From an uncultured Lachnospiraceae bacterium (GTDB taxonomy: Bacteria; Bacillota; Clostridia; Oscillospirales; CAG-272), in contig CAYOFP010000001.1 of NCBI GenBank assembly GCA_964403505.1, positions 70,548-134,547 of the forward strand: a stretch of 64,000 bases of DNA, written 5' to 3'. The position numbers and the translations under genes were made by a program. The number at the start of each line of letters is the position of its first letter. Positions within the stretch are counted from its first letter, which is position 1. Positions 1 through 64,000 of the stretch are shown here, one piece after another. The notes beneath the pieces are model-generated. The model made no database searches. It had not been told where the DNA came from and worked only from the letters and a program-made list of their open reading frames with translations.

Positions 1-16
1 TGGGTGAGAGAACACA

Positions 17-951
17 ATGATTAAATTACTAATTGGTGGCTCACCGTGTACGAAGTAGAGTATTGCGCAACAAAACAACCGAGAAACAAAAGCGGAAGGC
101 GTCGGTTGGGAATTTTTTCGTAATTATTTGATTGCAAAAGAAAAATTCAAGCCGGATTTGTTTCTTTACGAAAATAACAAAAGCGCTGCTCAACCGATAA
201 AAGAGCAAATTTCTAAAGAGTTAGGAGCGGATTTGATGCACATAAATTCCGCACTTGTATCCGCTCAAAAACGACAAAGATTTTATGCGTTCAATTGGCA
301 TGTGCAGCAGCCTACTGACAGAAAAATTTTATTAAAGAATATTCTTGAGAACGACATCGCCGTACCTGTTAATACAACGGTAGACGGGAAAGCACAATGC
401 TTACGAGCGACTTATTACAAAGACGGCATGCGAAATATGATATGCAACGATGTAGATCGGCGTACTTGCGTAGCGATTCCCTCAGAGTACGCCGAAGGTT
501 TACCTGTTTATGAGGTGCGTAACGGCTTGATTTTTATAAAGGGAAACGCTTACCCGATAGAGCTTGACGACGGGTACTATGCAATTAGAAAATTGACCGT
601 TACGGAATGTAGCCGCCTACAAACACTCCCCGACGACTACTGCAAGGCTGTATCGAAGTCACAAGCATATAAAGGGCTCGGCAACGGTTGGACAGCGGAA
701 GTCATTATACATATCCTCTCGGGAGCTCTCGCAAATGTTGACCGTAACGAAAAAATAGTAGTGCTGTCAATGTACGACGGTATAGGTACGGGGCGTTATT
801 GCCTCGACAAAATGGGTTTTAAGAATGTTGAGTATACGCATTTGAGATAGACAAATACGCTATGAAAGTAGCTAACGACAATTTCCCCGATATTATACAA
901 TGCGGCGATGCATTTGATTTGCGACGTGACGATTGGGAAATAGGAGGTTAA
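17..951 (+). pseudogene. C5 DNA cytosine methyltransferase locus, disrupted and rearranged
   Basis: Translation reads MIKLLIGGSPCTK (PC catalytic motif IV), then an in-frame TAG at 56-58, then SIAQ. Later motifs follow in order: YENN (VI), QKRQR (VIII), RKLTVTECSRLQTLPDDY (IX), GNGWT (X). A second motif-I-like segment, VVLSMYDGIGTG, comes next. The frame breaks near 832-836 and continues in another frame as AFEIDKYAMKVANDNFPDIIQCGD up to TAA 949-951. All three frames have stops within the first 25 nt. Confidence 0.7.
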
Positions 952-1187
952 TGATGTGGGACAGACGAGACAGAACAGCCGAAACGCGTGCAGGCTATGC
1001 CGTGCGCGTCCGCAGGGAGTCGCCGCCCTGCGCTGATGATGGCAGGCGATGCTAAATAAAGCTACATATTATATATCTTTTTATTTTTATCGCGCGCGTG
1101 CGCGATTTGAGGCTTGTATGCAATCATAAGTAATCGACCGTGGTGGGGGCGGTTAGTGATGATTGAAAAACGAAAGGGAAAAACGGA

Positions 1188-2093
1188 ATGTATAAAGGAC
1201 GGACATTTACAAGAGAAACGACTTACACCTGCGGGAATTATTTCGACGGGGCGATCTATCCCGTATTTCAAAAGCCCGGGGTACGCCGGGCAAAAAGCAA
1301 GCCGACAAGCGAGGTACAGGCGCATCTTAACCGAACGAATGCCCTGAAGCATCTCGTCCGTCTGATCAATGCAAATTTCGTCAAAGGGGATTATGAGCTC
1401 ACGCCCACTTATGACGATGATCATCTGCCCGGGACATTCGAGCAGGCAGAACGTGATATCAAAAACTTCATCCGCAGAATTAAGCGTGCGTGGAAAAAAG
1501 CAGGGATCGTGCGGCCGCTGAAATACTGTTATCGGCTCGATGTGAGCGAGGATGGCAGATTTCATGCGCACATGTTCCTCACTGCCGGACTTGATCGCGA
1601 TCTGATTGAGGATCTATGGGGAAAAGGCTGGGCGAACACTATACGTATGATGCCACGCAATGACGGTCTCGCAGGGCTTTCCGAATATGTCGGCGGCAAG
1701 GAGCTTGTCGAGGGGGACAAGCGTCTGTCTTACCGCCGTTGGTCAAGGTCGAAAAACTTTATCGTTCCCGAGCCTGCGCAGAGAGATGCGGCATTCACCG
1801 TGGCACAGGTCCGTCAGATCGCCGACGCATTTGAAAAGCGCAGAGTACACGAATACTTTGAAGCTTTATATCCCGGCTATCGCCTGGTAGAAGCACGATT
1901 CGATCACAACGGATTTAACCGGGGATATTATTTTTATTTTCAGATGGTGCGTGAGAGCGCTTACATAGATACCAAGCTTATGGAATATGCGATCAGCCAC
2001 ACGGCGTCGCTCTTTCTGCGCGGCATGACGAAGAAACGAAAAAAACGCAAAAATGCAAAAAAGGATAAAAACACAACGATTCAGAAGGAGTAA
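1188..2093 (+). CDS. HUH-superfamily rolling-circle Rep-like protein (phage)
   Basis: Three motifs occur in the expected order: ELTPTY (motif I, compare FLTLTY), GRFHAHMFL (HUH motif II) and LSEYVGGK (Tyr motif III). The C-terminal tail is basic. Confidence 0.5.
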   Translation: MYKGRTFTRETTYTCGNYFDGAIYPVFQKPGVRRAKSKPTSEVQAHLNRTNALKHLVRLINANFVKGDYELTPTYDDDHLPGTFEQAERDIKNFIRRIKRAWKKAGIVRPLKYCYRLDVSEDGRFHAHMFLTAGLDRDLIEDLWGKGWANTIRMMPRNDGLAGLSEYVGGKELVEGDKRLSYRRWSRSKNFIVPEPAQRDAAFTVAQVRQIADAFEKRRVHEYFEALYPGYRLVEARFDHNGFNRGYYFYFQMVRESAYIDTKLMEYAISHTASLFLRGMTKKRKKRKNAKKDKNTTIQKE

Positions 2094-2096
2094 AAC

Positions 2097-2318
2097 ATGG
2101 GAACAAATTGGAAAGGTGTACGGGTCTTATGTCCGTTTTACATCAGCGAGGACGCACAGTCGGTCACCTGCGAGGGGATGATGCCGCGCACAACGTTACG
2201 GCAGAAATTTCGTGCACAGAAAGATAAGGATTTTACAAAGCAGACACACTGCGAAAATGCTTATAAGGGATGTCCTATCTATCGAATGCTGATGGAATAC
2301 AAGTATCGTGAGGATTAA
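2097..2318 (+). CDS. Small Cys-rich phage protein of unknown function
   Basis: 73 aa with four spaced Cys residues (LCPFY, TCEG, HCEN, GCP). It lies 3 nt after the previous stop and directly upstream of the packaging genes. Confidence 0.5.
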   Translation: MGTNWKGVRVLCPFYISEDAQSVTCEGMMPRTTLRQKFRAQKDKDFTKQTHCENAYKGCPIYRMLMEYKYRED

Positions 2319-2345
2319 GCACGCTTGATCAAAAAATCTGCGGCG

Positions 2346-2379
2346 GGGTTAGAAAAAACCTGCCTTCTTTTGCTACAAT
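2346..2379 (+). promoter_or_regulatory. Phage promoter-like motif P1 (GGGTTAGA-N20-TGc-TACAAT)
   Basis: GGGTTAGA at 2346-2353, exactly 20 nt, then TACAAT at 2374-2379 preceded by TGC. It lies 24 nt upstream of the terS start. The same architecture occurs at three other block starts. Confidence 0.6.
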
Positions 2380-2402
2380 GTCCCGTGAGAGGAGGGAATG
2401 AG

Positions 2403-2933
2403 ATGGAAAAAGAAAAAGACATTACCGAATACACGCGGGCAGAGCTGCGCGAGTTTATCGCGGGGATTCCTGCATCGGGTGCGGAATATGAATGCGGCGT
2501 CGAGCGTTTGTCCTCCCTTCCCTCGGAGGAGCTATACAAGCTGCTTAACAAGACACAGCGAGCTTTTTGCGCCGCTCTTGCCGAGCCGGACTGTACGATC
2601 AAAGAGGCGGCACGTGCGGCGGGACTGTCTGACTCATCCGACGCAGTGCTCAGCTCTGCGGGTTCTCGGATGCTTAGAAATGTTAAGGTCGCCGCGTACA
2701 GGCGTGCGTGCGCGCGAGATGATTGTAGGGCGCTCGCTCTGACGAGGGAAAACTGTCTCTTACGGCTTAACAATATCGCGCAACGCGCACGTAAGAATAA
2801 CGACCTGAAAAATGAGTTAGCTGCCGTCAAAACGATGATTCAGGTATCCGGGGTCTGCGAGGTCGACCGTGACAGTGCAGACATTACCGTCGCGATCTCT
2901 CTGCCGGCAGAGGCGCAGGAATATGCACAGTGA
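2403..2933 (+). CDS. terS: Terminase small subunit
   Basis: The ATG at 2403 follows GGAGGG by 6 nt; the longer ORF from 2325 has no RBS. A helix-turn-helix-like segment (CTIKEAARAAGLS) is present. The stop overlaps the TerL start. Confidence 0.7.
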   Translation: MEKEKDITEYTRAELREFIAGIPASGAEYECGVERLSSLPSEELYKLLNKTQRAFCAALAEPDCTIKEAARAAGLSDSSDAVLSSAGSRMLRNVKVAAYRRACARDDCRALALTRENCLLRLNNIAQRARKNNDLKNELAAVKTMIQVSGVCEVDRDSADITVAISLPAEAQEYAQ

Positions 2934-4336
2934 AACGCATTAAAACGACGGGCGGTATGCTGTCGCTTGAAGCGCCGAGTGAAAAGCAGCGGCTTTTCCT
3001 TACCGACACGCACAAATACGTCGCATACGGCGGCGCACGAGGCGGCGGAAAAAGCTGGGCGGTGCGTGCGAAGGCCATGCTGTTATGCCTAAACTATGCA
3101 GGAATCAAGACGCTGATCGTGCGCTCTACCTATCCCGAGCTGTATAACAACCATATTGCGCCCTTGCGTGCGTCGCTCGCAGGAATCGCACAGTACAATG
3201 ATGCGCATAAAATGTTTACCTTTCCGAATTCGTCGACGATCAAGTTCGGCTACTGCAACAACGACGGTGACGTTCAGCAATATCAGGGTGCGGAATATGA
3301 TGTGATCTTTATCGACGAGGCCACGAACCTCGAGGAAGACTGGATCAAGAAAATAATCGCCTGTATGCGAGGCGTCAACGATTTTCCGAAGAGAATTTAC
3401 TATACCTGTAACCCGGGCGGACGCTCGCATCACTATATCAAGCGGCTTTTTATCGACCGCAATTTTGAGCGCGGAGAAGACCCGGACGAATATTCGTTTA
3501 TTCAGGCGAAGGTCGGCGACAATCCTGCGCTGCTGCGGGCACAACCCGATTACGTTAAACAGCTCGAGTCTCTGCCGCCGCAGATCCGCGCGGCGTGGCT
3601 CGACGGAAGCTGGGACATAAATTCCGGGCAGTTCTTCTCGGAATTCCGCAACGACCCCGAGCATTATGCCGACCGTGAATGGACGCATGTGATAGATCCG
3701 CTGCCTGATTCACGGATTCGCCGCATGACGCTCTACCGCTCGTACGATTTCGGCTATCACAAGCCGTTTTCTTTGGCCTGGTGGGGAGTGGATTCGGACG
3801 GGATACTCTATCGTTTACTCGAATTTTACGGCTGTAACGGCTTTCCGAACGAGGGGATCCGAATGAGTGCAGACGAGCAGTTCCGCAAGGTTCGTGAAAT
3901 TGAGGACGAGCACCCGTGGCTCAAGGGAAAACACATACACGGGGTGGCAGATCCTGCGATATGGAATGCGGAAAGCGGCGAGAGTGTCGCAGAAACTGCC
4001 GCACGTTACGGCATTTATTTCGACCCCGGGGACAATGCACGGATCGCCGGATGGATGCAGATGCGCTATCGGATGCAGTTTGATGAAAACGGGCGGGCGC
4101 GGATGTATTTTTTCAAGGACTGCAAGGCGATCATACGCACGCTTCCCTTGCTTCAGTTCGACGAGCGCAAGGTCGAGGATCTTGACACAAGCGGCGAGGA
4201 CCATGCCGCAGACGAAGCGAGATATCTGTGCATGGCGCGCCCGGTGCGTCCCTTGATCGAGCATGCCGACGCTCCGCCGATATACGATCCGCTCGGAACG
4301 TTAAATACCAAAAAGGCGCGGAAATTCAATTTATAA
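2930..4336 (+). CDS. terL: Terminase large subunit
   Basis: Walker A motif YGGARGGGKSW and Walker B motif DVIFIDEAT, with a C-terminal nuclease-type acidic motif (GEDHAADEARY). 468 aa. Confidence 0.95.
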   Translation: MKRIKTTGGMLSLEAPSEKQRLFLTDTHKYVAYGGARGGGKSWAVRAKAMLLCLNYAGIKTLIVRSTYPELYNNHIAPLRASLAGIAQYNDAHKMFTFPNSSTIKFGYCNNDGDVQQYQGAEYDVIFIDEATNLEEDWIKKIIACMRGVNDFPKRIYYTCNPGGRSHHYIKRLFIDRNFERGEDPDEYSFIQAKVGDNPALLRAQPDYVKQLESLPPQIRAAWLDGSWDINSGQFFSEFRNDPEHYADREWTHVIDPLPDSRIRRMTLYRSYDFGYHKPFSLAWWGVDSDGILYRLLEFYGCNGFPNEGIRMSADEQFRKVREIEDEHPWLKGKHIHGVADPAIWNAESGESVAETAARYGIYFDPGDNARIAGWMQMRYRMQFDENGRARMYFFKDCKAIIRTLPLLQFDERKVEDLDTSGEDHAADEARYLCMARPVRPLIEHADAPPIYDPLGTLNTKKARKFNL

Positions 4337-4363
4337 ATTTTTATTCAGAACGGAGGATAAAGA

Positions 4364-6406
4364 ATGGCGATTCTCGGAATAGGAAAACGAAAAAGTACGG
4401 AAACGGCGCAGAAGATCGGGAAAAAGGAGTTAAAGCACTTTGACGAAATTCTGCAAAAGTACAGAGAGGGCAAATCAAGCATAGAAGCCCGTGCCGTTGA
4501 AAACGAGGAATGGTGGAAGCTCCATCAATGGGAGCAGACGCAAAACGGAAATAAAAATGACATCCAACCACGGGGCGCGTACCTATGGAACACGATCGAG
4601 GTAAAGCACGCGGATGTGACTGCCGCATACCCCGAGCCGACCGTGCGTCCGCGCAACCAAGACGATATACCCGAAGCGGAAAAGCTGTCTTCAATACTGC
4701 CAGTAGTGCTCGAACAAAACGAGTTCCGCCGGGTATGGAGCGAGGTCAACAAGTATAAGCTAAAGCAAGGAACGGGAATTTACGGCGTTTTTTGGGACGG
4801 AGACCGTCTCGGCGGATTAGGAGATATCGCAATTAAAAAAATCGACATTTTGCGTATCTTCTGGGAGCCGGGAGTCACCGATATTCAATCCTCACGCTAT
4901 GTATTTCTCGTGGATCTGTGGGATATCGACCGACTCGAAGCGCAGTATCCCGAGCACGCCGGAAATTTAAAGAACGGCGGTAAGATGACTGTCAAAAATT
5001 ATTTATATGACGACAATGTCGACACAACAGATAAGGCGGTAGTGGTCGACGTCTATTACAAGGTGCAGCAGAACGGGCGTACTGTGTTGCATTACTGCAA
5101 ATACTGCGGAAACTGCGTGCTTTACGCAACGGAAAACGATACAGCGCCCTCCGCTGCCCTTTCCGACAGCGGTAATGAAACTGCTCCGGATGCCGCAGAG
5201 AACGGCGCACCCTGCCCTGCGCAAAACGGCCTTTACGATCACGGACTGTATCCCTTTGTATTTGATCCGCTCTTCGAGGTAGAGGGTTCGGTCGCCGGGT
5301 ATGGCTACATCGACATAGGAAAGTCGATACAATCACAGATCGACCTGATGGATCAGGCGTTTCTCAAATCGACACTCGCCAACTGCACGCCGCGGTATAT
5401 GATATCCGGAAATACCGGAGTGAACGAGGAAGAATTTGCCGACTTCACCCGTCCGTTTGTTCATTTCGAGGGGGCGCTCACCGATATCAATGTACGTGAA
5501 ATACCGCAGACCTCGCTTTCGGGCAACTTCCTCGATGTTTATCAGCTCAAAGTGAATGAGCTCAAGGAAGTGCTCGGAAACCGCGATGTGGCGAACGGAG
5601 GAACGACAAGCGGCGTGACCGCCGCTTCTGCTATTGCGACCCTGCAGGAGGTATCCGGGCGAATGAGCAAGGATTCTACCCGGGACGCTTACCGTGCGTT
5701 CAAGGGCGTAATAAATCTCTGCATCGAGCTCATTCGTCAGTTTTACACCGTTCCGCGTACCTTCCGCATTATCGGAGAGGGCGGTATGCAGAAATTTATC
5801 ACCTATACAAACGCAGGCCTCGGCGAGCAGGCGCAAAGCAATATCATGGGCGTGAAAATGGGAATGCGGCTCCCCGTCTTTGATATCGAGGTAAGTGCGC
5901 AGAATGCGACCGAATATACGAAGCAGTCGCAGAACGAAATGGCATTACAGTTCTTCTCGCTCGGGTTCTTTAATCCGGCGCTGTCGGATCAGGCGCTCGC
6001 CTGCCTCGAGACTATGGACTTTGATCACAAGGATGATGTGATGGACCGTGTGAGCAAGAACGGACTGTTATATCAGCGCTTACAGCAAATGCAACAGATC
6101 GCCATCGGCCTTGCAAGCAAGTATGAGCCTGAGTTAGCACAGGCGCTGATCGCACAAGGACAGGCGGACATGGGCGGCGTGGGGTTCCCCGAGGCGAGCG
6201 CAGGCGAGCCTTGGGGCGTTCCGAGCGGTGCGCCTATGGCAGGCGGCGCACAGATCTCTCGTTTTGCAGGAGAGGGAGAGGGTGCTTCCGAGCGCGTGGG
6301 GTTCCCCGCTGCGAGGTCACGCAGCGGCGGGGGTTCTGAGCACCCGAATGTGAAGCGAGCACGTGCGGCAGCACAAAATGCTGCACAGCCGGAGGGAGCG
6401 TCATGA
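4364..6406 (+). CDS. Portal protein with a repeat-derived Gly/Pro/Ala-rich C-terminal extension
   Basis: 680 aa, directly after TerL, with RBS GGAGGA. The last ~75 aa are encoded by the GC-rich hairpin repeat at 6181-6342. Confidence 0.8.
   Translation: MAILGIGKRKSTETAQKIGKKELKHFDEILQKYREGKSSIEARAVENEEWWKLHQWEQTQNGNKNDIQPRGAYLWNTIEVKHADVTAAYPEPTVRPRNQDDIPEAEKLSSILPVVLEQNEFRRVWSEVNKYKLKQGTGIYGVFWDGDRLGGLGDIAIKKIDILRIFWEPGVTDIQSSRYVFLVDLWDIDRLEAQYPEHAGNLKNGGKMTVKNYLYDDNVDTTDKAVVVDVYYKVQQNGRTVLHYCKYCGNCVLYATENDTAPSAALSDSGNETAPDAAENGAPCPAQNGLYDHGLYPFVFDPLFEVEGSVAGYGYIDIGKSIQSQIDLMDQAFLKSTLANCTPRYMISGNTGVNEEEFADFTRPFVHFEGALTDINVREIPQTSLSGNFLDVYQLKVNELKEVLGNRDVANGGTTSGVTAASAIATLQEVSGRMSKDSTRDAYRAFKGVINLCIELIRQFYTVPRTFRIIGEGGMQKFITYTNAGLGEQAQSNIMGVKMGMRLPVFDIEVSAQNATEYTKQSQNEMALQFFSLGFFNPALSDQALACLETMDFDHKDDVMDRVSKNGLLYQRLQQMQQIAIGLASKYEPELAQALIAQGQADMGGVGFPEASAGEPWGVPSGAPMAGGAQISRFAGEGEGASERVGFPAARSRSGGGSEHPNVKRARAAAQNAAQPEGAS
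6181..6342 (+). repeat. GC-rich hairpin repeat, copy A (two GGGGTTCCCC-hairpin-GGGGnTTC[C/T]GAGC subunits separated by ~65 bp)
   Basis: Subunit A1 at 6181-6229 and A2 at 6297-6342 closely match subunits B1 and B2 at 9306-9398. Each has an internal stem, for example CCGCTGCG-AGGTCA-CGCAGCGG. Confidence 0.75.
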
Positions 6407-6732
6407 TAACAGTCGAGTATGATAAAACGACGTGTGCGGTAAGCGTGCACGGCCACGCAGGAAGCGCCGAGCCCGGATGCGATCTTGTCTGTGCGGCGTG
6501 CTCGATGCTGGTCTACGGACTCTTACAGGCGCTGACGGATCTGTGTCCCCGGTCTGCTCCCGGCAAAGGGGGCATACGGCGGTGCAGGGCGGAGCCGGGA
6601 GATGCACACATAGAGTGGCACGCCGAAGAATGGGAGAAAGCACGTGCAATGCTGATATTTGCCGCATATGCGAGCGGATTTCGTGCGCTTGCCCGTGAAA
6701 ATCCCGACTATGTGCAGTATACAGAAAAATGA
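6403..6732 (+). CDS. prp: Prp-like cysteine protease (phage homologue of the ribosomal protein L27 processing peptidase, DUF464)
   Basis: Signature VHGHAGSAEPGCDLVCAACSML (His...Cys dyad in the GHA / D-[IL]-VCA-x-[VC]-S context). 109 aa. ATGA overlap with the portal stop. Confidence 0.8.
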   Translation: MITVEYDKTTCAVSVHGHAGSAEPGCDLVCAACSMLVYGLLQALTDLCPRSAPGKGGIRRCRAEPGDAHIEWHAEEWEKARAMLIFAAYASGFRALARENPDYVQYTEK

Positions 6733-6735
6733 TCG

Positions 6736-6770
6736 AGCAGGAGGTGATCAGCCTCCTGCTTAATTTTTTT
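6736..6770 (+). terminator. Rho-independent terminator closing the packaging block
   Basis: Stem AGCAGGAGG / CCTCCTGCT (9 bp), then TAATTTTTTT. Confidence 0.7.
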
Positions 6771-6777
6771 GTTTGCG

Positions 6778-6811
6778 GGGTTAGAAAACGACAATTCCGG
6801 TGTGATATGAT
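6778..6811 (+). promoter_or_regulatory. Phage promoter-like motif P2 (GGGTTAGA-N20-TGa-TATGAT)
   Basis: GGGTTAGA at 6778-6785, 20 nt, then TATGAT at 6806-6811 preceded by TGA. It follows the terminator immediately. A ~130-nt leader with several short hairpins precedes the scaffold ATG. Confidence 0.55.
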
Positions 6812-6942
6812 AGGCGCAAAGGCAGAGGAAGCGGCTCGTATGAGCGAGTACGAACGCCGTACCGTTATGCCGGGATGTACGATAAGAGTCATGGGCTATA
6901 CCCATTGAGAGTCGCAGGCTGAACCTGCAGAAAGGAAAGTAC

Positions 6943-7902
6943 ATGAAAACATTAAAAATCGATCTGCAATTATTCTCAGACGGAGGAGAGGGCGCTGCAG
7001 CGTCCGCCGCAACAACTGATGATGTGCAGAAAGACGCAGCGCCGACAGGCGCACAGGCCGGACAAAAGGACGCACAGGTGCTTTACGGCAAGCAAGCGGA
7101 CAGCGCACCTGTTGTGCAGAAAACCGAAAAAGATGCAGAAGCTCAGGGAAAAGAGACCGCAGAGGCGACGCCTGAGTCCGAAAAGGCGCAGGACGAAGAG
7201 AGCTTTGAAGAGCTGATCAAGGGAAAGTACAAAAACGATTTTGAAAAACTGTTATCCCGCCGCTTTAAGAAAAGTGCGCAAACAGAATCGCAGAACGCCG
7301 CTATGCGTACTCTGCTCGAAAACGTCGCGATCAGCTATGGACTCGACCCGGAGTCAGACAGTCTCCTCGACGATATCAAAAAGGCACAGGATGCGGACGA
7401 GGAGCTCTATCAGAAGGCGGCATATGAAAAAGGCATCAGCCCTGAGGAATACCGCCGTGAGCTCGCAAAAGACAGGAAGATAAAAGAGCTTTCCCGAAAG
7501 GTTGAGGAAAACGAACAGCGTGAGAGAAATACTGCATGGGTACAGCATCTCAAAGCGCAGGTACCGCAGGTGCAAAAGATGTTTCCGAATTTTGATCTCG
7601 ACACCGAGATGAAAAATCCGGACTTTGCTTACCTGGTTCGTCCGGGCTCGCCGACGAGCATTGAGGCGGCGATGTACGCTGTTCATCACAGAGAGATCCT
7701 GTCGGGCGCAGTAAAGACCGCGGCACAGCAGGCGGCCGAGCAGACAGCAAACGCCGTCGCCGCAAACAAAGCACGGCCGAAAGAAGGCGGACTTTCCGCA
7801 GTACCGCCGACCGTAGTCAAGGACGATCCGGCAAAATGGAGTAAAGAGGACCTCGCAGAAATACGCCGCAGGGTCGAACGGGGAGAAAAAATAAGACTGT
7901 GA
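6943..7902 (+). CDS. Scaffolding protein with an L27-like N-terminal propeptide
   Basis: Acidic, Ala/Glu/Lys-rich and helical, 319 aa, located between the protease and the capsid gene. The N-terminus MKTLKIDLQLF-SDGG carries the LQLF motif. Confidence 0.7.
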   Translation: MKTLKIDLQLFSDGGEGAAASAATTDDVQKDAAPTGAQAGQKDAQVLYGKQADSAPVVQKTEKDAEAQGKETAEATPESEKAQDEESFEELIKGKYKNDFEKLLSRRFKKSAQTESQNAAMRTLLENVAISYGLDPESDSLLDDIKKAQDADEELYQKAAYEKGISPEEYRRELAKDRKIKELSRKVEENEQRERNTAWVQHLKAQVPQVQKMFPNFDLDTEMKNPDFAYLVRPGSPTSIEAAMYAVHHREILSGAVKTAAQQAAEQTANAVAANKARPKEGGLSAVPPTVVKDDPAKWSKEDLAEIRRRVERGEKIRL

Positions 7903-7976
7903 GAATCGCCAACGCCGTGTGCCTCGTGTGAGGTGTAAAGGCACAGTGTTATGCTCCCGAATGAAAGGAGAAATGA

Positions 7977-9008
7977 ATGAAAACATTAATGGAAAACGAA
8001 ACATATGCTTTTGTATTGAATTTACAGCTTTTTGCTGAGGGCGATACAGGTGCAACAGTTTATGACGCTTCAAGTGTGGGACTGACGACGGCAAAGCCAA
8101 CGTCAATGTCCCACGAAATGAAAACATACTATAACCGTGAGCTGCTCGAGAACGCCAATCCGAATCTGATCTACATACAGTTCGGCAAGCGCTGTCCCAT
8201 TCCGGCAGGCAGCGGTAAGCTCGCAGAGTGGCGAAAATTCGCTCAGTTTGAGAGGGTGAAGGAGCCTCTGACCGAAGGAGTCGTGCCGAAACCGAGTGCG
8301 ACGTCCGTATCGATCATCACAGCTGAAACGGCACAGTACGGCGATTGGACACCGATATCCGATGTGCTCGATCTGACCGCGATCGATAATGTCGTCCTCG
8401 AGGTAACCAAGGAGCACGGCGATAACGCCGGACGCTCGCTCGATTCCCTTGTGCGCGACGTGGTATATGCAAATTCAAACGTCATGTCGGACGGTTCGCA
8501 GAAGATCACCCCTGCACTCATTGCACAGGCGGTCGCTGCCCTCAAGCGGCAGAATGTGCCGACCATCAACAGCAAATACCACTGTATTATCCATCCGTCG
8601 GTCGCATATGACCTGATGCAGGACAGCGCATGGCTCGACGCACATAAGTACGCAAATCCCGAAAACATCTATGCCGGTGAGATAGGTGAGCTGTACGGAG
8701 TCCGGTTCTTTGAGACGACACAGGCGCCGATTCACTCGGAAAAGGTGGGAGATGCGACTGTCGCATCCAATGTCTATTACACGCCGATCTTCGGCTTAGA
8801 CGCCTACGGCGTAGTTGACGTTACGGGCGGCGGGCTCGAAACCATTGTTAAAGACAAGAGCGAGGGCGGCACGGCAAATCCGCTCAATCAGTTCAGCACT
8901 GTCGGATGGAAAGTTACCGCATTCGGTGCAAAAATGCTGTATCCCGAGCGGTTAGTCAACCTCAAGGTGACATCGTCACTTGCTGCATCTGACAATGCGA
9001 ACGTGTAA
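7977..9008 (+). CDS. Major capsid protein with an L27-like N-terminal propeptide
   Basis: 343 aa, RBS AAAGGAG, directly after the scaffold gene. The N-terminus ...AFVLNLQLF-AEGD mimics the L27 NLQFFA Prp site. Confidence 0.85.
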   Translation: MKTLMENETYAFVLNLQLFAEGDTGATVYDASSVGLTTAKPTSMSHEMKTYYNRELLENANPNLIYIQFGKRCPIPAGSGKLAEWRKFAQFERVKEPLTEGVVPKPSATSVSIITAETAQYGDWTPISDVLDLTAIDNVVLEVTKEHGDNAGRSLDSLVRDVVYANSNVMSDGSQKITPALIAQAVAALKRQNVPTINSKYHCIIHPSVAYDLMQDSAWLDAHKYANPENIYAGEIGELYGVRFFETTQAPIHSEKVGDATVASNVYYTPIFGLDAYGVVDVTGGGLETIVKDKSEGGTANPLNQFSTVGWKVTAFGAKMLYPERLVNLKVTSSLAASDNANV

Positions 9009-9022
9009 AAGCAAAGGAGTTT

Positions 9023-9280
9023 ATGATGGCAGAAAAAAAGACAAACAAAGAAGAAAACACCGCACCCGAGGAACAGGAGTACACAGTACGCCTGCCTAAA
9101 GTTCGGGGCGAGGACGCAAAATTCGTCGGGATCGACGGGGTCGCATACCTTGTGAAAAGAGGCGAGAATGTGCGTGTGCCCAAAGCGGTATACGACGAAC
9201 TGATGCGCGCAGAAGCGGCGGAAATTCGTGCAGACGAGCAGGTGGAAGCGCTCGCAGTCAAGAAACAGATCGTGGGGTGA
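9023..9280 (+). CDS. Small phage protein following the capsid gene (function unknown)
   Basis: 85 aa, RBS AAAGGAG, tightly packed after the capsid gene. Confidence 0.5.
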   Translation: MMAEKKTNKEENTAPEEQEYTVRLPKVRGEDAKFVGIDGVAYLVKRGENVRVPKAVYDELMRAEAAEIRADEQVEALAVKKQIVG

Positions 9281-9305
9281 GAACCCCATGCGCCGCATCA
9301 GCGAA

Positions 9306-9398
9306 GGGTTCCCCGAGGCGAGCGCAGTCGAGCCTTGGGGGGTCCGAGCAGCGAGGGGTTCCCCACTGCGAGGTACGCAGCAGTGGGGGTTCTGAGCA
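9306..9398 (+). repeat. GC-rich hairpin repeat, copy B (subunits B1 and B2, adjacent)
   Basis: GGGTTCCCCGAGGCGAGCGCAGTCGAGCCTTGGGG... and GGGGTTCCCCACTGCGAGGTACGCAGCAGTGGGGGTTCTGAGC. Copy B is intergenic, whereas copy A lies inside the portal ORF. Confidence 0.75.
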
Positions 9399-9430
9399 GG
9401 GGATGTCTTATGGCATCCCCGTTATTTTTA
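9399..9430 (+). terminator. Terminator/attenuator-like hairpin after the capsid genes
   Basis: Stem GGGGATG / CATCCCC, then GTTATTTTTA. It lies just before the RBS of the next gene. Confidence 0.45.
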
Positions 9431-9444
9431 GAAGGAGAAAGAAC

Positions 9445-9837
9445 ATGACCGTAAAGGATATAGTCACATTTGTAGACAGAGTTTACAGCAATGATATTGA
9501 TATGGACGTAAAAGCCGGGTTTATCGCACATTGTGACGCACAGCTGCGCCGGGATCTCTTACCGACGCACGAGCAGGACATGGACTGCAAAGCGGAGGAG
9601 CAGCACACCGAAAAGGACACGGGAAAATATGACGGAGACACGGTGCTTTTTGCGCCCGACCGATATGCCGATCTATACCGATGGTATTTACAGGCGCGCC
9701 TGTCTCTGATTCTCTCGCAGGCGGGAATGTATCAGACGTGCGCCGCCCTTTATGAGAGTGCCCGGGATGAGTTTGCGAAAGAATACAACCGCACACATAT
9801 GCCGTGCAGGCGTGTGGAGGCGCTGAAACTGACATGA
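9445..9837 (+). CDS. Phage protein; position suggests a head-completion or adaptor role
   Basis: The ATG at 9445 follows GAAGGAG. The longer ORF from 9277 would translate the repeat/terminator region. ATGA overlap with the next gene. Confidence 0.45.
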   Translation: MTVKDIVTFVDRVYSNDIDMDVKAGFIAHCDAQLRRDLLPTHEQDMDCKAEEQHTEKDTGKYDGDTVLFAPDRYADLYRWYLQARLSLILSQAGMYQTCAALYESARDEFAKEYNRTHMPCRRVEALKLT

Positions 9838-11807
9838 AAAAACTACCGTATAATGCGATGGAAACGGGTGCATACCGTACAGCCGTCAATATTTTCGGCG
9901 GATATAATCACACCCTGCGCCCGTCTGACGGCGAGTGGTATGACATGTGCAATCTGACAAGCCGACATTATCCCGTGCTCAGTGTGCGAGACCCGCGTAA
10001 GGAATATGCCGACGCGGGAGAGCCGCATGCGATCATCGGAAAAGACAAGCTCGTATGGTGTGACGGTGATAAGGTATATTACGGCTCAGATACAAACATC
10101 ATCCACACCTTAGAAGACGATAAAGAGCCGATCCTCGTCTCTTTGGGGGCGAATGTCGTGATATTCCCGGACGGAGTGATGTACAATACCGTAACCGAAG
10201 AGAAACGCAAGCTTTCTTGTGCCGTTACAACAGAAGTTCCGTTCGGCGGGATCCAGCCCGTGCCGTTTACGCTGACACTGTGCGATGCAGACGGAAAGGA
10301 TCTCGCCGAGCAATATGTTGTGACGACGAAATACCCGTCGAATTGGAAAGATAATTGGGAAGACTACTATATCTATGACAATGGATTTGTTCGGAACGGA
10401 GACTCGAACAGAGCGTCTGAGAATTGGCAGCCAAATTTTTACTACTACCCTGCGATCACCATATCAGAGAAACCTCCGGCCTCGGTAGAGGATGGGGTCA
10501 CATGGATAGACACATCGTCTGATACGCCCGCGATAAAAAAATACTCCGGCACGATGGGCGTGTGGGTGAAATTCAGTGCGACGTATTTTAAGCTCTCGCA
10601 TATCGAATCAAGCGCATATTACGGATATCTGAGCGAATTCCGTGCCGGAGACACGGTTACCCTCGATCTGTCCCCGGGCGGAACAAAAAAGAGCCGTTTT
10701 TTGAACGGCGACTATGCCGTTACAGAATCGGGATCAACGGAATTGCCGAGCGGCGAAACAGAGCATTATATTATCTGTGCCGGTGCATGCGGCGTCCCTG
10801 ATGAGCTATACGGTTCGGTCAAGCGCACTGTGCCGCCGATGGACTTTGTTATCGAGGGAGATAACCGTCTGTGGGGATGCAGGTACGGGAAAAACCGCAA
10901 TGGCGAATTCACAAATGAAATATATGCCTGTAAAGTAGGAGACCCGGCCAACTGGTTTTCCTATCAGGGAGTCAGCACCGACTCATATGCTGTCAGCGTC
11001 GGCAGTGACGGTCCCTTTACGGGAGCGATCTTCTATGCCGGGTGCCCGACCTTCTTTAAGGAAAGATACATTCACCGTGTCGGCGGCAGTGTCCCTGCAA
11101 ATTATACCATGTATACGACAAAGACCGACGGCGTGCAGGCAGGAAGCGGCGCAAGTCTGTGCTGTGTAAGAAACACACTGTACTATAAATCGCCGACCGA
11201 CATCATGGCATACACCGGCTCATATCCCGTGCCGGTATCCGCCGCACTCGGCGCCGTGAGGTATTATGATGCGGTCGCAGGTGAGATCGGCGGAAAATAC
11301 TATATCTCTATGCGTGAAGAAAAGCTCGGGGACTCTGCCGGCAGGTGGAGGATGTTCGTCTACGATACCGACAAGGGGCTGTGGCATATCGAGGATGAGA
11401 CACATGCCATCGGCTTTGCCCGGGTAAGCGACAGACTCTTCTGCATGTCAGAAGATAAAATCTTTTGCGTCGACGGCGGAACGGAGCAGGATGAGAAGCC
11501 GATCGAGTGGTATGCGCAGACAGGCGTGCGCACACTGTCCGACGTGAGCGCAAAATCGGTATCGGCGCTGTGTATTCATGCCGTGCTCGGCGAGGGCTCG
11601 AGCATGTCGGTATTCATCGAATACGACTCTAACGGAAAGTGGGAGCCATGCGGAAATATAACGGGCGAGCGGCGTGAGGCCGCGAAGCTTCCGATCACGC
11701 CCCGAAGGTGCGATCACTATGCACTGCGTATTGAGGGAGTCGGCAGATGTCAGATCTACTCGATTACCCAAGAGATAGAAGAAGGGAGTGACGTCCGATG
11801 GAGATAG
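9834..11807 (+). CDS. Large virion protein (candidate tail hub/nozzle-type protein, by position only)
   Basis: 657 aa from the ATG at 9834 (ATGA overlap with the upstream stop). No family recognised by eye. Confidence 0.35.
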   Translation: MKKLPYNAMETGAYRTAVNIFGGYNHTLRPSDGEWYDMCNLTSRHYPVLSVRDPRKEYADAGEPHAIIGKDKLVWCDGDKVYYGSDTNIIHTLEDDKEPILVSLGANVVIFPDGVMYNTVTEEKRKLSCAVTTEVPFGGIQPVPFTLTLCDADGKDLAEQYVVTTKYPSNWKDNWEDYYIYDNGFVRNGDSNRASENWQPNFYYYPAITISEKPPASVEDGVTWIDTSSDTPAIKKYSGTMGVWVKFSATYFKLSHIESSAYYGYLSEFRAGDTVTLDLSPGGTKKSRFLNGDYAVTESGSTELPSGETEHYIICAGACGVPDELYGSVKRTVPPMDFVIEGDNRLWGCRYGKNRNGEFTNEIYACKVGDPANWFSYQGVSTDSYAVSVGSDGPFTGAIFYAGCPTFFKERYIHRVGGSVPANYTMYTTKTDGVQAGSGASLCCVRNTLYYKSPTDIMAYTGSYPVPVSAALGAVRYYDAVAGEIGGKYYISMREEKLGDSAGRWRMFVYDTDKGLWHIEDETHAIGFARVSDRLFCMSEDKIFCVDGGTEQDEKPIEWYAQTGVRTLSDVSAKSVSALCIHAVLGEGSSMSVFIEYDSNGKWEPCGNITGERREAAKLPITPRRCDHYALRIEGVGRCQIYSITQEIEEGSDVRWR

Positions 11808-12010
11808 AATACCCTCCCATACTTACAGGTACGCCGGAGGAACAGATCCGTCAGATATGGGAATATCTGTGCCGGCTCACAAACACTCTGCGCACCCAGC
11901 CCGGCGTAGAATCGCTTTTAGGGCATGATGCAGGTACGGGAATCGCACTCGGTGATCAGTTTACCGCCCTGCAAAGAATGATCGAAGGAGGAAATGATGG
12001 CAAAAATTAA
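11798..12010 (+). CDS. Small phage protein
   Basis: 70 aa, overlapping both neighbours, which suggests translational coupling. Confidence 0.4.
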   Translation: MEIEYPPILTGTPEEQIRQIWEYLCRLTNTLRTQPGVESLLGHDAGTGIALGDQFTALQRMIEGGNDGKN

Positions 12011-13046
12011 ATTGAACGGCGTATCGGACGATACCCTCACTGCGATGGAAAAGCCGTATGAACCAAGCGACGATGTGAAGGCGCTCGGAATCGAGGCGGC
12101 GAATACCTATGACGCACTGAAAAGTGCCGGAGGAGCAAATTATGCGAAGGCAGATCAGGCTCTGAACGCCTGGAAAAACTACGGTGATTTCAGTTATAAT
12201 CCTGACACGGATATACTCTTTCAGAATGCGAAGGCAAACGCAATTGCAAACGGAAAGGTCGCAATGCAGGACACAATAGGACAGGCGAGCGCTCTTACCG
12301 GGGGATATGCCAACTCATATGCGGCAAGCGCCGGCAACCAGGCATATCAGAACTATTTAAAGAGCCTTGATGACGATCTCGCTAATTATTATCAGATCGC
12401 TCTCGAGCAGTACGAGAGGGGTAAAAACGATCTGCTGACCGAATACTCCCTCGAAAACGAGAGAGGACAGCAGGAGTGGAACAAGGCTTACAGCTTATAC
12501 GGTGCAGCAAATGACAGGTACACCGGCGAAAGAAGCTTTGACTACGGAAAATATTCTGACGAGGTCTCTCATGCAACGACTCTCGCCGGCATGGAAAATG
12601 CCGACTGGTGGAATAAAACGAACTTTGACAATGAAAATGATCATTGGCAAAAGGATTATGAACTGGAAGTAAAAAAGCTTGATGCAGACATTGCGCATAA
12701 TAATGCCACGCTCGCATTGAGTCAGGATGAGCTTGATTACCGAAAGAATAATCCGACGGCGAGTGCAACGACAGGAAAGAACACATCATACGATCTCAGT
12801 AAAAGATTTGATACTTGGGCGAAATATATAAACGGCGCAGTAGGCGACGATGCAAAAACCGAAGCGGCGAAAAAAACAGTAGCAAGTGAGGCTGCAACGC
12901 TTTTCTTAAACGGCGATATCGACCCGAGTCAGCTTCTCACCGTTGCTGAACAGTTTATCGGTATTGATGATCTTTATGATTATGATAAACTAAAAGAGTA
13001 TTTCGGCAAAGCCACTGCCGATGAGCTTTTGAAACAAAAAGAATAG
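11994..13046 (+). CDS. Phage structural or internal protein (unknown)
   Basis: 350 aa, Asn/Ala/Tyr-rich. It is the last gene of the block before the terminator. Confidence 0.4.
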   Translation: MMAKIKLNGVSDDTLTAMEKPYEPSDDVKALGIEAANTYDALKSAGGANYAKADQALNAWKNYGDFSYNPDTDILFQNAKANAIANGKVAMQDTIGQASALTGGYANSYAASAGNQAYQNYLKSLDDDLANYYQIALEQYERGKNDLLTEYSLENERGQQEWNKAYSLYGAANDRYTGERSFDYGKYSDEVSHATTLAGMENADWWNKTNFDNENDHWQKDYELEVKKLDADIAHNNATLALSQDELDYRKNNPTASATTGKNTSYDLSKRFDTWAKYINGAVGDDAKTEAAKKTVASEAATLFLNGDIDPSQLLTVAEQFIGIDDLYDYDKLKEYFGKATADELLKQKE

Positions 13047-13057
13047 CTCGGAAGAGC

Positions 13058-13101
13058 GAAATCCCCGAAGGAAACAAAATCGTCCTTCGGGGATCTTTTT
13101 T
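13058..13101. terminator. Hairpin terminator between the convergent phage block and yoeB
   Basis: Stem ATCCCCGAAGG / CCTTCGGGGAT (11 bp perfect), then CTTTTTT. Confidence 0.75.
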
Positions 13102-13106
13102 CGTAT

Positions 13107-13403
13107 TCACAAAGTCTCGTAATGCGACCACATTGCGACGATTCTCACGAGCTTTTTCTCTTCGCTGATATCGTAGACCAATCTATGCTGTAAATTGATC
13201 CTGCGTGAATAAAACTCGCTGAGCGATCCTCGCAGTTTCTCGTACGGCGGAGGGGTCTGATACGGATTTTCCGACAGAATTTCAAGCAATGCGTCAACTT
13301 TTTTCTTTAAATGCGGATTTGCTTTGATCTTTTCCTTGTCTTTTTTTGCCGAGGGTAAGATCACAATTCCGTATTTACCACTCAAACGGCTCACACTCCT
13401 CAA
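13107..13403 (-). CDS. yoeB: Txe/YoeB-family mRNA interferase toxin
   Basis: PPYEKLRGSLSEFYSRRINLQHRLVY...WSHYE matches the YoeB/Txe signature. It overlaps the antitoxin stop. Confidence 0.85.
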   Translation of the reverse strand: MRSVSRLSGKYGIVILPSAKKDKEKIKANPHLKKKVDALLEILSENPYQTPPPYEKLRGSLSEFYSRRINLQHRLVYDISEEKKLVRIVAMWSHYETL

Positions 13404-13614
13404 TCGGTGTATTTTTCGCCTCCGTAAAGCGCTCCGCCATGCCGGGAGTGTTCAGCAGGTTAAAGGTCTCGAGCATTGCGTTATAATCTTCACGGCTCAT
13501 TACTACGGCGCTGCCGTCCTTCGTTGTTACATCGATCACTTCGTTAAATTCGATCGCACTGCGGATATACTCAAAAACATTCTGGCGAAATTTTGTTATC
13601 GTTGTCGTCGTCAT
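13375..13614 (-). CDS. yefM: Phd/YefM-family antitoxin
   Basis: ITKFRQNVFEYIRSA...VVMSREDYNAMLETFNLL is typical of YefM. The ATG at 13614 lies 6 nt after GGAGAGGTG. Confidence 0.85.
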   Translation of the reverse strand: MTTTTITKFRQNVFEYIRSAIEFNEVIDVTTKDGSAVVMSREDYNAMLETFNLLNTPGMAERFTEAKNTPIEECEPFEW

Positions 13615-13635
13615 TATTATCACCTCTCCATCAGT

Positions 13636-13672
13636 ATATGTACATTATAGCGTACATATGCACTTTTGTCAA
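13636..13672 (-). promoter_or_regulatory. Sigma-A consensus promoter plus palindromic operator of yefM-yoeB
   Basis: On the minus strand: TTGACA (13667-13672), 17 nt, TATAAT (13644-13649). The inverted repeat ATATGTAC/GTACATAT (13636-13643 / 13652-13659) brackets the -10 box. The GTAC core resembles known YefM operators. Confidence 0.7.
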
Positions 13673-13685
13673 TAGTTTTTGCCGA

Positions 13686-13719
13686 GGGTTAGAGATGTCT
13701 CGTATGGTTTTGATACAAT
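13686..13719 (+). promoter_or_regulatory. Phage promoter-like motif P3 (GGGTTAGA-N20-TGa-TACAAT)
   Basis: GGGTTAGA at 13686-13693, 20 nt, then TACAAT at 13714-13719. It lies 26 nt upstream of the giant ORF and is divergent from the yefM promoter. Confidence 0.6.
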
Positions 13720-13745
13720 AACGGCAAAGAGAACGGAGGTTAAAT

Positions 13746-16700
13746 ATGAACGCAATAGACAAATATTTAGAAAAGAAAAAAGAGATGAGCGAGATCATCG
13801 GCGGTGCGATGCAAAGGCATGCAGATGAGGCACTTTCAAGCGGATTTGATAGCTTGGGAGCTGAATATGATAAACTATATAAGGCGCACCAGGCGGCTGA
13901 GAACACATGGACGAGCGCCGAGGACTTTAATGCGCTCGCAAAAAGCCGCACGGACTTTGTCGGGCGTGTGGAGGAGTTGAAAAAGTGGCTGCCGCACAGC
14001 TCATACGGCAAGGATAAACAAAATGAGCTTTACGCAAATCTTGACAGCATAAAAAAGGCGGTGGACGATTCACGTACTACTCCGAGAGGGAATGTAAGCC
14101 GTGGCAACAACTCACTCGCTTCGCTTGCTGAGAGCAGGCAGGCATATTACAGCGGATACAAGGATGCGGACGACTATGCGAAATGGTCTGCCGTCGAGGG
14201 CGGTTCACTCGAGGACATTCAGAAATTTATCGACGATGCGAAAGCCGAGGGGCGAGGGGATAAAATCGACACATACAAGATGCAGGGAGACGATTATACA
14301 ATAACTCGTCCGGGAGAGGGAGAATACCTCCGGCAGGCAGATATCGACCGTGCGCAGAAAATTTTCGACGGGAAAAAGTACACGCAGTCGGTTGACGGAA
14401 AGACCCTCACGGAGATCTACGAAAACGCTTACGCAAATTTCGAGAACGATCACGGAGAGTATTCCTATCTTTCCGACGCTGCCGCAGGGCTCGAGCGCAG
14501 TGCGCAGGAGTATGAGAGTGCGAACGAGTGGTTAAATGCGAAAAAGGCTGAGCTGGAACAAAAGCGGAATGCCTTACAGTCGGAGCTTGACAGCATTACC
14601 TTGCATGACAATGTCAACGGACATGTATTTACCTACTATTCCGAAGAAAACAAGCAAAGAGGAAAGAAGCTTGAAAGCGATATCTCGCAGGTCGACCATC
14701 AGATCGAGGCGGTCGGCGCTGATATAGAGAATATCAGCGAGTCAAGTCATGTCACAGAGTGGAATGCAGAGTATAATGCACTGCCCGAAGATGCCCGGTT
14801 TCTTATCGACTATTTAGCAAATTCGCAAGACAACCCATTCGTTGTGTACGATATAGAAGATGCGTCACGTGCGTCTGAAATGGTAGGAAAAGAATTTCCG
14901 AATATAAATGACATAGCCGAATATCTTACAGACACCGGGGTCGTAAGCGGTGGCAGCGAAGATGAAATTGCGAGGTCGGTGCAGGATTTAGTTAAACGGC
15001 GTAATAAGATAAATCATATGACAAGTTCTAAAGAAGCGGCTGAAAAACACGCTGAAAGCGCCAAAGAACATCCCGTATTAACATCGCTTGCTTCTATACC
15101 GACTTCGCTTGTATCGGGTATTGCGGCAATGCCCGAGGTTATACGGGGAACGATTGAAGGCGGCAAAGGGTACGAATACGGCGTTGACAGATATTCACCT
15201 GCTTTCGCCCCGACGAGATATACGCAGACGGTTCGTGGAACGGTCGGAGCAGGCATTGACAGCGAGGCGGGAAAATTCCTTTATCAAACGACAATGTCGG
15301 CGCTCGATTCCGCTGCGGCAATGACTGTGGGTATGGGCGTAGGTGCGGCATTCGGTGCGGCAAGCGGCGCTTCTTCTGCTGTGACGAATAAAATCATATC
15401 GGGTACGACAAATTTCATCATGTCGTCTTCTGCCGGAGCGAACGCTATATACGAAGGACTTGAAAAAGGTTATTCAAGCGAGAAGGCAGTCACGCTCGGT
15501 ATTATCTCCGGCGTGATAGAGGCGGCGAGCGAAACCTTTTCCATAGAGGCGATATTAAACAGCGCAGGGAATGACGCATTCTGGAAAACGGTCGCAAAGT
15601 CTTTCGCCGCAGAAGGCTCAGAGGAAGTAGTCTCAAATTGGGGCAATAAAATCGTAGATGCGATCGCAAACAAATCACAGGCGGAAATATATCAGTCGAT
15701 TCTATCATATCAGGACGCAGGAGAGAGCAGCGGCCAGGCGCTCGCACATGCGATCTTCGATTCGCTCGGTGAGGACGCCGCTGCATTTCTCGCAGGCGGT
15801 TTGTCAGGCGCTGCCATGGGTAGTGCGGCACAGCTCGGCAATATAGCAGGTGAACATATAGGAAATGCCATCGACACGCACAGACTTTCACGTTCCGCTT
15901 TGGATAACGACGGCGGTGTGCGCCTGGTCGAGGCGGCGCTCGAGCTTCCTGAAGGAAATACCGCACGCAAAGCCGCAGAGAAATACTCGGACGGCAATAA
16001 GAATGTAAGCAAGCATGACGCCGCCGTGATGATGCGTGAGGTCAACCGGAATCTGAGAAAGCAGATCTCTGCGCAGACGGAAAGTGCGGCAAAACAGGTA
16101 ATTGCAGACGAGCTCTCCGAACGGTACGGCATTACTGAATCTGATAAGCTTTCCGATATGATGGAGACGGCGTACCGTGCGCTGACCGGGCAGGAGCTGA
16201 GCCCGGACGAGCGTGCGTTATATGAGCAAAGCGAACAGATACGCGAGATCGTACAGGATATGCAGGGTGACCCGGACGGGAAGTTCGCCCGTTTTTTCAC
16301 AGAAACGACAACCGATGCGGCGATCTCTGCGACAGAACAAGCGATGCAGACCCGGGAAACGATCGCGGGTGTAGAGAGCGGAAGCACAAAAGCGCTCGGC
16401 AGTATTGTGCGCCCGTATATCGGCAAAGGAAATCAGAAGGTCGTACGCGGAACGAAAATCACGGCGATCAATGCCGACGGTACATTTGAGATGAGTACGG
16501 TCGATAACAAGGGTGCGGATGCGGGTACGGTTACCATAAGTACCGCCGACTTATCCTCAAAGGTGCGGAGTATTTATGACACAGTCATCGAGAGCACGGA
16601 CAATGCGAATATCGCAAATGCCATCATACAGGCGGCAGCGACTGACCGCAGGGTCGTGGCTCAGATAAGTCCGGAGTTGGTTTCGGCGGTATCGGACATA

Positions 16701-19700
16701 GCACGCTGTGGGTTCTCCCTGTCTGACAGCGGTATTGCGATGTTAGCAGGCGTAAATACTGCATCGTGGGAGAGGGCGGACAATACTCTGAAGCAGGCGA
16801 TATATAGCGCAACTAAAAAAGGCAACTCTGACGTAGGTGCGGTATATTCTTCGGTCACACGGGAGGATGTCGTGCAAGCTTATGCCGCATCCGACAAGCT
16901 CGGAACAAAGCATGCGGCAAATGCCATGCTTCGGCTGATCGAACGAACCGCCGAGCGGTACGGTGTGCAGGTCGTTTTTGCCGATCTCGCAAACGGATAC
17001 AAAGGCGGTCACATCGCCGGCACAAACAGAATCGTCCTCGGCATGGATATTGATGCAGGACTGCTCACCCGAACAATGGGACACGAGATGTTCCACTATC
17101 TGAAAGGACTGAACGGCGCGCTCTCAGGGCAGTTACAATCTGACGTGATAACGTGGCTTAAGGACACGGGCAAATATGATGCGGTATATGCACAGTTTGA
17201 GGAAAACTACAGCGAGGAAACCGCCCATCTGTCAGAGGCGAAAAAACGTGCATATCTCGAGGAAGAGATAGCGGCAGATTCCTGCTTTGACGCACTCTCA
17301 AATGAGCGTTTTCTCGGCGATTTTTACGTTCAGACCGCACAAAAGAAAAACGGAGCGGAATTTTTGCAGAAGCTCGCTGACTTTTTCACTTCCCTTTCGC
17401 AAATGCTTCGTGATGCGGTGGCGAACTTCACACAGAGATATAAATCGAACGAGCTTATAAAGGCGCTTTCGCAGGATGCAGATATGCTCGAGCACATCAA
17501 CGAGAAATTCCGGGAGCTTCTTGCAAGCGCAAAGTCGGCGGAAAATGAAAAAAGCGCTGCGAATGCGCAGCGTGAGGAGACAATACGCTTTTCCCGGATG
17601 AATGAGAAATCATTCGAGGAAAATGTAGATGCTGTCCTTGAAGCGAGCGATGCATATGCGAAACAGCACAAAGGAGACTTTGTTCGCGTAATGGAGCATA
17701 CGCCGGCGGTAATCCTCGATCATGTCGAGGATGCAGCGGATCTCGAGGTTATTATTCAATACCACTCGTTGTATCTGGAGACAAGACACGAAGGCGTACT
17801 CGAAGGAAATTATCACAATTTAGGACGAGAGATCGCAAAAAACCTCCCACAGTATATATCCGACCCGGATACAATCGTGCGGATGGACAACGATAGGCTC
17901 AATCTGTTTGCTACCATACAGGATCAAAAAAAGAATATACGCATTGTTTCGGTCGAGATGAATACGGTTCTGGACATTAACAGCAAATACCGTAAATACA
18001 ATCTTGTGTTAACCGTTTTCCCTGCGAAGGCGAACTATGTGAGTAACATAATAGCAAAACACGGAGTAAAAGTAGAATATGAAAAAGAAGGCCTTGCGCA
18101 AGTGAATCCCCAGCTGCATAAATCTCTGGGTATTGTTAACGCAAAACCTTCTACTGATAGTATATCCGATTCCGGGCAAGATGTCAACACTTCAGGGCAA
18201 GAAAATTCCGGAAATGTCCGCTATCAGATGTCAGCTGATAAATATTCATATGATGAGTTGGTAAGCAAGCCGGATATGCATGTCACGCAAATCAGCGATC
18301 GAAATATCCCGGAGCCGTCAAATCTTGCTCGCAAAGGAATTGTCAGTCATGCGCTCGAAAATGCCGAAAAGGTCGGAAAACGTCGGGAAGACGGCAATAT
18401 CAGCATTCATGTGAATGATACTGACTCTGATGTTATTTTATCCCGCAAAGGACTCGAGCACGGACTTGACCGCAGATTTTCGGTCAATGCACCTGTTACG
18501 CTTCAAGCAGGCAAGATACTGCAAAATGCCATCCGCATAAACGAAATGAACCCGAAAAAGAAAACGGCGACAGGAAGCAGTATCTTTATCGGTATGGCCA
18601 AAAACACAAAAAACGAACCGTATGTCGTGCGATTTGTAGTCAATGAGTTTTCCGGCGAGGTCGAGGATGTCAATGTCTTATATGCACTCAATGCAAAAAA
18701 AGAGCCGGGTGCATTGCTGCCTCCAGTCACGAAAAATTCCGCTCCGGATACCGACTCTACTATCAGTATATCCGATTTGCTCGACTTTGTCAACAGGTAT
18801 TTTCCGGATATTTTACCCGAAAGTGTTTTGCAACATTACGGATATACTGCACGTCCTGACGGCGTGCTCGGTAAAAGTGTCCGCTATCAAAAGTCGGCCG
18901 ACAGTGCGCAGGAAGCGGAGATCCGCAAACTGCGGCAGGATTATGAGCTTACCAAACTGCAAAACGATCTGATACGCAGTAAGTTGAAGGTATGGGAACA
19001 TAAAGTGCCGAGCCCGAAGGCTCTGCGACGGTACATGAATGATGTCATGCAGCGGTACGGCGTGCAGTATGACGATGCCGGGAAATTACAGGCGTTTGAA
19101 AAGCTTACTGAATTTTACGGGTACTTAGTGCGCAGTAAGACACCGAATATGGTGATCGTGCAGGATATGGCCTTTGACCTCGCCCGGGATATGATCGCCA
19201 ATTCGGCGGAATTAGAAAAAACGCCGTATGACAGCGTGGAGAGGGAGTTCCGCCGGACATTGCGTGAGACTGGCGTGCAGATCACCGAAGCGCAAAAGCG
19301 CGAGATCATAAACACCTATGGGACGATGACCAACTTCCGCCGGGAAAGCGGAGGTATGATCCGTATCAATAGCAACAGCAAGCTTTTTGTTGCCGATATT
19401 ATAGAGGAAGCACGGAGCATCTACGACATCAAAACGGATCACGAGGATGAATTCCTGGTCGAGCTGCTACCGTACATGAAAGCGAGCGCCGATGCGGCGC
19501 GCGGAGTGTGGGTCGATCCGTATAACGGGGACGCACAGATCGAGCACATGGCGGCGATGGACCTTGCCGCTACTCTGCTGGATGCGCTGTACGACCCGAA
19601 TATCGTGCCGGTGCGAAAGACCGTCACAGATATAGAAGCGGAAAAGCGGTACCGCGCTCTGATGCAGCAGTACAACTATTACGAAAAACGCATCGGGAAG

Positions 19701-22700
19701 CTGAACGACCGGGTAAGGCAGGCACGTGCCGAAGGCAGGCAGGCAGTGCAGAACGAACGCGGGCACAGGCAGGCAGCAATACGTCTGATGGCAGAACACT
19801 ATGCACAAATGACCGAAAAGGCACGCGAGCGACGCAAGCAAAGCGAAACGCGTGCAAAGATCGACCGACTGATGAATCAGATGAACGCACGACTTTTCAG
19901 ACCGACAAAGGAAAAGTATGTTCCTCAGAATATGCAATGCGCGATCATCGGAGTCCTGGAAGCGGCAAACCGCTTTGACGGCAATCGGTCTGAGCGACTC
20001 GCAAAATATGATCGCATGATCGCCGTAGCTGATCCTGAACAGCGCGAGCAGCTCGCAAGGATCCGTTCGGTCGTCGCCGAAGGAGGACAGAGCATAGGAG
20101 ACGCGATCAGCGCAGTCAGGCAGATGTATGACGCATACGCCGCAGGAGAAAACAGCGCACAAAGCGCAGCATACGATCCGCTCGTATCAAGAATGCTCGA
20201 GAGGGCTGAACAGGAACTGAAGGGAGCAAATGCAAACGATCTGAGTGCGGCACAGCTCGACACGCTATGGCGTGCGCTCAAAGCGACCGATCAGGTCGTA
20301 CGGGATGCGGTCAAGCTCAAAGGCAGTCGAATCAAAAAGGATGTTTATGAGGCAGGACGGGCGCTCATCGCCGAAACAAGGGCGATAAAAGGCTCGAAAA
20401 ACGGAATCGCATCATCGTTTCTGCAATCGATGCTCTCGCCTCGCTCATTTTTCGAGAGGTTGGGCGGATTCGCAAAAAACTCGTTGTGGGTCGCAATGTA
20501 TGATGACTTAAACGACGCACAGAGAGAAATGCTGAATATCAGAATGCAGGGGACGATGCTCTTTAACGACCTGATTACGGGAAAGGAAAATGCCGAGGCG
20601 CTTCGCAGGATGGTAAGCGAAAAGCATGCCGTCGACATCGGTCTGACTGACGCTGAAGGCGAGGCGATCAAGCTCACGCACGATCAGCTGATAGCGCTTT
20701 ACCTACATATGCAGAGCGATGACAACCTGCGCCATATGGAGTCCGGCGGCATCAGCATCCGCACAAAGAACGGGAAGATCCGTGCGGTCGGTGTGGGACA
20801 GAAGCTGGTCGAGGCAAATAATGCGATCCACGACGCACGTGCGCGAATCTCCGCCGCAGAGTGGCAGACGGGCACTGAGCAATGGCAGCACATGAGCGAC
20901 GAGCAAAAGCGTCCGATCCTCGATGAGTGGCAGGCGGCAAGAGAACAGCTCGAGCAGGCGGAACAGGAGACGAACCGTATCCGTGAGGAGCACATCGCAG
21001 GCCTCGAGGGGATGCGCGAAAAGATCGAGGCGGCGCTGACCGACTACGACCGGGAATGGATCAGTGCGGCGCAGGAATTTTTCCGTTACAGTGCATCGCT
21101 GATCGACGAGACAACCTACGACCGATACGGTTTCCACCGTGATCTCATCGAGAATTATTTCCCGATCCTGACTGATACGGACTATAACAAAACAGAGCTT
21201 GAAAGCTTCGGGAGCGAGATCACCCTCGACGGGCTCGGATTCCTTAAGGACCGTGTGACCTCGTACAATCCGCTCGTCCTCTCCGGCGTGACGGATACGG
21301 TCAGCCGTCATCTCGACGGAATCGCAAAGTATGCAGGAATGTCGGGAGCACTCGACAATTTCAAAAAAGTATACAACATGATCGATTCGGGTTATTCCGA
21401 CAGCGTGAAAAATGCGGTCAACGATGTTTTCGGCAATCGCAACGGCGGTGCGTACCTCGAAAAGATCATAAAAGACATGATCGGGGCGACGGGCGGTGAC
21501 GCAACGCTGGGCAAGCAGATCGCAGGGATCCTGCGAGGCGGACTTGCTAAATCGGCGCTGATACTCAATCCACGGGTTGCACTCTTACAGACTGCTTCCT
21601 ATCCGACGGCTGCTGCCGAGCTCGGATGGAGACCGCTCGCCCGTGCGCTTGCACGCAAAGACGGCGACAGTCTGCCGGTATTCAGCCGTGCGGATCAGGA
21701 GCTGATCGCAAAATACTCGCCGCTTTTATGGTACCGATTACAGGGATACACGACCGAAAGGCTCGACGGTCTTTCGGGAAAAGCGAAAGTAAGCACAAAG
21801 ATAAAAGACAACACCGTCATAAAGAAAGGCCTGCTCGGTTGGATCAATGCGATGGATGCGGCAACGGTCGGCAGGCTGTGGTATGCGGCGCAGTATTATG
21901 TCGACGAGCAGTTTGGGTATCTTGAGCATGGAAGCGAGGAATGGTATGAGCAGGTAGCACAGGCGTTTAACCGCACGGTCGAACGCACACAGCCGAACTA
22001 TACTACACTGCAACGCACGGCGATCGCACGGTCGCAAAACGAATTTGTAAAGTCGATCGCTATGTTTACGACACAGAGGCTGCAAAACTTCAATATCGCA
22101 TACTCTGCGGCGGCACGGCTGATGCGATATCAGCACGATTTCGGAAAAGGGTGCGGAGGCGTGACGAAAACAGATCTACGTAATGCACGCACCGCACTTA
22201 AAAACTCGCTTTCTTCCCTTATCGTGGCAGGCGTAGATATCGCAGTTTCACGGGTGCTGGTGCAGGCGTTACTTCACAACCTCAAAGCATACCGTGACGA
22301 TGACGACGAGCTGAGCGCACAAAGCGTCGCCGTCGGAACAGCGATGTATTTCAGTGAGAGTATGGCGAGCAATGTGCTTTTCGGAAGCGAAATATACCGA
22401 ATGATAGAAGCGTGTATTACGGGCGGTAAGTACTATACGACCGAGCTATCCGGAATCGGGACGGCTTTTGATATCGCCGGAGATATGGTTCAAAGCGTAC
22501 AAAATCTTATCAAAGGTGTTAAAAAAACTGATGAGGAGTCGGCTGACGATAGATGGGAAGGTGCTGTCAAGAGCGCAAAGAAGCTCGTCGGAGATCTATG
22601 CATCGCTTTCGGCATCCCTGCCCGCAATGTCGGCATGATCGTCGGTGCGGTCGGCGGACATATGAACAGTATAAAGGAAATCGCTTACGGCACTATCGAC

Positions 22701-23435
22701 GGAAAGTGGAAAAAATACTTTGACGACGACCTCGGGACACTCTCCTATGCACAAAAGGTAAAACAAATCGATGTACGCGAGGACGACCCGGAAGAGGTCG
22801 CACGCAAACTGCGTGAGCTGTATGACGGTGCATCGGATGAAGATGAGCGTAACGATATTGAGGAGGCAATCTTAAAGTACTTCCGCAAGAAGTGGGAGAA
22901 AGAGCCGGCTGGGCGGAATGAGTACTTTACCACATTGCACCGCACGGGGTTATGGGGTGAATCCTTCCTCAACGGAAAATTCCGTGAATGGGAGTACAAA
23001 AAGGACACAGGCGAGAAATCGTTCGGCGAATCGACAGACATATACAAGGCCATCCGAGACGGCGGAGATATAGATGCGGCGATCGAGGAATACAAGACAT
23101 TTATTCCTCAAACGGGCGACGAAGCCGAGAAGAAGGTGCATGAGACGGTAAGGAAACAAGTCGGCAAGAATCTGACAGACGGCAAGCTCGATGAGGACAC
23201 TGCGCTTTCCCTGCTCACGCAATATGCAGGTCAAAAACCGTCCGAGGCGGCAAAGACCATCGCAGGATTTAACAAATCGGCCGATCAGGCACGCATCAAA
23301 GAGCGATTCATGAATGGAGAGCTTGACTATGATGGTGCGGTCGACGCCCTGCGTGATATCGGAGATACACGCAAGGATGCAGAGAAGTGTGTCGACGGAT
23401 GGCAGGACGAGTGGAAAGATTATTTCCACGAATAA
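13746..23435 (+). CDS. Giant (3229 aa) multidomain phage protein; candidate virion-packaged polyvalent or ejection protein with an HExxH metallopeptidase motif
   Basis: A single uninterrupted ORF with RBS GGAGG. Gly/Ala/Ser-rich hydrophobic segments map to ~15075-15870. HEMFH is at 17082-17096 in the context RIVLGMDID...TMGHEMFHY. Two compact domains lie at ~17686-18090 and ~18390-18715. The long C-terminal half is helical. Confidence 0.8.
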   Translation: MNAIDKYLEKKKEMSEIIGGAMQRHADEALSSGFDSLGAEYDKLYKAHQAAENTWTSAEDFNALAKSRTDFVGRVEELKKWLPHSSYGKDKQNELYANLDSIKKAVDDSRTTPRGNVSRGNNSLASLAESRQAYYSGYKDADDYAKWSAVEGGSLEDIQKFIDDAKAEGRGDKIDTYKMQGDDYTITRPGEGEYLRQADIDRAQKIFDGKKYTQSVDGKTLTEIYENAYANFENDHGEYSYLSDAAAGLERSAQEYESANEWLNAKKAELEQKRNALQSELDSITLHDNVNGHVFTYYSEENKQRGKKLESDISQVDHQIEAVGADIENISESSHVTEWNAEYNALPEDARFLIDYLANSQDNPFVVYDIEDASRASEMVGKEFPNINDIAEYLTDTGVVSGGSEDEIARSVQDLVKRRNKINHMTSSKEAAEKHAESAKEHPVLTSLASIPTSLVSGIAAMPEVIRGTIEGGKGYEYGVDRYSPAFAPTRYTQTVRGTVGAGIDSEAGKFLYQTTMSALDSAAAMTVGMGVGAAFGAASGASSAVTNKIISGTTNFIMSSSAGANAIYEGLEKGYSSEKAVTLGIISGVIEAASETFSIEAILNSAGNDAFWKTVAKSFAAEGSEEVVSNWGNKIVDAIANKSQAEIYQSILSYQDAGESSGQALAHAIFDSLGEDAAAFLAGGLSGAAMGSAAQLGNIAGEHIGNAIDTHRLSRSALDNDGGVRLVEAALELPEGNTARKAAEKYSDGNKNVSKHDAAVMMREVNRNLRKQISAQTESAAKQVIADELSERYGITESDKLSDMMETAYRALTGQELSPDERALYEQSEQIREIVQDMQGDPDGKFARFFTETTTDAAISATEQAMQTRETIAGVESGSTKALGSIVRPYIGKGNQKVVRGTKITAINADGTFEMSTVDNKGADAGTVTISTADLSSKVRSIYDTVIESTDNANIANAIIQAAATDRRVVAQISPELVSAVSDIARCGFSLSDSGIAMLAGVNTASWERADNTLKQAIYSATKKGNSDVGAVYSSVTREDVVQAYAASDKLGTKHAANAMLRLIERTAERYGVQVVFADLANGYKGGHIAGTNRIVLGMDIDAGLLTRTMGHEMFHYLKGLNGALSGQLQSDVITWLKDTGKYDAVYAQFEENYSEETAHLSEAKKRAYLEEEIAADSCFDALSNERFLGDFYVQTAQKKNGAEFLQKLADFFTSLSQMLRDAVANFTQRYKSNELIKALSQDADMLEHINEKFRELLASAKSAENEKSAANAQREETIRFSRMNEKSFEENVDAVLEASDAYAKQHKGDFVRVMEHTPAVILDHVEDAADLEVIIQYHSLYLETRHEGVLEGNYHNLGREIAKNLPQYISDPDTIVRMDNDRLNLFATIQDQKKNIRIVSVEMNTVLDINSKYRKYNLVLTVFPAKANYVSNIIAKHGVKVEYEKEGLAQVNPQLHKSLGIVNAKPSTDSISDSGQDVNTSGQENSGNVRYQMSADKYSYDELVSKPDMHVTQISDRNIPEPSNLARKGIVSHALENAEKVGKRREDGNISIHVNDTDSDVILSRKGLEHGLDRRFSVNAPVTLQAGKILQNAIRINEMNPKKKTATGSSIFIGMAKNTKNEPYVVRFVVNEFSGEVEDVNVLYALNAKKEPGALLPPVTKNSAPDTDSTISISDLLDFVNRYFPDILPESVLQHYGYTARPDGVLGKSVRYQKSADSAQEAEIRKLRQDYELTKLQNDLIRSKLKVWEHKVPSPKALRRYMNDVMQRYGVQYDDAGKLQAFEKLTEFYGYLVRSKTPNMVIVQDMAFDLARDMIANSAELEKTPYDSVEREFRRTLRETGVQITEAQKREIINTYGTMTNFRRESGGMIRINSNSKLFVADIIEEARSIYDIKTDHEDEFLVELLPYMKASADAARGVWVDPYNGDAQIEHMAAMDLAATLLDALYDPNIVPVRKTVTDIEAEKRYRALMQQYNYYEKRIGKLNDRVRQARAEGRQAVQNERGHRQAAIRLMAEHYAQMTEKARERRKQSETRAKIDRLMNQMNARLFRPTKEKYVPQNMQCAIIGVLEAANRFDGNRSERLAKYDRMIAVADPEQREQLARIRSVVAEGGQSIGDAISAVRQMYDAYAAGENSAQSAAYDPLVSRMLERAEQELKGANANDLSAAQLDTLWRALKATDQVVRDAVKLKGSRIKKDVYEAGRALIAETRAIKGSKNGIASSFLQSMLSPRSFFERLGGFAKNSLWVAMYDDLNDAQREMLNIRMQGTMLFNDLITGKENAEALRRMVSEKHAVDIGLTDAEGEAIKLTHDQLIALYLHMQSDDNLRHMESGGISIRTKNGKIRAVGVGQKLVEANNAIHDARARISAAEWQTGTEQWQHMSDEQKRPILDEWQAAREQLEQAEQETNRIREEHIAGLEGMREKIEAALTDYDREWISAAQEFFRYSASLIDETTYDRYGFHRDLIENYFPILTDTDYNKTELESFGSEITLDGLGFLKDRVTSYNPLVLSGVTDTVSRHLDGIAKYAGMSGALDNFKKVYNMIDSGYSDSVKNAVNDVFGNRNGGAYLEKIIKDMIGATGGDATLGKQIAGILRGGLAKSALILNPRVALLQTASYPTAAAELGWRPLARALARKDGDSLPVFSRADQELIAKYSPLLWYRLQGYTTERLDGLSGKAKVSTKIKDNTVIKKGLLGWINAMDAATVGRLWYAAQYYVDEQFGYLEHGSEEWYEQVAQAFNRTVERTQPNYTTLQRTAIARSQNEFVKSIAMFTTQRLQNFNIAYSAAARLMRYQHDFGKGCGGVTKTDLRNARTALKNSLSSLIVAGVDIAVSRVLVQALLHNLKAYRDDDDELSAQSVAVGTAMYFSESMASNVLFGSEIYRMIEACITGGKYYTTELSGIGTAFDIAGDMVQSVQNLIKGVKKTDEESADDRWEGAVKSAKKLVGDLCIAFGIPARNVGMIVGAVGGHMNSIKEIAYGTIDGKWKKYFDDDLGTLSYAQKVKQIDVREDDPEEVARKLRELYDGASDEDERNDIEEAILKYFRKKWEKEPAGRNEYFTTLHRTGLWGESFLNGKFREWEYKKDTGEKSFGESTDIYKAIRDGGDIDAAIEEYKTFIPQTGDEAEKKVHETVRKQVGKNLTDGKLDEDTALSLLTQYAGQKPSEAAKTIAGFNKSADQARIKERFMNGELDYDGAVDALRDIGDTRKDAEKCVDGWQDEWKDYFHE

Positions 23436-23443
23436 AAAAGTAC

Positions 23444-23479
23444 AAAAAACCAACCGGGCAATCGTCCGGTTGGTTTTTA
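23444..23479. terminator. Bidirectional hairpin terminator
   Basis: Stem AACCAACCGG / CCGGTTGGTT (10 bp), flanked by an A-run and a T-run. It lies between the convergent giant ORF and the GNAT gene. Confidence 0.75.
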
Positions 23480-23483
23480 TGTA

Positions 23484-24035
23484 CTATATTAATTTTGTGT
23501 ATTGATTGTGTGTTCCGTCGTTTTGCAAGAAGCTAAACCCGTAACCCTCATAAAACCCTCGGATTTTTTCCTCGTCGCCACATTCGACTAACGCTACTTT
23601 ACATGGAAGCATAGCGTCTATTTCGCGTATGACTTCAAATGCAAAATCAAGAATTTCCGTTCCTTTTAAATCGGAACGAATATATTTGCCATCTTTTAAT
23701 TCGACGCGCTTTCCGAGCTGACCGATCAATACAAAGTTTATGGTTTCCGCTTTGCTGTTTCCGCTCGTGAATTTTTTAACTTTGCTACGACTGATTTGTT
23801 CTGCGACAAGACTCTTTGAAGATAATGTAAAGTACCCTTCGATTTTAAGCTCATCGCGACGAAACGACTCTTCATTTAACAATAAATATACATGACAAAG
23901 CTTTCTTTTGATGAAATCCTCTGCCTTGTCCTGCAAAAACATTTCGATATCTTTATCCTGCGCACATCGAAACGAAGAAAGAGCCGCCCTCAATACATCG
24001 TTAAAAACGGTATCTTTTGCGGCTCTCGAAAACAT
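23484..24035 (-). CDS. GNAT acetyltransferase of the toxin type (TacT/KacT-like)
   Basis: N-terminal FRCAQDKDIEMFLQDKA matches the F-x-C-G...L-x-x-FL signature of GNAT toxins. The C-terminal ALVECGDEEKIRGFYEGYGFSFL is a GNAT core. Confidence 0.65.
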   Translation of the reverse strand: MFSRAAKDTVFNDVLRAALSSFRCAQDKDIEMFLQDKAEDFIKRKLCHVYLLLNEESFRRDELKIEGYFTLSSKSLVAEQISRSKVKKFTSGNSKAETINFVLIGQLGKRVELKDGKYIRSDLKGTEILDFAFEVIREIDAMLPCKVALVECGDEEKIRGFYEGYGFSFLQNDGTHNQYTKLI

Positions 24036-24040
24036 ATCGC

Positions 24041-24208
24041 TCAGTGGGACAAGAACTTCTTTAATCCTTCTCGCCCCCTACTTAAAGAAGATGATTTTTT
24101 ATTAACAACCGTTTTTCTTTCCGGCGCATTATCTAATTCTTTTTTGAGCTTACGGAATGTCTTCTCGTCTTTTATGATAAATTGTTTTGTAATAGACGAC
24201 GTTGCCAT
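24041..24208 (-). CDS. Small basic protein upstream of the GNAT gene (candidate antitoxin, non-canonical)
   Basis: 55 aa from the ATG at 24208, 8 nt after AAGGAGGTG. Its stop is 5 nt before the GNAT start. No clear DUF1778/RHH signature was seen. Confidence 0.5.
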   Translation of the reverse strand: MATSSITKQFIIKDEKTFRKLKKELDNAPERKTVVNKKSSSLSRGREGLKKFLSH

Positions 24209-24238
24209 AATTACACCTCCTTGCTTATCTGTACTATT

Positions 24239-24267
24239 ATTATACACAAAGCGAGCACTTATGTCAA
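24239..24267 (-). promoter_or_regulatory. Sigma-A consensus promoter of the GNAT cassette
   Basis: On the minus strand: TTGACA (24262-24267), 17 nt, TATAAT (24239-24244). Confidence 0.7.
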
Positions 24268-24301
24268 TATTTTTTTATTTAGGCTGTTTTTTATAGTCAT
24301 A

Positions 24302-24335
24302 GGGTTAGAAATAACCCCTGCCCTTTTGTTATACT
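24302..24335 (+). promoter_or_regulatory. Phage promoter-like motif P4 (GGGTTAGA-N20-TGt-TATACT)
   Basis: GGGTTAGA at 24302-24309, 20 nt, then TATACT at 24330-24335. It lies 26 nt upstream of the fibre block. Confidence 0.6.
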
Positions 24336-24361
24336 GAGAAAAACAACAAGGAGAGGGAAAA

Positions 24362-26176
24362 ATGACGGCACAACTCAAATATAACTTAGACATTACACGC
24401 ACGGGCGTGCAGGCGAATATCGACGCTTACCAGGGCGACACCGCCTCCCGTGCGATCACGTTTACGCTCTCGAACGGAACACAACGCTTTGACTGCCCGG
24501 ACGATATGATCGCAGTGCTGTATGCACTAAAGCCGGACGGCACAAAAATAATGAACCGGTGCGAAATAAAGGACGGCGGGATTTACGTAATTCTGACGAC
24601 ACAATTTACGAAAATGGCAGGGACGGTACGCTGTCAGATCGTGCTTTACAGCGGAACTGAGACGATCGCCGCCCCGGAGTTTAACCTTCTTGTGAGAGCC
24701 TCCGGAGCGTTTCCAATCTATGAAGTACTGACCGAATGCCCGGATGACTGGTCCGACAACTACGGCGTGTACTATACCAAGAACGACGGAGGAGTATACC
24801 GAAATATTGAGGGCGAGAGTGCGCCCGAGTGGGCGAGCGGCAAATACTACCGTCTTTCAAATCCGAGTGCGGAATCGGAGAATGAATACGGCGCTCTGAT
24901 CACGGCGCTCCGCCAGGCGGAAGAAGCGCTCGGACATGCGATCTCCGCCGAAGCCGCAAGCGAAGTACTCCGGAATGCAACAAAGGGCGAAAAGAATCGG
25001 CTCATTATTTCGGACGGCGACGGATCTCTGTCTTTCTCGGAATGGAGCACAGACAAACTCGATGCTCTGAAAAACGAGGATTATCAAAAGCTGTTTCTCG
25101 GTTTCAGCGACAGACCAGAGAGCTTTGACGAACGAAAGATAATTTCCCTACGCCCCGTGGAGGATGAATATGCAGTTGATATCATAGAGTTCAGCGCACC
25201 CGTGAATCAGGTCGTATACGGTCCCGTCAGAAAATTCGACCACTACGACGGCGAATATCTCTCCCCGGTTTACGGCAGTGAAGAGTACTATATCGACACC
25301 GATCCGGAAACGGTCGACCCGACAGTCGACCCGCTTACCGAACCGATTCACATTTATCGGTTTATTCCTCTCGACGGAGAAATCTATGAGCGTGTGCTTT
25401 GCCATACAACATATGTAAATTTTCCAACCACGGCTTCTAATCTGTGGGACGGATACAGCGCACTGCGTAATTATGAATCGCATGAATTTCTATACAGCGA
25501 AAAGTATCTGACAACTACGGTATACGACCCGGCTCAGAATAAGACGGCCGGTGATGCATTGCTTAAAATAGATAGAAAAATCAATGACCTTGAAAATCAG
25601 TTAGCAGACTTTACATGCGAACATGCTAAAATTTCAGTATTTAGTATAAACCATACCGTTTTAGAAAAAGGAGTGCAAAAAGACATACTTATCAGCGTTC
25701 AGACGGATAAAACCGTTAGCTCCATTGTACTTTTGAAAAATAATGTAGCGATGCATGAGGTAGTAAACGATAGTCACCTGGAAGCGGTCGGGAACGGCAT
25801 ATCGTCTGATACTACGTTCAAGGTTATAGCAACAGACGAACGGGGACATAAAATCACCGAGTCCAAATCATTATATTTTTACAACGGTGTGTATACGGGT
25901 GTCGGAAACGACGGTTCTAACATTTCGGATCTGTCAAAAACACTTCAGGGAAACAGAAACAAAAACTTTACGGTTACGGCCGGAGACGGCGAGTATATTT
26001 ATTACGCTTGTCCGACAAGATACGGAACGCCAGTATTCAAGGTCGGCGGTTTTGAGGGTGGCTTTGAGCTTGTTTCTTCGGGAGATTTTACAAATGCGAG
26101 CGGCTATACCGAGCCCTATCAGTTATGGCGAAGCACAAATGCAAATCTCGGGACGATAACCGTGAATGTGACTTGA
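24362..26176 (+). CDS. BppU-like baseplate or receptor-binding fibre protein
   Basis: The N-terminal ~110 aa (LDITRTGVQANIDAYQGDTASRAITFTL...PEFNLLV) resemble the BppU N-terminal domain. 604 aa. Confidence 0.6.
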   Translation: MTAQLKYNLDITRTGVQANIDAYQGDTASRAITFTLSNGTQRFDCPDDMIAVLYALKPDGTKIMNRCEIKDGGIYVILTTQFTKMAGTVRCQIVLYSGTETIAAPEFNLLVRASGAFPIYEVLTECPDDWSDNYGVYYTKNDGGVYRNIEGESAPEWASGKYYRLSNPSAESENEYGALITALRQAEEALGHAISAEAASEVLRNATKGEKNRLIISDGDGSLSFSEWSTDKLDALKNEDYQKLFLGFSDRPESFDERKIISLRPVEDEYAVDIIEFSAPVNQVVYGPVRKFDHYDGEYLSPVYGSEEYYIDTDPETVDPTVDPLTEPIHIYRFIPLDGEIYERVLCHTTYVNFPTTASNLWDGYSALRNYESHEFLYSEKYLTTTVYDPAQNKTAGDALLKIDRKINDLENQLADFTCEHAKISVFSINHTVLEKGVQKDILISVQTDKTVSSIVLLKNNVAMHEVVNDSHLEAVGNGISSDTTFKVIATDERGHKITESKSLYFYNGVYTGVGNDGSNISDLSKTLQGNRNKNFTVTAGDGEYIYYACPTRYGTPVFKVGGFEGGFELVSSGDFTNASGYTEPYQLWRSTNANLGTITVNVT

Positions 26177-26192
26177 TGGGAGGTGATGAGAG

Positions 26193-26393
26193 ATGGCAAT
26201 AAATTTTATTGATAAAATAAAGCCTGCAAACGACGGAAGCTTTCCCCTGGTGGATGCGGTCGACATTGTGCTTCCAGACGGCAGCAGGCTGTCAGAACAG
26301 CCGATCGTGCGGGTAGTGTATGAGCTACCACCTGACGCGGCAGACCACAAGAATATTATGTACGTTGTAATTGAGGACGGTGATGCCCTTTGA
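26193..26393 (+). CDS. Small phage protein
   Basis: 66 aa, packed tightly in the fibre block. Confidence 0.4.
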   Translation: MAINFIDKIKPANDGSFPLVDAVDIVLPDGSRLSEQPIVRVVYELPPDAADHKNIMYVVIEDGDAL

Positions 26394-27460
26394 TTTGTCT
26401 TAGAATGGCTATTAAAGGAATCTATATCGGAGACAAATCTTCTAAAATCTATATCGGTGATAAGCTCGTTTGGAGCTCTACAATACCCGAGATGTGTGAA
26501 GCATCGCTCCTGTTTGCGCCGTTCCCTATAGCGGAGTGCACAGAGGGCGGCGGAGAATTACATGGAAGCCATGCTCTCGGCGCGGGAACAGTGGAAGCTT
26601 CTCCGTATCTGCGCATCATAGCTCCGGGACTTGCGGTAAACCCGTTTGCAGGCGGTATTGCAAACGAAGCAAAACCTGAAGTTGTCCCCTCCGATATCGG
26701 AAGGGGTGTAAGTGTTTTCATCCTATCGAGTGGAGCCCGGGCAGATACTCATCTCGGCGAAACGGGCAAAGCAATATCGCTATATGCTCCTGTGTCTGAA
26801 TTAAAGCCTGAATTGAGTGAGGGTGAAGTATCTACCGTTGAGCATTCAGGCATGATGGTATTTATAGTTCCTGCTGTGTCTGCACGGGGTGAAGTGCCGA
26901 CAACCGAACATATAGGCGGTGGAATACATAATGCAAATCTGCTCTGCGCAGACAGTGCGGAAGAAAATGCAAAAACTATATTTCTTCCGTTCGGTCTCAT
27001 GAAATTGAGTGATGCTGAAGGAGCAATAAAAGGTGTAGTAACTTTCCCTCCGCACGTGGCCGAGGCAGACCCTGCAAAAGCCACGGGAGAGCTGTACAAG
27101 TCTTTAACGTGCCGCTCTCTTACGCCATCGGCAGAGCTCATGTATCTTATAGCCGGGATCAAAGAAGTATCGACAGAATATATGATACTTTCAGCTTACT
27201 CTGCGGTTGAAATGCGTAAGGGACAACCTTCGGTTATCGGATGTGCAGAACATTACGGTATGAGCGCAGGGGACGCTTTTGCGTCATACGGTGAGACGGC
27301 ATCGAAAGAAACATCATCAATATGCATGGGAATGTGTTCGGCATCCATGACGACTGAAATATATACCGAACCAACACAAACGGATTTTGACACGACACTG
27401 ATCGCATACATGGACGGACTTACCGTTTCGGACATAGATGCGGTGGCAATAAAAAATTAA
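26390..27460 (+). CDS. Phage protein in the fibre block (unknown)
   Basis: The TTG start overlaps the upstream TGA; an alternative ATG is at 26405. 351-356 aa. Confidence 0.4.
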   Translation: MICLRMAIKGIYIGDKSSKIYIGDKLVWSSTIPEMCEASLLFAPFPIAECTEGGGELHGSHALGAGTVEASPYLRIIAPGLAVNPFAGGIANEAKPEVVPSDIGRGVSVFILSSGARADTHLGETGKAISLYAPVSELKPELSEGEVSTVEHSGMMVFIVPAVSARGEVPTTEHIGGGIHNANLLCADSAEENAKTIFLPFGLMKLSDAEGAIKGVVTFPPHVAEADPAKATGELYKSLTCRSLTPSAELMYLIAGIKEVSTEYMILSAYSAVEMRKGQPSVIGCAEHYGMSAGDAFASYGETASKETSSICMGMCSASMTTEIYTEPTQTDFDTTLIAYMDGLTVSDIDAVAIKN

Positions 27461-27481
27461 AACATAAGGAGAAAAACAATT

Positions 27482-28048
27482 ATGGCAATCAAAACAACAG
27501 CAGGAAACAGCGTTAAATTCCTCGGACTTTCACAGTCTTTAAGAGAAAGTCTGCTAAAAGCAATTCTCGGAAACAGTTCAGACGGAAAAGTTAGTGTCAA
27601 CACGGCAAAGGCGTGTTATATTGGACTTTCAAGAACGGTGCCTGATGAATCTGCCGGATCTGTATCTGTGAACGAGCCGACAGATGCAAACTACAAAAGA
27701 ATAAAGCTCGGAGAGATGTCTACCGGAACCAATGCCACGTGGAAGAGCGACTTTCTGACGATCACAGGAGCGCAGGCGGTAAACAGCGGTGTTCAGAAGG
27801 AGATCAAATTCAATCGCTCGCTTGCGGCGTGGCCCGGAGCTTATCCGTACTTTTTCCTGTCAAGCTCCGCTACCGGGAATAACGGAATAATGGCATGGGG
27901 CGAGCTGACCGAACCGATTACGGTTGATGCAAAGAACGTCGTGCCGCTCTTTGAGGAAGACAAATTCAGAATTTACTTCCCTACACCGTCCGAAGTTGAG
28001 GGGCTTGTTGACACAGCAGCAGAAGCCGACGAAGAACCGACAACATAA
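27482..28048 (+). CDS. Putative tail-fibre-associated protein
   Basis: 188 aa. The pattern NYKRIKL...IKFNRSLAAWPG...FFLSSSATGNNGIMAWGEL resembles small fibre/collar domains (remote, judged by eye). Confidence 0.4.
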   Translation: MAIKTTAGNSVKFLGLSQSLRESLLKAILGNSSDGKVSVNTAKACYIGLSRTVPDESAGSVSVNEPTDANYKRIKLGEMSTGTNATWKSDFLTITGAQAVNSGVQKEIKFNRSLAAWPGAYPYFFLSSSATGNNGIMAWGELTEPITVDAKNVVPLFEEDKFRIYFPTPSEVEGLVDTAAEADEEPTT

Positions 28049-28067
28049 TAAGTGGAGGTGACGATAT

Positions 28068-28835
28068 ATGCCTCAAACAAAGTATTTCGGTTTTCCTGTA
28101 TGGGGGGATGATCCCCCCGAAGGGGCGATCGGTAAAGATTTAAGAGATGCGATACTCGGAGAAGGTTCAGGCAGCCTTGTACAAATTCTTGACAGCACTC
28201 TTCAGGAGATGTTAGAAGCTATCGAAAACCAAGAGGACGCACGCAATAAAGCGACCTACATTGACGACGGCTTTGAACCAAATATAAATGATGAGAACTA
28301 TCCTACAAATAGAGCTGTATATGATTTTGTGAATCGAAGCGTAAACGCTCACGAGGCGACAGTGCATATTCCGCTCGCAGAATGGGACGGCGATACGGCA
28401 AACAAATTTAATATTTTCGGCATGTATTATAAGATCAGTGACAACGCATCTGTGCCTGAAAATATTCTCTTTGACGTTGCTAAGAAGTCCGGTACCGAAA
28501 CAGCGGATATTCTTATTAAAAACGCTTCACAAGATGGCAAGATGACCGAACTCTCGGAATCTCTCGGAATCACGTTTTATATGTTTGGCAACGAGCCGAT
28601 TATTGTTGTTGCTGAACACGCAGGCGTGCTTCCGGCAGAGCTTATAGAACAGATGATGGGCGAGAATCCCGGCGTGGATATACCGTATGAAGCAGGTACG
28701 TATGTTTACTTTGTGCAGGGAGACGACCTCGCTGTATTATTTATTTCACGTGTCTCTCAGGTGATGTCTGTTAAAGATTATATCGACGGAAAATTGGATG
28801 AATTAAAGTCATTGATTCAAAACAACAGCACTTGA
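28068..28835 (+). CDS. Putative tail fibre protein
   Basis: 255 aa. The N-terminus MPQTKYFGFPVWGDDPPEG resembles the conserved N-termini of Firmicutes phage fibre proteins. C-terminal coiled coil. Confidence 0.4.
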   Translation: MPQTKYFGFPVWGDDPPEGAIGKDLRDAILGEGSGSLVQILDSTLQEMLEAIENQEDARNKATYIDDGFEPNINDENYPTNRAVYDFVNRSVNAHEATVHIPLAEWDGDTANKFNIFGMYYKISDNASVPENILFDVAKKSGTETADILIKNASQDGKMTELSESLGITFYMFGNEPIIVVAEHAGVLPAELIEQMMGENPGVDIPYEAGTYVYFVQGDDLAVLFISRVSQVMSVKDYIDGKLDELKSLIQNNST

Positions 28836-28856
28836 ATTTAGAAAGGATACATAACA

Positions 28857-29114
28857 ATGGAAACAGAAATTATTGTTGCACTAATCACATTGCTCGGCAG
28901 TGCGATAGGAACATTCGCCGGAATTGCGGTCAATTCAAAACTGACAAACTACCGTATCGAACAACTTGAGAAAAAACAGGACAAGCACAATCAGGTGGTC
29001 GAGCGGGTATATCATCTCGAAGAGCGTGTCGCGGTACAAGACGAGGAGATCAAAGTCGCAAATCATCGGATCTCCGATCTTGAAGGCTTGGAAAAACAAA
29101 ACCGTACATCATGA
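28857..29114 (+). CDS. Lysis-cassette membrane protein (N-terminal TM helix plus coiled coil)
   Basis: IIVALITLLGSAIGTFAGIAV forms the TM helix, followed by heptad-like EQLEKKQDKHNQVVERVYHLEERV. It lies just upstream of the holin. Confidence 0.5.
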   Translation: METEIIVALITLLGSAIGTFAGIAVNSKLTNYRIEQLEKKQDKHNQVVERVYHLEERVAVQDEEIKVANHRISDLEGLEKQNRTS

Positions 29115-29185
29115 CTGACAATTTCAAAACACTACAATGTAATCTTAGGGCTTCGACAGCCCTTGAAAATAAGGAGGAATAAAAG

Positions 29186-29383
29186 ATGAAAAACATCAAA
29201 GCATGGATGAAAGCAGCAGGAATCAGAGCAATCAGAACGGTCGCTCAGACGGCGATCGCAACCATCGGAACGAGCGCACTGATCTCCGACGTGAATTGGG
29301 CGGTCGTTGCGTCCGCATCGGTTTTGGCAGGTGGGCTCTCGCTGCTCACGAGCGTTGCCACAAAACTGCCCGAGGTCGAGTGA
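29186..29383 (+). CDS. Holin
   Basis: 65 aa, RBS AAGGAGG. IRTVAQTAIATIGTSALISDVNW...ASVLAGGLSLLTSVA is typical of small two-TM Firmicutes phage holins. It lies immediately before the endolysin. Confidence 0.8.
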   Translation: MKNIKAWMKAAGIRAIRTVAQTAIATIGTSALISDVNWAVVASASVLAGGLSLLTSVATKLPEVE

Positions 29384-29384
29384 T

Positions 29385-30254
29385 ATGCTGCCGATCGTAC
29401 AGAACCTTATCCCGGAGTCGCTTTGGAATCTCAAAGCGACATACGGGATGGTGCCGGAAAAACTGTGTATTCATAACACCGCAAACGATGCGCCGGCAGA
29501 AAACGAGGCGCGCTATGTACACAATAATCCTGCTGCGACCTCGTACCATTTTGCAGTAGACGATGTACAGGCAGTACAGATCATACCGTTCGACCGTAAT
29601 GGATGGCACGCAGGAGATGGATCATACGGTCCGGGAAACCGCAAGAGCGTCGGAATTGAAATATGTTACTCGCTCTCAGGCGGAAAACGATTCGAGAGGG
29701 CGCAGGAAAACGCCGCTGAGCTGTGTGTGCGATTGATGCACGAGTTCGGATGGGGACTTGACCTTAGTCGGATCACAAAGCACGAGGACTATGCGAATAA
29801 GCACTGCCCGCATCGTACACTTGACGATTACGGGTGGGATTATTACCTTGCACTTGTAAAAGAAAAATATGAAGAATTATACCCGGAGGATATACCTATG
29901 ACAACGTCAGAAAAGAAAGCTTTTGATGCGCTCTCAAAAAATGTAGATGCGCTGATTAAGCAAAATGATACGCTACAGAAAAACCTTACAGCATATGCTA
30001 AAGAGAATACACAGCTTAAAAAGGATTTTGAAAATATAAGCAAAAAAATTGTACCATGTATTACAAGTGTAGACTGGGATGCACATATTACGGATGCGAT
30101 GGGAGGAAAAGAGGCTGTCGCAATGCTTGATAAGCTCAGAGCAAACGGTGATTTTGCTGGTAAGGACTCAGCACATTTCGGACTTTCCGAACAGATGGTA
30201 CGCATGATGCTGATCTTCTATCGGATTCTCAATCGACTCGGAATTTATAAATGA
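29385..30254 (+). CDS. Endolysin, N-acetylmuramoyl-L-alanine amidase (Amidase_2/PGRP type)
   Basis: IHNTANDAPAENEARYVHNN...SYHFAVDD...NGWHAGDG...SVGIEICY...HEDYANKHCPHR. The ATG at 29385 is 1 nt after the holin stop. The C-terminal ~110 aa are coiled-coil-like and not a wall-binding module I recognise. Confidence 0.9.
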   Translation: MLPIVQNLIPESLWNLKATYGMVPEKLCIHNTANDAPAENEARYVHNNPAATSYHFAVDDVQAVQIIPFDRNGWHAGDGSYGPGNRKSVGIEICYSLSGGKRFERAQENAAELCVRLMHEFGWGLDLSRITKHEDYANKHCPHRTLDDYGWDYYLALVKEKYEELYPEDIPMTTSEKKAFDALSKNVDALIKQNDTLQKNLTAYAKENTQLKKDFENISKKIVPCITSVDWDAHITDAMGGKEAVAMLDKLRANGDFAGKDSAHFGLSEQMVRMMLIFYRILNRLGIYK

Positions 30255-30331
30255 TTTCACGGTAATCGTAGCTAATCCTCGCATCGAAAAGGAAGTTAGT
30301 ATGGGGGCAGACGACCAATCTCTGACATCAT

Positions 30332-30372
30332 AAAAAATCACACACAGATTTGTACTTCTGTGTGTGATTTTA
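30332..30372. terminator. Bidirectional terminator at the end of the lysis cassette
   Basis: Stem ATCACACACAGA / TCTGTGTGTGAT (12 bp perfect), flanked by A6 and T4. Confidence 0.8.
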
Positions 30373-30381
30373 ATATTCAAA

Positions 30382-31578
30382 TTATTCTTTGGCTTCGCTT
30401 ATGGCCGAGGAATCTTCTGTTGAAATCTCTACACCGTCCGATGTATCGATATTTACATTCACATTTATATCCTTGGCAGGCTCAGAATTATCCGTATCTG
30501 ATTGAGATTCCTCGAAACTCTTGGAATCGCCTTTTTCGGGGCATGTGAATTGCCAATAGATCCCCAATGTCATTATAACGATTAGAACAGTACAGATAAC
30601 AATCGCAACCCACCCCGGAAAATGTTCTTGCCACCATCTGGTTATTGTGGATCCACCATCTTGTTCTCTGTCTGCGCCTTTACCGCTAAGTTTTTCAATA
30701 AATCGAAACATCACATATATCAGGCAGAAAGAAATTAAGCCAACGAGTGCCGCAACGCTTATCAGGCGAAAGAAATTAGCGTCTTTTACGCTTGCAAGAA
30801 TCGAAGACGAGTAAACCCAGCTCCCAACAATCGTAACCATAATTGCCGCAAAAATGCCTAATATTGTGACGCTCATTTCAGAGTTTTTCCGAGTTATCTC
30901 CGCCATTTTAACCTCGACTGCTTTTTTAACCTCGTCCTTTGCTGATTCTTTAATATTTTCTTGTGAGTCTTTCAAAGCATTCTCAACTACTTCATTTGCT
31001 TTTCTCTCGGCTACTTCATTTGCTTTTCTCTCGGCTACTTCATTTGCTTTTCTCTCGGCTACTTCATCTGTCTTTCTCTCAGCTGCTTCTTCTAATCTCT
31101 GTACGATTGAATTCGATGCTCTTTCAGAATGAATGTCATAAAAACGTTTAAAAATATCATGATGTTCAATGATGTCTCCAATATACACAAGAACAATTTT
31201 GAGAACTCGAGGTAAATTATTGTTAGAATGATTTTCCTTATAATACTTTTCACATTTATCGCAAAAGGATAAATAAGCGCCGCCGCTAGTAAATTCAAAT
31301 GGCTGCGGAATATATGGCTGAGATATAGATATATTCTGATAAAAATTTTTAATATAAATACCTACCGAATCCTGAATAAATGTTCTGACATGAAATTCCA
31401 TTTCATTTTCATCTGAATTCAATATCTCAATATCATCCGAGGTTAAATTATCCATCCATTTTTTTGCGTCTATGATTGATGTATCCAAAGAATCTTTTGA
31501 CGTAAATATAATTTCACAAAAAGCAGTAACTATTTGCTTAAGTTGTTCATAATTCTGTGCTTTTCCATTGTCCCTCAT
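30382..31578 (-). CDS. Membrane protein: N-terminal soluble domain, coiled coil with AERKANEV repeats, three TM helices, acidic tail. Candidate toxin/effector.
   Basis: 398 aa. The three TM helices are VTILGIFAAIMVTIVGSWVY, FFRLISVAALVGLISFCLIYVMF and GWVAIVICTVLIVIMTLGIYWQF. The gene is AT-rich. It lies 33 nt downstream of the 241-aa gene. Confidence 0.6.
   Translation of the reverse strand: MRDNGKAQNYEQLKQIVTAFCEIIFTSKDSLDTSIIDAKKWMDNLTSDDIEILNSDENEMEFHVRTFIQDSVGIYIKNFYQNISISQPYIPQPFEFTSGGAYLSFCDKCEKYYKENHSNNNLPRVLKIVLVYIGDIIEHHDIFKRFYDIHSERASNSIVQRLEEAAERKTDEVAERKANEVAERKANEVAERKANEVVENALKDSQENIKESAKDEVKKAVEVKMAEITRKNSEMSVTILGIFAAIMVTIVGSWVYSSSILASVKDANFFRLISVAALVGLISFCLIYVMFRFIEKLSGKGADREQDGGSTITRWWQEHFPGWVAIVICTVLIVIMTLGIYWQFTCPEKGDSKSFEESQSDTDNSEPAKDINVNVNIDTSDGVEISTEDSSAISEAKE
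30987..31082 (-). repeat. In-frame 24-bp tandem repeat (3 perfect units plus 1 degenerate)
   Basis: CTACTTCATTTGCTTTTCTCTCGG occurs three times (30987-31058), followed by CTACTTCATCTGTCTTTCTCTCAG. It encodes AERKTDEV followed by (AERKANEV)x3. Confidence 0.95.
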
Positions 31579-31611
31579 ATTTATTGCCTCTCCTTAAAAT
31601 GCATTCCTTTT

Positions 31612-32337
31612 TTAATAGTTCCGCAAAAAGTCTATTACACGTCGATATTTCTCATCAACTGAATCAAAGAGACTTTTATCCAACTTCTGTATTTTAGCAA
31701 GATCGATTATGTTCTCCAAAGTTGTTACCCCTGGCGCTTCCGCAATGGGGTTAAGACATTCTCCGAGATACGATGGTAAATAGGCACCGAATAATTGAAA
31801 CACTTGATCAATTATACCTCTTGTTTCATCACTGACGCTAGAAGTATTTTGATATTCCGAGGGAATTTCGCAATCAATAATTGGACTATTAACAATAGCT
31901 TCATTTGTATCCTCATAGCTATACTGTCTATAAATATCAGTAGCCATGAATCGTTCCATAATTTCATATATAGCCATACCGCAATCAGTGTATTTATATA
32001 CATTTTCTTTAAATACCCGCTTATTCTGACGTGCATATACTAAAGCAACGATAGATAACAGTTTCCCCACTTTAGTTCTCGTGCAAGAATATCGTTGCCC
32101 TGTTTTGTAAAACCATTGAATAAGATAATTTGTTGCTTCCTCTAAATTTGCATTTAGTTCTTCCATAGCTCCGTTACTTTCACAGGCGTAATCCTGCCTG
32201 CAATGCGGAAACTTTGCCGGCTCGGGCTTGTCCGCATTTACCTCCATTAAAATTTTTGAATTCCTTGTTCCGAAAACCGAAAAGCTAATCGTTATTGTTT
32301 TTTCAAAATCGAATACCATTGATGCTCGTTCTTTCAT
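31612..32337 (-). CDS. Panacea/SocA (DUF4065)-like protein; candidate antitoxin
   Basis: ATNYLIQWFYKTGQRYSCTRTKVGKLLSIVALVYARQNKRVFKENVYKYTDCGMAIYEIMERF parallels the DUF4065 pattern (A-x-Y-[IF]-L...T-x-x-K-L-x-KLLY...LF-x-E-x-F-x-A-W-x-x-GP-V-x-x-x-VY-x-x-F). This is a by-eye assignment. Confidence 0.5.
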   Translation of the reverse strand: MKERASMVFDFEKTITISFSVFGTRNSKILMEVNADKPEPAKFPHCRQDYACESNGAMEELNANLEEATNYLIQWFYKTGQRYSCTRTKVGKLLSIVALVYARQNKRVFKENVYKYTDCGMAIYEIMERFMATDIYRQYSYEDTNEAIVNSPIIDCEIPSEYQNTSSVSDETRGIIDQVFQLFGAYLPSYLGECLNPIAEAPGVTTLENIIDLAKIQKLDKSLFDSVDEKYRRVIDFLRNY

Positions 32338-32476
32338 AACATATTTGTTTTCGTCTTAATAGCGTGACATTTAATCGGACGCATAACACGAATAACAATT
32401 AATGCTAACCTAAAAATTCGGCTTAGTCAAGAAAGATATGTCGTATTCTGGTGTACAAGCAACAAAAATACTCTAA

Positions 32477-32529
32477 GAAAAAACAAAACACCCATCTCTA
32501 ACAGAGACAGGGCGCCAAAAGAGATCGGG
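32477..32529 (-). terminator. Candidate terminator/attenuator inside the long leader of the island operon
   Basis: On the minus strand: CCCGATCTCT...AGAGATGGG (9 bp with a 1-nt bulge and a large loop), then TGTTTTGTTTTTTC. Confidence 0.3.
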
Positions 32530-32669
32530 CAAAACGATTTTAATTATGGGTCATTCTTAAAATCTATATGCTTAACCTCGGTAGGAATATTATGACAACA
32601 GCATTCAAAAATGCCGATCCCCTACTGTCTTTGGCGTCGCGTATTAATGTTTTCATTAATGTATCTTAT

Positions 32670-32697
32670 ATTTTATCATATTTTTCCATTTTGTCAA
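32670..32697 (-). promoter_or_regulatory. Sigma-A-type promoter ~330 nt upstream of the 241-aa gene
   Basis: On the minus strand: TTGACA (32692-32697), 16 nt, TAAAAT (32670-32675). Confidence 0.45.
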
Positions 32698-32830
32698 TGT
32701 TTTTTCGATAAATTCGACATTTTTTAAAAAAACAGAGCGTAGTGCTCCGGGCAACAGTAGATTTTGACTACATTTTGACCACACAAACGGCGGATTTTGG
32801 CGGTATTATACGGCAGTACACGGATATGTG

Positions 32831-32888
32831 AAAAAGCAAATAACCCTTGATATCACTGAGAAATTCAGTAATATCAAGGGTTATTTGC
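32831..32888 (-). terminator. Terminator of tRNA-Lys
   Basis: Stem GCAAATAACCCTTGATAT / ATATCAAGGGTTATTTGC (18 bp perfect) starts 1 nt after the tRNA CCA end and is followed by TTTTT on the minus strand. Confidence 0.85.
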
Positions 32889-32889
32889 T

Positions 32890-32965
32890 TGGTGCTCCTG
32901 TGGAGAATCGAACTCCAGACACCTTGATTAAAAGTCAAGTGCTCTACCGGCTGAGCTACAGGGGC
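32890..32965 (-). tRNA. tRNA-Lys (anticodon UUU)
   Basis: 76-nt cloverleaf read by hand: acceptor GCCCCTG/CAGGAGC (one C3:A70 mismatch), D arm GCTC-AGCCGGTA-GAGC, anticodon arm CTTGA-CTTTTAA-TCAAG, T arm TGGAG-TTCGATT-CTCCA, and an encoded CCA end. Confidence 0.9.
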
Positions 32966-32981
32966 GTTTCATGACCAGATA

Positions 32982-33010
32982 ATAATACCACAATGAGATA
33001 TTTTTGTCAA
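32982..33010 (-). promoter_or_regulatory. Sigma-A promoter of tRNA-Lys
   Basis: On the minus strand: TTGACA (33005-33010), 17 nt, TATTAT (32982-32987). It lies ~16 nt upstream of the tRNA 5' end. Confidence 0.65.
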
Positions 33011-33029
33011 TAGTTTTTTCTCTCTAAAT

Positions 33030-33079
33030 CAAAAAATAATAAATTGCAATATAAGAGGCGTTGGCAACACCTCTTATAT
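33030..33079 (-). terminator. Terminator after the acetyltransferase gene (end of the ctsR-clpC transcription unit)
   Basis: Stem ATATAAGAGG / CCTCTTATAT (10 bp), then a T-rich tract on the minus strand. Confidence 0.6.
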
Positions 33080-33110
33080 CATCATAATACAGAACATCGT
33101 GACGCCGTTT

Positions 33111-33665
33111 TTATTCATTTTCCTTTTTGCGGTATTTTTTCACCTGCGCAGGAACCCCTACTGCGATCGCATCACTTGGTATTTCTCCTTTGACAAGACT
33201 TGCAGCGCCTATAACAGCTCCGTCATGAATCACCGAGCCTTTCAGTATCTTGCATCCGGCAGCGATCCAGACATCTTCTCCTATTTCGATCGGAGAAACC
33301 GTGTTTTTTTGATTTCTGATTAATTCTCCAGCCTTGATCCCATGATCCATGTCGATAATATATGACTGAGCAGCTATCATTGTATTATCTCCGATTTTTA
33401 CTCCACCCGATTTTGAAGCATAAATCACCGTACCGTTTCCAATGTTAACATTATCTCCGATTTCTATCGGTCCGTCGCCAAACAGCATTACATCCGGATA
33501 AAGCGCTACATGATGCCCGAGTTTGACATTTCGATTTATGAGAGTCACGTTTCCGACAAGAGAAAAATCCGAATGACTGCATCCTATTTGTTTGCGAAAA
33601 ACATACTTTTTATACTTCAATTTCAGTTTTCTGATCGCCCGGTCAAATAATAAGACAATATTCAT
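33111..33665 (-). CDS. Hexapeptide-repeat (left-handed beta-helix) acyl/acetyltransferase
   Basis: Repeating [LIV]G-x-x-x-x units (IGDNVNIGNGTVI, IGDNTMIAAQSYI, IGEDVWIAAGCKI, VIHDGAVIGAASLV). The ATG at 33665 follows GGAGGAAAC. Confidence 0.8.
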   Translation of the reverse strand: MNIVLLFDRAIRKLKLKYKKYVFRKQIGCSHSDFSLVGNVTLINRNVKLGHHVALYPDVMLFGDGPIEIGDNVNIGNGTVIYASKSGGVKIGDNTMIAAQSYIIDMDHGIKAGELIRNQKNTVSPIEIGEDVWIAAGCKILKGSVIHDGAVIGAASLVKGEIPSDAIAVGVPAQVKKYRKKENE

Positions 33666-33730
33666 TTTGTTTCCTCCGATTTTTTTATATCTTCCTGCGA
33701 AGTGTTTTGAAAAAACACTCCGCATTGAAT

Positions 33731-36172
33731 TCATATTTTCGTATATACGATCTTTCCATCTTGGATATCTGCCGTGACCCTGTCGCCTGCGGCAAGCGAG
33801 CCTGCGAGCATTTCATTCGAGAATGAATCCTCAATGGTACGCTGTATCTCACGTCTCAGAGGCCGTGCGCCGTAAACCGGGTCGAAGCCGATATCGGCAA
33901 GGTATGCCACAACAGCATCTGTAAATGTCACGCTGACGCCGATCTTTTCAATTCTCGTCTTAACTTCATCGAGCATCTTGCCTGCGATCTCGGATATTTC
34001 CGCTTTTGTGAGCTTATTGAATACGATAATACCGTCAACACGGTTTAAAAACTCAGGGCGAAAAAGCTCTTTCAGCGCTGCCATTGCCTTTGACTTGATA
34101 TCTTCGTTCGCTTTATCGCTCGTGTCCGACGCAAAACCGAGCGGCTTTCCTGCGCTCGTGATGCTCTGCGCACCGACATTGCTCGTCATGACGATCACGG
34201 TATTTTTGAAATCGACCTTTACACCCTTCGAGTCGGTCAGAGTACCTTCGTCAAGGATCTGAAGCATGATATTGAATACATCGGGATGCGCCTTTTCTAT
34301 CTCGTCAAACAGTATGACGGAATAGGGCTTACGGCGTATCTTCTCGGTGAGCTGACCGCCCTCGTCGTATCCGACATAACCGGGAGGCGAACCGATGAGC
34401 TTTGAGACAGAGTGCTTTTCCATATATTCCGACATATCGATGCGCACCATAGCGCTCTCATCGCCGAACAACAGTTCCGCAAGAGATTTTGTGAGCTCGG
34501 TCTTGCCCACGCCCGTAGGCCCTAAGAAAATAAACGAGCCAGTCGGGCGTTTCGGGTCTTTTAAACCTATCCTGCCCCGGCGGATCGCACGTGCGACCGC
34601 ATCGACCGCTTCGTCCTGACCTACGACTCTCTCGTGGAGGAGCTTATCAAGGTTGGCAAGGCGCTCACCCTCCTCATCGGCGAGCTTTTTGACGGGAATG
34701 CCTGTCCACGATGTGACGATATCGGCGATATCCTCCTCACCGATTGAGAGTTTTTCATCCGAATGCTGTTTTTTCCACTCGGCACGGGACGCCTCAAACT
34801 CCTCGTTTAACTTACGCTCGTCATCACGCAGAGCTGCCGCCCGCTCAAAGTCCTGATTCTTCACAGCCTCTTCTTTTTCGGCGCTGAGCGCTTTGATGCG
34901 CTCCTCCAGTTCCTTCAGAGGTGCAGGAGAGGTGTATGCATCGATACGCTTCTTTGACGCCGCCTCATCGATCAGGTCGATCGCCTTATCGGGCAGGCAT
35001 CTGTCGCCGATATATCTGACTGAGAGCGCAACTGCCGAATTGATTGCCTCATCTGTTATTTTCACTTTGTGATGCGCCTCATACTTGTCTTTTAAGCCCT
35101 GCAATATCTGTATGGCTTCATCCTGCGACGGCTCACCGACCATGACAGACTGAAATCTGCGCTCGAGCGCCGCATCTTTTTCGATATGCTGACGGTACTC
35201 GTTTATCGTCGTAGCACCGATCATCTGGAGCTTACCTCTTGCAAGCTCGGGCTTTAATATATTCGCCGCATCAATCGCACCCTCGGCCGCACCTGCGCCG
35301 ATGATATTGTGTATCTCGTCGACAAAGAGGATGATATCGGGATTGGCACTGACCTCCTCCATGACGCTTTTGAGGCGTTCCTCGAATTCTCCGCGGTACT
35401 TTGCCCCGGCGAGCATGCCGGATATATCGAGAGTGATGATCCTCTTGTTGGAAAGCGTCTCGGGCACTTCGTTATCGGCGATCCTCTGCGCCAGTCCCTC
35501 GACGACAGCCGTCTTTCCGACGCCCGGCTCACCGATCAGGCAGGGATTGTTTTTTGTGCGCCGTGAGAGTATCTGTATCACCCTCTGCGTCTCGCCGTCA
35601 CGGCCGATGATGGGGTCTATTTTTCCTTCTTTTGCCGCCGCCGTGAGGTCACGCCCGAACTTTTCTATATTGGGCGTTTTACTCTTTTTTGCGCTCTTAT
35701 TGCCCACGCCCTTTTCCTCATAGCTCTCCTTTCGGTCGTCGCCCGAGACATAGCCGGCAAGCTCCTCGTATATCTCACGTATATTGCACCCGAGGGAGGC
35801 GAGTATCCTCACCGCCACACAGTCGCTCTCCGAGAGGAGCGCCATGAGTATATGCTCGGTACCGATATAATTCTGCCCCGAGCGAAGCGCCATATAGGAC
35901 GAAGCCTCGATAATATGCTTGGTGCGAGGAGTCATATCCTGTGCGCCGACATTGCTCTTTGCACCCTTGCCTGCGATATTCGCAACCACCTCGCCGACCT
36001 TGCTCTCGCTTACCGAGCGCTCGGAGAGTACCTTCGCCGCTATGCTGTCCTTCTCACGCAGAAGCCCCATGAGGATATGCTCGCTGCCGATATAGTCATG
36101 ACCGAAATCTTTTGCTGATTCAAGTGCAAAATTCAGTGCATTCTGCGCCGATTCGGTAAATCTGTTTGTCAT
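33731..36172 (-). CDS. clpC: ATP-dependent Clp protease ATP-binding subunit ClpC
   Basis: 813 aa with Clp_N repeats, two AAA+ modules (GEPGVGKT, GPTGVGKT) and a UVR-like linker. It sits downstream of ctsR-mcsA-mcsB. Confidence 0.97.
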   Translation of the reverse strand: MTNRFTESAQNALNFALESAKDFGHDYIGSEHILMGLLREKDSIAAKVLSERSVSESKVGEVVANIAGKGAKSNVGAQDMTPRTKHIIEASSYMALRSGQNYIGTEHILMALLSESDCVAVRILASLGCNIREIYEELAGYVSGDDRKESYEEKGVGNKSAKKSKTPNIEKFGRDLTAAAKEGKIDPIIGRDGETQRVIQILSRRTKNNPCLIGEPGVGKTAVVEGLAQRIADNEVPETLSNKRIITLDISGMLAGAKYRGEFEERLKSVMEEVSANPDIILFVDEIHNIIGAGAAEGAIDAANILKPELARGKLQMIGATTINEYRQHIEKDAALERRFQSVMVGEPSQDEAIQILQGLKDKYEAHHKVKITDEAINSAVALSVRYIGDRCLPDKAIDLIDEAASKKRIDAYTSPAPLKELEERIKALSAEKEEAVKNQDFERAAALRDDERKLNEEFEASRAEWKKQHSDEKLSIGEEDIADIVTSWTGIPVKKLADEEGERLANLDKLLHERVVGQDEAVDAVARAIRRGRIGLKDPKRPTGSFIFLGPTGVGKTELTKSLAELLFGDESAMVRIDMSEYMEKHSVSKLIGSPPGYVGYDEGGQLTEKIRRKPYSVILFDEIEKAHPDVFNIMLQILDEGTLTDSKGVKVDFKNTVIVMTSNVGAQSITSAGKPLGFASDTSDKANEDIKSKAMAALKELFRPEFLNRVDGIIVFNKLTKAEISEIAGKMLDEVKTRIEKIGVSVTFTDAVVAYLADIGFDPVYGARPLRREIQRTIEDSFSNEMLAGSLAAGDRVTADIQDGKIVYTKI

Positions 36173-37162
36173 TTATTCCATCTCCTTTTTTATCTTTGCC
36201 GCCCGGGCTTTATCACGCCCTGCCGCATCTGTGCTCTCACACTCGAGCGCAAGCGTGGCAGGCTGAGTTGACACGAAGAGCCCGTCGATCTTCTCATACG
36301 GCAGGTTTTCGATATATCCGGCGCAAATGCCGTATCTTACCTTTCCGTAAAGATTCATAAATTCACTGCTCGACATCAGATATGCGCTTTTCATCGTGCC
36401 GAGCGCACGCCATGCCATATCGCACATTTTATCGTGCTCTCTGATATCGAGCGCCTTTTGTGCGTTCTTCTCGTTTTCTATTATCCTGTTTACGATATCG
36501 GATAGCTTGCTCACCGTGTCCTCCTCGGTGATACCGAGGGTGATCTGATTTGATATCTGATAAAGGCATCCCGATTCCTCGCTTCCCTCTCCGTACAGAC
36601 CCCGTATGGCAACGCCCATTTTCGGCAGCTGGGATGCGACCTTCCGTATTGACCCTGTCATGGTGAGCGCAGGCAAAAACATCATCACCGAAACCCGCAT
36701 GCCCGTGCCGAGATTCGTCGGGCAATGCGTGAGGTATCCGAGCCTCTCGTCGTATGCGATATTCAGCTTTTCCTCAACGGTATCGCATACCTCGCTCGCC
36801 GTCTCGTATGCCTCCCTCAGCGCAAGACCGGGAAGGATACACTGTATGCGCAGATGATCCTCCTCACAAATCATAATATACATATTATCATGCATGAGAA
36901 GTCCGTGCGGCACTCCGACAGACAGGAAATTCGGGCTGACAAAATGCTTTTCCATATACGAACGGGCGCTCAATGCGTCAAGCGACGTAAAATCCACATA
37001 TTCATAGCCCCCGAGCGCACCCTTTACCTTTTCGATTATCTCGAGAGAGCTTGTCTTATCGAGCTTTGAGGCAAAGGGATAGTCGCATATATTACGTGCA
37101 AAACGCACACGGGTGCTGACGACATATTCACGTTCTTTTCCGCTCTCATTATACCATGCCAT
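36173..37162 (-). CDS. mcsB: Protein arginine kinase McsB
   Basis: ATP:guanido phosphotransferase core (EEDHLRIQ, CPTNLGTGMR, RGLYGEGS). Confidence 0.95.
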   Translation of the reverse strand: MAWYNESGKEREYVVSTRVRFARNICDYPFASKLDKTSSLEIIEKVKGALGGYEYVDFTSLDALSARSYMEKHFVSPNFLSVGVPHGLLMHDNMYIMICEEDHLRIQCILPGLALREAYETASEVCDTVEEKLNIAYDERLGYLTHCPTNLGTGMRVSVMMFLPALTMTGSIRKVASQLPKMGVAIRGLYGEGSEESGCLYQISNQITLGITEEDTVSKLSDIVNRIIENEKNAQKALDIREHDKMCDMAWRALGTMKSAYLMSSSEFMNLYGKVRYGICAGYIENLPYEKIDGLFVSTQPATLALECESTDAAGRDKARAAKIKKEME

Positions 37163-37163
37163 C

Positions 37164-37628
37164 TTATTTTGCCTCCTTTTCCCGTATCATATCACGCAGT
37201 TTCGCCGCACGCTCGAAATCCTCTTTTTCCACCGCCTCGGCAAGCTGTTTTTTTAGCAGCTCAAGCTCGTCCGCTATCGGATCACTTTCCTTCGGCGGTT
37301 TTTTGCCGACATGTCGACTGTTTCCGTGAATGCGCTCTATCATCGGGCGAAGGCGATCTGCAAACACGCCGTAGCATCTCGCACAGCCGACCTTCCCCTC
37401 CCGTGCGATCTGCGAAAAGGTCGAGCCGCACAGGTCGCACACCTTTTCCTCGGACGGCTTTATCTGCGTGCCCGAAAAAAGATTCCCGAAGAAATTGAAT
37501 TCGTCATCGAAGATTCCGCCCATCGAGTTTGCGCACTCGGAGCAAAGCGCCATCTGCTCACTGATACCGTTTACTGTCTGCTTATATAAAACGGTCGCAT
37601 TTCTTTTTTTACATTTTTCACACAACAT
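37164..37628 (-). CDS. mcsA: McsA (zinc-finger plus UVR domain activator of McsB)
   Basis: CEKC...CSEC and CDLCG...CARCY zinc motifs, with a C-terminal UVR motif (EDFERAAKLRDMI). Confidence 0.9.
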   Translation of the reverse strand: MLCEKCKKRNATVLYKQTVNGISEQMALCSECANSMGGIFDDEFNFFGNLFSGTQIKPSEEKVCDLCGSTFSQIAREGKVGCARCYGVFADRLRPMIERIHGNSRHVGKKPPKESDPIADELELLKKQLAEAVEKEDFERAAKLRDMIREKEAK

Positions 37629-37649
37629 TATGATTCCCTCTTTTCTATT

Positions 37650-38111
37650 CTACTTCATCAGCGACATCACTATCTGTCGGAATATGTCTGCACGAATAAG
37701 GTTTTTATACTCCACAGGCAGGTGGACGAGTGCCGCAGAGGAGAGTGAGGCGATCGCCATCTTACACTCTCTTGCGCTGATGATCCCGTTATCCGCCATC
37801 CCCTCGAGTATCGCACGTGCACTGCCCTCATCGACCGTCTCCCCGATCGAGGCGAACAGGTGCATCAGGTATTCATCCCGTGCGACATTCTTTTTTATGA
37901 TACGCAAATATCCGCCGCCGCCCCTGCGGGACTCGATCACATATCCCCGCTCGGGGGTGAAGCGTGATGTTATGACATAATTGATCTGGCTCGGGACACA
38001 CCCGGCTTTGTTTGCGAGTTCGTTTCTTCCTATCTCGAGCGTACCGCCGCTCTCTGCGATAAGCTCCTCTATCATTTTGGCTACTGCGTCTGAAATCAGC
38101 ATTGCCATCAC
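37650..38111 (-). CDS. ctsR: Class III stress-gene repressor CtsR
   Basis: VPSQINYVITSRFTPERGYVIESRRGGGGYLRI is the CtsR signature. The true start is probably the ATG at 38102, 8 nt after GGAG. Confidence 0.95.
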   Translation of the reverse strand: MMAMLISDAVAKMIEELIAESGGTLEIGRNELANKAGCVPSQINYVITSRFTPERGYVIESRRGGGGYLRIIKKNVARDEYLMHLFASIGETVDEGSARAILEGMADNGIISARECKMAIASLSSAALVHLPVEYKNLIRADIFRQIVMSLMK

Positions 38112-38114
38112 TCC

Positions 38115-38179
38115 TTTGACCTTCTTTGACTATAGTATAATACCAAAGTCAAAGAAAGTCAAGGTCAATAAAAGTCAAA
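38115..38179 (-). promoter_or_regulatory. ctsR operon promoter with three CtsR heptad-repeat operators
   Basis: On the minus strand: TTGACT (38157-38162), 17 nt, TATACT (38134-38139). CtsR boxes are AGTCAAAGAAGGTCAAA (reverse complement of 38115-38131), AGTCAAAGAAAGTCAAG (38147-38163) and GGTCAATAAAAGTCAAA (38163-38179). Confidence 0.8.
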
Positions 38180-38198
38180 ATGATATATTTACAATTTA

Positions 38199-38426
38199 TT
38201 AATATTCATTGCCAAAGATCATTTGCCACGTGATGTAATTGACGATGCCGGTCTCTTCTATGCCCATATATTTCTGAAAGGAAATGACTGCCGCACGTGT
38301 TTCCTCTCCGTATATACCGTCGGGCACCACCATCGGACGTATTGCGCTGTTTTCACGTGACATGGTGCGTAATGCGCTCTGTATCTCATACACCGCCGCA
38401 CTTTTATCTGTCAGTTTTACCATCAT
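38199..38426 (-). CDS. Small peptidoglycan-binding (PG_binding_1) domain protein
   Basis: YEIQSALRTM...PDGIYGEETRAAVISFQKYMGIEETGIVNYITW. Confidence 0.7.
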   Translation of the reverse strand: MMVKLTDKSAAVYEIQSALRTMSRENSAIRPMVVPDGIYGEETRAAVISFQKYMGIEETGIVNYITWQMIFGNEY

Positions 38427-39823
38427 TCTCCCACCTCATATCCCGGGTACTGCTCCTCGCTCCGGTAAAGCCCTGCAGTAGTTTCGTCAAACTGCCTTGC
38501 GAGCTCATACCATGTTTCTATGCCGACCGCTCCCGTCACGGGAAGCCCGAACTGCGTCTGAAAAGCCTCGACCGCCGCACGTGTCGCAGGGCCGAAGCTG
38601 CCGTCTGCCATGACCTCCGGTATTTCGGGATATACCCTTGCGACTGCATTTAAATACTCCTGCACCGTCTTGACGCTGTCCCCTTTGGCGCCCAGGCCGA
38701 CGGGCGTGCCCGGATAAGGTGCGGCATTTCCTAAGAATGCCGCCTCGGGAAGTGAGGCGAGCATGCCCGAATAGGTATCAAAAATACTATCCCATGTCGC
38801 ACGGTCGACCACACCCGTCACAGGCAGACCGTACGTCTGCTGATAAGAAGAGACACTCTCGACCGTCGCCGCATCATAAACGCCGTTTATCTCAGGCGCA
38901 GATACCGAATCGATAAAATTTCCGATAAAAAACAGGAAATACTGAAAGATACTGACCTCTCTTCCGGTCGCTCCCTCACTGAGCGTTTCGGGGAATTGCA
39001 GGGAGACCTCATCATATTTTACTCCCTCGCTCGTTACCTCATTGAGATTCTTGACCGCCGCCCACACACGCTGTAATTCATACCATGTTGATTTTCCGAC
39101 GACCCCGTCTACCGAAAGCGAAAACAACCTCTGAAACGCACGCACCGCCGCCTCTGTCGAGGAATTGAATACGCCGTCCTCGGGATATATTTTCGGAATG
39201 CTGGGATAATTTGTCGATACACGGTTCAGACGAAGCTGCAAGGTCCTTACATCGTTCCCGGTGCTGCCTATCCTCAGCGGCGGAACGGGTGCGCTCTCGA
39301 AAACAGTCTCGATCGGAGCGTCGAGGACGAGCTCGATATCGTCACCGTAATAATTTTTAAGTATTTCTACCGAGTTCGCTCCCGACTGTGCGAGCTCCTC
39401 GCTCCCCCACTGGGACAGACCGTTGCAGGTCGTGGTCGTTCCGTTGCAATACTGAGCAAAAAGCGGCTCGATATATCCCTCCCGCCTGATATAATCATTG
39501 AATACATCGTCGACGATCTGAGCCACATTCTCAAAATAGTCTCTGCCGTTTACAAACGACTGATCAAAAGCAGTCGAATTCGTGATGTCAAAATCATATC
39601 CTCTCGAACGGTAATACTCGGTATATACACGGTTTAAGGCAAATGAGATCTGTGCCAACACATTTGCACGGATCGCAGAGGGTGACCAGGTCGGGTAGAT
39701 CTCACTCGATGCGACATTTTTGATATAATCGGAAAAAGGCACGATAACATTCTGCGCACCGGACGAAGGGGTGCCGAGATGCACCGTTATTGTCTCGGGT
39801 ATGATCGGTATCCTTGCGTTCAT
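38423..39823 (-). CDS. Peptidoglycan-binding protein (uncharacterised N-terminal domain plus three PG_binding_1 repeats)
   Basis: Three repeats of G-x-D/E-V-x-x-x-Q-x-x-L...DG-x-[FY]...AV-x-x-[FY]Q...GL/LS...G-V-V...TW. Confidence 0.7.
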   Translation of the reverse strand: MNARIPIIPETITVHLGTPSSGAQNVIVPFSDYIKNVASSEIYPTWSPSAIRANVLAQISFALNRVYTEYYRSRGYDFDITNSTAFDQSFVNGRDYFENVAQIVDDVFNDYIRREGYIEPLFAQYCNGTTTTCNGLSQWGSEELAQSGANSVEILKNYYGDDIELVLDAPIETVFESAPVPPLRIGSTGNDVRTLQLRLNRVSTNYPSIPKIYPEDGVFNSSTEAAVRAFQRLFSLSVDGVVGKSTWYELQRVWAAVKNLNEVTSEGVKYDEVSLQFPETLSEGATGREVSIFQYFLFFIGNFIDSVSAPEINGVYDAATVESVSSYQQTYGLPVTGVVDRATWDSIFDTYSGMLASLPEAAFLGNAAPYPGTPVGLGAKGDSVKTVQEYLNAVARVYPEIPEVMADGSFGPATRAAVEAFQTQFGLPVTGAVGIETWYELARQFDETTAGLYRSEEQYPGYEVGE

Positions 39824-40266
39824 TGATAACCTCCTTCAACCGGAAAAGGTCTTGACTCATCGAAATTCAGCTGTTCTTCCGGCACATCCTCTCCGTTATA
39901 CCCCTGGAGCGCTATCATATTGATATTCTGAACGCTGACTATCCCGGGAAAAACAGGAACAGACACCGTGCGAACGGTGTTATAACCGTCTGCCTCTACC
40001 TTTACATCATAGCTCGAATACGGCGGCAGGGATGCGCCGGGCGTAAGCGAGGACGCAAGGTCAGGCGTGGAAAGCTCTATTCTTTCCGATTTGCCCGACA
40101 TATCGGTATAAGAGTTTATTGGCTCACCTGCACCCGTGACCGTGACGAGCGCCCCCGCCACAGGCAGAGCGCCGAGCGCCGTGCGTACATTGACAAGTAA
40201 ATATCCTGTCGAACTCAAAAAAATCACCTCAGTCAATACTATGCTGATTTTCAAATATTGATACAA
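39820..40266 (-). CDS. Small protein with a carboxypeptidase-regulatory-like (Ig-like) domain
   Basis: GYLLVNVRTALGALPVAGALVTVTG...TDMSGKSERIEL...YDVKVEADGYNTV. The start is uncertain. Confidence 0.4.
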   Translation of the reverse strand: MYQYLKISIVLTEVIFLSSTGYLLVNVRTALGALPVAGALVTVTGAGEPINSYTDMSGKSERIELSTPDLASSLTPGASLPPYSSYDVKVEADGYNTVRTVSVPVFPGIVSVQNINMIALQGYNGEDVPEEQLNFDESRPFPVEGGYQ

Positions 40267-40290
40267 AAATGGCGGTTTTTTAAGAGCATT

Positions 40291-40334
40291 TGCGTAAAAA
40301 AAGCTGTAAAAAACTTTCGTTTTTTACAGCTTTT
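40291..40334 (-). terminator. Terminator of the lipoprotein gene
   Basis: GCTGTAAAAAAC-TTTC-GTTTTTTACAGC, extended by A/T pairs, with a T-run on the minus strand. Its core is shared with the ftsZ terminator. Confidence 0.7.
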
Positions 40335-40353
40335 GGCGGTATAAAATTTATTC

Positions 40354-41229
40354 TTACGGAGCTATGCCGAGTATAAGTCGTCTTGCTTCCCGGGTATCTT
40401 TACACAATACCTCGTTTGAAATATATTTTAGTGTGCTTCCGTCAAGAGTGATGTGCAGTAGGTAAATTGCTTTACCGAGGACTTCGCTCTCGTTCTCGCA
40501 GACGAAATAAATATAACGGTCGTTTCCGTCCTTTTGTATTTTTTTGATAGTAAACGTCGACGCAAAGTCATATGCGCACCCTATGGTATAGTACTTATCA
40601 AGCTTTTTCGAGTAGTAAGTGTTATTCTTGACATGACCTGCCTCGTCGGTGCGTTCATATCCGAATTTTTCTAAAACTATTTTTCGCACATCTTCTCCGG
40701 ATGCTACCCAACTGGTTACAGACGGGAATAATTGCACTGCTTCGGGAATTTCTTCTTCAAGAATGAGTAATTCTTCCTCTGAACAAAAATCCTCATCGAT
40801 TGAGTGTCCATATGCTTCCGAGTTTTTTAACTCACCTATCATTCGCATAATGCACGCCATATCCGCTTCCTCCGGTGATGAAAAGAGCATAACAAACGGA
40901 ATTTGGTCTCTATCAATGGATGAGATATATGTATGTTCTCCTACAGTATGGTATACGGCATCATCTGTAAAAAAGTCAACAAGCTCGGCAAATTCTTCGT
41001 CTGAAACAGGATCGCCCGGCATTACATAATCCTCGGAAAGCAGGGGAGCGGTTTCTCTTGGCGGAGGCGGGATGGTTTCCATCTCGCTTTCGCTCGGATT
41101 GACGCCTGATTCGCTTTGACTTGGAGTGTCATTAGGTTCATTCGGCTTATTTGCCTCACTTCCGCACGAAGATAGCATCAGCATCGCAACGATAACTGCC
41201 GACATAATAAATAATAATGTTCTTTTCAT
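40354..41229 (-). CDS. Lipoprotein (unknown function)
   Basis: The ATG at 41229 follows AGGGAGGAA. Signal peptide MKRTLLFIMSAVIVAMLMLSSC with a lipobox. Confidence 0.75.
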   Translation of the reverse strand: MKRTLLFIMSAVIVAMLMLSSCGSEANKPNEPNDTPSQSESGVNPSESEMETIPPPPRETAPLLSEDYVMPGDPVSDEEFAELVDFFTDDAVYHTVGEHTYISSIDRDQIPFVMLFSSPEEADMACIMRMIGELKNSEAYGHSIDEDFCSEEELLILEEEIPEAVQLFPSVTSWVASGEDVRKIVLEKFGYERTDEAGHVKNNTYYSKKLDKYYTIGCAYDFASTFTIKKIQKDGNDRYIYFVCENESEVLGKAIYLLHITLDGSTLKYISNEVLCKDTREARRLILGIAP

Positions 41230-41271
41230 AGTATATTCCTCCCTTAGCAATTTAATGCTCTTACCATTATC

Positions 41272-41299
41272 AGTATAACATGTTTTTTTATATTGTCAA
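41272..41299 (-). promoter_or_regulatory. Sigma-A-type promoter of the lipoprotein gene
   Basis: On the minus strand: TTGACA (41294-41299), 16 nt, TATACT (41272-41277). Confidence 0.5.
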
Positions 41300-41529
41300 G
41301 CATTTTTCGATCAATTGCACAAGTTATGACTGTATTCTTTCTTGCGGTATGTGCAATATTAATAAATCCATAAAAAACGGTGCAACAACTTTGCACTCCA
41401 TGTTCGCATAATCTCTCTCCTTCCCTTTTAGATGAGTCGCTCCGTACAAACGAGGGGTAAGGTGGATTTTTGCGTAGCAAAAAGACTGCCGGGCGTAGAA
41501 TTTTAAGCATGACAATAAGACAATTTATG

Positions 41530-41571
41530 TGAAAAGGTGCTGTAAAAAACTTGCGTTTTTTACAGCACCTT
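41530..41571 (-). terminator. Terminator of ftsZ
   Basis: AAGGTGCTGTAAAAAAC-TTGC-GTTTTTTACAGCACCTT (17 bp perfect stem). Confidence 0.8.
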
Positions 41572-41594
41572 GTACCACATTACATTTATAATAA

Positions 41595-42728
41595 TCAGAA
41601 ATTAAATCCGTTGTCGGATGTAAAGCCGCTATCGCCTGTCGATCCGCCATTGGTATTGAATCTCTTTGAGCTCTTGTCGAGCATATTGAGGATCACGTCA
41701 AATTCGTCATCTGGGATGACATCCTTCTTCGGCTCTTCCTTAACCTCTTCCTCCGCCACAGGCTCGTCCTTAGCAGTATCAAAGCCTGTTGCGATTACCG
41801 TGATATTCATGGTATCGTTCAGAGATTCATCAAATGCAGCACCCCAGATAACGTTCGCATCGGGATGTGCCTCCTCCTGAATCAAAGTAGAAGCCTCTGT
41901 AACCTCGTCGAGTCCGATATCGGGAGATGCGGTGACATTGATGATGATACCGCGTGCGCCCTTGATGGATGTCTCAAGAAGCGGACTGGAGATAGCGAGG
42001 TTTGCCGCCTCTGTCGCCTTGTCCTTTCCGGATGCAGTGCCGACGCCCATATGAGCGTAGCCCGCCTCGGTCATTATCGCTGATACATCGGCAAAGTCAA
42101 GGTTGACAACACCGGTGACATTGATAAGCTCGGAAATACTCTTTACACCCTGTCTCAGAACGTCATCTGCAATAGCAAATGCGTTTGCGAGGGTTATTCT
42201 CGTCTCGGAAACGCTCTTAAGGCGTTCGTTCGGTATTACGATAAGCGAATCGACATACTGGCGAAGCTGTGTGATACCTGCCTCTGCTGCCTCCATACGT
42301 CTTTTGCCCTCAAAAGCAAAAGGTTTTGTGGCGATGCCTACGGTAAGTATGCCCATTTCCTTCGCTATTCTTGCGACAACGGGAGCAGCACCTGTACCCG
42401 TTCCGCCGCCCATGCCTGCCGTGACAAATACCATGTCGGCGCCGTTGATGGCAGCGGCGATCTCCTCGGCCGATTCCTCAGCGCTCTTTGCGCCCACCTC
42501 GGGGTTAGCGCCTGCGCCGTGACCGTGCGTTAATTTGTCACCGATCGAGATCTTCGTGGGCGCTCCATTTTTCATAAGCACCTGCTTGTCTGTATTTATA
42601 GCGATGAATTCAACGCCCTTGACTCCGGCCTCGATCATACGGTTGACTGCGTTATTTCCGCCGCCGCCGACACCTATGACCTTTATATTCACGCCGCTGT
42701 CAAAGGACTCTTCAAGTTCAAATGGCAT
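41595..42728 (-). CDS. ftsZ: Cell division GTPase FtsZ
   Basis: [26 protein letters not shown] and [13 protein letters not shown] are tubulin signature motifs. Confidence 0.98.
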
Positions 42729-42845
42729 TATTCTTTCCTCCGTATCCTTTATTTTGGGATATTTGCAACATATATATTTATTCTATTATATATAATAATA
42801 TTTTTTTGAAAAAATTTCAATAGTTTTTTTGAAAAAAGTGTTATT

Positions 42846-43850
42846 TTAGTTAAGTATTACATATCCGTTGTCAACGTCACGTGCGCAAATGGAGCCCTTC
42901 GCATTATCCTCAAACTCTGCAAGCATACTTAAAGCGAACCGTATTTTTCCGCTGATACTGTCTATATCGCCTATTTCGACTGTGACTCTGCCGTCATAAA
43001 CAAAGCTGATATTAAACTTGCTCTTGAGGTCCATGCTCGTTATCCTATCCCCTGCCTGACTGTCGAGCAGAGACTGCATGACTGCGGCGATATACTCATC
43101 GTTCTTTTCGGCAAAGTACACGATCTTCTCCCCGACGATTGCCTCAGCCACACGGGGCAGCTTCAGCTCAAGCAGCCCGGGATGCATCTCGTGCATAGTA
43201 TCGTAATCATCAACTATATCGAGCACCCTCATGTTTTCCGACAGTATACAGTACTCGCCGCAAAACGAAGTGTAATAGAGTGCGCTATCCTCAGTCACCT
43301 TTATCACGATCCCTGTCGGTATCTCACGGACGATTCTCACCTCTTTAAAATAAGGGAAACGTGAAATGAGTCTGTGAGAGATATCATCCTTATCGACAGA
43401 ATACATTTTATCGCCGACTGCAATACCGCACACCGCCAGCACATCGTCCTCGTTATATATGGTCACTCCGTCGAACTTGATGCTCTCGACCTTGAAAAGA
43501 AAATTAAAGCACGCAAGCGTAAAGACCGCAACAAGAGAACATATGATAACGGACATGAGCACGATCCATAACAGTGCCTTTGTCTTTTTCTTTGATTTTA
43601 TCGCACTCAGGGTCGCAGTATTCAGCTTTTCCTCGGTCTCGGCGGTACGGTATTCGTTTCGTGAGATATTGACCGTATCCTCATAAACAGTCCTTTTACG
43701 GCGCGCTCCGCCCACGGGACGGGCAGTGCCCGTTCCGCTCTTTTTCTTTTTGACCGTGCGCTTCGCCTTCTGTTTCTTTTTCTTAGGCTCGTCCGCTATG
43801 TCAAAATTTGACCGTGATCTGTGCTTGAACACATTGAAGGTGTTCGCCAT
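42846..43850 (-). CDS. ftsQ: Cell division protein FtsQ/DivIB
   Basis: Basic N-terminus, one TM helix, a POTRA-like segment (VESIKFDGVTIYNEDDVLAVCGI), and its position in the dcw cluster. Confidence 0.8.
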   Translation of the reverse strand: MANTFNVFKHRSRSNFDIADEPKKKKQKAKRTVKKKKSGTGTARPVGGARRKRTVYEDTVNISRNEYRTAETEEKLNTATLSAIKSKKKTKALLWIVLMSVIICSLVAVFTLACFNFLFKVESIKFDGVTIYNEDDVLAVCGIAVGDKMYSVDKDDISHRLISRFPYFKEVRIVREIPTGIVIKVTEDSALYYTSFCGEYCILSENMRVLDIVDDYDTMHEMHPGLLELKLPRVAEAIVGEKIVYFAEKNDEYIAAVMQSLLDSQAGDRITSMDLKSKFNISFVYDGRVTVEIGDIDSISGKIRFALSMLAEFEDNAKGSICARDVDNGYVILN

Positions 43851-43860
43851 AAAAAAACCT

Positions 43861-44970
43861 TTACTTTACTAATCTTATCAGTTCGTTATATATCAGCTTC
43901 TTCGAATCGGGAACGGCAAATGCTTTGATCGCCCGTGCCATTGCCGCGCGTTTTCCGCCGTCCTCGACAAGACGGGAAACTCCCTTTACAAATTCATCGG
44001 GGCTTGTATTCCCCTCCTCAAAAAGCACGGCCGCACCCTTTTCGGCGAGCGCCGCCGCATTTTTATATTGGTGGTTATCAGTAACATTCGGCGAAGGTAT
44101 CAGCACAGCCGCCTTGCCCTCGTATGCGAGCTCGGAAATGGTTACAGCACCCGCACGGTTGACGACAATATCTGCCGCCGCCATCTCGAGCGGCATATCG
44201 TATATGTATTCAACGAGCTTGATATTCTCACACTGATCAAGCCCCATTTCCTTAAACTGCGCTCCGCACAGTTCCTTTTCTATCGCACCGGTAGCATGTA
44301 CGTGATAGACCTCGGGATGATGGGCAACATAATCCCGCATGAAGGCAAGCATAAGGTCGTTCACCCTCTCTGCGCCCATACTGCCGCCACAGGAAAGCAC
44401 GAATTTCTCATATTTTCCCGTAATTCCGAGCTTTTTTCTTGCGCTCTCGTAATCTACTCCCGAAAAATCTCCACGCAGGGGATTGCCGACAAGCATGGCT
44501 TTTTCGGGGTGGGAAAGACGCTCTATCGTCTTCTCAAAATTCACGAAAATACGGTCTACCTTACTCTCGAGCATTCTGACAGCAACGCCCGGTATGGCAT
44601 TTGATTCATGAAGTGCCGTGGGGATGCCAAGCTCAGCCGCCGCCTTCACGACGGGCCAGCAAACATACCCCCCTGTGCCGACAACGAAGTCTGGCTTAAA
44701 TCTCTTTAACAGTTTTTTTGCATTATGCGGCGCTGTCAGGACATAATATGCCGTCTTTATATTTTTTAAGGAAAGAGAACGGCGCAGCCCCTCCATTTCC
44801 ACATGGAAAAGCTCATATCCCGCTTTGGGAACGAGCTTATTTTCTATCCCGTGGCTCGTACCGACAAAGGCGATCACGCTATCTGGTATATTTTCCTTTA
44901 TACTGTCGGCGATGGCAATGGCTGGATTCACATGACCGCCCGTGCCGCCGCCTGTCATAATAACTCTCAT
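43861..44970 (-). CDS. murG: UDP-N-acetylglucosamine:lipid I GlcNAc transferase MurG
   Basis: MTGGGTGGHVNPAIAIA at the N-terminus; GGSMGA; position in the dcw cluster. Confidence 0.95.
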   Translation of the reverse strand: MRVIMTGGGTGGHVNPAIAIADSIKENIPDSVIAFVGTSHGIENKLVPKAGYELFHVEMEGLRRSLSLKNIKTAYYVLTAPHNAKKLLKRFKPDFVVGTGGYVCWPVVKAAAELGIPTALHESNAIPGVAVRMLESKVDRIFVNFEKTIERLSHPEKAMLVGNPLRGDFSGVDYESARKKLGITGKYEKFVLSCGGSMGAERVNDLMLAFMRDYVAHHPEVYHVHATGAIEKELCGAQFKEMGLDQCENIKLVEYIYDMPLEMAAADIVVNRAGAVTISELAYEGKAAVLIPSPNVTDNHQYKNAAALAEKGAAVLFEEGNTSPDEFVKGVSRLVEDGGKRAAMARAIKAFAVPDSKKLIYNELIRLVK

Positions 44971-44977
44971 AAAGCAC

Positions 44978-46180
44978 CTACTTTTGTTGATAGGAATATC
45001 TGGAAATAGCGAGCAAAAGTCCCATCTCCGCCATCAGCACCGAAAGCGACGATCCTCCGTATGAGAAAAACGGAAGCGAAATACCCGTATTCGGCATGGA
45101 ATTTGTGACGACCGCCATATTCAGTATCGCCTGTATGGCGACATGGCTAACGATACCGACCGCCACAAGAGACGAGTATGTATCGGGCGCACGACGTGCT
45201 ATGTGAAGTCCGCGAAGCACAAATGCCGTAAAAAGACCTATGACACATAACGCACCGAGAAAACCGAGCTCCTCGCACACGATCGAGAAGATAAAGTCAT
45301 TCTGCGGCTGAGAGACAAACATATGCTTTTGCTTACTGTTTCCGAGTCCCACGCCGAAGAATCCGCCCGAGCCGACAGCATACAGACCCTGTATGGTCTG
45401 CCACGTGTCGTCGAGTGCATCGTAATTCTGAGGATTAAGCCATATATCGATACGCTGTCTTGCATAATCGGTAAACATAATAACGGCAAAAACTGCGGAG
45501 AGAAACATTCCGCCGCCGAGACCAAACCACAAAAGGCGTGCTCCGCCGCAGAATATGACGACCATAGCGATAAGAAACATGATGATCGTTCCCGAGAAAT
45601 GGTTCTCCGCCATGACAAGTCCGCATGCGATAACGACAAATATCGCAGGATAAAACACCCCGTATTTTGATGACGACCAGAAGTGACGGTAGTCTGTTAT
45701 CTCGCTCTGATGATTCTGCATATAAAGCGCAAGTATCATGACAAGCGCAGGCTTCATTATCTCAGATGGCTGCAAGCTGACCGGGCCGAGGTTGATCCAT
45801 CTGACCGCCTCTCCCTCGGCAAGCCCTATAACAGGCACGACCGCCAAAAGCCCTGCGGCAACGATATAAAAAGGAACGGTCATTCGTCTGATAAAATCAA
45901 TCGACAGATTGATGATAGCGATCATAGCGGCAGAGCCGAGAAGCAGGAAGAATATCTGCTTTCTGATATAGAAATAGCTATCGCCCGTCTTAACATATGC
46001 GTAGGCGTAGCTTGCGCTGAAGACCATGACCGAACCGAAGCACAAAAGCGCAATGATGATGAGCAACATAGGTCTGTCAACACCTGCACGCAAACGAACA
46101 ACATCGGCGCCTTTGACAAATCCCGTCGGTGAGAGGCTGTTATTTCGTTTTATATTTTCTTTCGTTTGCCCTCTTGCCAT
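44978..46180 (-). CDS. ftsW: SEDS-family protein FtsW/SpoVE
   Basis: A ~10-TM protein with SEDS motifs (QPSEIMKP, GLGNSKQK, LPFFSYGGSS). Confidence 0.9.
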   Translation of the reverse strand: MARGQTKENIKRNNSLSPTGFVKGADVVRLRAGVDRPMLLIIIALLCFGSVMVFSASYAYAYVKTGDSYFYIRKQIFFLLLGSAAMIAIINLSIDFIRRMTVPFYIVAAGLLAVVPVIGLAEGEAVRWINLGPVSLQPSEIMKPALVMILALYMQNHQSEITDYRHFWSSSKYGVFYPAIFVVIACGLVMAENHFSGTIIMFLIAMVVIFCGGARLLWFGLGGGMFLSAVFAVIMFTDYARQRIDIWLNPQNYDALDDTWQTIQGLYAVGSGGFFGVGLGNSKQKHMFVSQPQNDFIFSIVCEELGFLGALCVIGLFTAFVLRGLHIARRAPDTYSSLVAVGIVSHVAIQAILNMAVVTNSMPNTGISLPFFSYGGSSLSVLMAEMGLLLAISRYSYQQK

Positions 46181-46196
46181 TTTCTCTCCGTTAAGA

Positions 46197-47204
46197 CTAT
46201 ATACCGAAATAGGATACTGCGCATAAAAGCGCTGTAATACATGAAAATACTGCGACGATCTTTATCTCGCTCCAGCCGCACTGCTCGAAATGATGGTGGA
46301 TCGGCGCCATTTTGAAAAAGCGTTTTCCGCGGGTAAGTTTGAAATATGTGACCTGTATCATAACAGATAACGTCTCGATAATATAGACAAAGCCGCAGAT
46401 CACGATAATAAGCGGATTATTTATCATAAACGCCATACCGACTACGAGACCGCCTAAGAAAAGCGAACCGGTATCGCCCATAAAGACCCGTGCCGGGTAG
46501 AAATTATATACCAAAAAGCCGAGGCATCCGCCGATGCAAAGCGCCGAAAGGAGCACCGTCTCTCTGCTGCCGAGGGAAAATCCGACGACGGCAAAAAAAC
46601 CGCCGATCACCGCCGTGATGCTGCTGCACAGTCCGTCGATACCGTCATTCAGATTCACGCTGTTCATGATCCCTGTAATGAGGACGAGTGATATTATGTA
46701 ATATACGATCCCGAGCTCGAGCGATATTCCGGTAAACGGGATACGCATGCTCGTGGTGATACTGTCCGTTATACGCAGAGCGAAAAGATATCCGCCGGCG
46801 AGAACCACCTGCAAAAAGAACTTCTGCCATGCAAGCAGCCCTTCATTTTGTTTTTTGCGGAGCTTTGCAAAGTCATCGATCATTCCAATGACGCCCGAGA
46901 GTACTGCCATGACAAATGTTATGATCAGTTTCAGAGGCGACGTCATCTTGCCCATGATGCACATAGCACAAAGAACGATTACAAAGACCGCCGCCATCGG
47001 CACGATGAAGCCGAGACCGCCCATCGTGGGCGTACCATCCTTATTTTTATGCCATCTCGGTCCTATCTCGAGTATCTTCTGACCCATTTTCATGCTCTTC
47101 AAAACAGGGATCAGCCATTTCTCGGCGACTGCCGTCATGACGAAAGTAAAAAACAGGCTGATGATAAACATCGTGAATGTCATGTGATCCTCTACCCACT
47201 GCAT
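46197..47204 (-). CDS. mraY: Phospho-N-acetylmuramoyl-pentapeptide transferase MraY
   Basis: KDGTPTMGG, NLNDGIDGL, MGDTGSLFLGG and PIHHHFE motifs. Confidence 0.97.
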   Translation of the reverse strand: MQWVEDHMTFTMFIISLFFTFVMTAVAEKWLIPVLKSMKMGQKILEIGPRWHKNKDGTPTMGGLGFIVPMAAVFVIVLCAMCIMGKMTSPLKLIITFVMAVLSGVIGMIDDFAKLRKKQNEGLLAWQKFFLQVVLAGGYLFALRITDSITTSMRIPFTGISLELGIVYYIISLVLITGIMNSVNLNDGIDGLCSSITAVIGGFFAVVGFSLGSRETVLLSALCIGGCLGFLVYNFYPARVFMGDTGSLFLGGLVVGMAFMINNPLIIVICGFVYIIETLSVMIQVTYFKLTRGKRFFKMAPIHHHFEQCGWSEIKIVAVFSCITALLCAVSYFGI

Positions 47205-47208
47205 ACTC

Positions 47209-48627
47209 TTACGACTCCTTGAATGATTCTATTACTCTCTCGAGCTTTACTGCCCTGCTCGCCTTAAAAAGCACCGCATCGTTTTCCTTTATCTCCGCTT
47301 TCAGCGTATCGGCGAGCGCCGATACTGCCTCGAGATCACGGAAAACGAAGATGTCCGCCTCATTCATTCCGGCAGCCTTTGCGCCGTATGCGATAAACGA
47401 GGCATCCGGGCCGAAGGTGTATAACCTGTCTATTTTCAACTCCGCCACCTTGCGCCCGACCTCCTCGTGTAATTCACGGGAATAATCGCCCAGCTCACGC
47501 ATATCGCCGAGTACGGCGATGCTCCTGCTGTTTTCCCTGTGCGCTATCATATCGAGCACCGAAAGGGACGCGCTCATGGAAAGAGGTGCGGCGTTATAGC
47601 AATCTTCGATGATCGTCACACTGTTTTCCTTGTAAATATTCTGGCGCATACCGGTATTTTTGAAATTGCGCAGACCTGCCTTTATCGTGTCCTCGTCAAG
47701 GCCGCATTCACAGCCCACAGCATAAGCGAGCGCCGCATCGAAGACATTGTGTTCTCCTATTACAGGGATGGTAATATCCTCGATCCTCTTGCCGCCGTGT
47801 ATGATATTGAAGGTGGTACAAACTCCGTCGTGACTGATGATGTCACAGACGAGGTAGTCCGCATTCTTATTCTTTATCGCTACGTATACTCCGCCGTCCA
47901 CGCCGGAAAGCAGAGGCTCGTCGCCGTTCAGTATGGTTTTACCTCCGGACTTCAGCGCACTTCTCACCTCGAGCTTTGCATCTCTAATTCCCTCACGGGA
48001 TCCGAGCGTCTCAATATGCGAGTCGCCGATATTCGTGATGACCGCCATATCGGGACAGGCAAGGTGTGAAAGATACTCTATCTCTCCCTTGGCGCTCATA
48101 CCCATTTCGAGCACGAGATATCTTGTTCCCGGCTCTATTTTCAGCATGGTAAGCGGCAAGCCTATATTATTATTGAAGTTCCCCTCTGTCTTGCAGGTCT
48201 TATCACCCTCATTCAGAACGGAATATATGAATTCCTTTGTCGTGGTCTTTCCCGTACTGCCCGTCACGGCGACCGTATAAGGAGACACCTTCTCCTTCTG
48301 GTACTTTGAGACTGCGCCGAGCGCCCACACGGTATCGTTTACGACCACAGCACAGCAGTCAAGCGGTATCACGCCATCCTTAATATTATCGACGAGCACG
48401 CAGGACGCACCTGCACGGTATGCATCCTCCACGAAGTCATGACCGTCAAACCGCTCTCCCCGTATCGCAACATACATAGAGCCCGGCTCGATACATCTCG
48501 AGTCGTTGGTAATGCCGATGATGGGATTGTTCGCTCCGATGAGCTTCCCCCCTGTTACGCGTGCTATAAGTGATGGATATATTCCGTTTTCAATGTGAAT
48601 GTTCATTTTACTTCTGCCTGTTTTCAT
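47209..48627 (-). CDS. murF: UDP-MurNAc-tripeptide:D-Ala-D-Ala ligase MurF
   Basis: Mur ligase P-loop VTGSTGKTTTKE and cluster position. An alternative start lies at 48606. Confidence 0.93.
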   Translation of the reverse strand: MKTGRSKMNIHIENGIYPSLIARVTGGKLIGANNPIIGITNDSRCIEPGSMYVAIRGERFDGHDFVEDAYRAGASCVLVDNIKDGVIPLDCCAVVVNDTVWALGAVSKYQKEKVSPYTVAVTGSTGKTTTKEFIYSVLNEGDKTCKTEGNFNNNIGLPLTMLKIEPGTRYLVLEMGMSAKGEIEYLSHLACPDMAVITNIGDSHIETLGSREGIRDAKLEVRSALKSGGKTILNGDEPLLSGVDGGVYVAIKNKNADYLVCDIISHDGVCTTFNIIHGGKRIEDITIPVIGEHNVFDAALAYAVGCECGLDEDTIKAGLRNFKNTGMRQNIYKENSVTIIEDCYNAAPLSMSASLSVLDMIAHRENSRSIAVLGDMRELGDYSRELHEEVGRKVAELKIDRLYTFGPDASFIAYGAKAAGMNEADIFVFRDLEAVSALADTLKAEIKENDAVLFKASRAVKLERVIESFKES

Positions 48628-50074
48628 TTAAAATTCTGTCGATGATTTCTTTTTCCGAGAAAGGGTGTATCCCGTCATTTAAGATCTGATAATCCTCATG
48701 GCCTTTTCCCGCCACGAGCACAGTATCTCCCGGCTTTGCATATGAGAGCGCATATTCCAAAGCCGCCTTTCTCTCACGCACGACCGCCATTTTCCCCTTG
48801 CCGTCAATACCCGACAGTATGTCGGCTATGATATCGTCCGGGTCTTCGCTCCTTGGATTATCCGACGTGATCACGGTAAAGTCCGCTCCGTCGGTGGCGA
48901 TACGACCCATCAGAGGCCGTTTCTGCTTATCCCTGTCTCCGCCGCATCCGAAGACGACGATGAGCTCGCCTTTTGTTACGGCTCTGAGCTCGGAGATGAT
49001 CTTTTCGAGTGCGTCGGGCGTATGTGCATAATCAATGTACACCGAAAAACCCTTGTCACACGGGAGCTTTTCTGCTCTGCCGCATATCGCCTTGAGAGAG
49101 GCGATTCCCTCCTGTATTACAGGCGAGGGTATGCCGATTTCATATGCGCAGGCGGCGGCAGCCAAAGAGTTATAGACATTGAACACGCCTACCGTCGGAG
49201 TAAACACCCCGAAAAGCTCTTTTTTGCAGGCGATAAGGTATTCCTGCCCCTCTTCTTTTACTTCGCGCTGATACGCAAAATAATCTGCGCCCCGCTCATG
49301 CAGGGAGAATGTCCGCATCACGCACTGCGCGCCCTGCGTCACTAGCGGAAAATATCCGTCATCCACGTTCGCTATGCCTGTTTTGCAGTTTTTGAAAAGC
49401 CTTGATTTTGCCTTTGCATAATCTGACATCGTCGGGTGAAAATCAAGATGCTCGGGCGATAGATTCGTAAAAATTCCGTGATCAAAACAGATCCCGTGCA
49501 GTCTGTCGAGAGCGAGCGCATGGCTCGATGCCTCCATAACGACTGCATTTGCACCACGTGAGCGCATTTTATCGAGCAGCTTGAAAAGCAGCCCGGGATC
49601 GGGGGTCGTCATACTGCCGCCCTCGAGCACCTCTCCGTCCACGCTGTTGCTGATACTGCCGATAATCCCTGTTTTTATACCGGCTTTTGCAAATATCGAA
49701 GCAAGGAATGCACATGTCGAGGTCTTTCCGTTTGTCCCTGTCACAGCGATCATCCTCATACTTTTCTGAGGATTACCGTACCACGCACTCCACATAAGCG
49801 AGAGCGCTTTCCTCGTGGAATCCGTAAGGATATACGGCACGCCGAGGCGGACGATATCATCCGTAATACGCTCGCACACGATGACGGATGCACCGCACAG
49901 CACCGCACGGTCGATGTAATCATGTCCGTCATGCGTGATGCCTGATATACATACGAAAACACTGCCCGTAACTACCTTTTCTGATGAATCGGTCAGAGAC
50001 GAAATCCCTGCGGAAAAATCCGAAATATTTGTTTTTAATATTTTAACGTCCCGTATCAGTGAATAAAGACGCAA
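48608..50074 (-). CDS. murE: UDP-MurNAc-L-Ala-D-Glu:diamino acid ligase MurE
   Basis: VTGTNGKTST P-loop, DYAHTPDAL, GCGGDRDKQKRP. Confidence 0.95.
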   Translation of the reverse strand: MRLYSLIRDVKILKTNISDFSAGISSLTDSSEKVVTGSVFVCISGITHDGHDYIDRAVLCGASVIVCERITDDIVRLGVPYILTDSTRKALSLMWSAWYGNPQKSMRMIAVTGTNGKTSTCAFLASIFAKAGIKTGIIGSISNSVDGEVLEGGSMTTPDPGLLFKLLDKMRSRGANAVVMEASSHALALDRLHGICFDHGIFTNLSPEHLDFHPTMSDYAKAKSRLFKNCKTGIANVDDGYFPLVTQGAQCVMRTFSLHERGADYFAYQREVKEEGQEYLIACKKELFGVFTPTVGVFNVYNSLAAAACAYEIGIPSPVIQEGIASLKAICGRAEKLPCDKGFSVYIDYAHTPDALEKIISELRAVTKGELIVVFGCGGDRDKQKRPLMGRIATDGADFTVITSDNPRSEDPDDIIADILSGIDGKGKMAVVRERKAALEYALSYAKPGDTVLVAGKGHEDYQILNDGIHPFSEKEIIDRILNENRQK

Positions 50075-50281
50075 AAATCATCAGCTCCGAAAAAATATTA
50101 TTATGGCAATGCCGCACAATTCTGACGGCACACTTGAAACGCATATTTTCCGTCATACTTCACAAATTTCGTCGCAGAAGACTCTACTCTTGCCTCCTCA
50201 ATTTGTATCGTCTGACGAAAAATCTGTCGGTGCAATTGCACCGTCAGAATTATGCGGTATTGCCTTTTTTCGTCCTTGTTT

Positions 50282-52507
50282 TTATCCGTCGTTCGCGCCT
50301 GTCGTGAACATGAGCTCGACCTTGACAAGCGTTCCTTTTGTGACCATGGTGCCGGCAGGTATGCTCTGCGAATAGACAACAGAACCGTTACCTTCGGCGC
50401 CTGATATATTGACATTCAGTCCGATAGAGGCAAGCGCATAATTTGCCTGCGCCGCACTCTTGCCGGTGAGATCCGGCACGGATATTGTATCCTCGGGAAC
50501 TTCGTTTCCTGTATAAAGGATAACGCGTCCCGTTTCCTTTTCGACCTGAGAGCCGCTCGAGGGCACCTGAGCCGTGACGGTATCGCCGTCTCCGACGATC
50601 TCGACATCAATGCCGAGGATATCGATCGCAGCCCGCGCCTTTGTCGTCTCCAGATTCACACAGTTTGTGACCGTGACCTCGGATGCTATCTCGCCGCGGT
50701 CTACGCCTAAGTACGGCAATATCTCCTCGAGAACATTCGCAACGAACGGTGCGGCGATATATGAGCCGAAAAGCGAGCCGACCGTAGGTTCATCGACTAT
50801 GATAATGACTGCTACCTGCGGATCGTCCGAGGGGGCGTATGCAACTGTCGAGCAGACGACATACTTTGTTTTACCCTCTTCATCGACCTGATCTCGCACC
50901 TCACTCGTTCCCGTCTTGCCTGCGACCTTATATCCCGATACACGTGTATTCTTCGCTCCGCCGTCATGTGCGACGCCGTCCTCGAGCACTTCGGATATCT
51001 TTTTACATACATCGGTGCTGACCACCTGATATTTGACAGAATCGCTGAAATCCGCTACGACATTTCCGTCGTCATCGATCAGCTTGCTCACTACATGAGG
51101 TGTGACGAGATACCCGCCGTTCGCCACCGCCGATATCGCAGTGATCTGCTGAAGCTCGGTCGTCTTGAACGTCTGACCGAAGGAATAGACGGCGAGCTCG
51201 ACCTGATTAAACGCACTGTACGAATGGTAAACGCCGTAGCTCTCGCCGGGCAGGTCGATACCGGTTTTCGTAGTATATCCGTATGCCTCAAAATAGGAAT
51301 AAAACTTTTCCATACCTATTCTCTCAACAACCTGCATCAGCGTCGGGTTACAGGACTGCTGAAGCATATACCAATACGGATGTGTGCCGTGTCCCGAGTG
51401 TTTATGACAGGAGATCGGTTTATTCCATCCCTCGACTCGGTACGAGCCGGAGCAGGAGAATTCTTCATCGAAATTTGTACAGTTTTCCTCGAGCGCCATC
51501 GAGGTCGTGATCACCTTAAAGGTCGAACCGGGCTCATATAGCTCGGATACGCATTTGTTTTTCCACATGGAATAAACAAGCTCGTAAAACTTCTCGGTAT
51601 ATTCTTTCGACCCTTCTTCAAGGCCCGATTCCTTCAAAATATTCTGCGATTCTTCGCTGAGCTCAAACGGGTTATTTAAGTCAAAGGACGGGTATGTGCC
51701 CATTGCGTATACCTCGCCGTTATTCGGGTTCATAACGATACCCGCCACACGGTTGAGCGGCGAGGAATTCTGATACGCCGCCTCGAGCTGTTCCTCGAGA
51801 ACCGCCTGTATGGTGGTATCGAGTGTCGTGACGACGTTATATCCGTTCGTCGCATCGATATAGGTATCGTATTTGAAAGGCAGGCTTCCGCCGTTACCGC
51901 TTTTTGCGGTTATGTATTTACCGTCCGTGCCTTTCAGAGATTTGTCAAACGAGAGCTCAATGCCGGCCAGCCCTTGGTCTGTTCCGGCGACACCTATCGT
52001 AGCTGCAGCGAGGCTGGAATACGGATAATACCGTTTTGACGACGCCTCGAGATATATCATCTTTGATAATTCATTTGCACTGATGAACTCACGCACAAGA
52101 TCCGCCGTGTCGGAATCAACATTTTTCTTTATGGTCTCATCCGCACGTTTTTCCTTCTGCGTTTTCTCATAGACCATATCGTAGTCAACATCGAGTATGT
52201 GTGACAGATTCTCACTGATCAGCTTCGCCTGCTCGGCATTTTCTATCCTGTTCGGGGCGATAAATACACGGTATGTCGTAATATTTGAGGCAAGCTGTAT
52301 CATATTGCGGTCGTATATCGTTCCCCGGTCGGCCTTTATCGTCGTCTCACGTTCGATATTGTCTGCGACCGCCGCCTTGTAATCGTCATATTTGAGTACC
52401 TGGAGGAAAAACAGACGGCCGATCAGCCCTGCCCAAAGTGCGGCAAACGCCAGAAACAGTATCACTCTGCGCTTATTCATGACTTTTCCGTTACGTTCAG
52501 ACGCCAT
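50282..52507 (-). CDS. Class B penicillin-binding protein (FtsI/PBP2B/SpoVD type) with two C-terminal PASTA domains
   Basis: N-terminal TM helix; transpeptidase motifs STFK, SCN and KTGT; two PASTA-like repeats at the C-terminus. Confidence 0.93.
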   Translation of the reverse strand: MASERNGKVMNKRRVILFLAFAALWAGLIGRLFFLQVLKYDDYKAAVADNIERETTIKADRGTIYDRNMIQLASNITTYRVFIAPNRIENAEQAKLISENLSHILDVDYDMVYEKTQKEKRADETIKKNVDSDTADLVREFISANELSKMIYLEASSKRYYPYSSLAAATIGVAGTDQGLAGIELSFDKSLKGTDGKYITAKSGNGGSLPFKYDTYIDATNGYNVVTTLDTTIQAVLEEQLEAAYQNSSPLNRVAGIVMNPNNGEVYAMGTYPSFDLNNPFELSEESQNILKESGLEEGSKEYTEKFYELVYSMWKNKCVSELYEPGSTFKVITTSMALEENCTNFDEEFSCSGSYRVEGWNKPISCHKHSGHGTHPYWYMLQQSCNPTLMQVVERIGMEKFYSYFEAYGYTTKTGIDLPGESYGVYHSYSAFNQVELAVYSFGQTFKTTELQQITAISAVANGGYLVTPHVVSKLIDDDGNVVADFSDSVKYQVVSTDVCKKISEVLEDGVAHDGGAKNTRVSGYKVAGKTGTSEVRDQVDEEGKTKYVVCSTVAYAPSDDPQVAVIIIVDEPTVGSLFGSYIAAPFVANVLEEILPYLGVDRGEIASEVTVTNCVNLETTKARAAIDILGIDVEIVGDGDTVTAQVPSSGSQVEKETGRVILYTGNEVPEDTISVPDLTGKSAAQANYALASIGLNVNISGAEGNGSVVYSQSIPAGTMVTKGTLVKVELMFTTGANDG

Positions 52508-52545
52508 GTGCTCATCCTCCTCTCACATAATCTTACTTGCCTTTT

Positions 52546-53196
52546 CTAAAATATATTCCTGAAATATTCACTTATCTTCCCGAATATATTCTCAAAAAAA
52601 TCTGCGATACCGGTCTTCTCTCCTCCCGGCACCTCTACTTTATCTTCGTTTTGTATATTGATATATCTCTTTTCGACCTTGTCGCTTTTTACCATGCCGA
52701 GCTCCTCGGCCTGTTTCTCAAAATCGAGCAGGTCATTTTTTCGCTCGAGCGTCAGATTCAGCGTTTTTCTCTGTGATATCAGCACAAGCATCTCATCCTG
52801 CATATCACTGTATTTATTCGTCAGCTCGTTGATACGCACATAGTTCAAAACAAGCGCCATGACGATAACGGTACAGGCTGCAGCGACGATCATCGCCTGC
52901 CATGGAAAATTTCCGCTCTTGACCTTGACTGTTTCTATTTTCTTTCCGCCTATGATGCCGTATAAGAATTTGCTTTTCTTACGCTTTACCTGCCGCGGCT
53001 CGACATGCCCGAATTCCGCTGTCACCTGTGCAGGCGCACGGCGGCCGCGGGGACGGCGCATACGGTCGCCCGTATTCACGCCCGTACCGTTATAGGTCGG
53101 CTTGTTTGTCGCTCTTTTTGCGGGCGTGCGGCGTGCACGTGCGTGCGTAGTGGAAGAAGACGCACTGCCGGAGCGATTATTTTTCTGATCTGCCAT
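52546..53196 (-). CDS. ftsL: FtsL-like cell division protein (basic N-terminal region, one TM helix, coiled coil)
   Basis: The ATG at 53196 follows AAGGAGGA. TM helix WQAMIVAAACTVIVMALVLNYV followed by a heptad region. It lies between rsmH and the PBP gene. Confidence 0.65.
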   Translation of the reverse strand: MADQKNNRSGSASSSTTHARARRTPAKRATNKPTYNGTGVNTGDRMRRPRGRRAPAQVTAEFGHVEPRQVKRKKSKFLYGIIGGKKIETVKVKSGNFPWQAMIVAAACTVIVMALVLNYVRINELTNKYSDMQDEMLVLISQRKTLNLTLERKNDLLDFEKQAEELGMVKSDKVEKRYINIQNEDKVEVPGGEKTGIADFFENIFGKISEYFRNIF

Positions 53197-53206
53197 GCGT
53201 CCTCCT

Positions 53207-54142
53207 TTATATTCTTTCAGCCACACGCAGTTTAGCGCTGCGCGAGCGCGGATTTTCGTCAAGCTCGGAAAGAGACGGTTCGATCGGCTTTCTCGATACG
53301 AGCTTTATCTGCGGTACTTTTCCGCATACGCATACGGGAAAATCGGGCGGACAGGTACATCCCTTGGCAAGAGCTGAAAAAGTCTGCTTGGTTATCCTGT
53401 CCTCGAGCGAATGAAATGTGATCACCGCCAGACGGCCGCCGGCAGTCAATGACTCTGCGAGCGCACGGAGCGTCGGCTCGATGATATTTAACTCGTTATT
53501 TACCTCTATCCTTATCGCCTGAAATGTCTTTTTTGCAGGGTGGTGACCGCCTGCCTTTACCTTATTCGGCAATGCGTCCTTTATAATATCGACAAGCTCA
53601 GATGTAGTGGAAACGGGCGCCGCAGCTCTCGCCTTCACAATTGCACGGGAGATCTGAGGAGCATATGACTCCTCACCGTATGTATATAATATTCTCCTGA
53701 TATCCGCTTCATCATAGCCGTTCACGATGTCGTAGGCTGTCAGGCTCTCGCCACGATCCATGCGCATATCAAGCGGCGCATCCTGCATATAGGAAAATCC
53801 CCGCTCGGCGGTATCGAGCTGAAAAGAAGATACGCCGAGGTCGATTAAAGCGCCATCTATCTTGTCAATACTAAGGCTGTCAAGCACATCACGCACCGAG
53901 GAAAAATTCGCGTGGACGAATGTGACCTTGTCCGAAAAAGCAGAAAGCCGTGCCTGCGCCGCCTTAATTGCATCGCTGTCACGGTCAATGGAGATGAGCC
54001 GACCTTTTCCGAGTCTTTTCGCAATGGCAAGGGAGTGTCCGCCTCCGCCTGCCGTGCAGTCGACATAGATACCGTCCGGCTTTATTTCAAGTGCCGCAAT
54101 GCTCTCGCGGAGCATCACAGAGTAATGACTATATTCCATCAA
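53207..54142 (-). CDS. rsmH: 16S rRNA (cytosine1402-N4)-methyltransferase RsmH (MraW)
   Basis: HYSVMLRE, DCTAGGGGHS, FHSLEDR. Confidence 0.96.
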   Translation of the reverse strand: MMEYSHYSVMLRESIAALEIKPDGIYVDCTAGGGGHSLAIAKRLGKGRLISIDRDSDAIKAAQARLSAFSDKVTFVHANFSSVRDVLDSLSIDKIDGALIDLGVSSFQLDTAERGFSYMQDAPLDMRMDRGESLTAYDIVNGYDEADIRRILYTYGEESYAPQISRAIVKARAAAPVSTTSELVDIIKDALPNKVKAGGHHPAKKTFQAIRIEVNNELNIIEPTLRALAESLTAGGRLAVITFHSLEDRITKQTFSALAKGCTCPPDFPVCVCGKVPQIKLVSRKPIEPSLSELDENPRSRSAKLRVAERI

Positions 54143-54558
54143 AAACCTAATTCTATCAGCATTTTCTCCATGCTCTCACGGTCGGAGCTTTCCTGCTCTG
54201 ACTGCCAGATCTGAGATGACCATATCTCGGCCTTCTGTCCTGTTCCTATTATTATAACACATTTTTCGAGTTTTGCATAGTCTCTTAGCAAAGATGGTAT
54301 AATTATCCTGCCCTGCGTGTCAATGGTACACTCGACCGCCGAAGAATAAATGAATCTCTTTAGGTGTCTCGACTGTGTCGCGGGAAGCTTCTCGAGGTTG
54401 GATGCGAAGTTTTCCCATTCTACGGAAGAATACACGGTGATACATTCATCAATTCCCCGAACGAGCACGACGTCAGAGCCAAGCTTCTCACGAACCTTGG
54501 CCGGGATGAATATTCTGTTTTTAGAATCGAGTGTTGCCTCGTAACTTCCCGAAATCAT
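54139..54558 (-). CDS. mraZ: Transcriptional regulator MraZ
   Basis: 139 aa with the duplicated DxxxR-type halves (LDSKNRIFIPAKVR / IDTQGRIIIPSLLR). Confidence 0.93.
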   Translation of the reverse strand: MISGSYEATLDSKNRIFIPAKVREKLGSDVVLVRGIDECITVYSSVEWENFASNLEKLPATQSRHLKRFIYSSAVECTIDTQGRIIIPSLLRDYAKLEKCVIIIGTGQKAEIWSSQIWQSEQESSDRESMEKMLIELGF

Positions 54559-54660
54559 GCTCTCTCCTGATCGTTTTATATAAATGAATGTCGTTTTTTA
54601 TCGTATTTACCCTCTCACGAGGGCACAGCCTGTGCAAATGTTCAAAACTCCTGTGGAAAA

Positions 54661-54704
54661 CTCACCACTTTTGTTCCACTTGCCACCACTTTATAGACAT
54701 TATA
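54661..54704 (-). promoter_or_regulatory. dcw promoter -10 box and MraZ operator (three GTGG direct repeats)
   Basis: On the minus strand: TATAAT (54699-54704), followed by AAAGTGGTGGCAAGTGGAACAAAAGTGGTGAG with GTGG at 10- and 11-nt spacing. Confidence 0.6.
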
Positions 54705-54791
54705 CACTATCAGGAAATATTTTTCAATAGCAAAAAGAAAAAATACCAACGTATTATAAAAAGGACCTGTCAACTCGGTCTTTTCGCCTCT

Positions 54792-54832
54792 AAAATAAGA
54801 AAATAAGACGCAGATTTTTACATCAGCGTCTT
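54792..54832 (-). terminator. Terminator of the SLH-protein gene
   Basis: Stem AAGACGC / GCGTCTT, then ATTTTCTTATTTT on the minus strand. Confidence 0.55.
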
Positions 54833-54847
54833 TTATTCTATTCTATA

Positions 54848-57640
54848 TCACATAGCCACCGAGGAATATCTCTTCAATATCAGAGCGACTTGCGCACGGG
54901 TTGCCGTGCCGCGTGCGTCGAGCATATTGATGTTGCCTATCTTGTTACCCGAGATAAGTCCTGCACCAATCGCCCATTTTATCGCGCTCTCGGCATAGCC
55001 TGACACTCTATTTCCGTCGGGAAATGCGGTAAGCTCTGCCGTAGCGGTTACATTATGTTTTTTAAGTGCGGCATATCTGTATAGAATTGCGGAAAGCTGC
55101 TCGCGTGTGATGCTTTCATTTGGGGCAAAGATCGTATCTGTTTTACCGTATACAACGCCGCTTGCTTGAGCCCACATAACCGCTTCTGCAAACCAATCGT
55201 TCTTCTTTACGTCCGTAAATACGCTCTCTTTACCTTCAAGACAGGGTCTGTTCTCAAGATTATAGAGAACCTCGACGAGCATTGCACGGGTCATAGCCAT
55301 ATCGGGCGCAAATCGATTTTTAGATACGCCGCTGAACAATCCATTATCCACAGCATATTGCACCGCATCAACATACCATGCACCGCATTTTACATCAGTG
55401 AATATATTATCCACAGAATTTACCGGGATCTCCGTCACATCGTTTTTCGCGTCACAATGCGTACAGTGGCGAGACTTATATCCCACACTTGTTGCAGTTG
55501 CAGGCATATCGATCGTCCACTCGGTCGAGTAGTTGTGTCCTAATGCATTGATTACCCGCTGTTCGGTCTGCTCGCACATAGTGCAGACGCGCTGTTGCGT
55601 ACCCGACTTCGTACAGGTTGCCGGAATCAGCGTTGTCCAATTACCAAAAGTATGTGTATGTGTGTTTATAGTACTCCAATGAGCGTAAAGTCTCAGGTTT
55701 CCGTCAACTACCGGAGTGGACTGCGTCACCAATTCTCCTCCGCTTGCCGCCGTGTACCAGCCATCGAACCGATAACCGTCGCGAACAGGCGTAGAAAGAT
55801 TGCGATAGGTATCGCCACGGGTAGAAGTGAACGCTGTACTATCACCGATTTCCGGCACAAACTCCGTAGCGGCAGTTCCCTCTTCCAACTGCATCTCTGA
55901 CATCCAAACCGTGCCCACACGATCAAAATACGGGTGGATATAATTTCCGCACACGACAGTTTTATTCATCGGAACCGTATAAAATGCCCAATCCGTTGTC
56001 AGCGTGACAGATACCACATCGGAAGCAGACTGATAACCCCAGCGGAAATACATTTTCGTTCCGTTCACAGAAGCCTTTCCCCAAAAGCTGAGCGTCATAT
56101 CATTATTGTCGCAGCAACCGCCGTCATAGATCTGACTGGTCTGGGTCTGGGTACAAAAAGCTAAATCATGATCAGAACTGCCGGCAGCCGTACCTACAAT
56201 TTTCAGAGTATTATATTTCGCCACATGCTTTACGCTGCTGTCTGCGGAAAGCGTATAGATATTTTTATCTCTGCTACTATAAGTCCAAGTGTTCAACCCG
56301 TTGATAAAAGCGCTGTCATAGAAATAATTCTTTCCGCTGTAATTGTCATAACAGAAGTTGTTATATGTCGCAGTACCGGGCATGGTAAAGCTTTTTCTCG
56401 GACTGGTGCAGGTCTTTCCGTCTACTGTCGCCCAGAACTCAAATTGATAGGTGTATCCCGGTAACAATGTCAGTTTCATGGCACTGCTTACAGTATACCA
56501 CATCTCAACATAAGTGAGATTAGCATAAGTGCCTGAAGGAGTCGTCTGTGTAGATGCCAACTGTGCGCCGTATGCGTTGTAAATCCTCGCACCGTAAGCA
56601 TTCAGGCTTGTGCCGGAATCCTTATTAAGCTTCTGTGCGATAACCGCATCCGTACTGCCGACATTCATTCTCGAAGGCAGATCCGAGAAATAGCAGGAAC
56701 TCGTAGTGACAGAATCCACATATTTGTAGTGGTAGCCGCATATCATATCTCTATATTCTTTTGTATCGTTTTTATAGATCTTACCGTCTTTGATCGACCA
56801 GCCGTTGGTTGTAATACGGACTTTTTTGTCATAACTGCCCTCTGCAGTGTACAAAGTATTTCCCGTACGTTTCAATACAATAAACCAATGGCCGCTTATC
56901 TGGATAATATCGCCGGTCGCTATATTGTTTGCACCGGTGAACTTCGTAAAGTCAGATGTATTCCATGCAAGACTTTTCGAACCGTAAACATATGCCGCAA
57001 AGTCTGCTGCATATGCACAACATCCCGAACTGCTGTAGGTTGATAATTTCGGCTTAATAGCGCCCCATGAAATCCCGTTTTTCCAACGAGAGTCTTTTAA
57101 GAACTCATCAACCTTCGTCTCGTATGCACTGGTAAATTTATAATGGTAGCCGTATACCATAGCTCTATATTCTTTTGTATCGTTTTTGTAGATCTTACCG
57201 TCTTTGATCGACCAGCCGACATTTGTAACACGGACTTTATTGTCATAACTGCCTTCTGCGGTGTCCAAGGTATTTCCCGTGCGTCGCAGCACAACAAACC
57301 AATGGCCGCTGATCTGAATAATGTCGCCGGTCTTTATATCATTTGCATCTGTAAACTTCGTAAAGTCAGATGTATTCCATACAAGACTTTTAGAACCGTA
57401 AACATATGCCGCAAAGTCCGCCGCAAAGGCACAGCACCCCGAACTGCTGTAAGTTGACAATTTCGGACTTATAGCGCCCCACGAAGTTCCGTTTTTCCAA
57501 CGAGAATCTTTTATAAATTCCAAAACTTTCGTCTCGTATGCATTTAAAGAAATCACGGCATTCACATTTTCCTTCAAAGCAGGAAAGAGACACAGGATCA
57601 TGCAAACGAGCAATATAACGGAAATCAAACGTTTTTTCAT
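54848..57640 (-). CDS. Secreted cell-surface protein: two duplicated Cys/His (CHAP/NlpC-P60-like) domains, Listeria-Bacteroides repeat, Cys-rich region, three C-terminal SLH domains
   Basis: Signal peptide MKKRLISVILLVCMILCLFPAL. SSSGCCA[FY]AADFA...GDIIQISGHWF occurs twice. GYRFDGWYTAASGGELV is the Listeria-Bacteroides repeat. Three FTDV/FPD...W[FY]...A SLH repeats close the protein. Confidence 0.85.
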   Translation of the reverse strand: MKKRLISVILLVCMILCLFPALKENVNAVISLNAYETKVLEFIKDSRWKNGTSWGAISPKLSTYSSSGCCAFAADFAAYVYGSKSLVWNTSDFTKFTDANDIKTGDIIQISGHWFVVLRRTGNTLDTAEGSYDNKVRVTNVGWSIKDGKIYKNDTKEYRAMVYGYHYKFTSAYETKVDEFLKDSRWKNGISWGAIKPKLSTYSSSGCCAYAADFAAYVYGSKSLAWNTSDFTKFTGANNIATGDIIQISGHWFIVLKRTGNTLYTAEGSYDKKVRITTNGWSIKDGKIYKNDTKEYRDMICGYHYKYVDSVTTSSCYFSDLPSRMNVGSTDAVIAQKLNKDSGTSLNAYGARIYNAYGAQLASTQTTPSGTYANLTYVEMWYTVSSAMKLTLLPGYTYQFEFWATVDGKTCTSPRKSFTMPGTATYNNFCYDNYSGKNYFYDSAFINGLNTWTYSSRDKNIYTLSADSSVKHVAKYNTLKIVGTAAGSSDHDLAFCTQTQTSQIYDGGCCDNNDMTLSFWGKASVNGTKMYFRWGYQSASDVVSVTLTTDWAFYTVPMNKTVVCGNYIHPYFDRVGTVWMSEMQLEEGTAATEFVPEIGDSTAFTSTRGDTYRNLSTPVRDGYRFDGWYTAASGGELVTQSTPVVDGNLRLYAHWSTINTHTHTFGNWTTLIPATCTKSGTQQRVCTMCEQTEQRVINALGHNYSTEWTIDMPATATSVGYKSRHCTHCDAKNDVTEIPVNSVDNIFTDVKCGAWYVDAVQYAVDNGLFSGVSKNRFAPDMAMTRAMLVEVLYNLENRPCLEGKESVFTDVKKNDWFAEAVMWAQASGVVYGKTDTIFAPNESITREQLSAILYRYAALKKHNVTATAELTAFPDGNRVSGYAESAIKWAIGAGLISGNKIGNINMLDARGTATRAQVALILKRYSSVAM
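56717..57544 (-). repeat. Tandem duplication (2 x 414 bp) inside the SLH-protein gene
   Basis: Two 138-aa units beginning YETKV[LD]EF[IL]KDSRWKNG are identical at most positions. The shadow ORFs 56729-57043 and 57143-57457 are offset by exactly 414 bp. Confidence 0.9.
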
Positions 57641-57688
57641 AATATAGCTTCAACCTCATCTAAGTTTTTCACATTGCAACTTGTCAAT

Positions 57689-58423
57689 TTATTTATACTC
57701 AGGAATATCAAAACCGGTTGTTTTTATCGAGGTTACTGTCATAATATCCGAACCGTCCGAATCGGTCATTTTCACAAAAATACCGGTTTGCTTATCAACG
57801 CAGATGGTTCCGATCACCTCGTCTTCGGCATATAGTTCATATTTGTACGCTTCACCTGTAAGTGTAATTTTTACGTCTTCACACTTTTTATATTTTATGT
57901 CAGAGCTTGCTTCTACGAACCCATAACCTACAAGCTGTAAAAGGTTTTGCAGTGATTCAACTTCGCCTTCCAAGGTTTCGGCAGAGGATTCCTTATCTTG
58001 CGTAAATTTTTCTGCAAAAACATCCTTTGTATATTTCACCACATCGCCGTTGCCACTTAATTCGTAAACATTCTCGTGTAGTTTCAGCACGCCGTCAGAG
58101 ATATACAAAATACCCGGATTTCCCTTATCTTTTAAAGCAATCTCCATTGTTTTAACACCCGATTCATTCTCTGAATCAGGATATATTACACTAATATAAA
58201 ACTCCTCAAGTTCAACTATTTTTTCAGGCTTGTCCAGCATTGTGCCGACAGTTACTTCTATGGGCTCCTGCGTTGTATTCGGGGAAGATGAAGGTGTATC
58301 GGACTGTGACTGACTATTGTCCGTACCTTTACTGTCAGACAGATCGTTTCCGGAACAAGCCGCCAAAACAAAGCACGAGATCAAGCAAAGTACTGCGGTA
58401 ATAATTTTAAAGTTTTGTTTCAT
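57689..58423 (-). CDS. Lipoprotein (unknown function)
   Basis: From the ATG at 58423: MKQNFKIITAVLCLISCFVLAAC, a lipobox signal peptide. Confidence 0.7.
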   Translation of the reverse strand: MKQNFKIITAVLCLISCFVLAACSGNDLSDSKGTDNSQSQSDTPSSSPNTTQEPIEVTVGTMLDKPEKIVELEEFYISVIYPDSENESGVKTMEIALKDKGNPGILYISDGVLKLHENVYELSGNGDVVKYTKDVFAEKFTQDKESSAETLEGEVESLQNLLQLVGYGFVEASSDIKYKKCEDVKITLTGEAYKYELYAEDEVIGTICVDKQTGIFVKMTDSDGSDIMTVTSIKTTGFDIPEYK

Positions 58424-58454
58424 AATTCGTATTCCTTTCATTGTTTATTAAATT

Positions 58455-59126
58455 TTATAAATACTTCTCCGCTTCATTTGCGACAGCGTCCATCTGACTG
58501 TATATTTCCGCAATTTTGGGCGCTGTCTCTTTTTTTGCTCTCTTTTCCGCAATTTTATACGCAATTATATACGACGGTACCCACAAGGAGACATATCCTA
58601 TCAGTAATTCAAAAATAAACAACCATCCAAAAACAGTTCCGGTAACAATCTTCGCTGAAATCAAAAAAGCAACAATAAACGGTACAATAATCCAAAAATA
58701 GAACTTTTTACTTCTCTTTTCGACGGAAACTTCAAGTTGCTCTATCTCCTGCGCAAGAGCTGTAAAACGGTCATATTTTTCCTTTAATATGTCATAGTTC
58801 GGCATATTTTTATCGCGCTCGAACACTAATTTTATATAGTGCTCTTTTTCCGTGATAGAATTAACATATCCGTTTCCGTTTCGCATGTTCCCGTATACGG
58901 ATGTCTGCGATGTGTTGATTTCCTGACTGCTTTTAAGCGACCATCCCATTTTTTGATGCATATTAATGGTCGTTTGCTCCCGCTCGGGCTTTTCCGTGAA
59001 AGTTATACTTTCTATTATCGGCGATTTGTGTGAGTTGACCGCACCTCCGGTGCCGAGATTGTCGCCGCAATTCGGGCAGAATGTGCTTTCGCCGGGAAAC
59101 TCCCTCCCGCATTTTGAACAAAACAT
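58455..59126 (-). CDS. Zinc-ribbon membrane protein
   Basis: The ATG at 59126 follows AAGGAAAGGA. N-terminal zinc ribbon MFCSKCGREFPGESTFCPNCG. Two C-terminal TM helices. Confidence 0.65.
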   Translation of the reverse strand: MFCSKCGREFPGESTFCPNCGDNLGTGGAVNSHKSPIIESITFTEKPEREQTTINMHQKMGWSLKSSQEINTSQTSVYGNMRNGNGYVNSITEKEHYIKLVFERDKNMPNYDILKEKYDRFTALAQEIEQLEVSVEKRSKKFYFWIIVPFIVAFLISAKIVTGTVFGWLFIFELLIGYVSLWVPSYIIAYKIAEKRAKKETAPKIAEIYSQMDAVANEAEKYL

Positions 59127-59158
59127 GATTTTTACATCCTTTCCTTGCTTTTTAATAT

Positions 59159-60019
59159 TTATTTTACAGTTTTTTGCAGCACGCAATCGCCTACCGCAAC
59201 ACCTTTTTGACACTCGATTTTGAGCATTTGTACGCCAGTTACATCCAACTCGATCTCATAAGGGAATACAGATTGTTTTATCTGCTTATCGGCATACAAA
59301 CTAACAGCTTTGTCATCATCACCGCCGGAGAAATCATTTATAGAAACGCCGCTGTAATAATCGCTTCCGGGAGAAAGCCCGAAAATCGTTAAATTAAATC
59401 TATTATATTTGCTGTCTAATAAATAAACTGCATATGCATCTCCGTAGCTTGAATAAAAAACCGTATGATGATTATTCCCTTTTGCATCCTTGTGGTTTTC
59501 TGTTGCTACCATATGACGCTTGTCATATTCTTTTAAATCGCTGAGTTTCACCGGAGCAAATGAATTATAATACTCTCTCTTTTCAGCCAAGAACTGATCT
59601 TCCGGGAAATATTGCAGTCCGGACTGAATGATCTTTAGCGCATCCTCATATTTCGTATAATCTGAGAACACCTTTTCTGCATCTGCGATAAGATTTGAAA
59701 TATATTCTTTCTCGCATGTTTTGACTTTGGCCGCTAAATCTACATCATCAGGAAGTATAGCTACGCCCGTTTTAAGTATTTCTATCGCCTTTATCCAGTC
59801 TTTCTTTGATGTGCTGTCTTTGACTTCGTTCAGTACTTGCTCTTTGTATTTTTGAATTGCTGTGGTCTTCTTTTCTTCAGCATCATTGCAGTCGGCGTCC
59901 TTCGGCAATACCTTTGAAAGCTCGGCGATCGCATCAGCGTAGTTTCCCGATTCAAAAAGAGAGATCCCACTTTTGTATGCGATCTTGGAATTGAATGCGT
60001 CGTCTATTTCACCAATCAT
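59159..60019 (-). CDS. TPR-like helical protein with a C-terminal beta-rich (possibly carbohydrate-binding) domain
   Basis: 286 aa. ATGA overlap with the upstream ORF. The domain assignment is tentative. Confidence 0.45.
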   Translation of the reverse strand: MIGEIDDAFNSKIAYKSGISLFESGNYADAIAELSKVLPKDADCNDAEEKKTTAIQKYKEQVLNEVKDSTSKKDWIKAIEILKTGVAILPDDVDLAAKVKTCEKEYISNLIADAEKVFSDYTKYEDALKIIQSGLQYFPEDQFLAEKREYYNSFAPVKLSDLKEYDKRHMVATENHKDAKGNNHHTVFYSSYGDAYAVYLLDSKYNRFNLTIFGLSPGSDYYSGVSINDFSGGDDDKAVSLYADKQIKQSVFPYEIELDVTGVQMLKIECQKGVAVGDCVLQKTVK

Positions 60020-60375
60020 AGCGTCATAGTTACTCGGAATGCAATCTGTCGATGAACATACTTTTTTACCGTATTTTCCTTAGCCTCTGCCACCGAGTTG
60101 TCAAGTTCTCCCGAAAGTATTCCTGACTTGATTTCGGACAAATAAGCTGCGATGCAATTTGATGCTTCAATTTCCAGTTCGCTGTTTCCGGAAATTTCAG
60201 AATTGTACAAAGCAATAGCGTCTGTATATTCATTGTCAAGAATATGTGTGGCAAATTTTTTCACCTGCGAACTGGTTGCTTCGAAAGAATTGTCCAGTGA
60301 GAGCTTTGATTTGCATGATGTCATGCTTACAATTAATATAATTGCCAATATTGCCGCTCCGAAATTTTTAATCAT
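60016..60375 (-). CDS. Small lipoprotein
   Basis: The ATG at 60375 follows AGGAGGAAC. MIKNFGAAILAIILIVSMTSC is a lipobox signal peptide. The long upstream extension of the ORF lacks an RBS. Confidence 0.6.
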   Translation of the reverse strand: MIKNFGAAILAIILIVSMTSCKSKLSLDNSFEATSSQVKKFATHILDNEYTDAIALYNSEISGNSELEIEASNCIAAYLSEIKSGILSGELDNSVAEAKENTVKKYVHRQIAFRVTMTL

Positions 60376-60756
60376 ATGTGTTCCTCCTGTTTTCTGTTTG
60401 CTATCTTGACCACTTTCAAAAAGCAAACCTTTAGAGAATAAGATATTTTTAAGAGAATTTTCGACAAATCTATAAAAAATACCCAAAAATATTAATATTT
60501 CTCTTGACTTTCTCAGATTTTTATGGTATCTTACAACAGTAATAAGCACTCTCAAAAGGTTTACTTTTTGAGAGTGCTTATTTATCATCCGGCGGTTAAA
60601 GTTTTTTGCGAAAACCATTGAAAAATATAGCAAAATACAATTCCTAATAATAGCAAAACGCTGATACTTATTCAACTAAGAATCAGCGTTTTATATTTTT
60701 ATTTTCAGGGGCCGTAAGCTGACTGCGAGAACCGACGGCTTTTAAATCACGTCAGC

Positions 60757-61242
60757 TTAAATACCTGTGTTTATCTTTCTCTCAATGTATTCGGCAACAG
60801 GCGCAGCTACATCGTCGGCAATGCTCTCGCCGCGCTTCAGTTTTTCACGCACAGCGCCCGAGCTCAGGCCCGAGAGCTCCTCGTCGGCAGGCAAAAACAG
60901 TGTCGTTATTTCGGGTGCATACCTGCGGTTATTATTTGCCATTATCATCTCGTATTCCACGTCGGACACGCCCCTCACACCGCGCACGAGAATGCTGATA
61001 CCGTGCTTGCGTGCATAGTCCACCGTCATGCCCTCATATGCGTCGACCGTTACATTATCGAGGTCGGCAAAGGCGAGACGGAGCATATCCTTTCTTTCAT
61101 CGAGAGAAAAACGGCAGGTCTTTTCGGCATTGATAAAAACCACCGCATACACCTCATCAAAAAGTGCGGCACACTTCCGCACAAGCGCGGCATGGCCGTT
61201 TGTTATCGGGTCATAGCTCCCGGCAAGCAAAACCTTACTCAT
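60757..61242 (-). CDS. coaD: Phosphopantetheine adenylyltransferase CoaD
   Basis: From the ATG at 61242 (RBS GGAGGGAG): MSKVLLAGSYDPITNGH, the nucleotidyltransferase motif. Confidence 0.93.
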   Translation of the reverse strand: MSKVLLAGSYDPITNGHAALVRKCAALFDEVYAVVFINAEKTCRFSLDERKDMLRLAFADLDNVTVDAYEGMTVDYARKHGISILVRGVRGVSDVEYEMIMANNNRRYAPEITTLFLPADEELSGLSSGAVREKLKRGESIADDVAAPVAEYIERKINTGI

Positions 61243-61789
61243 TTTCTCCCTCCTTTTCAAGAAAAGATAAATAGATCCTCCCGTATTTTCCGTGCTTACG
61301 CAGGATAAAGCCCTCTGCCTCATACGGCGCTTCCCTCTCGTCCTCGCACACAATCATACCGCCCTCGGCTATCAGTTCTTTTTGTATGATAGACGACAGC
61401 GCACGGTCAATCAGACGTGCGGCATACGGCGGATCGAGAAATATAATATCAAATTTCTGTCCTGCGAGGCGGTCGAGTGCCACCATATAATCGCACTGCA
61501 GAACGAGCGCACCCGACAGATGTGTTTTCTCAATGTTTTTGCGTATGATCTTTACCGCCTCTGCCGAATTATCACACATCACAGCGCTTACAGCACCGCG
61601 GGAGAGTGCCTCGAGCGCAAGCTGTCCGCTGCCTGAAAAAAGATCGAGCACCTTTTTCCCCGAAAGCTCAAACTGCAATGTATTGAAAAGCGCTTCCTTT
61701 GCCCGCTCGGCAGTAGGTCTGGTCGCAAGCCCCTCGAGCGTTTCGAGGCGCACTCCCCTTGCCTTTCCCGTAATTATTCTCATCATCAC
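61235..61789 (-). CDS. rsmD: 16S rRNA (guanine966-N2)-methyltransferase RsmD
   Basis: RIITGKARG...RPT, LDLFSGSGQLALEALSRGA, FLDPPY. Confidence 0.92.
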   Translation of the reverse strand: MMMRIITGKARGVRLETLEGLATRPTAERAKEALFNTLQFELSGKKVLDLFSGSGQLALEALSRGAVSAVMCDNSAEAVKIIRKNIEKTHLSGALVLQCDYMVALDRLAGQKFDIIFLDPPYAARLIDRALSSIIQKELIAEGGMIVCEDEREAPYEAEGFILRKHGKYGRIYLSFLEKEGENE

Positions 61790-63663
61790 GATTCTCCGAA
61801 TCTGTTTTTTATATCCTGCGCATTTTTCAAAGTAACGCCCTTTACCTCTGCTATCTCATCGACGCTCGCCTTTTTCACACCGGCAAGACCGCCGAAGTGT
61901 GCGAGGATCGCCTTTGCCTTTGCAGGACCTATTCCGTCCACCTTTTCGAGAACGGAACGCTTTATCGTCGTTTGCTTTTTCGCACGCATTTTCGTTATCG
62001 TAAAGCGGTGTACCTCTTCCTGTAATTTATAAATAAACTGAAAGACCGACTGCTCATTTGCGATCGATATCATGTTTTCTTCATCGCATAAGGCTCTCGT
62101 TTTGTGAAACTCGTCCTTCACCATGCCGAAAACGGGGATATCACATCCCTTTTCCGACATCAACTCACGAATAACGCCGACATGGCCTTTGCCGCCGTCG
62201 AGCAATATCAGGTCGGGGAGGCTGCCGTGCTCCAGCCTGCGTGATATCATCTCTCGCATCGACGCATAGTCGTCCTGACCGCTTACCGTCTTCATATTGA
62301 AGATCCTGTATTCGCTTTTTTTGAAAACGCCGTTGACAGCGACGACCATACCGCCTGTGATATTCTCGCTTCCGTAGTTTGATATATCGTACGATTCGAT
62401 ACGGTCGGGATATACCTCGAGCGACAGTATCTGCGCCAGGCGGAACAGCATTTTTGAGTCTTTTTCATTCCGGTGCTTATATTCCGCCGCCTCATGCTCT
62501 GCGAAATCGTATACTGTAGCGGCAAGGGCACGGAGGTCGCCCCGCTCGGGAATGTGGATATTTACCTTATGTCCTGCAACGCCCGATAGCATCTCCTCGA
62601 TATCGGAAACAGCCTCAGACGGGAGGTCAAAACCGATAAGGATGTTTCTCGGTATATCGGTCCTGTTTTTATATATCTCATAGAAAAATCCCGGTATCGT
62701 CTCTTCATCGACGATGACATCATGCGGAAAGATAAAGCTGTCGCTATCCGTCAGCGCTCCCTCACGCACTACATACATACCGATGCAGGAACACACATCG
62801 TCCGTATAAAGGGCAAAAATATCTCTATTTACATCCGGCGCACAAAGCACCTTTTGTTTTGTACGGAGCGCATCGAGCGCATTTATTCTGTCCCGCAGAA
62901 GGGCGGCGGTCTCATACTGCATATTCTGTGACGCCATCATCATCCGTTCATACAAAAGCTCCCTTACCTCTCCGTAATTTCCCTTTAAGGCAGGCATGAT
63001 CTGCTCAAAGAGCGCATGATACTCCTCGGGAGTCACATTACCCGTGCAGGGAGCTACACACTGCCCAATCTGTCGATAGATACAGGGTCTTATTTTTTTG
63101 ATATCACGGGGAAAGCGGTATTTGCAGGATGCGATGCCGAATGTTTTTTCAAGGGTCTTTATCACCCCGTAGATATCTCTCGTTCCCGAATACGGACCGA
63201 AGTACCTTGCACCGTCATCGGTTCGTTTTCTCGTAATCTCGATATGCGGATAATCGCTTTTGATATCCACCTTGATATAAGGATAGCTCTTGCCGTCCTT
63301 TAAGAGTATATTATATTTCGGCTGATACAGCTTGATCAGACAGTTTTCGAGTGCGAGCGCCTCCATATTCGTATCGGTCAGCATATACTCGAAATCCGCT
63401 ACATTTGAAACCATCTTCGCCGTTTTGAGATTATGACCCGTACCTGCGCCGAAATACTGCGTTACACGGTTTTTCAGCGATTTTGACTTTCCGACATAAA
63501 TGACCGTTCCGTCCGAGCGGCGCATGATATAGACCCCCGGCCGAAGCGGCAGGCGGTTTGCCTTTTGCCTTAATTCATCTTTTGTCAATACCCTTGTTAA
63601 TTCTTCCATGATATACCAAAATGCAAATGCGGACAATCCAAGAATGGATTGCCCGCTGTGCAT
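61786..63663 (-). CDS. uvrC: Excinuclease ABC subunit C (UvrC)
   Basis: GIY-YIG domain (PGVYIMR...VIYVGKSKSLKNRV), UVR domain, and a C-terminal (HhH)2 motif. The start may be the internal ATG at 63609. Confidence 0.95.
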   Translation of the reverse strand: MHSGQSILGLSAFAFWYIMEELTRVLTKDELRQKANRLPLRPGVYIMRRSDGTVIYVGKSKSLKNRVTQYFGAGTGHNLKTAKMVSNVADFEYMLTDTNMEALALENCLIKLYQPKYNILLKDGKSYPYIKVDIKSDYPHIEITRKRTDDGARYFGPYSGTRDIYGVIKTLEKTFGIASCKYRFPRDIKKIRPCIYRQIGQCVAPCTGNVTPEEYHALFEQIMPALKGNYGEVRELLYERMMMASQNMQYETAALLRDRINALDALRTKQKVLCAPDVNRDIFALYTDDVCSCIGMYVVREGALTDSDSFIFPHDVIVDEETIPGFFYEIYKNRTDIPRNILIGFDLPSEAVSDIEEMLSGVAGHKVNIHIPERGDLRALAATVYDFAEHEAAEYKHRNEKDSKMLFRLAQILSLEVYPDRIESYDISNYGSENITGGMVVAVNGVFKKSEYRIFNMKTVSGQDDYASMREMISRRLEHGSLPDLILLDGGKGHVGVIRELMSEKGCDIPVFGMVKDEFHKTRALCDEENMISIANEQSVFQFIYKLQEEVHRFTITKMRAKKQTTIKRSVLEKVDGIGPAKAKAILAHFGGLAGVKKASVDEIAEVKGVTLKNAQDIKNRFGES

Positions 63664-63675
63664 GACTTTGTAAAT

Positions 63676-63939
63676 TTATTCGTTAAAGCCGTTGTCAATG
63701 AGCTCAACAAGACCGTTTACAGCCTCATTCTCATCGACACCCTCAGCCTCGAGCTCTATCTCCATTCCCTGGATGATTCCGAGAGAAAGAACGCCGAGCA
63801 GACTCTTTGCGTTGACCTTACGCTGATCCTTTTTCACAGAAACCGTGCTTTTATATTTGTTTGCTTCCTGTATAAAATACGTAGCAGGTCTGGCATGCAG
63901 TCCGACGCTGTTCGTTATTGTAATTTTGCGTGTTACCAT
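63676..63939 (-). CDS. ptsH: Phosphocarrier protein HPr
   Basis: 87 aa with the His15 site GLHARPA and the Ser46 site NAKSLLGV. Confidence 0.95.
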   Translation of the reverse strand: MVTRKITITNSVGLHARPATYFIQEANKYKSTVSVKKDQRKVNAKSLLGVLSLGIIQGMEIELEAEGVDENEAVNGLVELIDNGFNE

Positions 63940-64000
63940 ATTAATCTCCCGGCATTTTTAATATCTTTTACTACATTTAGATATTATATCAAAAACAATT

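Follow-up and report, generated by a model that had tools for sequence, protein, structure and literature searches.

The late promoters of SPO1, a lytic herellevirus, have the consensus CGTTAGA-N17-19-GATATT and are read with the phage proteins gp34 and gp33 (PMC3601020). The terS promoters of Gram-positive siphophages are controlled by the Ltr superfamily, which comprises RinA, ArpU, LtrA (Sigma70_r4), LtrB (DUF1492) and LtrC (PMC3753634). Ltr proteins are uniformly small and basic, and their target is a repeat region at a single late promoter. Their gene closes the early cluster immediately upstream of the terS promoter, and a terminator often splits that promoter from the early cluster. At the middle promoters of T4 (MotA box, with sigma appropriation by AsiA), the sigma-70-type -10 is kept and the -35 is replaced by an asymmetric phage-specific box, centred near -30 and at a fixed distance, in many dispersed promoters. 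P2 Ogr and P4 Delta are cysteine-coordinated metal-binding proteins of about 72 residues that activate several late operon promoters. Ogr has the motif CxxC-x22-CxxxxC and binds a dyad, TGT-N12-ACA, near -55.

The window analysed here, by which we mean the whole 64 kb stretch of DNA, contains a temperate prophage with a P22-type portal and a Clostridia (Oscillospirales-like) host. A preliminary description of this DNA had reported four + strand sites with a common promoter-like motif at equal spacing. This is correct: the box GGGTTAGA has four exact matches in the 64 kb, all of them on the + strand, at 2346, 6778, 13686 and 24302. The distance from box to -10 is 20 nt at every site, made up of 17 nt plus TGn. 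The TGn directly precedes TAnnnT at all four sites, as in an extended -10 of sigma-A, and the -10 hexamers (TACAAT, TATGAT, TACAAT and TATACT for sites 1-4) each match the sigma-A -10 at 5 of 6 positions. The motif stands, and its notation needs two corrections. A literal N20 followed by TGnTAnnnT has no matches, since the 20 nt already contain the TGn; and the hexamer is TAnnnT rather than TAnnAT, since the fourth one is TATACT.

In shuffled sequence the box alone gives a mean of 1.07 matches, and 2 of 100 shuffles reach four. The composite GGGTTAGA-N17-TGn-TAnnnT has four matches in the window and none in 100 shuffles, so that box plus -10 is far commoner than chance. Elsewhere in the prophage, and across the 34 kb of host DNA, the box with up to one mismatch is followed by a -10 only at 42502, a weak match and probably a chance occurrence; the gaps at 11807-11994 and 26176-26390 contain no additional degenerate boxes. 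In the literature, GGGTTAGA gave unrelated primer matches only. When the four sites are aligned, the invariant columns are the box, an A two bases after it, T..TG.TA...T and two single bases: a T at position 11 of site 1, which is 30 nt upstream of the box, and a G at position 90, which is 11 nt downstream of the -10. Outside these columns neither flanks nor spacers are conserved, and therefore the four sites are not copies of a duplicated long repeat.

Each site heads a rightward block of structural or lysis genes (terS, scaffold, giant ORF and fibre-to-lysin), and the preliminary description had placed the sites at the same four blocks. Putative late promoter 1 (2346..2379, +; box at 2346-2353, 17 nt, TGC, -10 TACAAT at 2374-2379) heads terS-TerL-portal-Prp. 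The presumed terS (2403..2933, +) is the first gene after it and lies directly upstream of TerL; the equivalent gene in the related locus L101 has Terminase_2/5 matches. This block is closed by a strong intrinsic terminator (6735..6761, +; an 11-bp stem and T run), just upstream of putative promoter 2 (6778..6811, +; box, 17 nt, TGA, TATGAT), which heads the genes for the scaffold position, the major head protein and internal virion proteins. Putative promoter 3 (13686..13719, +; box, 17 nt, TGA, TACAAT) heads an ORF of 3229 aa (13746-23435), and putative promoter 4 (24302..24335, +; box, 17 nt, TGT, TATACT) heads a block running from a BppU_N fibre gene to an XhlA-like protein and an amidase (24362-30254). 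The identities of TerL, the P22-type portal, Prp, the major head protein, the internal virion protein, the 3229-aa ORF, the BppU_N fibre, the XhlA-like protein and the amidase were confirmed. Between the end of the -10 and the start codon lie 131 nt at the scaffold-position gene (6943), compared to 23-26 nt at terS (2403), the giant ORF (13746) and the fibre gene (24362).

Three of the four sites were also said to follow a terminator or a moron cassette. Site 2 is preceded by the terminator above, and sites 3 and 4 have diverging morons. The promoter of a RelE/YoeB-type toxin-antitoxin moron (13644..13672, -) diverges from putative promoter 3, and that of an acetyltransferase moron (gene at 23484-24035; promoter at 24239..24267, -) diverges from putative promoter 4. 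Both are perfect sigma-A promoters, TTGACA-17-TATAAT, reading from 13672 to 13644 and from 24267 to 24239, in agreement with the earlier reading. That reading had further divided the prophage into lysogen-expressed and induction-expressed genes by promoter class. The distinct late class survives this analysis, but the division into only two classes is too simple: the early rightward promoter beside the cI-like repressor is also a perfect TTGACA-17-TATAAT, and there are therefore three tiers, namely morons, repressor-controlled early genes and box-type late genes.

In related prophages, the motif is constrained in strand, position and spacing, and is both conserved and diversified. The comparison set consisted of about 1.5 Mb of portal-related prophage loci from Oscillospiraceae, Ruminococcaceae and other Clostridia MAGs, with portals 40-68% identical. 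Of the copies of GGnWTAGA-N19-20-TAnnnT here, 33 lie on the gene strand and one on the other. Almost all are intergenic, a T run precedes many of them, and the distance to the Shine-Dalgarno sequence and start codon that follow is 12-106 nt. The same box is found at two syntenic junctions, upstream of terS (L008, L012, L018, L061, L084, L101 and L104) and after Prp, in the Prp/scaffold gap (L003, L008, L012, L018, L020, L061, L084 and L101), though the portals are 45-50% identical. Directly 3' of the box, 26 of 31 sites have R, and 28 of 31 have A at the position after that, so that a TAGArA hexamer is completed. The distance from box to -10 is 19-20 nt, and a T-rich or TG region 5' of the -10 is common but not universal. 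This strand- and position-specific conservation bears out the earlier suggestion of a distinct promoter-like class, and indicates that the motif is under functional constraint across the relatives. Other relatives have alternative boxes in the same place and at the same spacing, these being ACCCTACC, GGTCTACC, GGATTACC, GGATTTAG and CGACTAAC. Diversification of a box at a fixed place is the pattern that would be expected of a diversifying phage-encoded specificity factor.

The upstream element had been described as unlike a sigma-A -35 in both sequence and geometry. The box has a 5' GGnW and an invariant A at position 2 of TAGArA, where the sigma-A -35 has T as its most conserved base. It comes nearer to sigma-A geometry than that description allowed: TAGArA lies 17-18 nt from the -10 (in the window, TAGAAA or TAGAGA at 18 nt), and 4 of its 6 positions agree with TTGACA. 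A better description of the box is a -35-like element, TAGArA, in which T2 is invariantly changed to A and which is extended 5' by GGnW.

Sigma-A alone could suffice for an extended -10 with a 4/6 -35, and all four sites score as 9/12 sigma-70-like in a consensus scan, with an 18-nt spacer, the TG and -10 hexamers at 5/6. The sites might on these grounds be plain sigma-A promoters with no dedicated factor, their late timing coming from some other source, for example genome copy number after replication, readthrough or relief of silencing. This would leave unexplained the invariant GGnW and T2-to-A change in about 30 independent sites, as well as the free divergence of the spacer beside a fixed box. 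Block 4 contains the lysis genes, for which reason the promoters must be off in the lysogen, and constitutive firing would lead to expression of the lysin block there. The morons and the early promoter of the same phage use perfect TTGACA, and the host sigma-A therefore appears to prefer a canonical -35. We consider plain sigma-A promoters an unlikely explanation.

The T4 middle promoters offer a likeness to a box that replaces the -35 at a fixed distance from a retained sigma-70-type -10, in several dispersed promoters. The MotA box is nevertheless unlike the present box in both sequence and position, and Pfam scans found no homologue of MotA or AsiA.

As regards SPO1, GGTTAGA in the prophage matches CGTTAGA, the late -35 consensus, at 6 of 7 positions, and the GTTAGA core is shared exactly (PMC3601020). 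Both systems have an asymmetric box at a fixed distance of some 18-20 nt from an A/T-rich -10 ahead of late genes. Asymmetry and fixed spacing are typical of a sigma -35 element, and the 19-nt spacing found in relatives overlaps the SPO1 range, all of which would suit a phage-encoded alternative sigma that reads GGGTTAGA as its -35, as SPO1 gp34 does with gp33. Against this, SPO1 spacers measure 17-19 nt, compared to 20 nt in the window and 19-20 nt in relatives, and the -10 here is TGnTAnnnT, the standard sigma-A TAnnnT with a TG extension, rather than GATATT. SPO1 is also lytic and a herellevirus, whereas the present phage is temperate, with a P22-type portal, and resides in Clostridia.

The proposal in the preliminary description that a sigma factor or activator is probably encoded left of the window found no support once the left arm had been recovered (locus L001, which extends 6459 nt left of the window and is 100% identical across the overlap). 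Pfam and PHROGs recognise no sigma factor in this arm, and no ORF within 36.7 kb (L001 plus window positions 1-30300) has a Sigma70_r2 or r4 match above threshold. L101 and L104 share the box, and their 10-kb early regions likewise contain no sigma Pfam match. No homologue of SPO1 gp33, gp34, gp28 or gp27 was detected by phmmer --max in the prophage and 98 related loci, the best E being 0.36. Among the box phages, the shared early protein is a four-cysteine protein only. An alternative sigma of the phage thus has a resemblance in its favour and the protein searches against it, and we rate it as quite improbable.

In this respect L001 offers small HTH proteins only: one of 72 aa with HTH_17, and one of 121 aa with a sub-threshold likeness to GcrA-N/sigma-r4. 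These were rejected as the factor, as none is conserved in other box phages; indeed, no left-arm protein is conserved in other phages with an identical box. A zinc-ribbon protein (L001 6081-6428) was rejected as a shared factor because it occurs only in L034, L084 and L085. All-against-all ORF clustering of the 98 loci yielded no box-class-specific regulator beyond structural genes and the four-cysteine family. The gene for the regulator may lie further left than the recovered sequence reaches, or in the host.

A host origin deserves comment. If an alternative sigma or transcription factor of Oscillospirales read the box, late expression would be tied to the state of the host; this would fit with the failure to find a phage sigma, and with the presence of the TAGA-type box in prophages assigned to several host genera. 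However, the box is absent from the 34 kb of host DNA in the window and has a single minus-strand match across all loci, and close phage relatives in similar hosts carry quite different boxes, which a phage-borne determinant fits better. To our knowledge, the box is also unlike the -35 consensus of sigma H, E, F, G, K, D, B or ECF sigmas, which counts against a host factor. We regard such a factor as very unlikely.

The box overlaps the -35 region of promoters that must be silent in lysogens, and could in principle be an operator, at which a repressor bound in the lysogen would cover the -35 region of every late promoter. It is, though, a single asymmetric site of 8-11 bp with no dyad, and other phages with an identical box lack homologues of the cI-like and cro-like proteins. 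Negative control of this kind is extremely improbable. No dyad is seen upstream of the boxes at the four sites either, and there are no repeats.

For positive control, the leading candidate for the factor would be the 73-aa four-cysteine protein encoded at 2097..2318 (+), the last gene of the early cluster, which ends 27 nt before box 1. It is the sole early-region protein of this phage with homologues in other box phages. It was found in 41 related loci, in every case on the gene strand and in most of them in this same place, directly upstream of terS. The family has invariant C12, P13, C25, C52 and C59, giving the cysteine spacing C-x12-C-x26-C-x6-C, and numbers more than 1000 clusters at 50% identity; a scan of IMG/VR gave 2 loci, and a JGI metagenome query found nothing. 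Neither this protein nor 80 family members have a Pfam or PHROG match. No PDB relative was found by sequence or by Foldseek fold, and Foldseek against BFVD matched only uncharacterised gut phage proteins.

The gene position and the logic of late activation by a small protein resemble those of the Ltr systems. The differences are that the four-cysteine protein has no detectable similarity to ArpU, RinA, Sigma70_r4 or DUF1492 (Pfam, PHROG), that its presumed target is a single box overlapping the -35 rather than a repeat region, and that there are four dispersed promoters rather than one. Its pI is 9.0, and the family (median 8.3) ranges from 5.0 to 9.8, compared to the uniformly basic Ltr proteins. 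It also recalls Ogr and Delta in its size and cysteines, and in the activation of several late operons that it would perform. Its cysteines, at 12, 25, 52 and 59, do not follow the Ogr spacing, however, it has no Pfam match, and the box is asymmetric and lies at -40 to -30, whereas the Ogr site is a dyad near -55.

Some covariation with the box can be seen. The third residue after the fourth cysteine is Y in 14 of 14 TAGA-box phages and in 5 of 22 others, counts that ignore phylogeny; L041 is an exception, having A in this column and yet a TTTAG-type box. Identity within and between box classes is 0.36 and 0.30 for the four-cysteine protein, compared to 0.505 and 0.484 for the portal, and box classes are better separated by this protein than by the portal or TerL, uncorrected for phylogeny. 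In one subgroup the four-cysteine stop codon overlaps the terS start, and the gene is therefore co-transcribed with the terminase genes there. Some relatives with full 10-kb upstream coverage, such as L040 and L089, do not have the gene. As a late-gene activator the protein is a speculative candidate, weakly supported by these comparisons. A tentative reading, possible but well short of probable, is that the family represents new small metal-binding late-gene switches that steer the host sigma-A RNA polymerase to GGnWTAGA-type boxes in the -35 region, via DNA binding or remodelling of sigma region 4, with specificity set by a few residues, for example the Y or A column tracking TAGA or TACC boxes.

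The explanation that we favour, and hold to be probable, is that the four sites are late promoters of a temperate prophage that combine the host sigma-A polymerase with a clade-specific box and a phage-specified positive factor. Promoter activity, late timing and dependence on a trans-factor are what we infer from the sequence. The extended -10 TGnTAnnnT would be read by host RNA polymerase with its housekeeping sigma, while GGGTTAGA-R-A-W, at roughly -40 to -30, would take the place of the canonical -35. The box would keep the promoters silent in the lysogen and early after induction, and they would fire only with the phage-specified factor, either a class-II-type activator or a sigma-remodelling cofactor. 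This factor would be made from the end of the early operon, and all four blocks would be switched on together.

The box sites thus appear to be a real phage-specific late-promoter class. As it stands, this extends a well-known principle, that of phage-specific late promoters, to a new phage group, and introduces no new principle. The finding bears on late-gene control in prophages of gut Oscillospiraceae and Ruminococcaceae, which are abundant and uncultured. Operon starts are marked by GGnWTAGA-N19-20-TAnnnT and its sister boxes, which should improve annotation, and the signature tells induction-dependent genes from constitutively expressed morons. The promoters are a potential tool for hard-to-handle anaerobes, as phage-inducible promoters that are presumably tightly off. 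The search for the activator is narrowed to a very short list. If the four-cysteine family were confirmed, it would be a new class of phage transcription factor, and this reading, if true, would define how late transcription is organised across a widespread group of uncultured gut Oscillospirales prophages.

The first 30.3 kb of the window (positions 1-30.3 kb) form the right-hand part of a prophage, and host genes, including ClpC and McsB, follow from about 30.4 kb on. In order, there are a C5-methylase fragment, a rolling-circle Rep and a 73-aa ORF, followed by terS, TerL, a P22-type portal and Prp, then a scaffold-position gene, the major head protein and internal virion proteins, a RelE/YoeB toxin-antitoxin moron (minus strand), a 3229-aa ORF (13746-23435, plus strand), an acetyltransferase moron (minus strand), and finally a BppU_N fibre, other tail proteins, an XhlA-like protein and an amidase. 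The 3229-aa ORF, which has its own putative late promoter, matches only phrog_22978 (function unknown, E 2e-83), plus a sub-threshold MuF_C; its product is presumably a giant virion protein of the internal or ejection type. Within the early operon, between the C5-methylase fragment and the Rep gene, is a type II hammerhead ribozyme of full length (977-1051, plus strand; Rfam RF02276, 50.3 bits, gathering score 37, E 1e-7).

The 8-nt box GGGTTAGA has exactly four matches in the 64-kb window, all on the plus strand. They lie upstream of terS (2346, -10 hexamer TACAAT), the scaffold-position gene (6778, TATGAT), the 3229-aa ORF (13686, TACAAT) and the BppU_N fibre block (24302, TATACT), so that, as the preliminary description had it, four sites each head one rightward structural/lysis block. 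Its notation requires some correction: every box is followed by 17 nt, TGn and the hexamer, so that the 20-nt spacer already includes the TGn, and the -10, written there as TAnnAT, is in general TAnnnT, given the TATACT of site 4. The composite pattern (box, 17 nt, TGn, TAnnnT) gives four matches in the window and none in 100 dinucleotide-preserving shuffles. When the four sites are aligned, the only invariant columns are the box, the A at the second position past it, the extended -10 (T..TG.TA...T), a T located 30 nt before the box and a G located 11 nt past the -10. Spacers and flanks are otherwise divergent, and the four sites are therefore not a duplicated cassette. The start codon follows the end of the -10 by 23-26 nt at three sites and by 131 nt in the case of the scaffold gene. 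Site 2 has a strong terminator upstream of it.

Portal-based searches provided 14 loci from IMG/VR and 80 from prophages in genomes and MAGs of Clostridia (Oscillospiraceae, Ruminococcaceae, Acutalibacteraceae, Faecousia and others), with portals 40-68% identical to that of the window. The motif search among related phages that had been proposed earlier finds the exact 8-mer in many of them, always at the same two junctions (just before terS, and in the interval from Prp to the scaffold gene) and 19-20 nt from TAnnnT. In 1.5 Mb of related loci, GGnWTAGA-N19-20-TAnnnT has 33 matches on the gene strand and one on the opposite strand; nearly all are intergenic, and many lie between a terminator T run and a Shine-Dalgarno sequence with its start codon. 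By a position-frequency table of 31 sites, the box can be lengthened to GGGTTAGA-R-A-W; the second base past the 8-mer is A in 28 of them. Other relatives have ACCCTACC, GGTCTACC, GGATTACC, GGATTTAG or CGACTAAC at the same place and spacing, usually behind a G run. This conservation of strand and position, together with the variant boxes, shows that the cis-element is real, strand- and position-specific, selected, and diversifying between phage lineages. We consider it very probable that the four sites are functional, selected promoter elements. A box in the -35 region might also be read as an operator for negative control, which we regard as highly improbable.

A few plus-strand matches are not promoters: in two related loci (L101 and L104, position 10079), GGGTTAGA-N20-TAGAAT falls within the coding sequence of the 73-aa protein family, where the conserved peptide CEGLE is encoded as GAGGGGTTAGAA, probably a coding coincidence.

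The ribosome-binding site of the scaffold-position gene is immediately preceded by a small covarying hairpin (6912-6931, plus strand), TC-[G+3-4 bp stem]-loop-[stem+C]-AGA(A)AGGA, with equivalents in more than 20 loci (e.g. L004, L009, L025, L041, L060). From 24 sequences, RNAalifold predicts four pairs, and three of these show compensatory changes, in 6, 7 and 11 sequences. The hairpin has no Rfam match; it is in tandem in L011 and L028, and one also follows promoter 1 in L008. Its role may be in translational control, processing or mRNA stability. In L034, upstream of the scaffold gene (about 12330-12400), ...GTAGGTTCGAATCCTAC... resembles a tRNA T-arm, which suggests a putative tRNA gene in this late leader.

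The upstream element was initially described as neither TTGACA-like nor at sigma-A spacing. In the sigma-A register, however, the box reads TAGArA, 17-18 nt from the -10, and agrees with TTGACA at positions 1, 3, 4 and 6; what stands is the difference at position 2, an invariant A, and there is a conserved GGnW extension on the 5' side. Plain sigma-A promoters, timed by another mechanism, would account for the four agreeing positions and the spacing, less readily for the invariant A and the extension, and we think this unlikely. Both morons do have the perfect TTGACA-17-TATAAT promoters attributed to them, on the minus strand and diverging from sites 3 and 4. They are back-to-back with the late boxes (13644-13693 and 24239-24309), with 13 and 34 nt respectively between moron -35 and box, so close that the divergent promoters may interfere mutually. 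The proposed separation of lysogen-expressed from induction-expressed genes by promoter class fits the morons, but the early rightward promoter is also a perfect TTGACA-17-TATAAT, and consensus sigma-A promoters are thus not confined to the morons. This promoter lies between the cI-like and cro-like genes (1359-1511) of L001, a Logan contig that matches window 1-12093 at 100% identity and extends it by 6459 nt to the left.

The box resembles the -35 of SPO1 late promoters, whose consensus is CGTTAGA-N17-19-GATATT (as quoted in PMC3601020). Neither the prophage nor any related locus has a homologue of SPO1 gp33, gp34, gp28 or gp27 (best E 0.36). In function the promoters resemble SPO1 late, T4 middle, P2 Ogr and Ltr-dependent promoters, but fall outside all four systems wherever the protein is testable. 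We propose that they are late sigma-A-dependent promoters whose clade-specific box would need a positive factor specified by the phage (an activator of class-II type or a cofactor that remodels sigma), which after induction would turn on the four structural/lysis operons together. The need for a phage-encoded trans-factor is somewhat favoured.

A sigma factor or activator had been expected to the left of the window. Besides several proteins without database matches, the left arm of L001 has genes for a cI-like repressor and a cro-like protein, for two small HTH proteins (an HTH_17 protein of 72 aa, and one of 121 aa whose GcrA-N/sigma-r4-like HTH matches stay below threshold), and for a ParB_N and a zinc-ribbon protein. 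Its 6459 nt contain no sigma factor, and other phages with the identical box have no homologues of its proteins; the observation itself is confirmed, and the earlier interpretation is supported in part, for a promoter-like class heading the late blocks but not for a sigma factor in this arm. Nor are there sigma domains in the 10-kb early regions of L101 and L104, which both have the GGGTTAGA box. A cryptic phage sigma factor is quite unlikely. All-against-all ORF clustering of 98 loci gave no box-class-specific non-structural family. A host factor we consider very unlikely.

The only early-region protein common to box-carrying phages is the 73-aa four-cysteine protein (2097-2318), whose gene ends 27 nt before box 1. 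Its family has 1057 representatives (E <= 0.001, clusters at 50% identity), with C12, P13, C25, C52 and C59 invariant, and no Pfam, PHROG or PDB relative in sequence or fold. The AlphaFold2 model, which is confident (pLDDT 88.6), has a three-stranded sheet and two helices, yet its fold matches only uncharacterised gut-phage proteins. An HMM of the family matches 41 related loci, all on the gene strand; the gene is directly upstream of terS in most, as Ltr late activator genes (RinA, ArpU and others) are in Gram-positive siphophages, and elsewhere a few kb upstream, amid replication-module genes. Counted without regard to shared ancestry, all 14 TAGA-box phages but 5 of 22 others have Y as the third residue past the fourth Cys, and identity is 0.36 within and 0.30 between box classes. 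The protein separates these classes better than portal, TerL, major capsid or scaffold protein, which suggests weak covariation with the box. Against the candidate, pI values in the family span 5.0-9.8, the gene of one subgroup runs into the start of terS and shares its operon, some relatives do not have it in the 10 kb upstream, and L041 breaks the Y/A pattern. That this protein reads the box is possible but doubtful.

In six loci without the family (L054, L073, L074, L083, L062, L064), the slot before terS is taken by another small protein, of CxxC...CxxC type (...C.LCGGEI....E.YY..DGE..C..C...), whose gene is immediately upstream of terS or overlaps it, which suggests that non-homologous, putatively metal-binding small proteins are swapped at this junction. 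A different regulatory layout is found in L052, L057, L044, L038 and L069, where a conserved non-coding block, TTGTCAAG...ATCT(C/T)AAAAAA(G/A)TGCGAAA.AATCT, lies about 150-250 nt upstream of the four-cysteine gene and is followed by a conserved small ORF (RDDPII.A.ERSGYPPW) and then by the four-cysteine gene fused to the terS start.

The conclusion is that this uncultured gut prophage group very probably has a phage-specific late promoter class of an already known type. Should the four-cysteine family turn out to be late-gene switches of a new class, the system would gain in interest.

Follow-up and report, generated by a model that had tools for sequence, protein, structure and literature searches.

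The giant gene and its prophage setting

The window, i.e. the whole 64-kb stretch of DNA analysed, contains a prophage from position 1 to ~30300, in which the genes for head, fibre and lysis are podovirus-like; the other half of the window is host chromosome of an Oscillospirales-like bacterium. The longest ORF of the window runs from position 13746 to 23435 on the + strand, starts with ATG and codes for a protein of 3229 aa, here called the giant protein, whose mass is roughly 355 kDa by rule of thumb. On the head side the gene order is TerL, P22-like portal, Prp protease, scaffold-like protein, major capsid protein, p667, p350 and the giant gene; a BppU_N fibre gene, a GP4 gp80-like fibre gene and an endolysin gene follow on the 3' side. 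The product p667 matches phrog_511, an 'internal virion protein' family. As the portal is P22-like and one of the fibre proteins is GP4-like, a short tail is indicated and, with the giant gene lying among virion genes, the podovirus-like setting proposed in a preliminary description of this DNA was borne out. A Prp-type cleavage motif, LQLF[AS], is carried N-terminally by both the scaffold-like and the major capsid protein; it is absent from the giant protein, and processing of the latter by Prp is therefore unsupported.

The giant gene adjoins virion structural genes both in this prophage (the query) and in three related prophages. In one of them (L002), the neighbours are homologous, the gene order is that of the query and the giant gene lies between the head and the fibre genes, and in another (L085) the neighbours are also homologous, in a similar order with some variation. 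In the third (L003), the giant gene follows a p350 homologue, and the scaffold-like and capsid genes lie downstream of it. In a further prophage (L086) it is found at the prophage end, past the lysis genes. No T4SS genes are present, and the pair of genes encoding proteins of 183 aa and 68 aa matched nothing in NCBIfam or PADLOC. Near-identical DNA was not found among the GenBank phages, and tblastn searches with both halves against the same phages gave four weak matches, all to unannotated human-faecal fragments. A collection with one genome per species, searched with the C-terminal region as single query, yielded no relative, so that it contains no close representative of the source species.

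The giant gene has a promoter-like motif and a terminator of its own. A promoter-like motif, GGGTTAGAGA-N14-TTTGATACAAT, is located upstream of it (13685..13719, + strand) and is one of four copies in the late region of the prophage. Its core, GGTTAGARA, occurs four times in the window (at 2347, 6779, 13687 and 24303), always on the + strand and either preceding a late-gene block or standing where one starts, against 0.65 occurrences expected by chance; none of 100 shuffled sequences reached four copies. The motif of the giant gene is thus common to the head and fibre blocks. A ribosome-binding site, GGAGG, was read from the sequence 6 nt 5' of the ATG (13735..13739, + strand), and a two-way terminator, consisting of a GC-rich hairpin between runs of A and T, begins 10 nt past the stop codon (23445..23478). 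The gene had been described as a stand-alone block with such signals, and both the promoter-like motif and the terminator stand. The separate unit, in contrast, is local to the query prophage, because a YoeB/YefM cassette on the minus strand has been inserted between the giant gene and the preceding structural gene, whereas in the relatives the giant gene starts about 4-12 nt after that gene. PADLOC gave no match for the YoeB/YefM pair.

A conserved frame around a variable centre

A total of 109 relatives of the giant protein were detected, ranging in length from 2060 to 4380 aa. One relative, P0037, is encoded by a prophage of Massiliimalia timonensis, which has been cultured. The domains found across them include ART-PolyVal, PBECR3/5, MuF_C, LPD3, LPD23, DUF6782 and Peptidase_M78. 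Mapping of these relatives onto the query showed that the protein is conserved at aa 430-700 and 1950-2990, and that its centre is variable. When only the 100 independent full-length relatives were considered, the HExxH domain was present in 78 and the Gly/Ala/Ser-rich region in 56, the two central cassettes, designated M2 and M3, in 11 and 3, respectively, and the N-terminal region in none. The alignments thus show a frame made up of a Gly/Ala/Ser-rich region, a zincin-like HExxH...E domain and a predicted helical C-terminal region of ~1000 aa, with putative effector cassettes that vary. None of the three frame parts matched Pfam, NCBIfam, PDB or annotated PHROG families; the whole protein gave nothing in NCBIfam, and only noise when compared to PDB sequences by phmmer.

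The N-terminal region (aa 1-430; 13746..15035, + strand) is charged, poorly conserved and probably helical, with Pfam matches that are weak and to coiled-coil-type families only. Most of its length is common to a single relative, P0001, and four others overlap its C-terminal part, from aa ~226 onwards. The conserved Gly/Ala/Ser-rich region follows (aa ~430-720; 15033..15905, + strand) and is present in ~70 of the 109 relatives. The fraction of these three residues reaches 0.47 and 0.44 within aa 501-700, compared to 0.14-0.33 elsewhere in the protein, in agreement with the Gly/Ala/Ser-rich segment previously placed at nt ~15075-15870. This region matches positions 379-566 of phrog_22978 (E = 2e-31).

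The conserved C-terminal region (aa ~1950-2990; 19593..22715, + strand) is found in between 50 and 98 of the 109 relatives, depending on the position; a search of representatives of 50%-identity clusters gave 3077 relatives. The region contains five invariant residues (Y2471, Q2615, G2667, D2704 and Q2749), two hydrophobic helices (aa 2821-2844 and 2951-2970) and an RDDDD cluster (aa 2850-2854). Its long helical nature, suspected earlier, agrees with an AlphaFold2 model of aa 1940-3010, which is almost all helix (mean pLDDT 70.5, pTM 0.68). A Foldseek search of the PDB with this model gave a best E of 0.38, i.e. no fold match and no solved ejection protein. In BFVD, a database of predicted viral structures, 55 matches were obtained, with the C-terminal parts of giant phage proteins. 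The protein ends with an acidic, charged and poorly conserved tail (aa ~2990-3229; 22713..23432, + strand).

Central domains, cassettes and their borders

Three parts follow one another in the centre of the single ORF: the HExxH...E domain, a module of the MuF_C/PBECR type and another alpha/beta module. The first, M1 (aa ~1045-1270; 16878..17555, + strand), contains the sole HExxH motif of the giant protein, HEMFH at aa 1113-1117 (nt 17082-17096), exactly where it had been reported, compared to 0.074 occurrences expected from composition. The residues H1113, E1114, H1117 and E1174 (Glu1174, nt 17265-17267) are invariant or nearly so in the alignment, and the M1 profile matched 61 of the 109 relatives, 59 of which keep the HExxH. 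In the AlphaFold2 model, the HExxH helix and the later Glu helix have pLDDT values of 78-92; they are preceded by a helix (model residues 35-52) and three strands (56-60, 68-71 and 76-80), with pLDDT <50. The predicted order helix, three strands, HExxH helix and Glu helix is that of the core of polyvalent-protein metallopeptidases as described by Iyer et al. (PMC5512222).

We therefore consider M1 a predicted zincin-like, metalloprotease-like domain, on the grounds of its conserved residues and its model. Of the metallopeptidase-like context suggested in the preliminary description, the conserved HExxH...E site holds, but no known peptidase family was found by sequence, profile or fold. Pfam gave no match for M1, nor is any of the 61 relatives with this domain recorded as having a peptidase family. 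Its profile matched only designed helical repeat proteins in the PDB, which were taken as spurious, and no relation to the metallopeptidase region of the N4 virion RNA polymerase was detected by hhalign (probability 0.2%). Foldseek gave nothing significant in the PDB for the central AlphaFold2 model; weak matches to an NTF2-like fold (E ~0.2) were not accepted.

The second part, cassette M2 (aa ~1320-1440; 17703..18065, + strand), coincides with a compact module noted earlier at ~17686-18090, and that module indeed holds a MuF_C/PBECR2 match. The Pfam MuF_C match covers aa 1355-1440 (nt 17808-18065) with E = 6.8e-6 and 26.6 bits, 1 bit under the cut-off of 27.6, and the match to PBECR2 has E = 0.019. 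The M2-aligned segments of three relatives (P0047, P0096 and P0101) score above the MuF_C cut-off, with 54.5, 39.1 and 36.2 bits, respectively. When M2 is aligned with five relatives, three of which pass the MuF_C cut-off, His1357 (in NYHNLG; nt 17814-17816) and Thr1423 (in LVLTVF; nt 18012-18014) fall on an invariant His and an invariant Ser/Thr, a pair that agrees with the published PBECR configuration (PMC5512222). M2 is thus predicted to be a metal-independent RNase of the MuF_C/PBECR type (BECR fold) with its His/Thr pair intact. AlphaFold2 places a helix and then several strands over M2, with pLDDT <50. The closest relative, P0001, carries PBECR3 at the position of M2, and cassette exchange is therefore shown. 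Neither a MuF N-terminal domain (PF04233) nor a portal fusion was detected in the giant protein.

The third part, cassette M3 (aa ~1499-1705; 18240..18860, + strand), is an alpha/beta module of ~210 aa, 31-48% identical to modules of 12 relatives and modelled with pLDDT 80-91. The second compact module, noted at ~18390-18715 as one of two that resemble small nuclease and LPD modules, is thus upheld as an alpha/beta module with a weak LPD3 (PF18798) match (aa 1551-1635; E = 9.6e-4, 19.8 bits, compared to a cut-off of 27), but not as LPD3 proper, as the relative P0032 possesses a true LPD3 (aa 1697-1823, 61.9 bits) separate from its M3 homologue (aa 2625-2862).

A short motif, [IV]R[FY][SQ], marks the borders of these cassettes. 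It occurs in the giant protein at three sites, all on the + strand: IRFS (aa 1280-1283; 17583..17594) between the HExxH domain and M2, VRYQ (aa 1491-1494; 18216..18227) between M2 and M3, and again VRYQ (aa 1712-1715; 18879..18890) between M3 and the C-terminal region. These three sites lie exactly at the cassette borders, compared to 0.17 expected, and none of 2000 shuffles reached three, for a motif that was picked after viewing the data. In the model, each of them falls within a linker of low confidence, with a pLDDT <50 for the stretch at the first junction. In the 100 independent relatives 60 sites were found compared to 8.7 expected, an about 7-fold enrichment, and 55 of the 60 are at relative positions between 0.3 and 0.7. 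In P0004 and P0032 the motif borders the ART-PolyVal, PBECR5 and LPD3 domains as delimited by Pfam; it is missing or degenerate at some cassette borders in relatives.

At the DNA level, a direct repeat of 27 nt with 81% identity is common to the second and third junctions, and a 22-nt repeat is also found at cassette ends. Two strong-looking promoter matches on the minus strand inside the ORF (18187-18159 and 18793-18765) lie on the 22-nt coding repeat and were taken as coincidental. Since both repeats stand at cassette ends, recombination fits, and the motif may just as well be a seam of recombination or a structural element instead of a cleavage site. Neither the conserved frame nor the junction motif appears to have been described so far; in the text of Iyer et al. 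2017 (PMC5512222), as far as it was covered by a term search, the [IV]R[FY]S junction motif was not found.

Known systems, proposed role and significance

The likeness to the polyvalent proteins of Iyer et al. (PMC5512222) is extensive, as these are also multidomain giants encoded among virion genes, with a zincin-like HExxH hub and a MuF_C/PBECR RNase cassette, and as the relatives of the giant protein share with them the ART-PolyVal and LPD domains and an extensive exchange of cassettes. What sets the giant protein apart is its conserved Gly/Ala/Ser-rich region, its HExxH clade and its C-terminal helical region of ~1000 aa, none of which matches a Pfam, NCBIfam or annotated PHROG family. Its classification as a phage-type polyvalent protein sensu Iyer et al. 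2017, which had been suggested by eye, is thus supported by sequence comparison, through the MuF_C/PBECR and weak LPD3 matches, the conserved HExxH...E site and the ART-PolyVal, PBECR and LPD domains of the relatives.

Another giant polyvalent protein with a MuF-C domain is gp47 of the Stx phage phi24B, a 2811-aa protein of a temperate podovirus with GP4-like tail features, which is abundant in virion proteomics and was proposed to be an ejection protein (bioRxiv 10.64898/2026.04.10.717836). It differs from the giant protein by its LPD5, LPD1 and LPD38 domains and by the Gram-negative host of its phage. When the family alignment of the giant protein was compared to gp47 by hhalign, the probability was <1%, i.e. 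no homology outside the MuF_C-type module; the conserved C-terminal region in particular could not be aligned with gp47, and M2 matched phrog_616 only weakly. The N4 virion RNA polymerase is of similar size (~3500 aa) and is packaged and injected by a podovirus, and Iyer et al. (PMC5512222) describe a zincin-like metallopeptidase domain in it. The giant protein, in contrast, has no RNA-polymerase module, and its HExxH domain is dissimilar to the N4 metallopeptidase region. Head-internal proteins with enzymatic effectors, including MuF_C/PBECR, are also known from the MuF (SPP1 gp7) polymorphic toxin fusions and from DarB and DdrB of phage P1, and DdrB is proteolytically cut and carries a metallopeptidase domain (PMC5512222). 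In the giant protein, which is far larger, neither the MuF N-terminal domain nor a portal fusion was detected.

Taken together, the giant protein is probably a phage-type polyvalent protein with a conserved frame and swappable cassettes, which would be packaged, ejected and then relieved of its cassettes by a protease acting in cis. Its packaging in the virion and its injection are inferred from its conserved position among virion genes and from the analogous phi24B gp47. It would be made late, from a promoter of the type used for the head and fibre genes, and its conserved regions would load it into the procapsid. After expulsion via the portal and the short tail, before or together with the DNA, the conserved regions may aid its passage through the envelope, and the metalloprotease would then presumably cleave the junction motifs in cis, so that the cassettes become free in the cytoplasm. 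There, the RNase may cleave RNAs of the host, for example mRNAs or those related to defence, and thereby favour infection.

The working logic proposed here is also that of the MARTX toxins of Vibrio, in which glycine-rich N- and C-terminal regions are thought to carry the centre across the membrane and an internal protease cuts between the members of a mosaic of central effector domains. The sequences are unrelated, and MARTX toxins have a cysteine protease and are exported by type I secretion, with no packing into a capsid. A more far-reaching reading, which we put forward tentatively, is that the Gly/Ala/Ser-rich region, the in-cis zincin and the ~1000-aa helical C-terminal region make up a self-delivering frame, undescribed before, which exists in thousands of phage lineages and works like a capsid-loaded MARTX, its ends taking the protein through the envelope, its zincin cutting at [IV]R[FY]S to free interchangeable effector cassettes, and the motifs and DNA repeats serving as seams for the swapping of cassettes.

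Other readings of the giant protein were weighed against the polyvalent one. It might be a pure ejection or conduit protein, a packaged channel through cell wall and membrane whose HExxH site attacks the cell wall and whose small modules are structural or vestigial. Most of the protein does consist of the conserved regions, with their hydrophobic helices, the late region gave no positive identification of other ejection proteins, and the authors of the phi24B study propose this same role for gp47 (bioRxiv 10.64898/2026.04.10.717836). We consider it unlikely, however, since the active-site residues of the RNase are conserved and relatives carry ART, PBECR or other enzyme domains in place of the cargo, an exchange typical of conflict effectors and not of a channel. 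Moreover, the zincin is unlike any known peptidoglycan hydrolase in Pfam, PDB profile and Foldseek searches, and an amidase is already encoded by the prophage itself. The location of the giant gene past the lysis genes, at the prophage end, in L086 would suit a late effector or assembly factor that stays out of the virion and acts in the producing cell, for instance against defences or competing elements, and in Clostridium clostridioforme prophages such giant ORFs, located 3'-terminally, have been termed accessory genes only (PMC11318856). Such a role is improbable in view of the virion genes (p350/p667 homologues) that the giant gene adjoins, within the head-to-fibre block, in three relatives, of the late promoter motif that it carries, and of the occurrence of known phage polyvalent proteins and phi24B gp47 in the virion.

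A tape-measure or other tail structural protein could account for the great length, the mostly helical nature and the Gly/Ala/Ser-rich stretch, and some of the BFVD matches are from contigs labelled Siphoviridae or Myoviridae. It is nevertheless a very improbable identity for the giant protein. The P22-like portal and the GP4-like fibre speak for a short tail, whereas 3229 residues at 0.15 nm each, a textbook rule, would span roughly 480 nm of tail; enzyme-type modules occupy the centre of the protein, and no tape-measure, tail-tube, sheath or chaperone family was found in the giant protein or its neighbours. It had been foreseen that profile searches might reveal only a conventional tape-measure protein with no enzymatic modules; they gave no tape-measure match but the MuF_C/PBECR match just under the cut-off. 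Its size and podovirus context also recall the N4 virion RNA polymerase (3500 aa), but an identity as virion RNA polymerase, be it N4-like or crAss-like, is hardly credible, as no RNA-polymerase match was obtained in Pfam, PHROGs, NCBIfam, PDB sequences or PDB folds, and as the columns listed as conserved in the C-terminal region include no DxDxD-type motif.

The family of the giant protein is, as judged from its sequence relatives, very large and mostly unannotated. In the prophages of C. clostridioforme LM41, giant ORFs of such type represent about 20% of the genome (PMC11318856). More generally, giant ORFs make up about a fifth of many prophage genomes of gut Clostridia and are usually left as 'hypothetical'. 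The conserved frame, the HExxH...E site and the border motif provide testable handles on them, namely presumed cut sites, a residue to mutate and candidate anti-defence effector pieces. If the frame really delivers cargo, chosen proteins could be loaded into phage particles.

A polyvalent protein with a conserved frame

The 3229-aa ORF at 13746-23435 (plus strand), here called the giant, is the longest in the window, and its ATG is preceded 6 nt upstream by a GGAGG ribosome-binding sequence. The preliminary description had proposed it as a candidate virion-delivered polyvalent or ejection protein, and the polyvalent reading is supported by polyvalent-type domains in its relatives and by a MuF_C-type module and a HExxH site of its own. 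A search of 5.8 billion proteins recovered 109 relatives of 2060-4380 aa, the best of which (P0001) aligns with 46% of the giant at 37% identity. Apart from an occasional helicase or methylase, the domains found in these relatives are ART-PolyVal, PBECR3, PBECR5, MuF_C, LPD3, LPD23, DUF6782 and Peptidase_M78, the families that Iyer et al. 2017 (PMC5512222) defined for polyvalent proteins. The giant is a further phage polyvalent protein and comes from a very large family. When alignments of the relatives are mapped onto the giant, conservation is seen at aa ~430-700 (in about 70 of them) and at aa ~1950-2990 (in 50-98), with a variable centre and little conservation in the first 430 residues. 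The Gly/Ala/Ser-rich segment noticed earlier was recovered at aa 501-700 (fraction 0.44-0.47).

The very long helical C-terminal region was borne out by an AlphaFold2 model of aa ~1950-2990 that is almost wholly helix (mean pLDDT 70.5, pTM 0.68). In the fold search proposed for the protein, this model found no match in the PDB (best E 0.38) and 55 models at E <= 0.001 among the predicted viral structures of BFVD. Of the named matches, most correspond to the C-terminal parts of giant proteins that are encoded on gut and environmental phage contigs and labelled PolyVal ART, LPD-containing, MuF C-terminal or nuclease; weaker matches include 'structural proteins' of two flavobacterial phages. A phmmer search of 1.84 billion cluster representatives gave 3077 relatives of the region at E <= 0.001, including 2452 at E <= 1e-10; among the 150 matches listed, proteins of 2000-4800 aa have the match near their C-terminal end. 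Y2471, Q2615, G2667, D2704 and Q2749 are invariant. Hydrophobic helices span aa 2821-2844 and aa 2951-2970, and a conserved RDDDD cluster comes directly after the former. The region is not covered by any Pfam, NCBIfam or annotated PHROG family; its match is to phrog_22978, a PHROG without annotated function.

The only HExxH of the giant, HEMFH at aa 1113-1117 (nt 17082-17096; 0.074 expected by composition), lies in a domain of aa ~1045-1270, named M1, in which H1113, E1114, H1117 and E1174 (within EEEIAAD) are invariant or nearly so. Its profile is present in 61 of the 109 relatives, 59 of which retain HExxH, and in 78 of the 100 independent cluster representatives of full length; M1 is therefore part of the conserved frame and not one of the swappable modules. 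In the AlphaFold2 model, HExxH and the Glu sit on separate helices (pLDDT 78-92), preceded by a helix and three strands of low confidence. This predicted topology resembles the core of polyvalent-protein metallopeptidases, in which three strands are followed by one helix with HExxH and another with the Glu, and inserts vary (PMC5512222). The metallopeptidase-like context first proposed for the motif fits in conservation and predicted topology; in similarity, Pfam, a PDB profile search, Foldseek and hhalign against the metallopeptidase region of the N4 vRNAP revealed no recognised peptidase. The label 'zincin-like' is therefore used here for a putative activity, on motif, conservation and predicted topology.

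Cassettes and the motif at their borders

The first of two compact modules that had been picked out by eye in the centre, then compared to the small nuclease and LPD modules of polyvalent proteins, corresponds to cassette M2 (aa ~1320-1440), of MuF_C/PBECR type. Scanned as a segment, it matched MuF_C with E = 6.8e-6 (26.6 bits, for a cut-off of 27.6) and PBECR2 with E = 0.019, and the segments aligned with it in P0047, P0096 and P0101 scored 54.5, 39.1 and 36.2 bits on MuF_C. PBECR3 occupies the same position in P0001. His1357 and Thr1423 align with the invariant His and Ser/Thr, residues described as the active site of PBECR RNases (PMC5512222), and the module is a predicted RNase. Of the 109 relatives 18 have M2, as do 11 of the 100 independent ones.

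The second module, cassette M3 (aa ~1499-1705), is well conserved (31-48% identity in 12 relatives) and is modelled at pLDDT 80-91. It matches LPD3 weakly (19.8 bits), and this assignment was dropped because the relative P0032 carries a genuine LPD3 (aa 1697-1823, 61.9 bits) and an M3 homologue (aa 2625-2862) as separate segments; what remains of the earlier comparison with LPD modules is a conserved alpha/beta module of unassigned family. Foldseek returned only non-significant NTF2-like matches for the central model.

The motif [IV]R[FY][SQ] was found at aa 1280 (TIRFSR), 1491 (NVRYQMSA) and 1712 (SVRYQKSA), that is, at the borders M1/M2, M2/M3 and M3/C-terminal region. Only 0.17 copies were expected, three were reached in 0 of 2000 shuffles, and all three sites fall in stretches of pLDDT <50 between confidently modelled domains. 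As the motif had been chosen after seeing the data, it was then tested on an independent set of 100 full-length 50%-identity cluster representatives, which contained 60 [IV]R[FY]S sites against 8.7 expected, 55 of them at relative position 0.3-0.7. The sites favour the context (N)(P)D-[IV]-R-[FY]-S-x-[KR]. In P0004, a site at aa 1670 divides ART-PolyVal (1497-1665) from PBECR5 (1670-1864), and sites at aa 2190 and 2407 lie on either side of the M3 homologue; in P0032, sites at aa 1667 and 1871 flank LPD3 and another at aa 2443 follows ART-PolyVal (end 2436). The strict form is not universal among the relatives. Term searches of Iyer et al. (PMC5512222) brought up neither a cleavage motif nor a linker (zero occurrences of 'linker'), and the motif at cassette borders is a new observation.

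Two direct DNA repeats are located at the 3' ends of M2 and M3. One of 27 nt (18212-18238 and 18875-18901, 81% identity) covers junction motifs 2 and 3, and one of 22 nt (18150-18171 and 18756-18777, 86% identity) lies 60-120 nt upstream of them and explains why two minus-strand stretches within the ORF look like strong promoters.

Genomic setting

Half of the window is prophage (1 to ~30300) and half host chromosome. The prophage encodes a rolling-circle-type initiator, TerS-like protein, TerL, P22-like portal, Prp cysteine protease, scaffold-like protein and major capsid protein, then a 667-aa phrog_511 protein ('internal virion protein'; p667), a 350-aa protein (p350) and the giant, followed by a BppU_N fibre protein, a GP4 fibre protein gp80-like protein and an Amidase_2 endolysin. 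At the left edge (128-2093, plus strand), a 240-aa ORF whose C-terminal part matches C-5 cytosine methylase accompanies the initiator (phrog_3584, REP_ORF2-G2P); such a replication module is unusual in a tailed temperate phage. Prp (6403-6732), the scaffold-like protein (6943-7902) and the capsid protein (7977-9008) are all on the plus strand. An L27/80alpha-type Prp cleavage motif occurs near the N-terminus of the scaffold-like protein (MKTLKIDLQLFS/DGG; LQLFS) and of the capsid protein (FVLNLQLFA/EGD; LQLFA), both of which Prp probably matures; the motif is absent from the giant.

A promoter-like motif, GGGTTAGARA-N14-T(T/G)TG-N-TAYRNT, is present in four plus-strand copies (2347, 6779, 13687 and 24303), which precede or open the packaging/portal, scaffold/capsid, giant and fibre/lysis blocks of late genes. 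Its core GGTTAGARA was observed four times against 0.65 expected, and no shuffle gave four. The unusual -35-like element hints at a late activator or sigma factor specific to the phage. The copy preceding the giant (GGGTTAGAGA, 14 nt, TTTGATACAAT; 13685-13719, plus strand) and a GC-rich hairpin after its stop codon (23445-23478) agree with the promoter and terminator first attributed to it, and with the ORF, GGAGG, Gly/Ala/Ser segment and HEMFH likewise recovered, the coordinates and features of the preliminary description proved correct. Its notion of a stand-alone unit holds for this prophage but not for the related loci L002, L003 and L085 (below), in which the giant begins about 4-12 nt after the preceding gene; the separate promoter therefore goes with an inserted cassette.

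This cassette, a YoeB-like toxin (98 aa) with a Phd/YefM antitoxin (82 aa) at 13107-13623, separates the p350 gene from the giant. It is one of two minus-strand insertions flanking the giant gene, each with a perfect TTGACA-17-TATAAT promoter (13672-13644 and 24267-24239, respectively). The other, directly after the giant (23484-24247), comprises ORFs of 183 and 68 aa for which Pfam, NCBIfam and PADLOC gave no match. By eye, the larger protein has a GNAT-like C-terminus (GFYEGYGF), and the pair may therefore be another insertion of toxin-antitoxin type.

Among the loci of relatives, L002 (P0004) and L085 (P0016) have the order TerL, P22-like portal, Prp, scaffold-like, capsid, ~600-aa protein, ~300-420-aa protein, giant, lysis genes and integrase, with a fibre gene after the giant in L002. 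A Massiliimalia timonensis prophage, L003 (P0037), has the giant after the portal/Prp block and before the capsid genes. Homologues of the portal, scaffold-like, capsid, p186 and p667 proteins are present in all three, and a p350 homologue is immediately upstream of the giant in L002 and L003. In L086 (P0019) the giant follows the lysis genes at the prophage end, as in phi24B and the Clostridium clostridioforme LM41 prophages (bioRxiv 10.64898/2026.04.10.717836; PMC11318856), so that its place in the late region varies within the family.

Between the endolysin gene and clpC, the GC content falls to 0.37-0.40 (30000-34000; ~0.50 elsewhere). This stretch, which may be the site of the prophage end or of a further inserted element, encodes a 398-aa protein (weak DUF2207_C match), a 241-aa ORF without family match and a 207-aa ORF scanned with PADLOC only. 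From ~33 kb onward, the minus strand encodes ClpC, FtsW, a PBP with PASTA domains, a 930-aa SLH-domain protein and UvrC. No species representative has a ClpC of more than 65% identity (best, uncultured Ruminococcus, Acutalibacteraceae and other Clostridia MAGs), and the host therefore belongs to a poorly sampled Oscillospirales-like lineage.

Proposed packaging, ejection and self-processing

For phage polyvalent proteins whose genes accompany virion genes, Iyer et al. predict packaging and injection, as well as processing by the metallopeptidase (PMC5512222). Giant 8-kb ORFs with LPD3 similarity have been noted in C. clostridioforme prophages (PMC11318856). In the podovirus phi24B, gp47, a 2811-aa polyvalent protein with LPD5, LPD1, LPD38 and MuF-C, is abundant in virions by proteomics and invisible in the reconstruction, and a role as ejection protein was proposed (2026 preprint, bioRxiv 10.64898/2026.04.10.717836); it differs from the family of the giant in having no profile similarity to it outside the MuF_C-type module. 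For the giant, the analysis establishes the architecture, its conservation, the genomic context and the statistics of the motif. As to packaging, ejection, cleavage and targets, which we infer, we consider it reasonably probable that the protein is made late, packaged into the virion and then ejected, that its conserved regions would serve in loading and in crossing the envelope, and that the in-cis zincin-like domain would cut at the junction motifs and so release the cassettes.

A pure conduit protein, rather unlikely in our judgement, is the strongest of the other explanations, and a late effector acting outside the virion seems somewhat less likely again. A conventional tape-measure protein devoid of enzymatic modules had been named as the finding that would overturn the initial interpretation; the MuF_C-type module is present, and no tail-tube, sheath or tape-measure family was seen in the prophage half of the window, which makes a tape-measure role very improbable. 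A virion RNA polymerase is hardly credible.

Late synthesis, virion delivery and self-processing are the reading that we favour. The conserved frame described here belongs to a very large family in which it had so far been unannotated, and the motif at the junctions and the conserved HExxH...E site jointly open the long-standing proposal of self-processing to direct test.

Follow-up and report, generated by a model that had tools for sequence, protein, structure and literature searches.

Within the 64,000-nucleotide stretch of DNA from an uncultured Lachnospiraceae bacterium that we analysed (the window), two minus-strand genes form a compact cassette: gene A (31612-32337, 241 aa), an open reading frame for a diverged Panacea-like putative antitoxin, and gene B (30382-31578, 398 aa), an open reading frame for a putative membrane toxin whose helical N-domain is followed by a coiled coil, three transmembrane (TM) helices and an acidic tail. 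The two are separated by an operon junction of 33 nt (31579-31611, minus strand) with a Shine-Dalgarno sequence, AAGGAGAGG, before B, and the coordinates agree with the two-gene arrangement, B downstream of A, described in the initial annotation of this DNA. The cassette is also, as had been noted, richer in AT than both the prophage and the host core, its GC content being about 0.37 (A 0.365, B 0.367) compared with 0.50 for the phage part of the window (0.499, positions 1-30254) and 0.47 for the host part (0.474, 33111-64000). Judging by their homologues, 279 clusters at 50% identity for A and a conserved set for B, both are genuine genes. The A-family clusters (~280) are found mostly in gut and rumen Firmicutes, where they are currently annotated as hypothetical proteins. 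The start codon of A is probably Met7 (ATG at 32319), giving a protein of 235 aa; this is also the NCBI call (P0001) and the point at which the N-termini of the homologues align.

On one side the cassette faces the lysis module of a prophage (28857-30254, plus strand), which by Pfam consists of an XhlA-like gene (28857-29114, plus strand; XhlA, 1e-6, below the gathering score), an r1t-type holin gene (29186-29383, plus strand; Phage_r1t_holin, 2.5e-11) and an endolysin gene (29382-30254, plus strand; Amidase_2, 1e-19), and upstream of which are terminase, portal, capsid and BppU genes. Because the lysis genes are on the plus strand, the cassette is convergent with the late genes and is transcribed opposite to them, as had been stated. 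A perfect hairpin with a 15-bp stem (30334-30371; an inverted repeat, 100% complementary, with A and T runs on its flanks) is situated between the stop codons of the endolysin and B genes, and is likely a bidirectional terminator common to the two. On the other side, upstream of A, is a gene for tRNA-Lys(UUU) (32890-32965, minus strand; ARAGORN and Rfam), for which scans gave its own promoter (32982-33010) and a terminator hairpin (32834-32890); the cassette does lie between the lysis genes, which end with the endolysin at 30254, and tRNA-Lys. The borders of the prophage were sought in several ways. Its att sites were not located, the 3′ end of tRNA-Lys has no repeat within the window and no direct repeats flanking the cassette were found. 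Walking leftward via Logan contigs of the same genome, we reached the phage early region and repressor and then a contig end, and a look-up of the host acetyltransferase for the prophage border returned a single contig, of 1.4 kb, which is broken off within the tRNA. A blastn search with the right end of the prophage for related phages found nothing, and the relatives of its portal protein are uncultured faecal phages only, at 50% identity or less.

Far from being empty, the 552 nt between A and tRNA-Lys hold an L10 leader recognised by Rfam, together with a promoter and a terminator. Some 65 nt upstream of A, a consensus scan alone gave a weak promoter-like site (TTGACT-17-TAGCAT, 32402-32430, minus strand) with a 9/12 consensus match, a type of site whose number is not above shuffle expectation. 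The ribosomal protein L10 leader (RF00557; 32474-32652, minus strand) scores 53.7 bits in Rfam, where the gathering score is 44 (E=4e-7 to 5e-8), and is full length (model positions 1-138 of 138); scans place a strong promoter-like site at 32670-32697 and an attenuator terminator at 32491-32511 (both minus strand). Directly downstream of it comes A instead of rplJ. Does this leader regulate the cassette? It is absent from 17 homologous loci and is local context, with no conserved place in the cassette; metagenome scans for an empty site or for relatives, with an exact 28-mer and with a gapped tRNA-Lys-to-L10-core pattern, yielded nothing. That A and B are under L10-leader control, with a promoter, an L10(L12)4-binding motif and an attenuator followed by A-B instead of rplJ-rplL, strikes us as very improbable. 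If it were true, read-through into the cassette would depend on the free L10/L12 pool, and a membrane-depolarising toxin would be coupled to ribosome-assembly/translation status, e.g., during phage takeover. Be it relic or co-opted, an L10 leader beside such a cassette is unusual.

The initial annotation had read the central segment of A as resembling a Panacea domain (SocA_Panacea; PF13274, DUF4065, COG3600), and the relationship proved to be a distant one. By hmmscan, the check on which the initial annotation had staked this reading, A gave no match to PF13274 even at E≤1, nor did any of 9 further members of its family at that cutoff, so A, which does not reach the gathering threshold of 25.7 bits, is outside PF13274 as modelled; true phage PanAs score 58.8-60.3 bits. 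Marginal PF13274 matches occurred in 2/11 members (best E=0.048) and in 1/43 (E=1e-4), and PF13274 was the commonest marginal Pfam family among A-family members. Comparison of profiles was more informative. A profile of 153 A-family members aligned by hhalign to 11 bona fide PF13274 proteins with a probability of 94.9% (E=4.6e-8, score 59.1), over about 125 collinear columns that span the whole domain at an identity of only 10%. The probability grew with the depth of the A family, from 80% (11 sequences) through 90% (43) to 94.9% (153), and the score was far above those of a reversed profile (10.2), of 30 column shuffles (maximum 17.3) and of 20 block shuffles (maximum 27.8). The alignment is the one proposed from the motif alone, pairing ATNYLIQ, TRTKxGKLLSI and xFxE..YKY.dCGxAI.EI of A with VAxxIL, LKLQKLLYY and LFxE..AW.YGPVvpeVY of Panacea, respectively.

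The aligned region, a Panacea-like core at aa 58-195 of A (31753-32166, minus strand), comprises a helix, a central helix with TRTKxGKLLSI, three short strands and then further helices. According to Kurata et al. (PMC8832971), Panacea proteins carry a conserved signature motif, GPV, in a β-strand beside the central helix, and neutralisation depends critically on it; the motif is present in all 11 of our reference proteins. At the equivalent position A has C-G-M-A-I (aa 119-123; 31969-31983, minus strand), and the consensus of its family is C-G-T-x-I (C in 142, G in 150, T in 111 and I in 122 of 153 members), with P in place of T in 2/153 and V at the third position in 9/153. An AlphaFold2 (AF2) model of A, in which most of aa 60-241 have a pLDDT above 80, contains helices at 65-78 and 87-103, strands at 106-109, 113-116 and 120-123 and then six helices, a predicted fold that is consistent with the published description of Panacea, in which helices pack around a central one and are joined by a small sheet of 2-3 strands (PMC8832971). 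The N-terminal extension of about 55 aa is predicted to be disordered. Searched with Foldseek, the model had no match in the PDB; against BFVD its best three matches were unnamed (probability 1.0, TM 0.56-0.69 on the target), and its match to a named Panacea model was weak (E=4.4, TM 0.46). A PDB sequence search with the A-family profile likewise found nothing, including no solved Panacea structure.

Other searches with A gave weak signals or none. A matches phrog_1281 weakly (E=0.01), a family matched at 1e-36 to 1e-38 by true PanAs from Moraxella phage Mcat28 and from a Helicobacter rodentium prophage, and one A-family member carries the generic JGI label "uncharacterized phage-associated protein". 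Pfam, NCBIfam and PADLOC scans of A gave nothing significant (PADLOC-DB v2 gives no A match), and tblastn of A against 50,697 phage genomes/records gave no match even at E≤10. A word-indexed search with a divergent A-family alignment returned no PF13274-bearing matches, which reflects the limit of the index.

The architecture first proposed for B, a soluble domain of ~165 aa followed by a coiled coil with AERKANEV repeats, three hydrophobic helices and an acidic tail, is borne out by hydropathy, charge and tandem-repeat analysis. The N-terminal helical domain (aa 1-165; 31084-31578, minus strand) is specific to the B family and is modelled by AF2 with pLDDT of ~60-87. In the coiled coil a 24-nt unit is repeated in tandem 4.3 times (30987-31089, minus strand; TRF score 171, 93% matches) and encodes the AERKANEV repeats; this expansion is unique to the B copy in the window, its homologues having a 24-column gap there. 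The TM1-TM2 hairpin (aa 233-297; 30688-30882, minus strand) has the motif E-x-SVTILGIF...SS...G and is the best-conserved part of B (mean column identity 0.74), and is followed by TM3 (aa 317-346; 30541-30630, minus strand; hydropathy) and a disordered tail with a net charge of -11 (30385-30540, minus strand; pLDDT below 50 for aa 348-398). Hydropathy gives hydrophobic helices at about 236-262, 268-293 and 321-345, and the AF2 model of B is all-helical: one long helix spans 152-205 and the TM helices span 233-261, 269-299 and 311-345. Set against the T4 PanT architecture of a coiled coil plus TM helices, the additional N-domain of B takes up aa 1-150. Foldseek of B against BFVD was uninformative because the model has a pLDDT of 60 and a pTM of 0.37.

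Against Pfam and NCBIfam, B gave nothing significant, no holin family being among its Pfam matches, and we rejected the sub-threshold matches as TM or coiled-coil noise. We similarly rejected as compositional the PADLOC candidates LeoBC (E=0.0017) and PD-Lambda-5_A (E=0.0044), which score ~14-16 bits in the coiled-coil/TM region, and a PDB sequence search with the B-family profile gave ATP synthase b-type coiled-coil noise alone (E>0.5). Nevertheless, B is not the protein without a recognisable family that it had been taken to be, as its hairpin groups with the T4 cluster of PanT toxins defined by Kurata et al. and B matches phrog_5763 (4.3e-17) and phrog_38724 (9e-10). With hhalign, the hairpin aligns to the T4 member WP_026943962.1 of H. 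rodentium (L013:2509-3393) at 98.3-98.6% (E=1e-15 to 2.5e-14), and B aligns to a protein of Moraxella phage Mcat28 at 97.8%; the H. rodentium and Mcat28 proteins match phrog_5763, as does B. What is homologous is the TM1-TM2 hairpin alone, ~70 residues of membrane helix whose composition can inflate such scores, and the N-domain of B has no detectable counterpart in the three T4 proteins with which it was compared (hhalign probability ≤0.4%). Dataset S1 of Kurata et al. lists H. rodentium WP_026943962.1 as T4 with an antitoxin-toxin overlap of 20 nt (PMC8832971), and the arrangement at L013 is identical to that listing; the upstream neighbour of this T4 protein matches PF13274 at 4e-16. The T4 cluster, whose toxins are normally paired with canonical Panacea antitoxins, includes a validated PanT of Helicobacter sp. 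that has an N-terminal coiled coil and C-terminal TM helices, depolarises the membrane without forming large pores and is neutralised by its PanA (PMC8832971). It also includes a member from a C. difficile phage that was non-toxic in E. coli, and 8 PanTs were non-toxic overall (PMC8832971).

The linkage of A and B is obligate as far as B is concerned. In 18/18 independent arrangements with a B gene, that of the window and 17 others, A is immediately upstream of B, and the synteny of the two families that had been anticipated is thus very strong. The genes overlap or are separated by ≤33 nt at the homologous loci, and their co-divergence is high (r=0.92). A was found without B once (L034) and B without A never; at L042 A is apparently split with B intact, which, if real, argues that B is not lethal alone. 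The homologous cassettes occur in a conjugative element, beside tRNA-Ala, in a tRNA-Ser/integrase island and at chromosomal sites, and the copy in the window is at a prophage edge; the cassette is a mobile accessory unit. By phmmer, no lysis genes were found within ~4 kb of the homologous cassettes; the searches recovered the known integrase and relaxase and one integrase-like ORF in L024, and nothing else. One IMG/VR locus carries the cassette. The initial view that the cassette occupies a classic moron position is consequently not established, since its homologues are in other mobile or chromosomal contexts away from lysis genes.

We consider it reasonably probable that the cassette is a diverged PanA/PanT (type II-like) toxin-antitoxin or abortive-infection module, in which the toxin and antitoxin roles remain putative. 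Of the initial proposal of an undescribed toxin-antitoxin pair, the pairing of a Panacea-like A with a putative membrane partner stands; the pair is not undescribed, however, because the B hairpin belongs with the T4 PanT cluster, which makes it a diverged PanAT branch. The homologous T4 PanAT pairs are known to work in the way first suggested, with the upstream protein restraining a membrane effector, and from this analogy we infer how such a system might operate. A and B would be co-transcribed, A first, and A would bind B directly and hold it inactive. If A were lost, titrated or allosterically triggered, for instance when a phage infects or the element is lost, B would be released; its hairpin and TM3 could then oligomerise through the coiled coil and dissipate the membrane potential, leading to cell arrest or death. 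At the prophage edge the role of such a module could be abortive infection, the exclusion of superinfecting phages or keeping the element stable. Several points count against a PanAT reading, namely the lack of a PF13274 match for A, the absence of GPV and the ~70 residues to which the homology of B with T4 is confined, and B, at 398 aa and with a soluble domain of 165 aa, is large for a simple membrane toxin. The poor Foldseek matches of A, the T4 member that was harmless to E. coli, the apparently split A at L042 and the lack of a significant PADLOC match weigh in the same direction.

Could the pair be something other than a toxin and its antitoxin? B might be a non-toxic membrane protein of mobile elements, concerned with superinfection exclusion, surface modulation or holin/antiholin-like timing of lysis, with A as its cytoplasmic chaperone, assembly factor or regulator. 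The large, conserved N-domain that T4 toxins lack would suit such a protein, as would the non-toxic PanTs, the split A at L042 and the location beside a lysis module, which is also where the canonical Panacea pairs of Streptococcus phage Javan182 and Flavonifractor phage Chenonceau are found. However, the hairpin of B is homologous to a cluster with a validated depolarising toxin that is neutralised by its PanA, B never occurs without A although A occurs alone, most homologous cassettes are away from lysis genes and B matches no Pfam holin family, and we hold this explanation to be unlikely. Less probable still, and one to which we give little credence, is that A is no Panacea homologue, its likeness being due to convergence or to a chance helical motif, and that A-B is an unrelated two-gene system with a T4-like TM hairpin. 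The missing PF13274 matches (in A and 9 other members), the missing GPV, the 10% identity and the lack of a significant structural match to the named Panacea model could all be read in this way, but chance likeness is hard to reconcile with an alignment that is collinear over the whole domain, strengthens with family depth and far exceeds its reversed and shuffled controls. In addition, independent weak signals agree (the marginal PF13274 matches, phrog_1281 and the JGI label), and true Panacea proteins are the partners of B homologues, with the genes in the same order.

A separate question is whether the cassette came with the prophage at all. It may instead be a small island of its own, or an accessory locus of the host, between the tRNA-Lys/L10-leader region and the attachment site of the prophage, its position after the endolysin being coincidental, a scenario that we regard as quite possible while leaning somewhat against it. 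This would fit with the tRNA-Ala, tRNA-Ser/integrase island, conjugative-element and chromosomal settings of the homologous cassettes, with the lack of tblastn matches to A in phage records, with the single IMG/VR locus and with a GC content of 0.37 that is unlike the 0.50 of the phage. Conversely, searches for direct repeats on the flanks and for att sites came up empty for an island and for the phage alike, canonical PanAT pairs occupy the post-lysis slot in other phages and the hairpin terminator is common to the convergent genes. This alternative concerns the carriage of the cassette and not its function, and it is compatible with the PanAT explanation.

How, then, does a diverged PanAT module compare with known systems? 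Its closest counterparts are the T4 PanAT pairs of Helicobacter sp. 13S00482-2 (WP_095295401.1/WP_095295403.1, validated) and H. rodentium (WP_084310206.1/WP_026943962.1) (Kurata et al., 2022, PNAS, PMC8832971), with which it shares the antitoxin-then-toxin gene order with an overlap or short spacer, an upstream protein homologous to Panacea, a downstream protein with an N-terminal coiled-coil region, C-terminal TM helices and a homologous TM hairpin (98.6%), and an occurrence on prophages and other mobile elements, frequently in Clostridia. In contrast to T4 PanAs, A is unrecognised by PF13274 and lacks GPV, having C-G-T-x-I with two family-specific Cys residues, and its family usually carries an N-terminal extension of 40-60 aa; B differs from T4 PanTs in its extra helical N-domain of 165 aa. 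Moreover, the A family lacks the partner promiscuity that defines Panacea, because only one toxin family is its partner. The SocA-SocB system of Caulobacter crescentus resembles the cassette in that the upstream protein, SocA, is a Panacea-superfamily member acting against a toxin encoded alongside it, but SocB targets the DNA-replication clamp, unlike the membrane action predicted for B, and SocA, a ClpXP adaptor, delivers its toxin to the protease while most PanAs bind directly (PMC8832971).

Depolarisation by a TM-helix effector under cognate restraint, as predicted here, is the theme of the RosmerTA toxin RmrT (RmrTA of Gordonia phage Kita; Ernits et al., 2023, PMC10440598) and of Hok/TisB-type toxins, and RosmerTA and similar membrane toxins are phage-encoded and linked to defence; however, we found no sequence relationship of any of these with the cassette, the Rosmer antitoxins are ImmA-protease/HTH proteins and Hok and TisB are RNA-regulated peptides of ~30-50 aa. 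Holin/antiholin pairs similarly feature a small multi-TM protein beside a lysis cassette and a restraining partner, with depolarisation as the endpoint (predicted for B), although B has no holin family match and is transcribed against the direction of the lysis genes, the prophage comes with an r1t-type holin and XhlA of its own, and most homologous cassettes are not in phages.

We conclude, from the homologies of its two proteins, that the system is a new branch of the known PanA/PanT systems and not a new kind, and that its genes can be annotated accordingly, A as a PanA-like antitoxin and B as a T4-type PanT-like membrane toxin, both putative. The relationship of A extends the Panacea superfamily beyond the reach of the Pfam model by ~280 clusters at 50% identity, and surveys seeded with PF13274, such as that of Kurata et al. 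(2022), would miss the A clade because the model fails to detect it. A clade that is GPV-less and has a single partner is useful for asking what the GPV/Panacea core is for, neutralisation of the toxin or sensing of the trigger. The A family may be such a GPV-less, partner-faithful Panacea clade and, if so, neither the GPV motif nor promiscuity would be intrinsic to the Panacea fold.

The pair comprises two minus-strand genes, A (31612-32337, 241 aa), which encodes the Panacea-like protein, and downstream of it B (30382-31578, 398 aa), which encodes the putative membrane toxin, separated by a 33-nt spacer that includes AAGGAGAGG; our ORF calls upheld the positions of both genes in the initial annotation. 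For A there are two possible start codons (32319 or 32337), the longest ORF giving 241 aa and the NCBI call (P0001) 235 aa from Met7, and because the N-termini of A homologues (MTxFDF) also line up there, translation probably starts at Met7. With a GC content of 0.365 in A and 0.367 in B, compared with 0.499 in the phage portion and 0.474 in the host portion, the cassette is indeed more AT-rich than prophage and host, as had been proposed. The genes preceding it on the plus strand encode a terminase, P22-type portal, capsid, BppU, an XhlA-like protein, an r1t-type holin and an Amidase_2 endolysin ending at 30254, and tRNA-Lys(UUU) (32890-32965) is, like A and B, on the minus strand, which confirms that the cassette lies opposite to the phage late genes, between the lysis genes and the tRNA. 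A perfect 15-bp-stem hairpin (30334-30371) occupies the space between the stop codons of the convergent genes. Elsewhere in the prophage, the tail region holds a single 3229-aa ORF (13746-23435, plus strand), very large for a tape-measure/tail protein, and secondary blastn matches revealed repeated copies of a sequence of ~45-57 nt, 89-93% identical, both close to the portal and capsid genes (6174-6226, 6287-6342, 9306-9349 and 9343-9398) and further left, in the early region outside the window (contig L040, 4074-4126).

Is A a Panacea protein? A significant match of the 241-aa protein to DUF4065 (PF13274), which the initial annotation had put forward as a check and whose absence it would have taken as refutation, was not obtained: hmmscan gave no match at E<=1 for A of the window or for nine further A-family members, and matches were marginal in two members out of 11 (best E=0.048) and in one of 43 (E=1e-4). 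Profile comparison went deeper than this criterion. The family is large, with 279 clusters at 50% identity in an exhaustive profile search (E<=1e-3), and we compared it with 11 authentic Panacea proteins encoded by annotated phages, two of them confirmed at 58.8-60.3 bits and several others labelled DUF4065, SocA or GepA by their depositors. Profile-profile comparison matched the two at 80% (E 1.4e-5) with 11 A sequences, 90% (E 1.7e-6) with 43 and 94.9% (E 4.6e-8, score 59.1) with 153; controls stayed far below this last score, at 10.2 for the reversed profile, no higher than 17.3 in 30 column shuffles and no higher than 27.8 in 20 block shuffles. Over about 125 columns, the alignment runs collinearly and pairs ATNYLIQ of A with the first Panacea helix, TRTKxGKLLSI with LKLQKLLYY, xFxE.IYKY.dCGtAI.EI with LFxE..AW.YGPVvpeVY, and VFxxFGAY with a later helix. 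The earlier reading of A as Panacea-like therefore stands as regards its motif pairings, but A lies outside the PF13274 model and has not kept the signature GPV motif, which is present in 11/11 reference proteins. C-G-T-x-I takes the place of GPV in the family, where 150/153 members have G and only 2/153 have P.

Two cysteines are specific to the family: C85 (in YSCTRTK; 32083-32085, minus strand), kept in 145 of 153 members, and C119 (31981-31983, minus strand), directly before the conserved Gly, in 142 of 153; a further one, C194 (31756-31758, minus strand), is kept in a subset (48/153). Canonical Panacea lacks the conserved A-family cysteines, which may form a disulfide, metal or redox site. 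In the AF2 model of A, confident over aa 56-241, a helix and a central helix are followed by three short strands and further helices, an order consistent with the Panacea fold as published (PMC8832971). Foldseek found no solved structure for this model, its convincing matches being unnamed phage proteins only. A matches phrog_1281 weakly (E=0.01), whereas true PanAs (Panacea antitoxins) match it at 1e-36 to 1e-38, and one family member carries the generic JGI label ‘uncharacterized phage-associated protein’. Our conclusion is that A is a real yet strongly diverged Panacea relative outside the Pfam model.

The architecture ascribed to B, with AERKANEV repeats, three hydrophobic helices and an acidic tail (net charge -11), was borne out by tandem-repeat, hydropathy and charge analyses. 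That B matches no family, however, did not hold, as it matches phrog_5763 (4e-17) and phrog_38724 (9e-10), and tblastn matched its TM region to a protein of Moraxella phage Mcat28 and to one of a Helicobacter rodentium prophage. In each of the two, a bona fide Panacea gene (PF13274 4e-16 and 1.3e-15) overlaps the 5′ end of the B-like gene. Kurata et al. (2022, Dataset S1, PMC8832971) assign the H. rodentium pair to toxin cluster T4 and give it A|T order, the genes overlapping by 20 nt, in exact agreement with the arrangement at the H. rodentium locus that we examined (L013). T4, which is common among Clostridia, includes the validated PanT toxin of Helicobacter sp., with an N-terminal coiled coil and C-terminal TM helices, which depolarised the membrane without SYTOX-permeable pores (PMC8832971). 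By hhalign, a 16-member B alignment matched the H. rodentium protein at 98.6% (E=1e-15), the Mcat28 protein at 97.8% and a protein of Streptococcus phage Javan182 at 88%. This homology is limited to the TM1-TM2 hairpin, which is also where B is best conserved (mean column identity 0.74), with E234, ILGIF 239-243, S258/S259 and G280 near-invariant. Similarity between the 165-aa helical N-domain and T4 N-regions went undetected in what was, with single-sequence templates, a weak test, and the AF2 model of B is all-helical and of such low confidence (pLDDT 60) that a fold search with it was uninformative.

The AERKANEV repeats are encoded by a tandem DNA repeat (24 nt x 4.3, 30987-31089, 93% matches) that is missing in the close B homologues aligned, and the coiled-coil stalk was therefore lengthened recently, only in the window copy. 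In one metagenome contig (L005, 8796-10685), a 629-aa variant, still preceded by an A gene, is homologous to B over aa 1-230 only, diverging in mid-TM1 into a Cys-rich soluble C-terminal region of ~400 aa instead of TM2-TM3; it could result from a frameshift or fusion, or could carry another effector on the N-domain of B.

Wherever a B gene turned up, A was directly upstream, overlapping it or within 33 nt: in metagenome contigs (L001-3, L004, L005, L006/7/11/12 and L008-10), in 10/12 genome loci, in the single IMG/VR locus and in L041, which has the most divergent B. The two families thus co-occur as neighbours, a check that the initial annotation had proposed. Their pairwise divergences correlate (r=0.92 over 120 locus pairs), although inheritance as a linked unit could give the same. 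Among the loci found, B never occurred without A and A occurred once without B (at another locus, L033, the contig ends directly after A), an asymmetry expected of antitoxin and toxin. The orphan (L034, 3974-4648), in a Bacilli MAG, lacks the N-terminal extension and adjoins a D-Ala-D-Ala carboxypeptidase-like gene and type IV pilus/competence-like genes. In one metagenome contig (L042, 431-1225, corresponding to L041, 457-1251), A is split into ORFs of 125 and 119 aa upstream of an intact B identical to that of L041 (P0016). Either the contig is misassembled here or A is a natural pseudogene; the split, if real, would argue against B being lethal by itself.

Is the cassette cargo of the prophage, or a separate islet beside it? 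Among the loci compared, only the window has lysis genes beside A-B. Other copies have different settings: in L004 the pair is part of a conjugative element that encodes a relaxase and a coupling protein, in L008 it lies in a tRNA-Ser/integrase island and in L006 beside tRNA-Ala, while MAGs of Acutalibacteraceae, Oscillospiraceae, Agathobacter and Bacilli carry it at chromosomal sites. The left end of the prophage falls outside the window, and no att repeats for cassette or prophage were found in the window or in same-genome contigs leftward; either reading accommodates these observations. Canonical Panacea pairs adjoin the lysis cassette at the genome end, the same slot, in two unrelated Firmicute phages, following the lysin in Javan182 (L015, 1519-2894) and convergent with the lysis genes in Flavonifractor phage Chenonceau (L023, 473-1265).

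Between tRNA-Lys and A, ending 137 nt upstream of A, is a full-length ribosomal-protein L10 leader (RF00557; 32474-32652, minus strand; 53.7 bits against an Rfam gathering score of 44), with the core AAGACAG-AGGGG...CCU-CCGAGG, a strong promoter-like site (32670-32697, minus strand) and an attenuator terminator (32491-32511, minus strand). Neither rplJ nor rplL follows it or occurs elsewhere in the window, nor does any rplL signature. The leader is missing from 17 homologous A-B loci and therefore belongs to this genome, not to the cassette; two scans of metagenomes turned up no relatives. There are two candidate explanations: insertion of the cassette, alone or together with the prophage, between leader and rplJ, leaving the leader as the relic of a split operon, or an additional copy of the leader, from which read-through now reaches A-B.

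In the best-supported model, A-B forms a type II toxin–antitoxin module of the PanAT type. A would bind B and hold it inactive, either through its Panacea-like core, as in standalone PanAs, or, as in modular PanAs (PMC10440598), through its N-terminal extension, for which the AF2 model predicts disorder. Once released, the conserved hairpin of B and TM3 would depolarise the membrane, with the coiled coil probably driving oligomerisation. Homologies, operon structure and linkage are results of the analysis, whereas toxicity, neutralisation, trigger and role (abortive infection, exclusion or addiction) are inferred. Caution is warranted, since a member of T4 showed no toxicity in E. coli (Kurata et al., 2022, PMC8832971) and B has an unexplained soluble domain.

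We conclude that A-B is not a new kind of system. The pair is evolutionarily related to T4-type PanAT pairs and predicted to work alike, and its architecture and likely mechanism have been described before. A differs from Pfam Panacea on two defining tests, scoring below the PF13274 gathering score and lacking GPV, and is therefore a variant rather than a plain member. Its family appears to be a GPV-less Panacea clade with one toxin partner, a putative T4-type toxin with an acquired N-terminal domain. Such a clade is a sizeable group that PF13274-seeded surveys overlook, and a natural test of GPV function.
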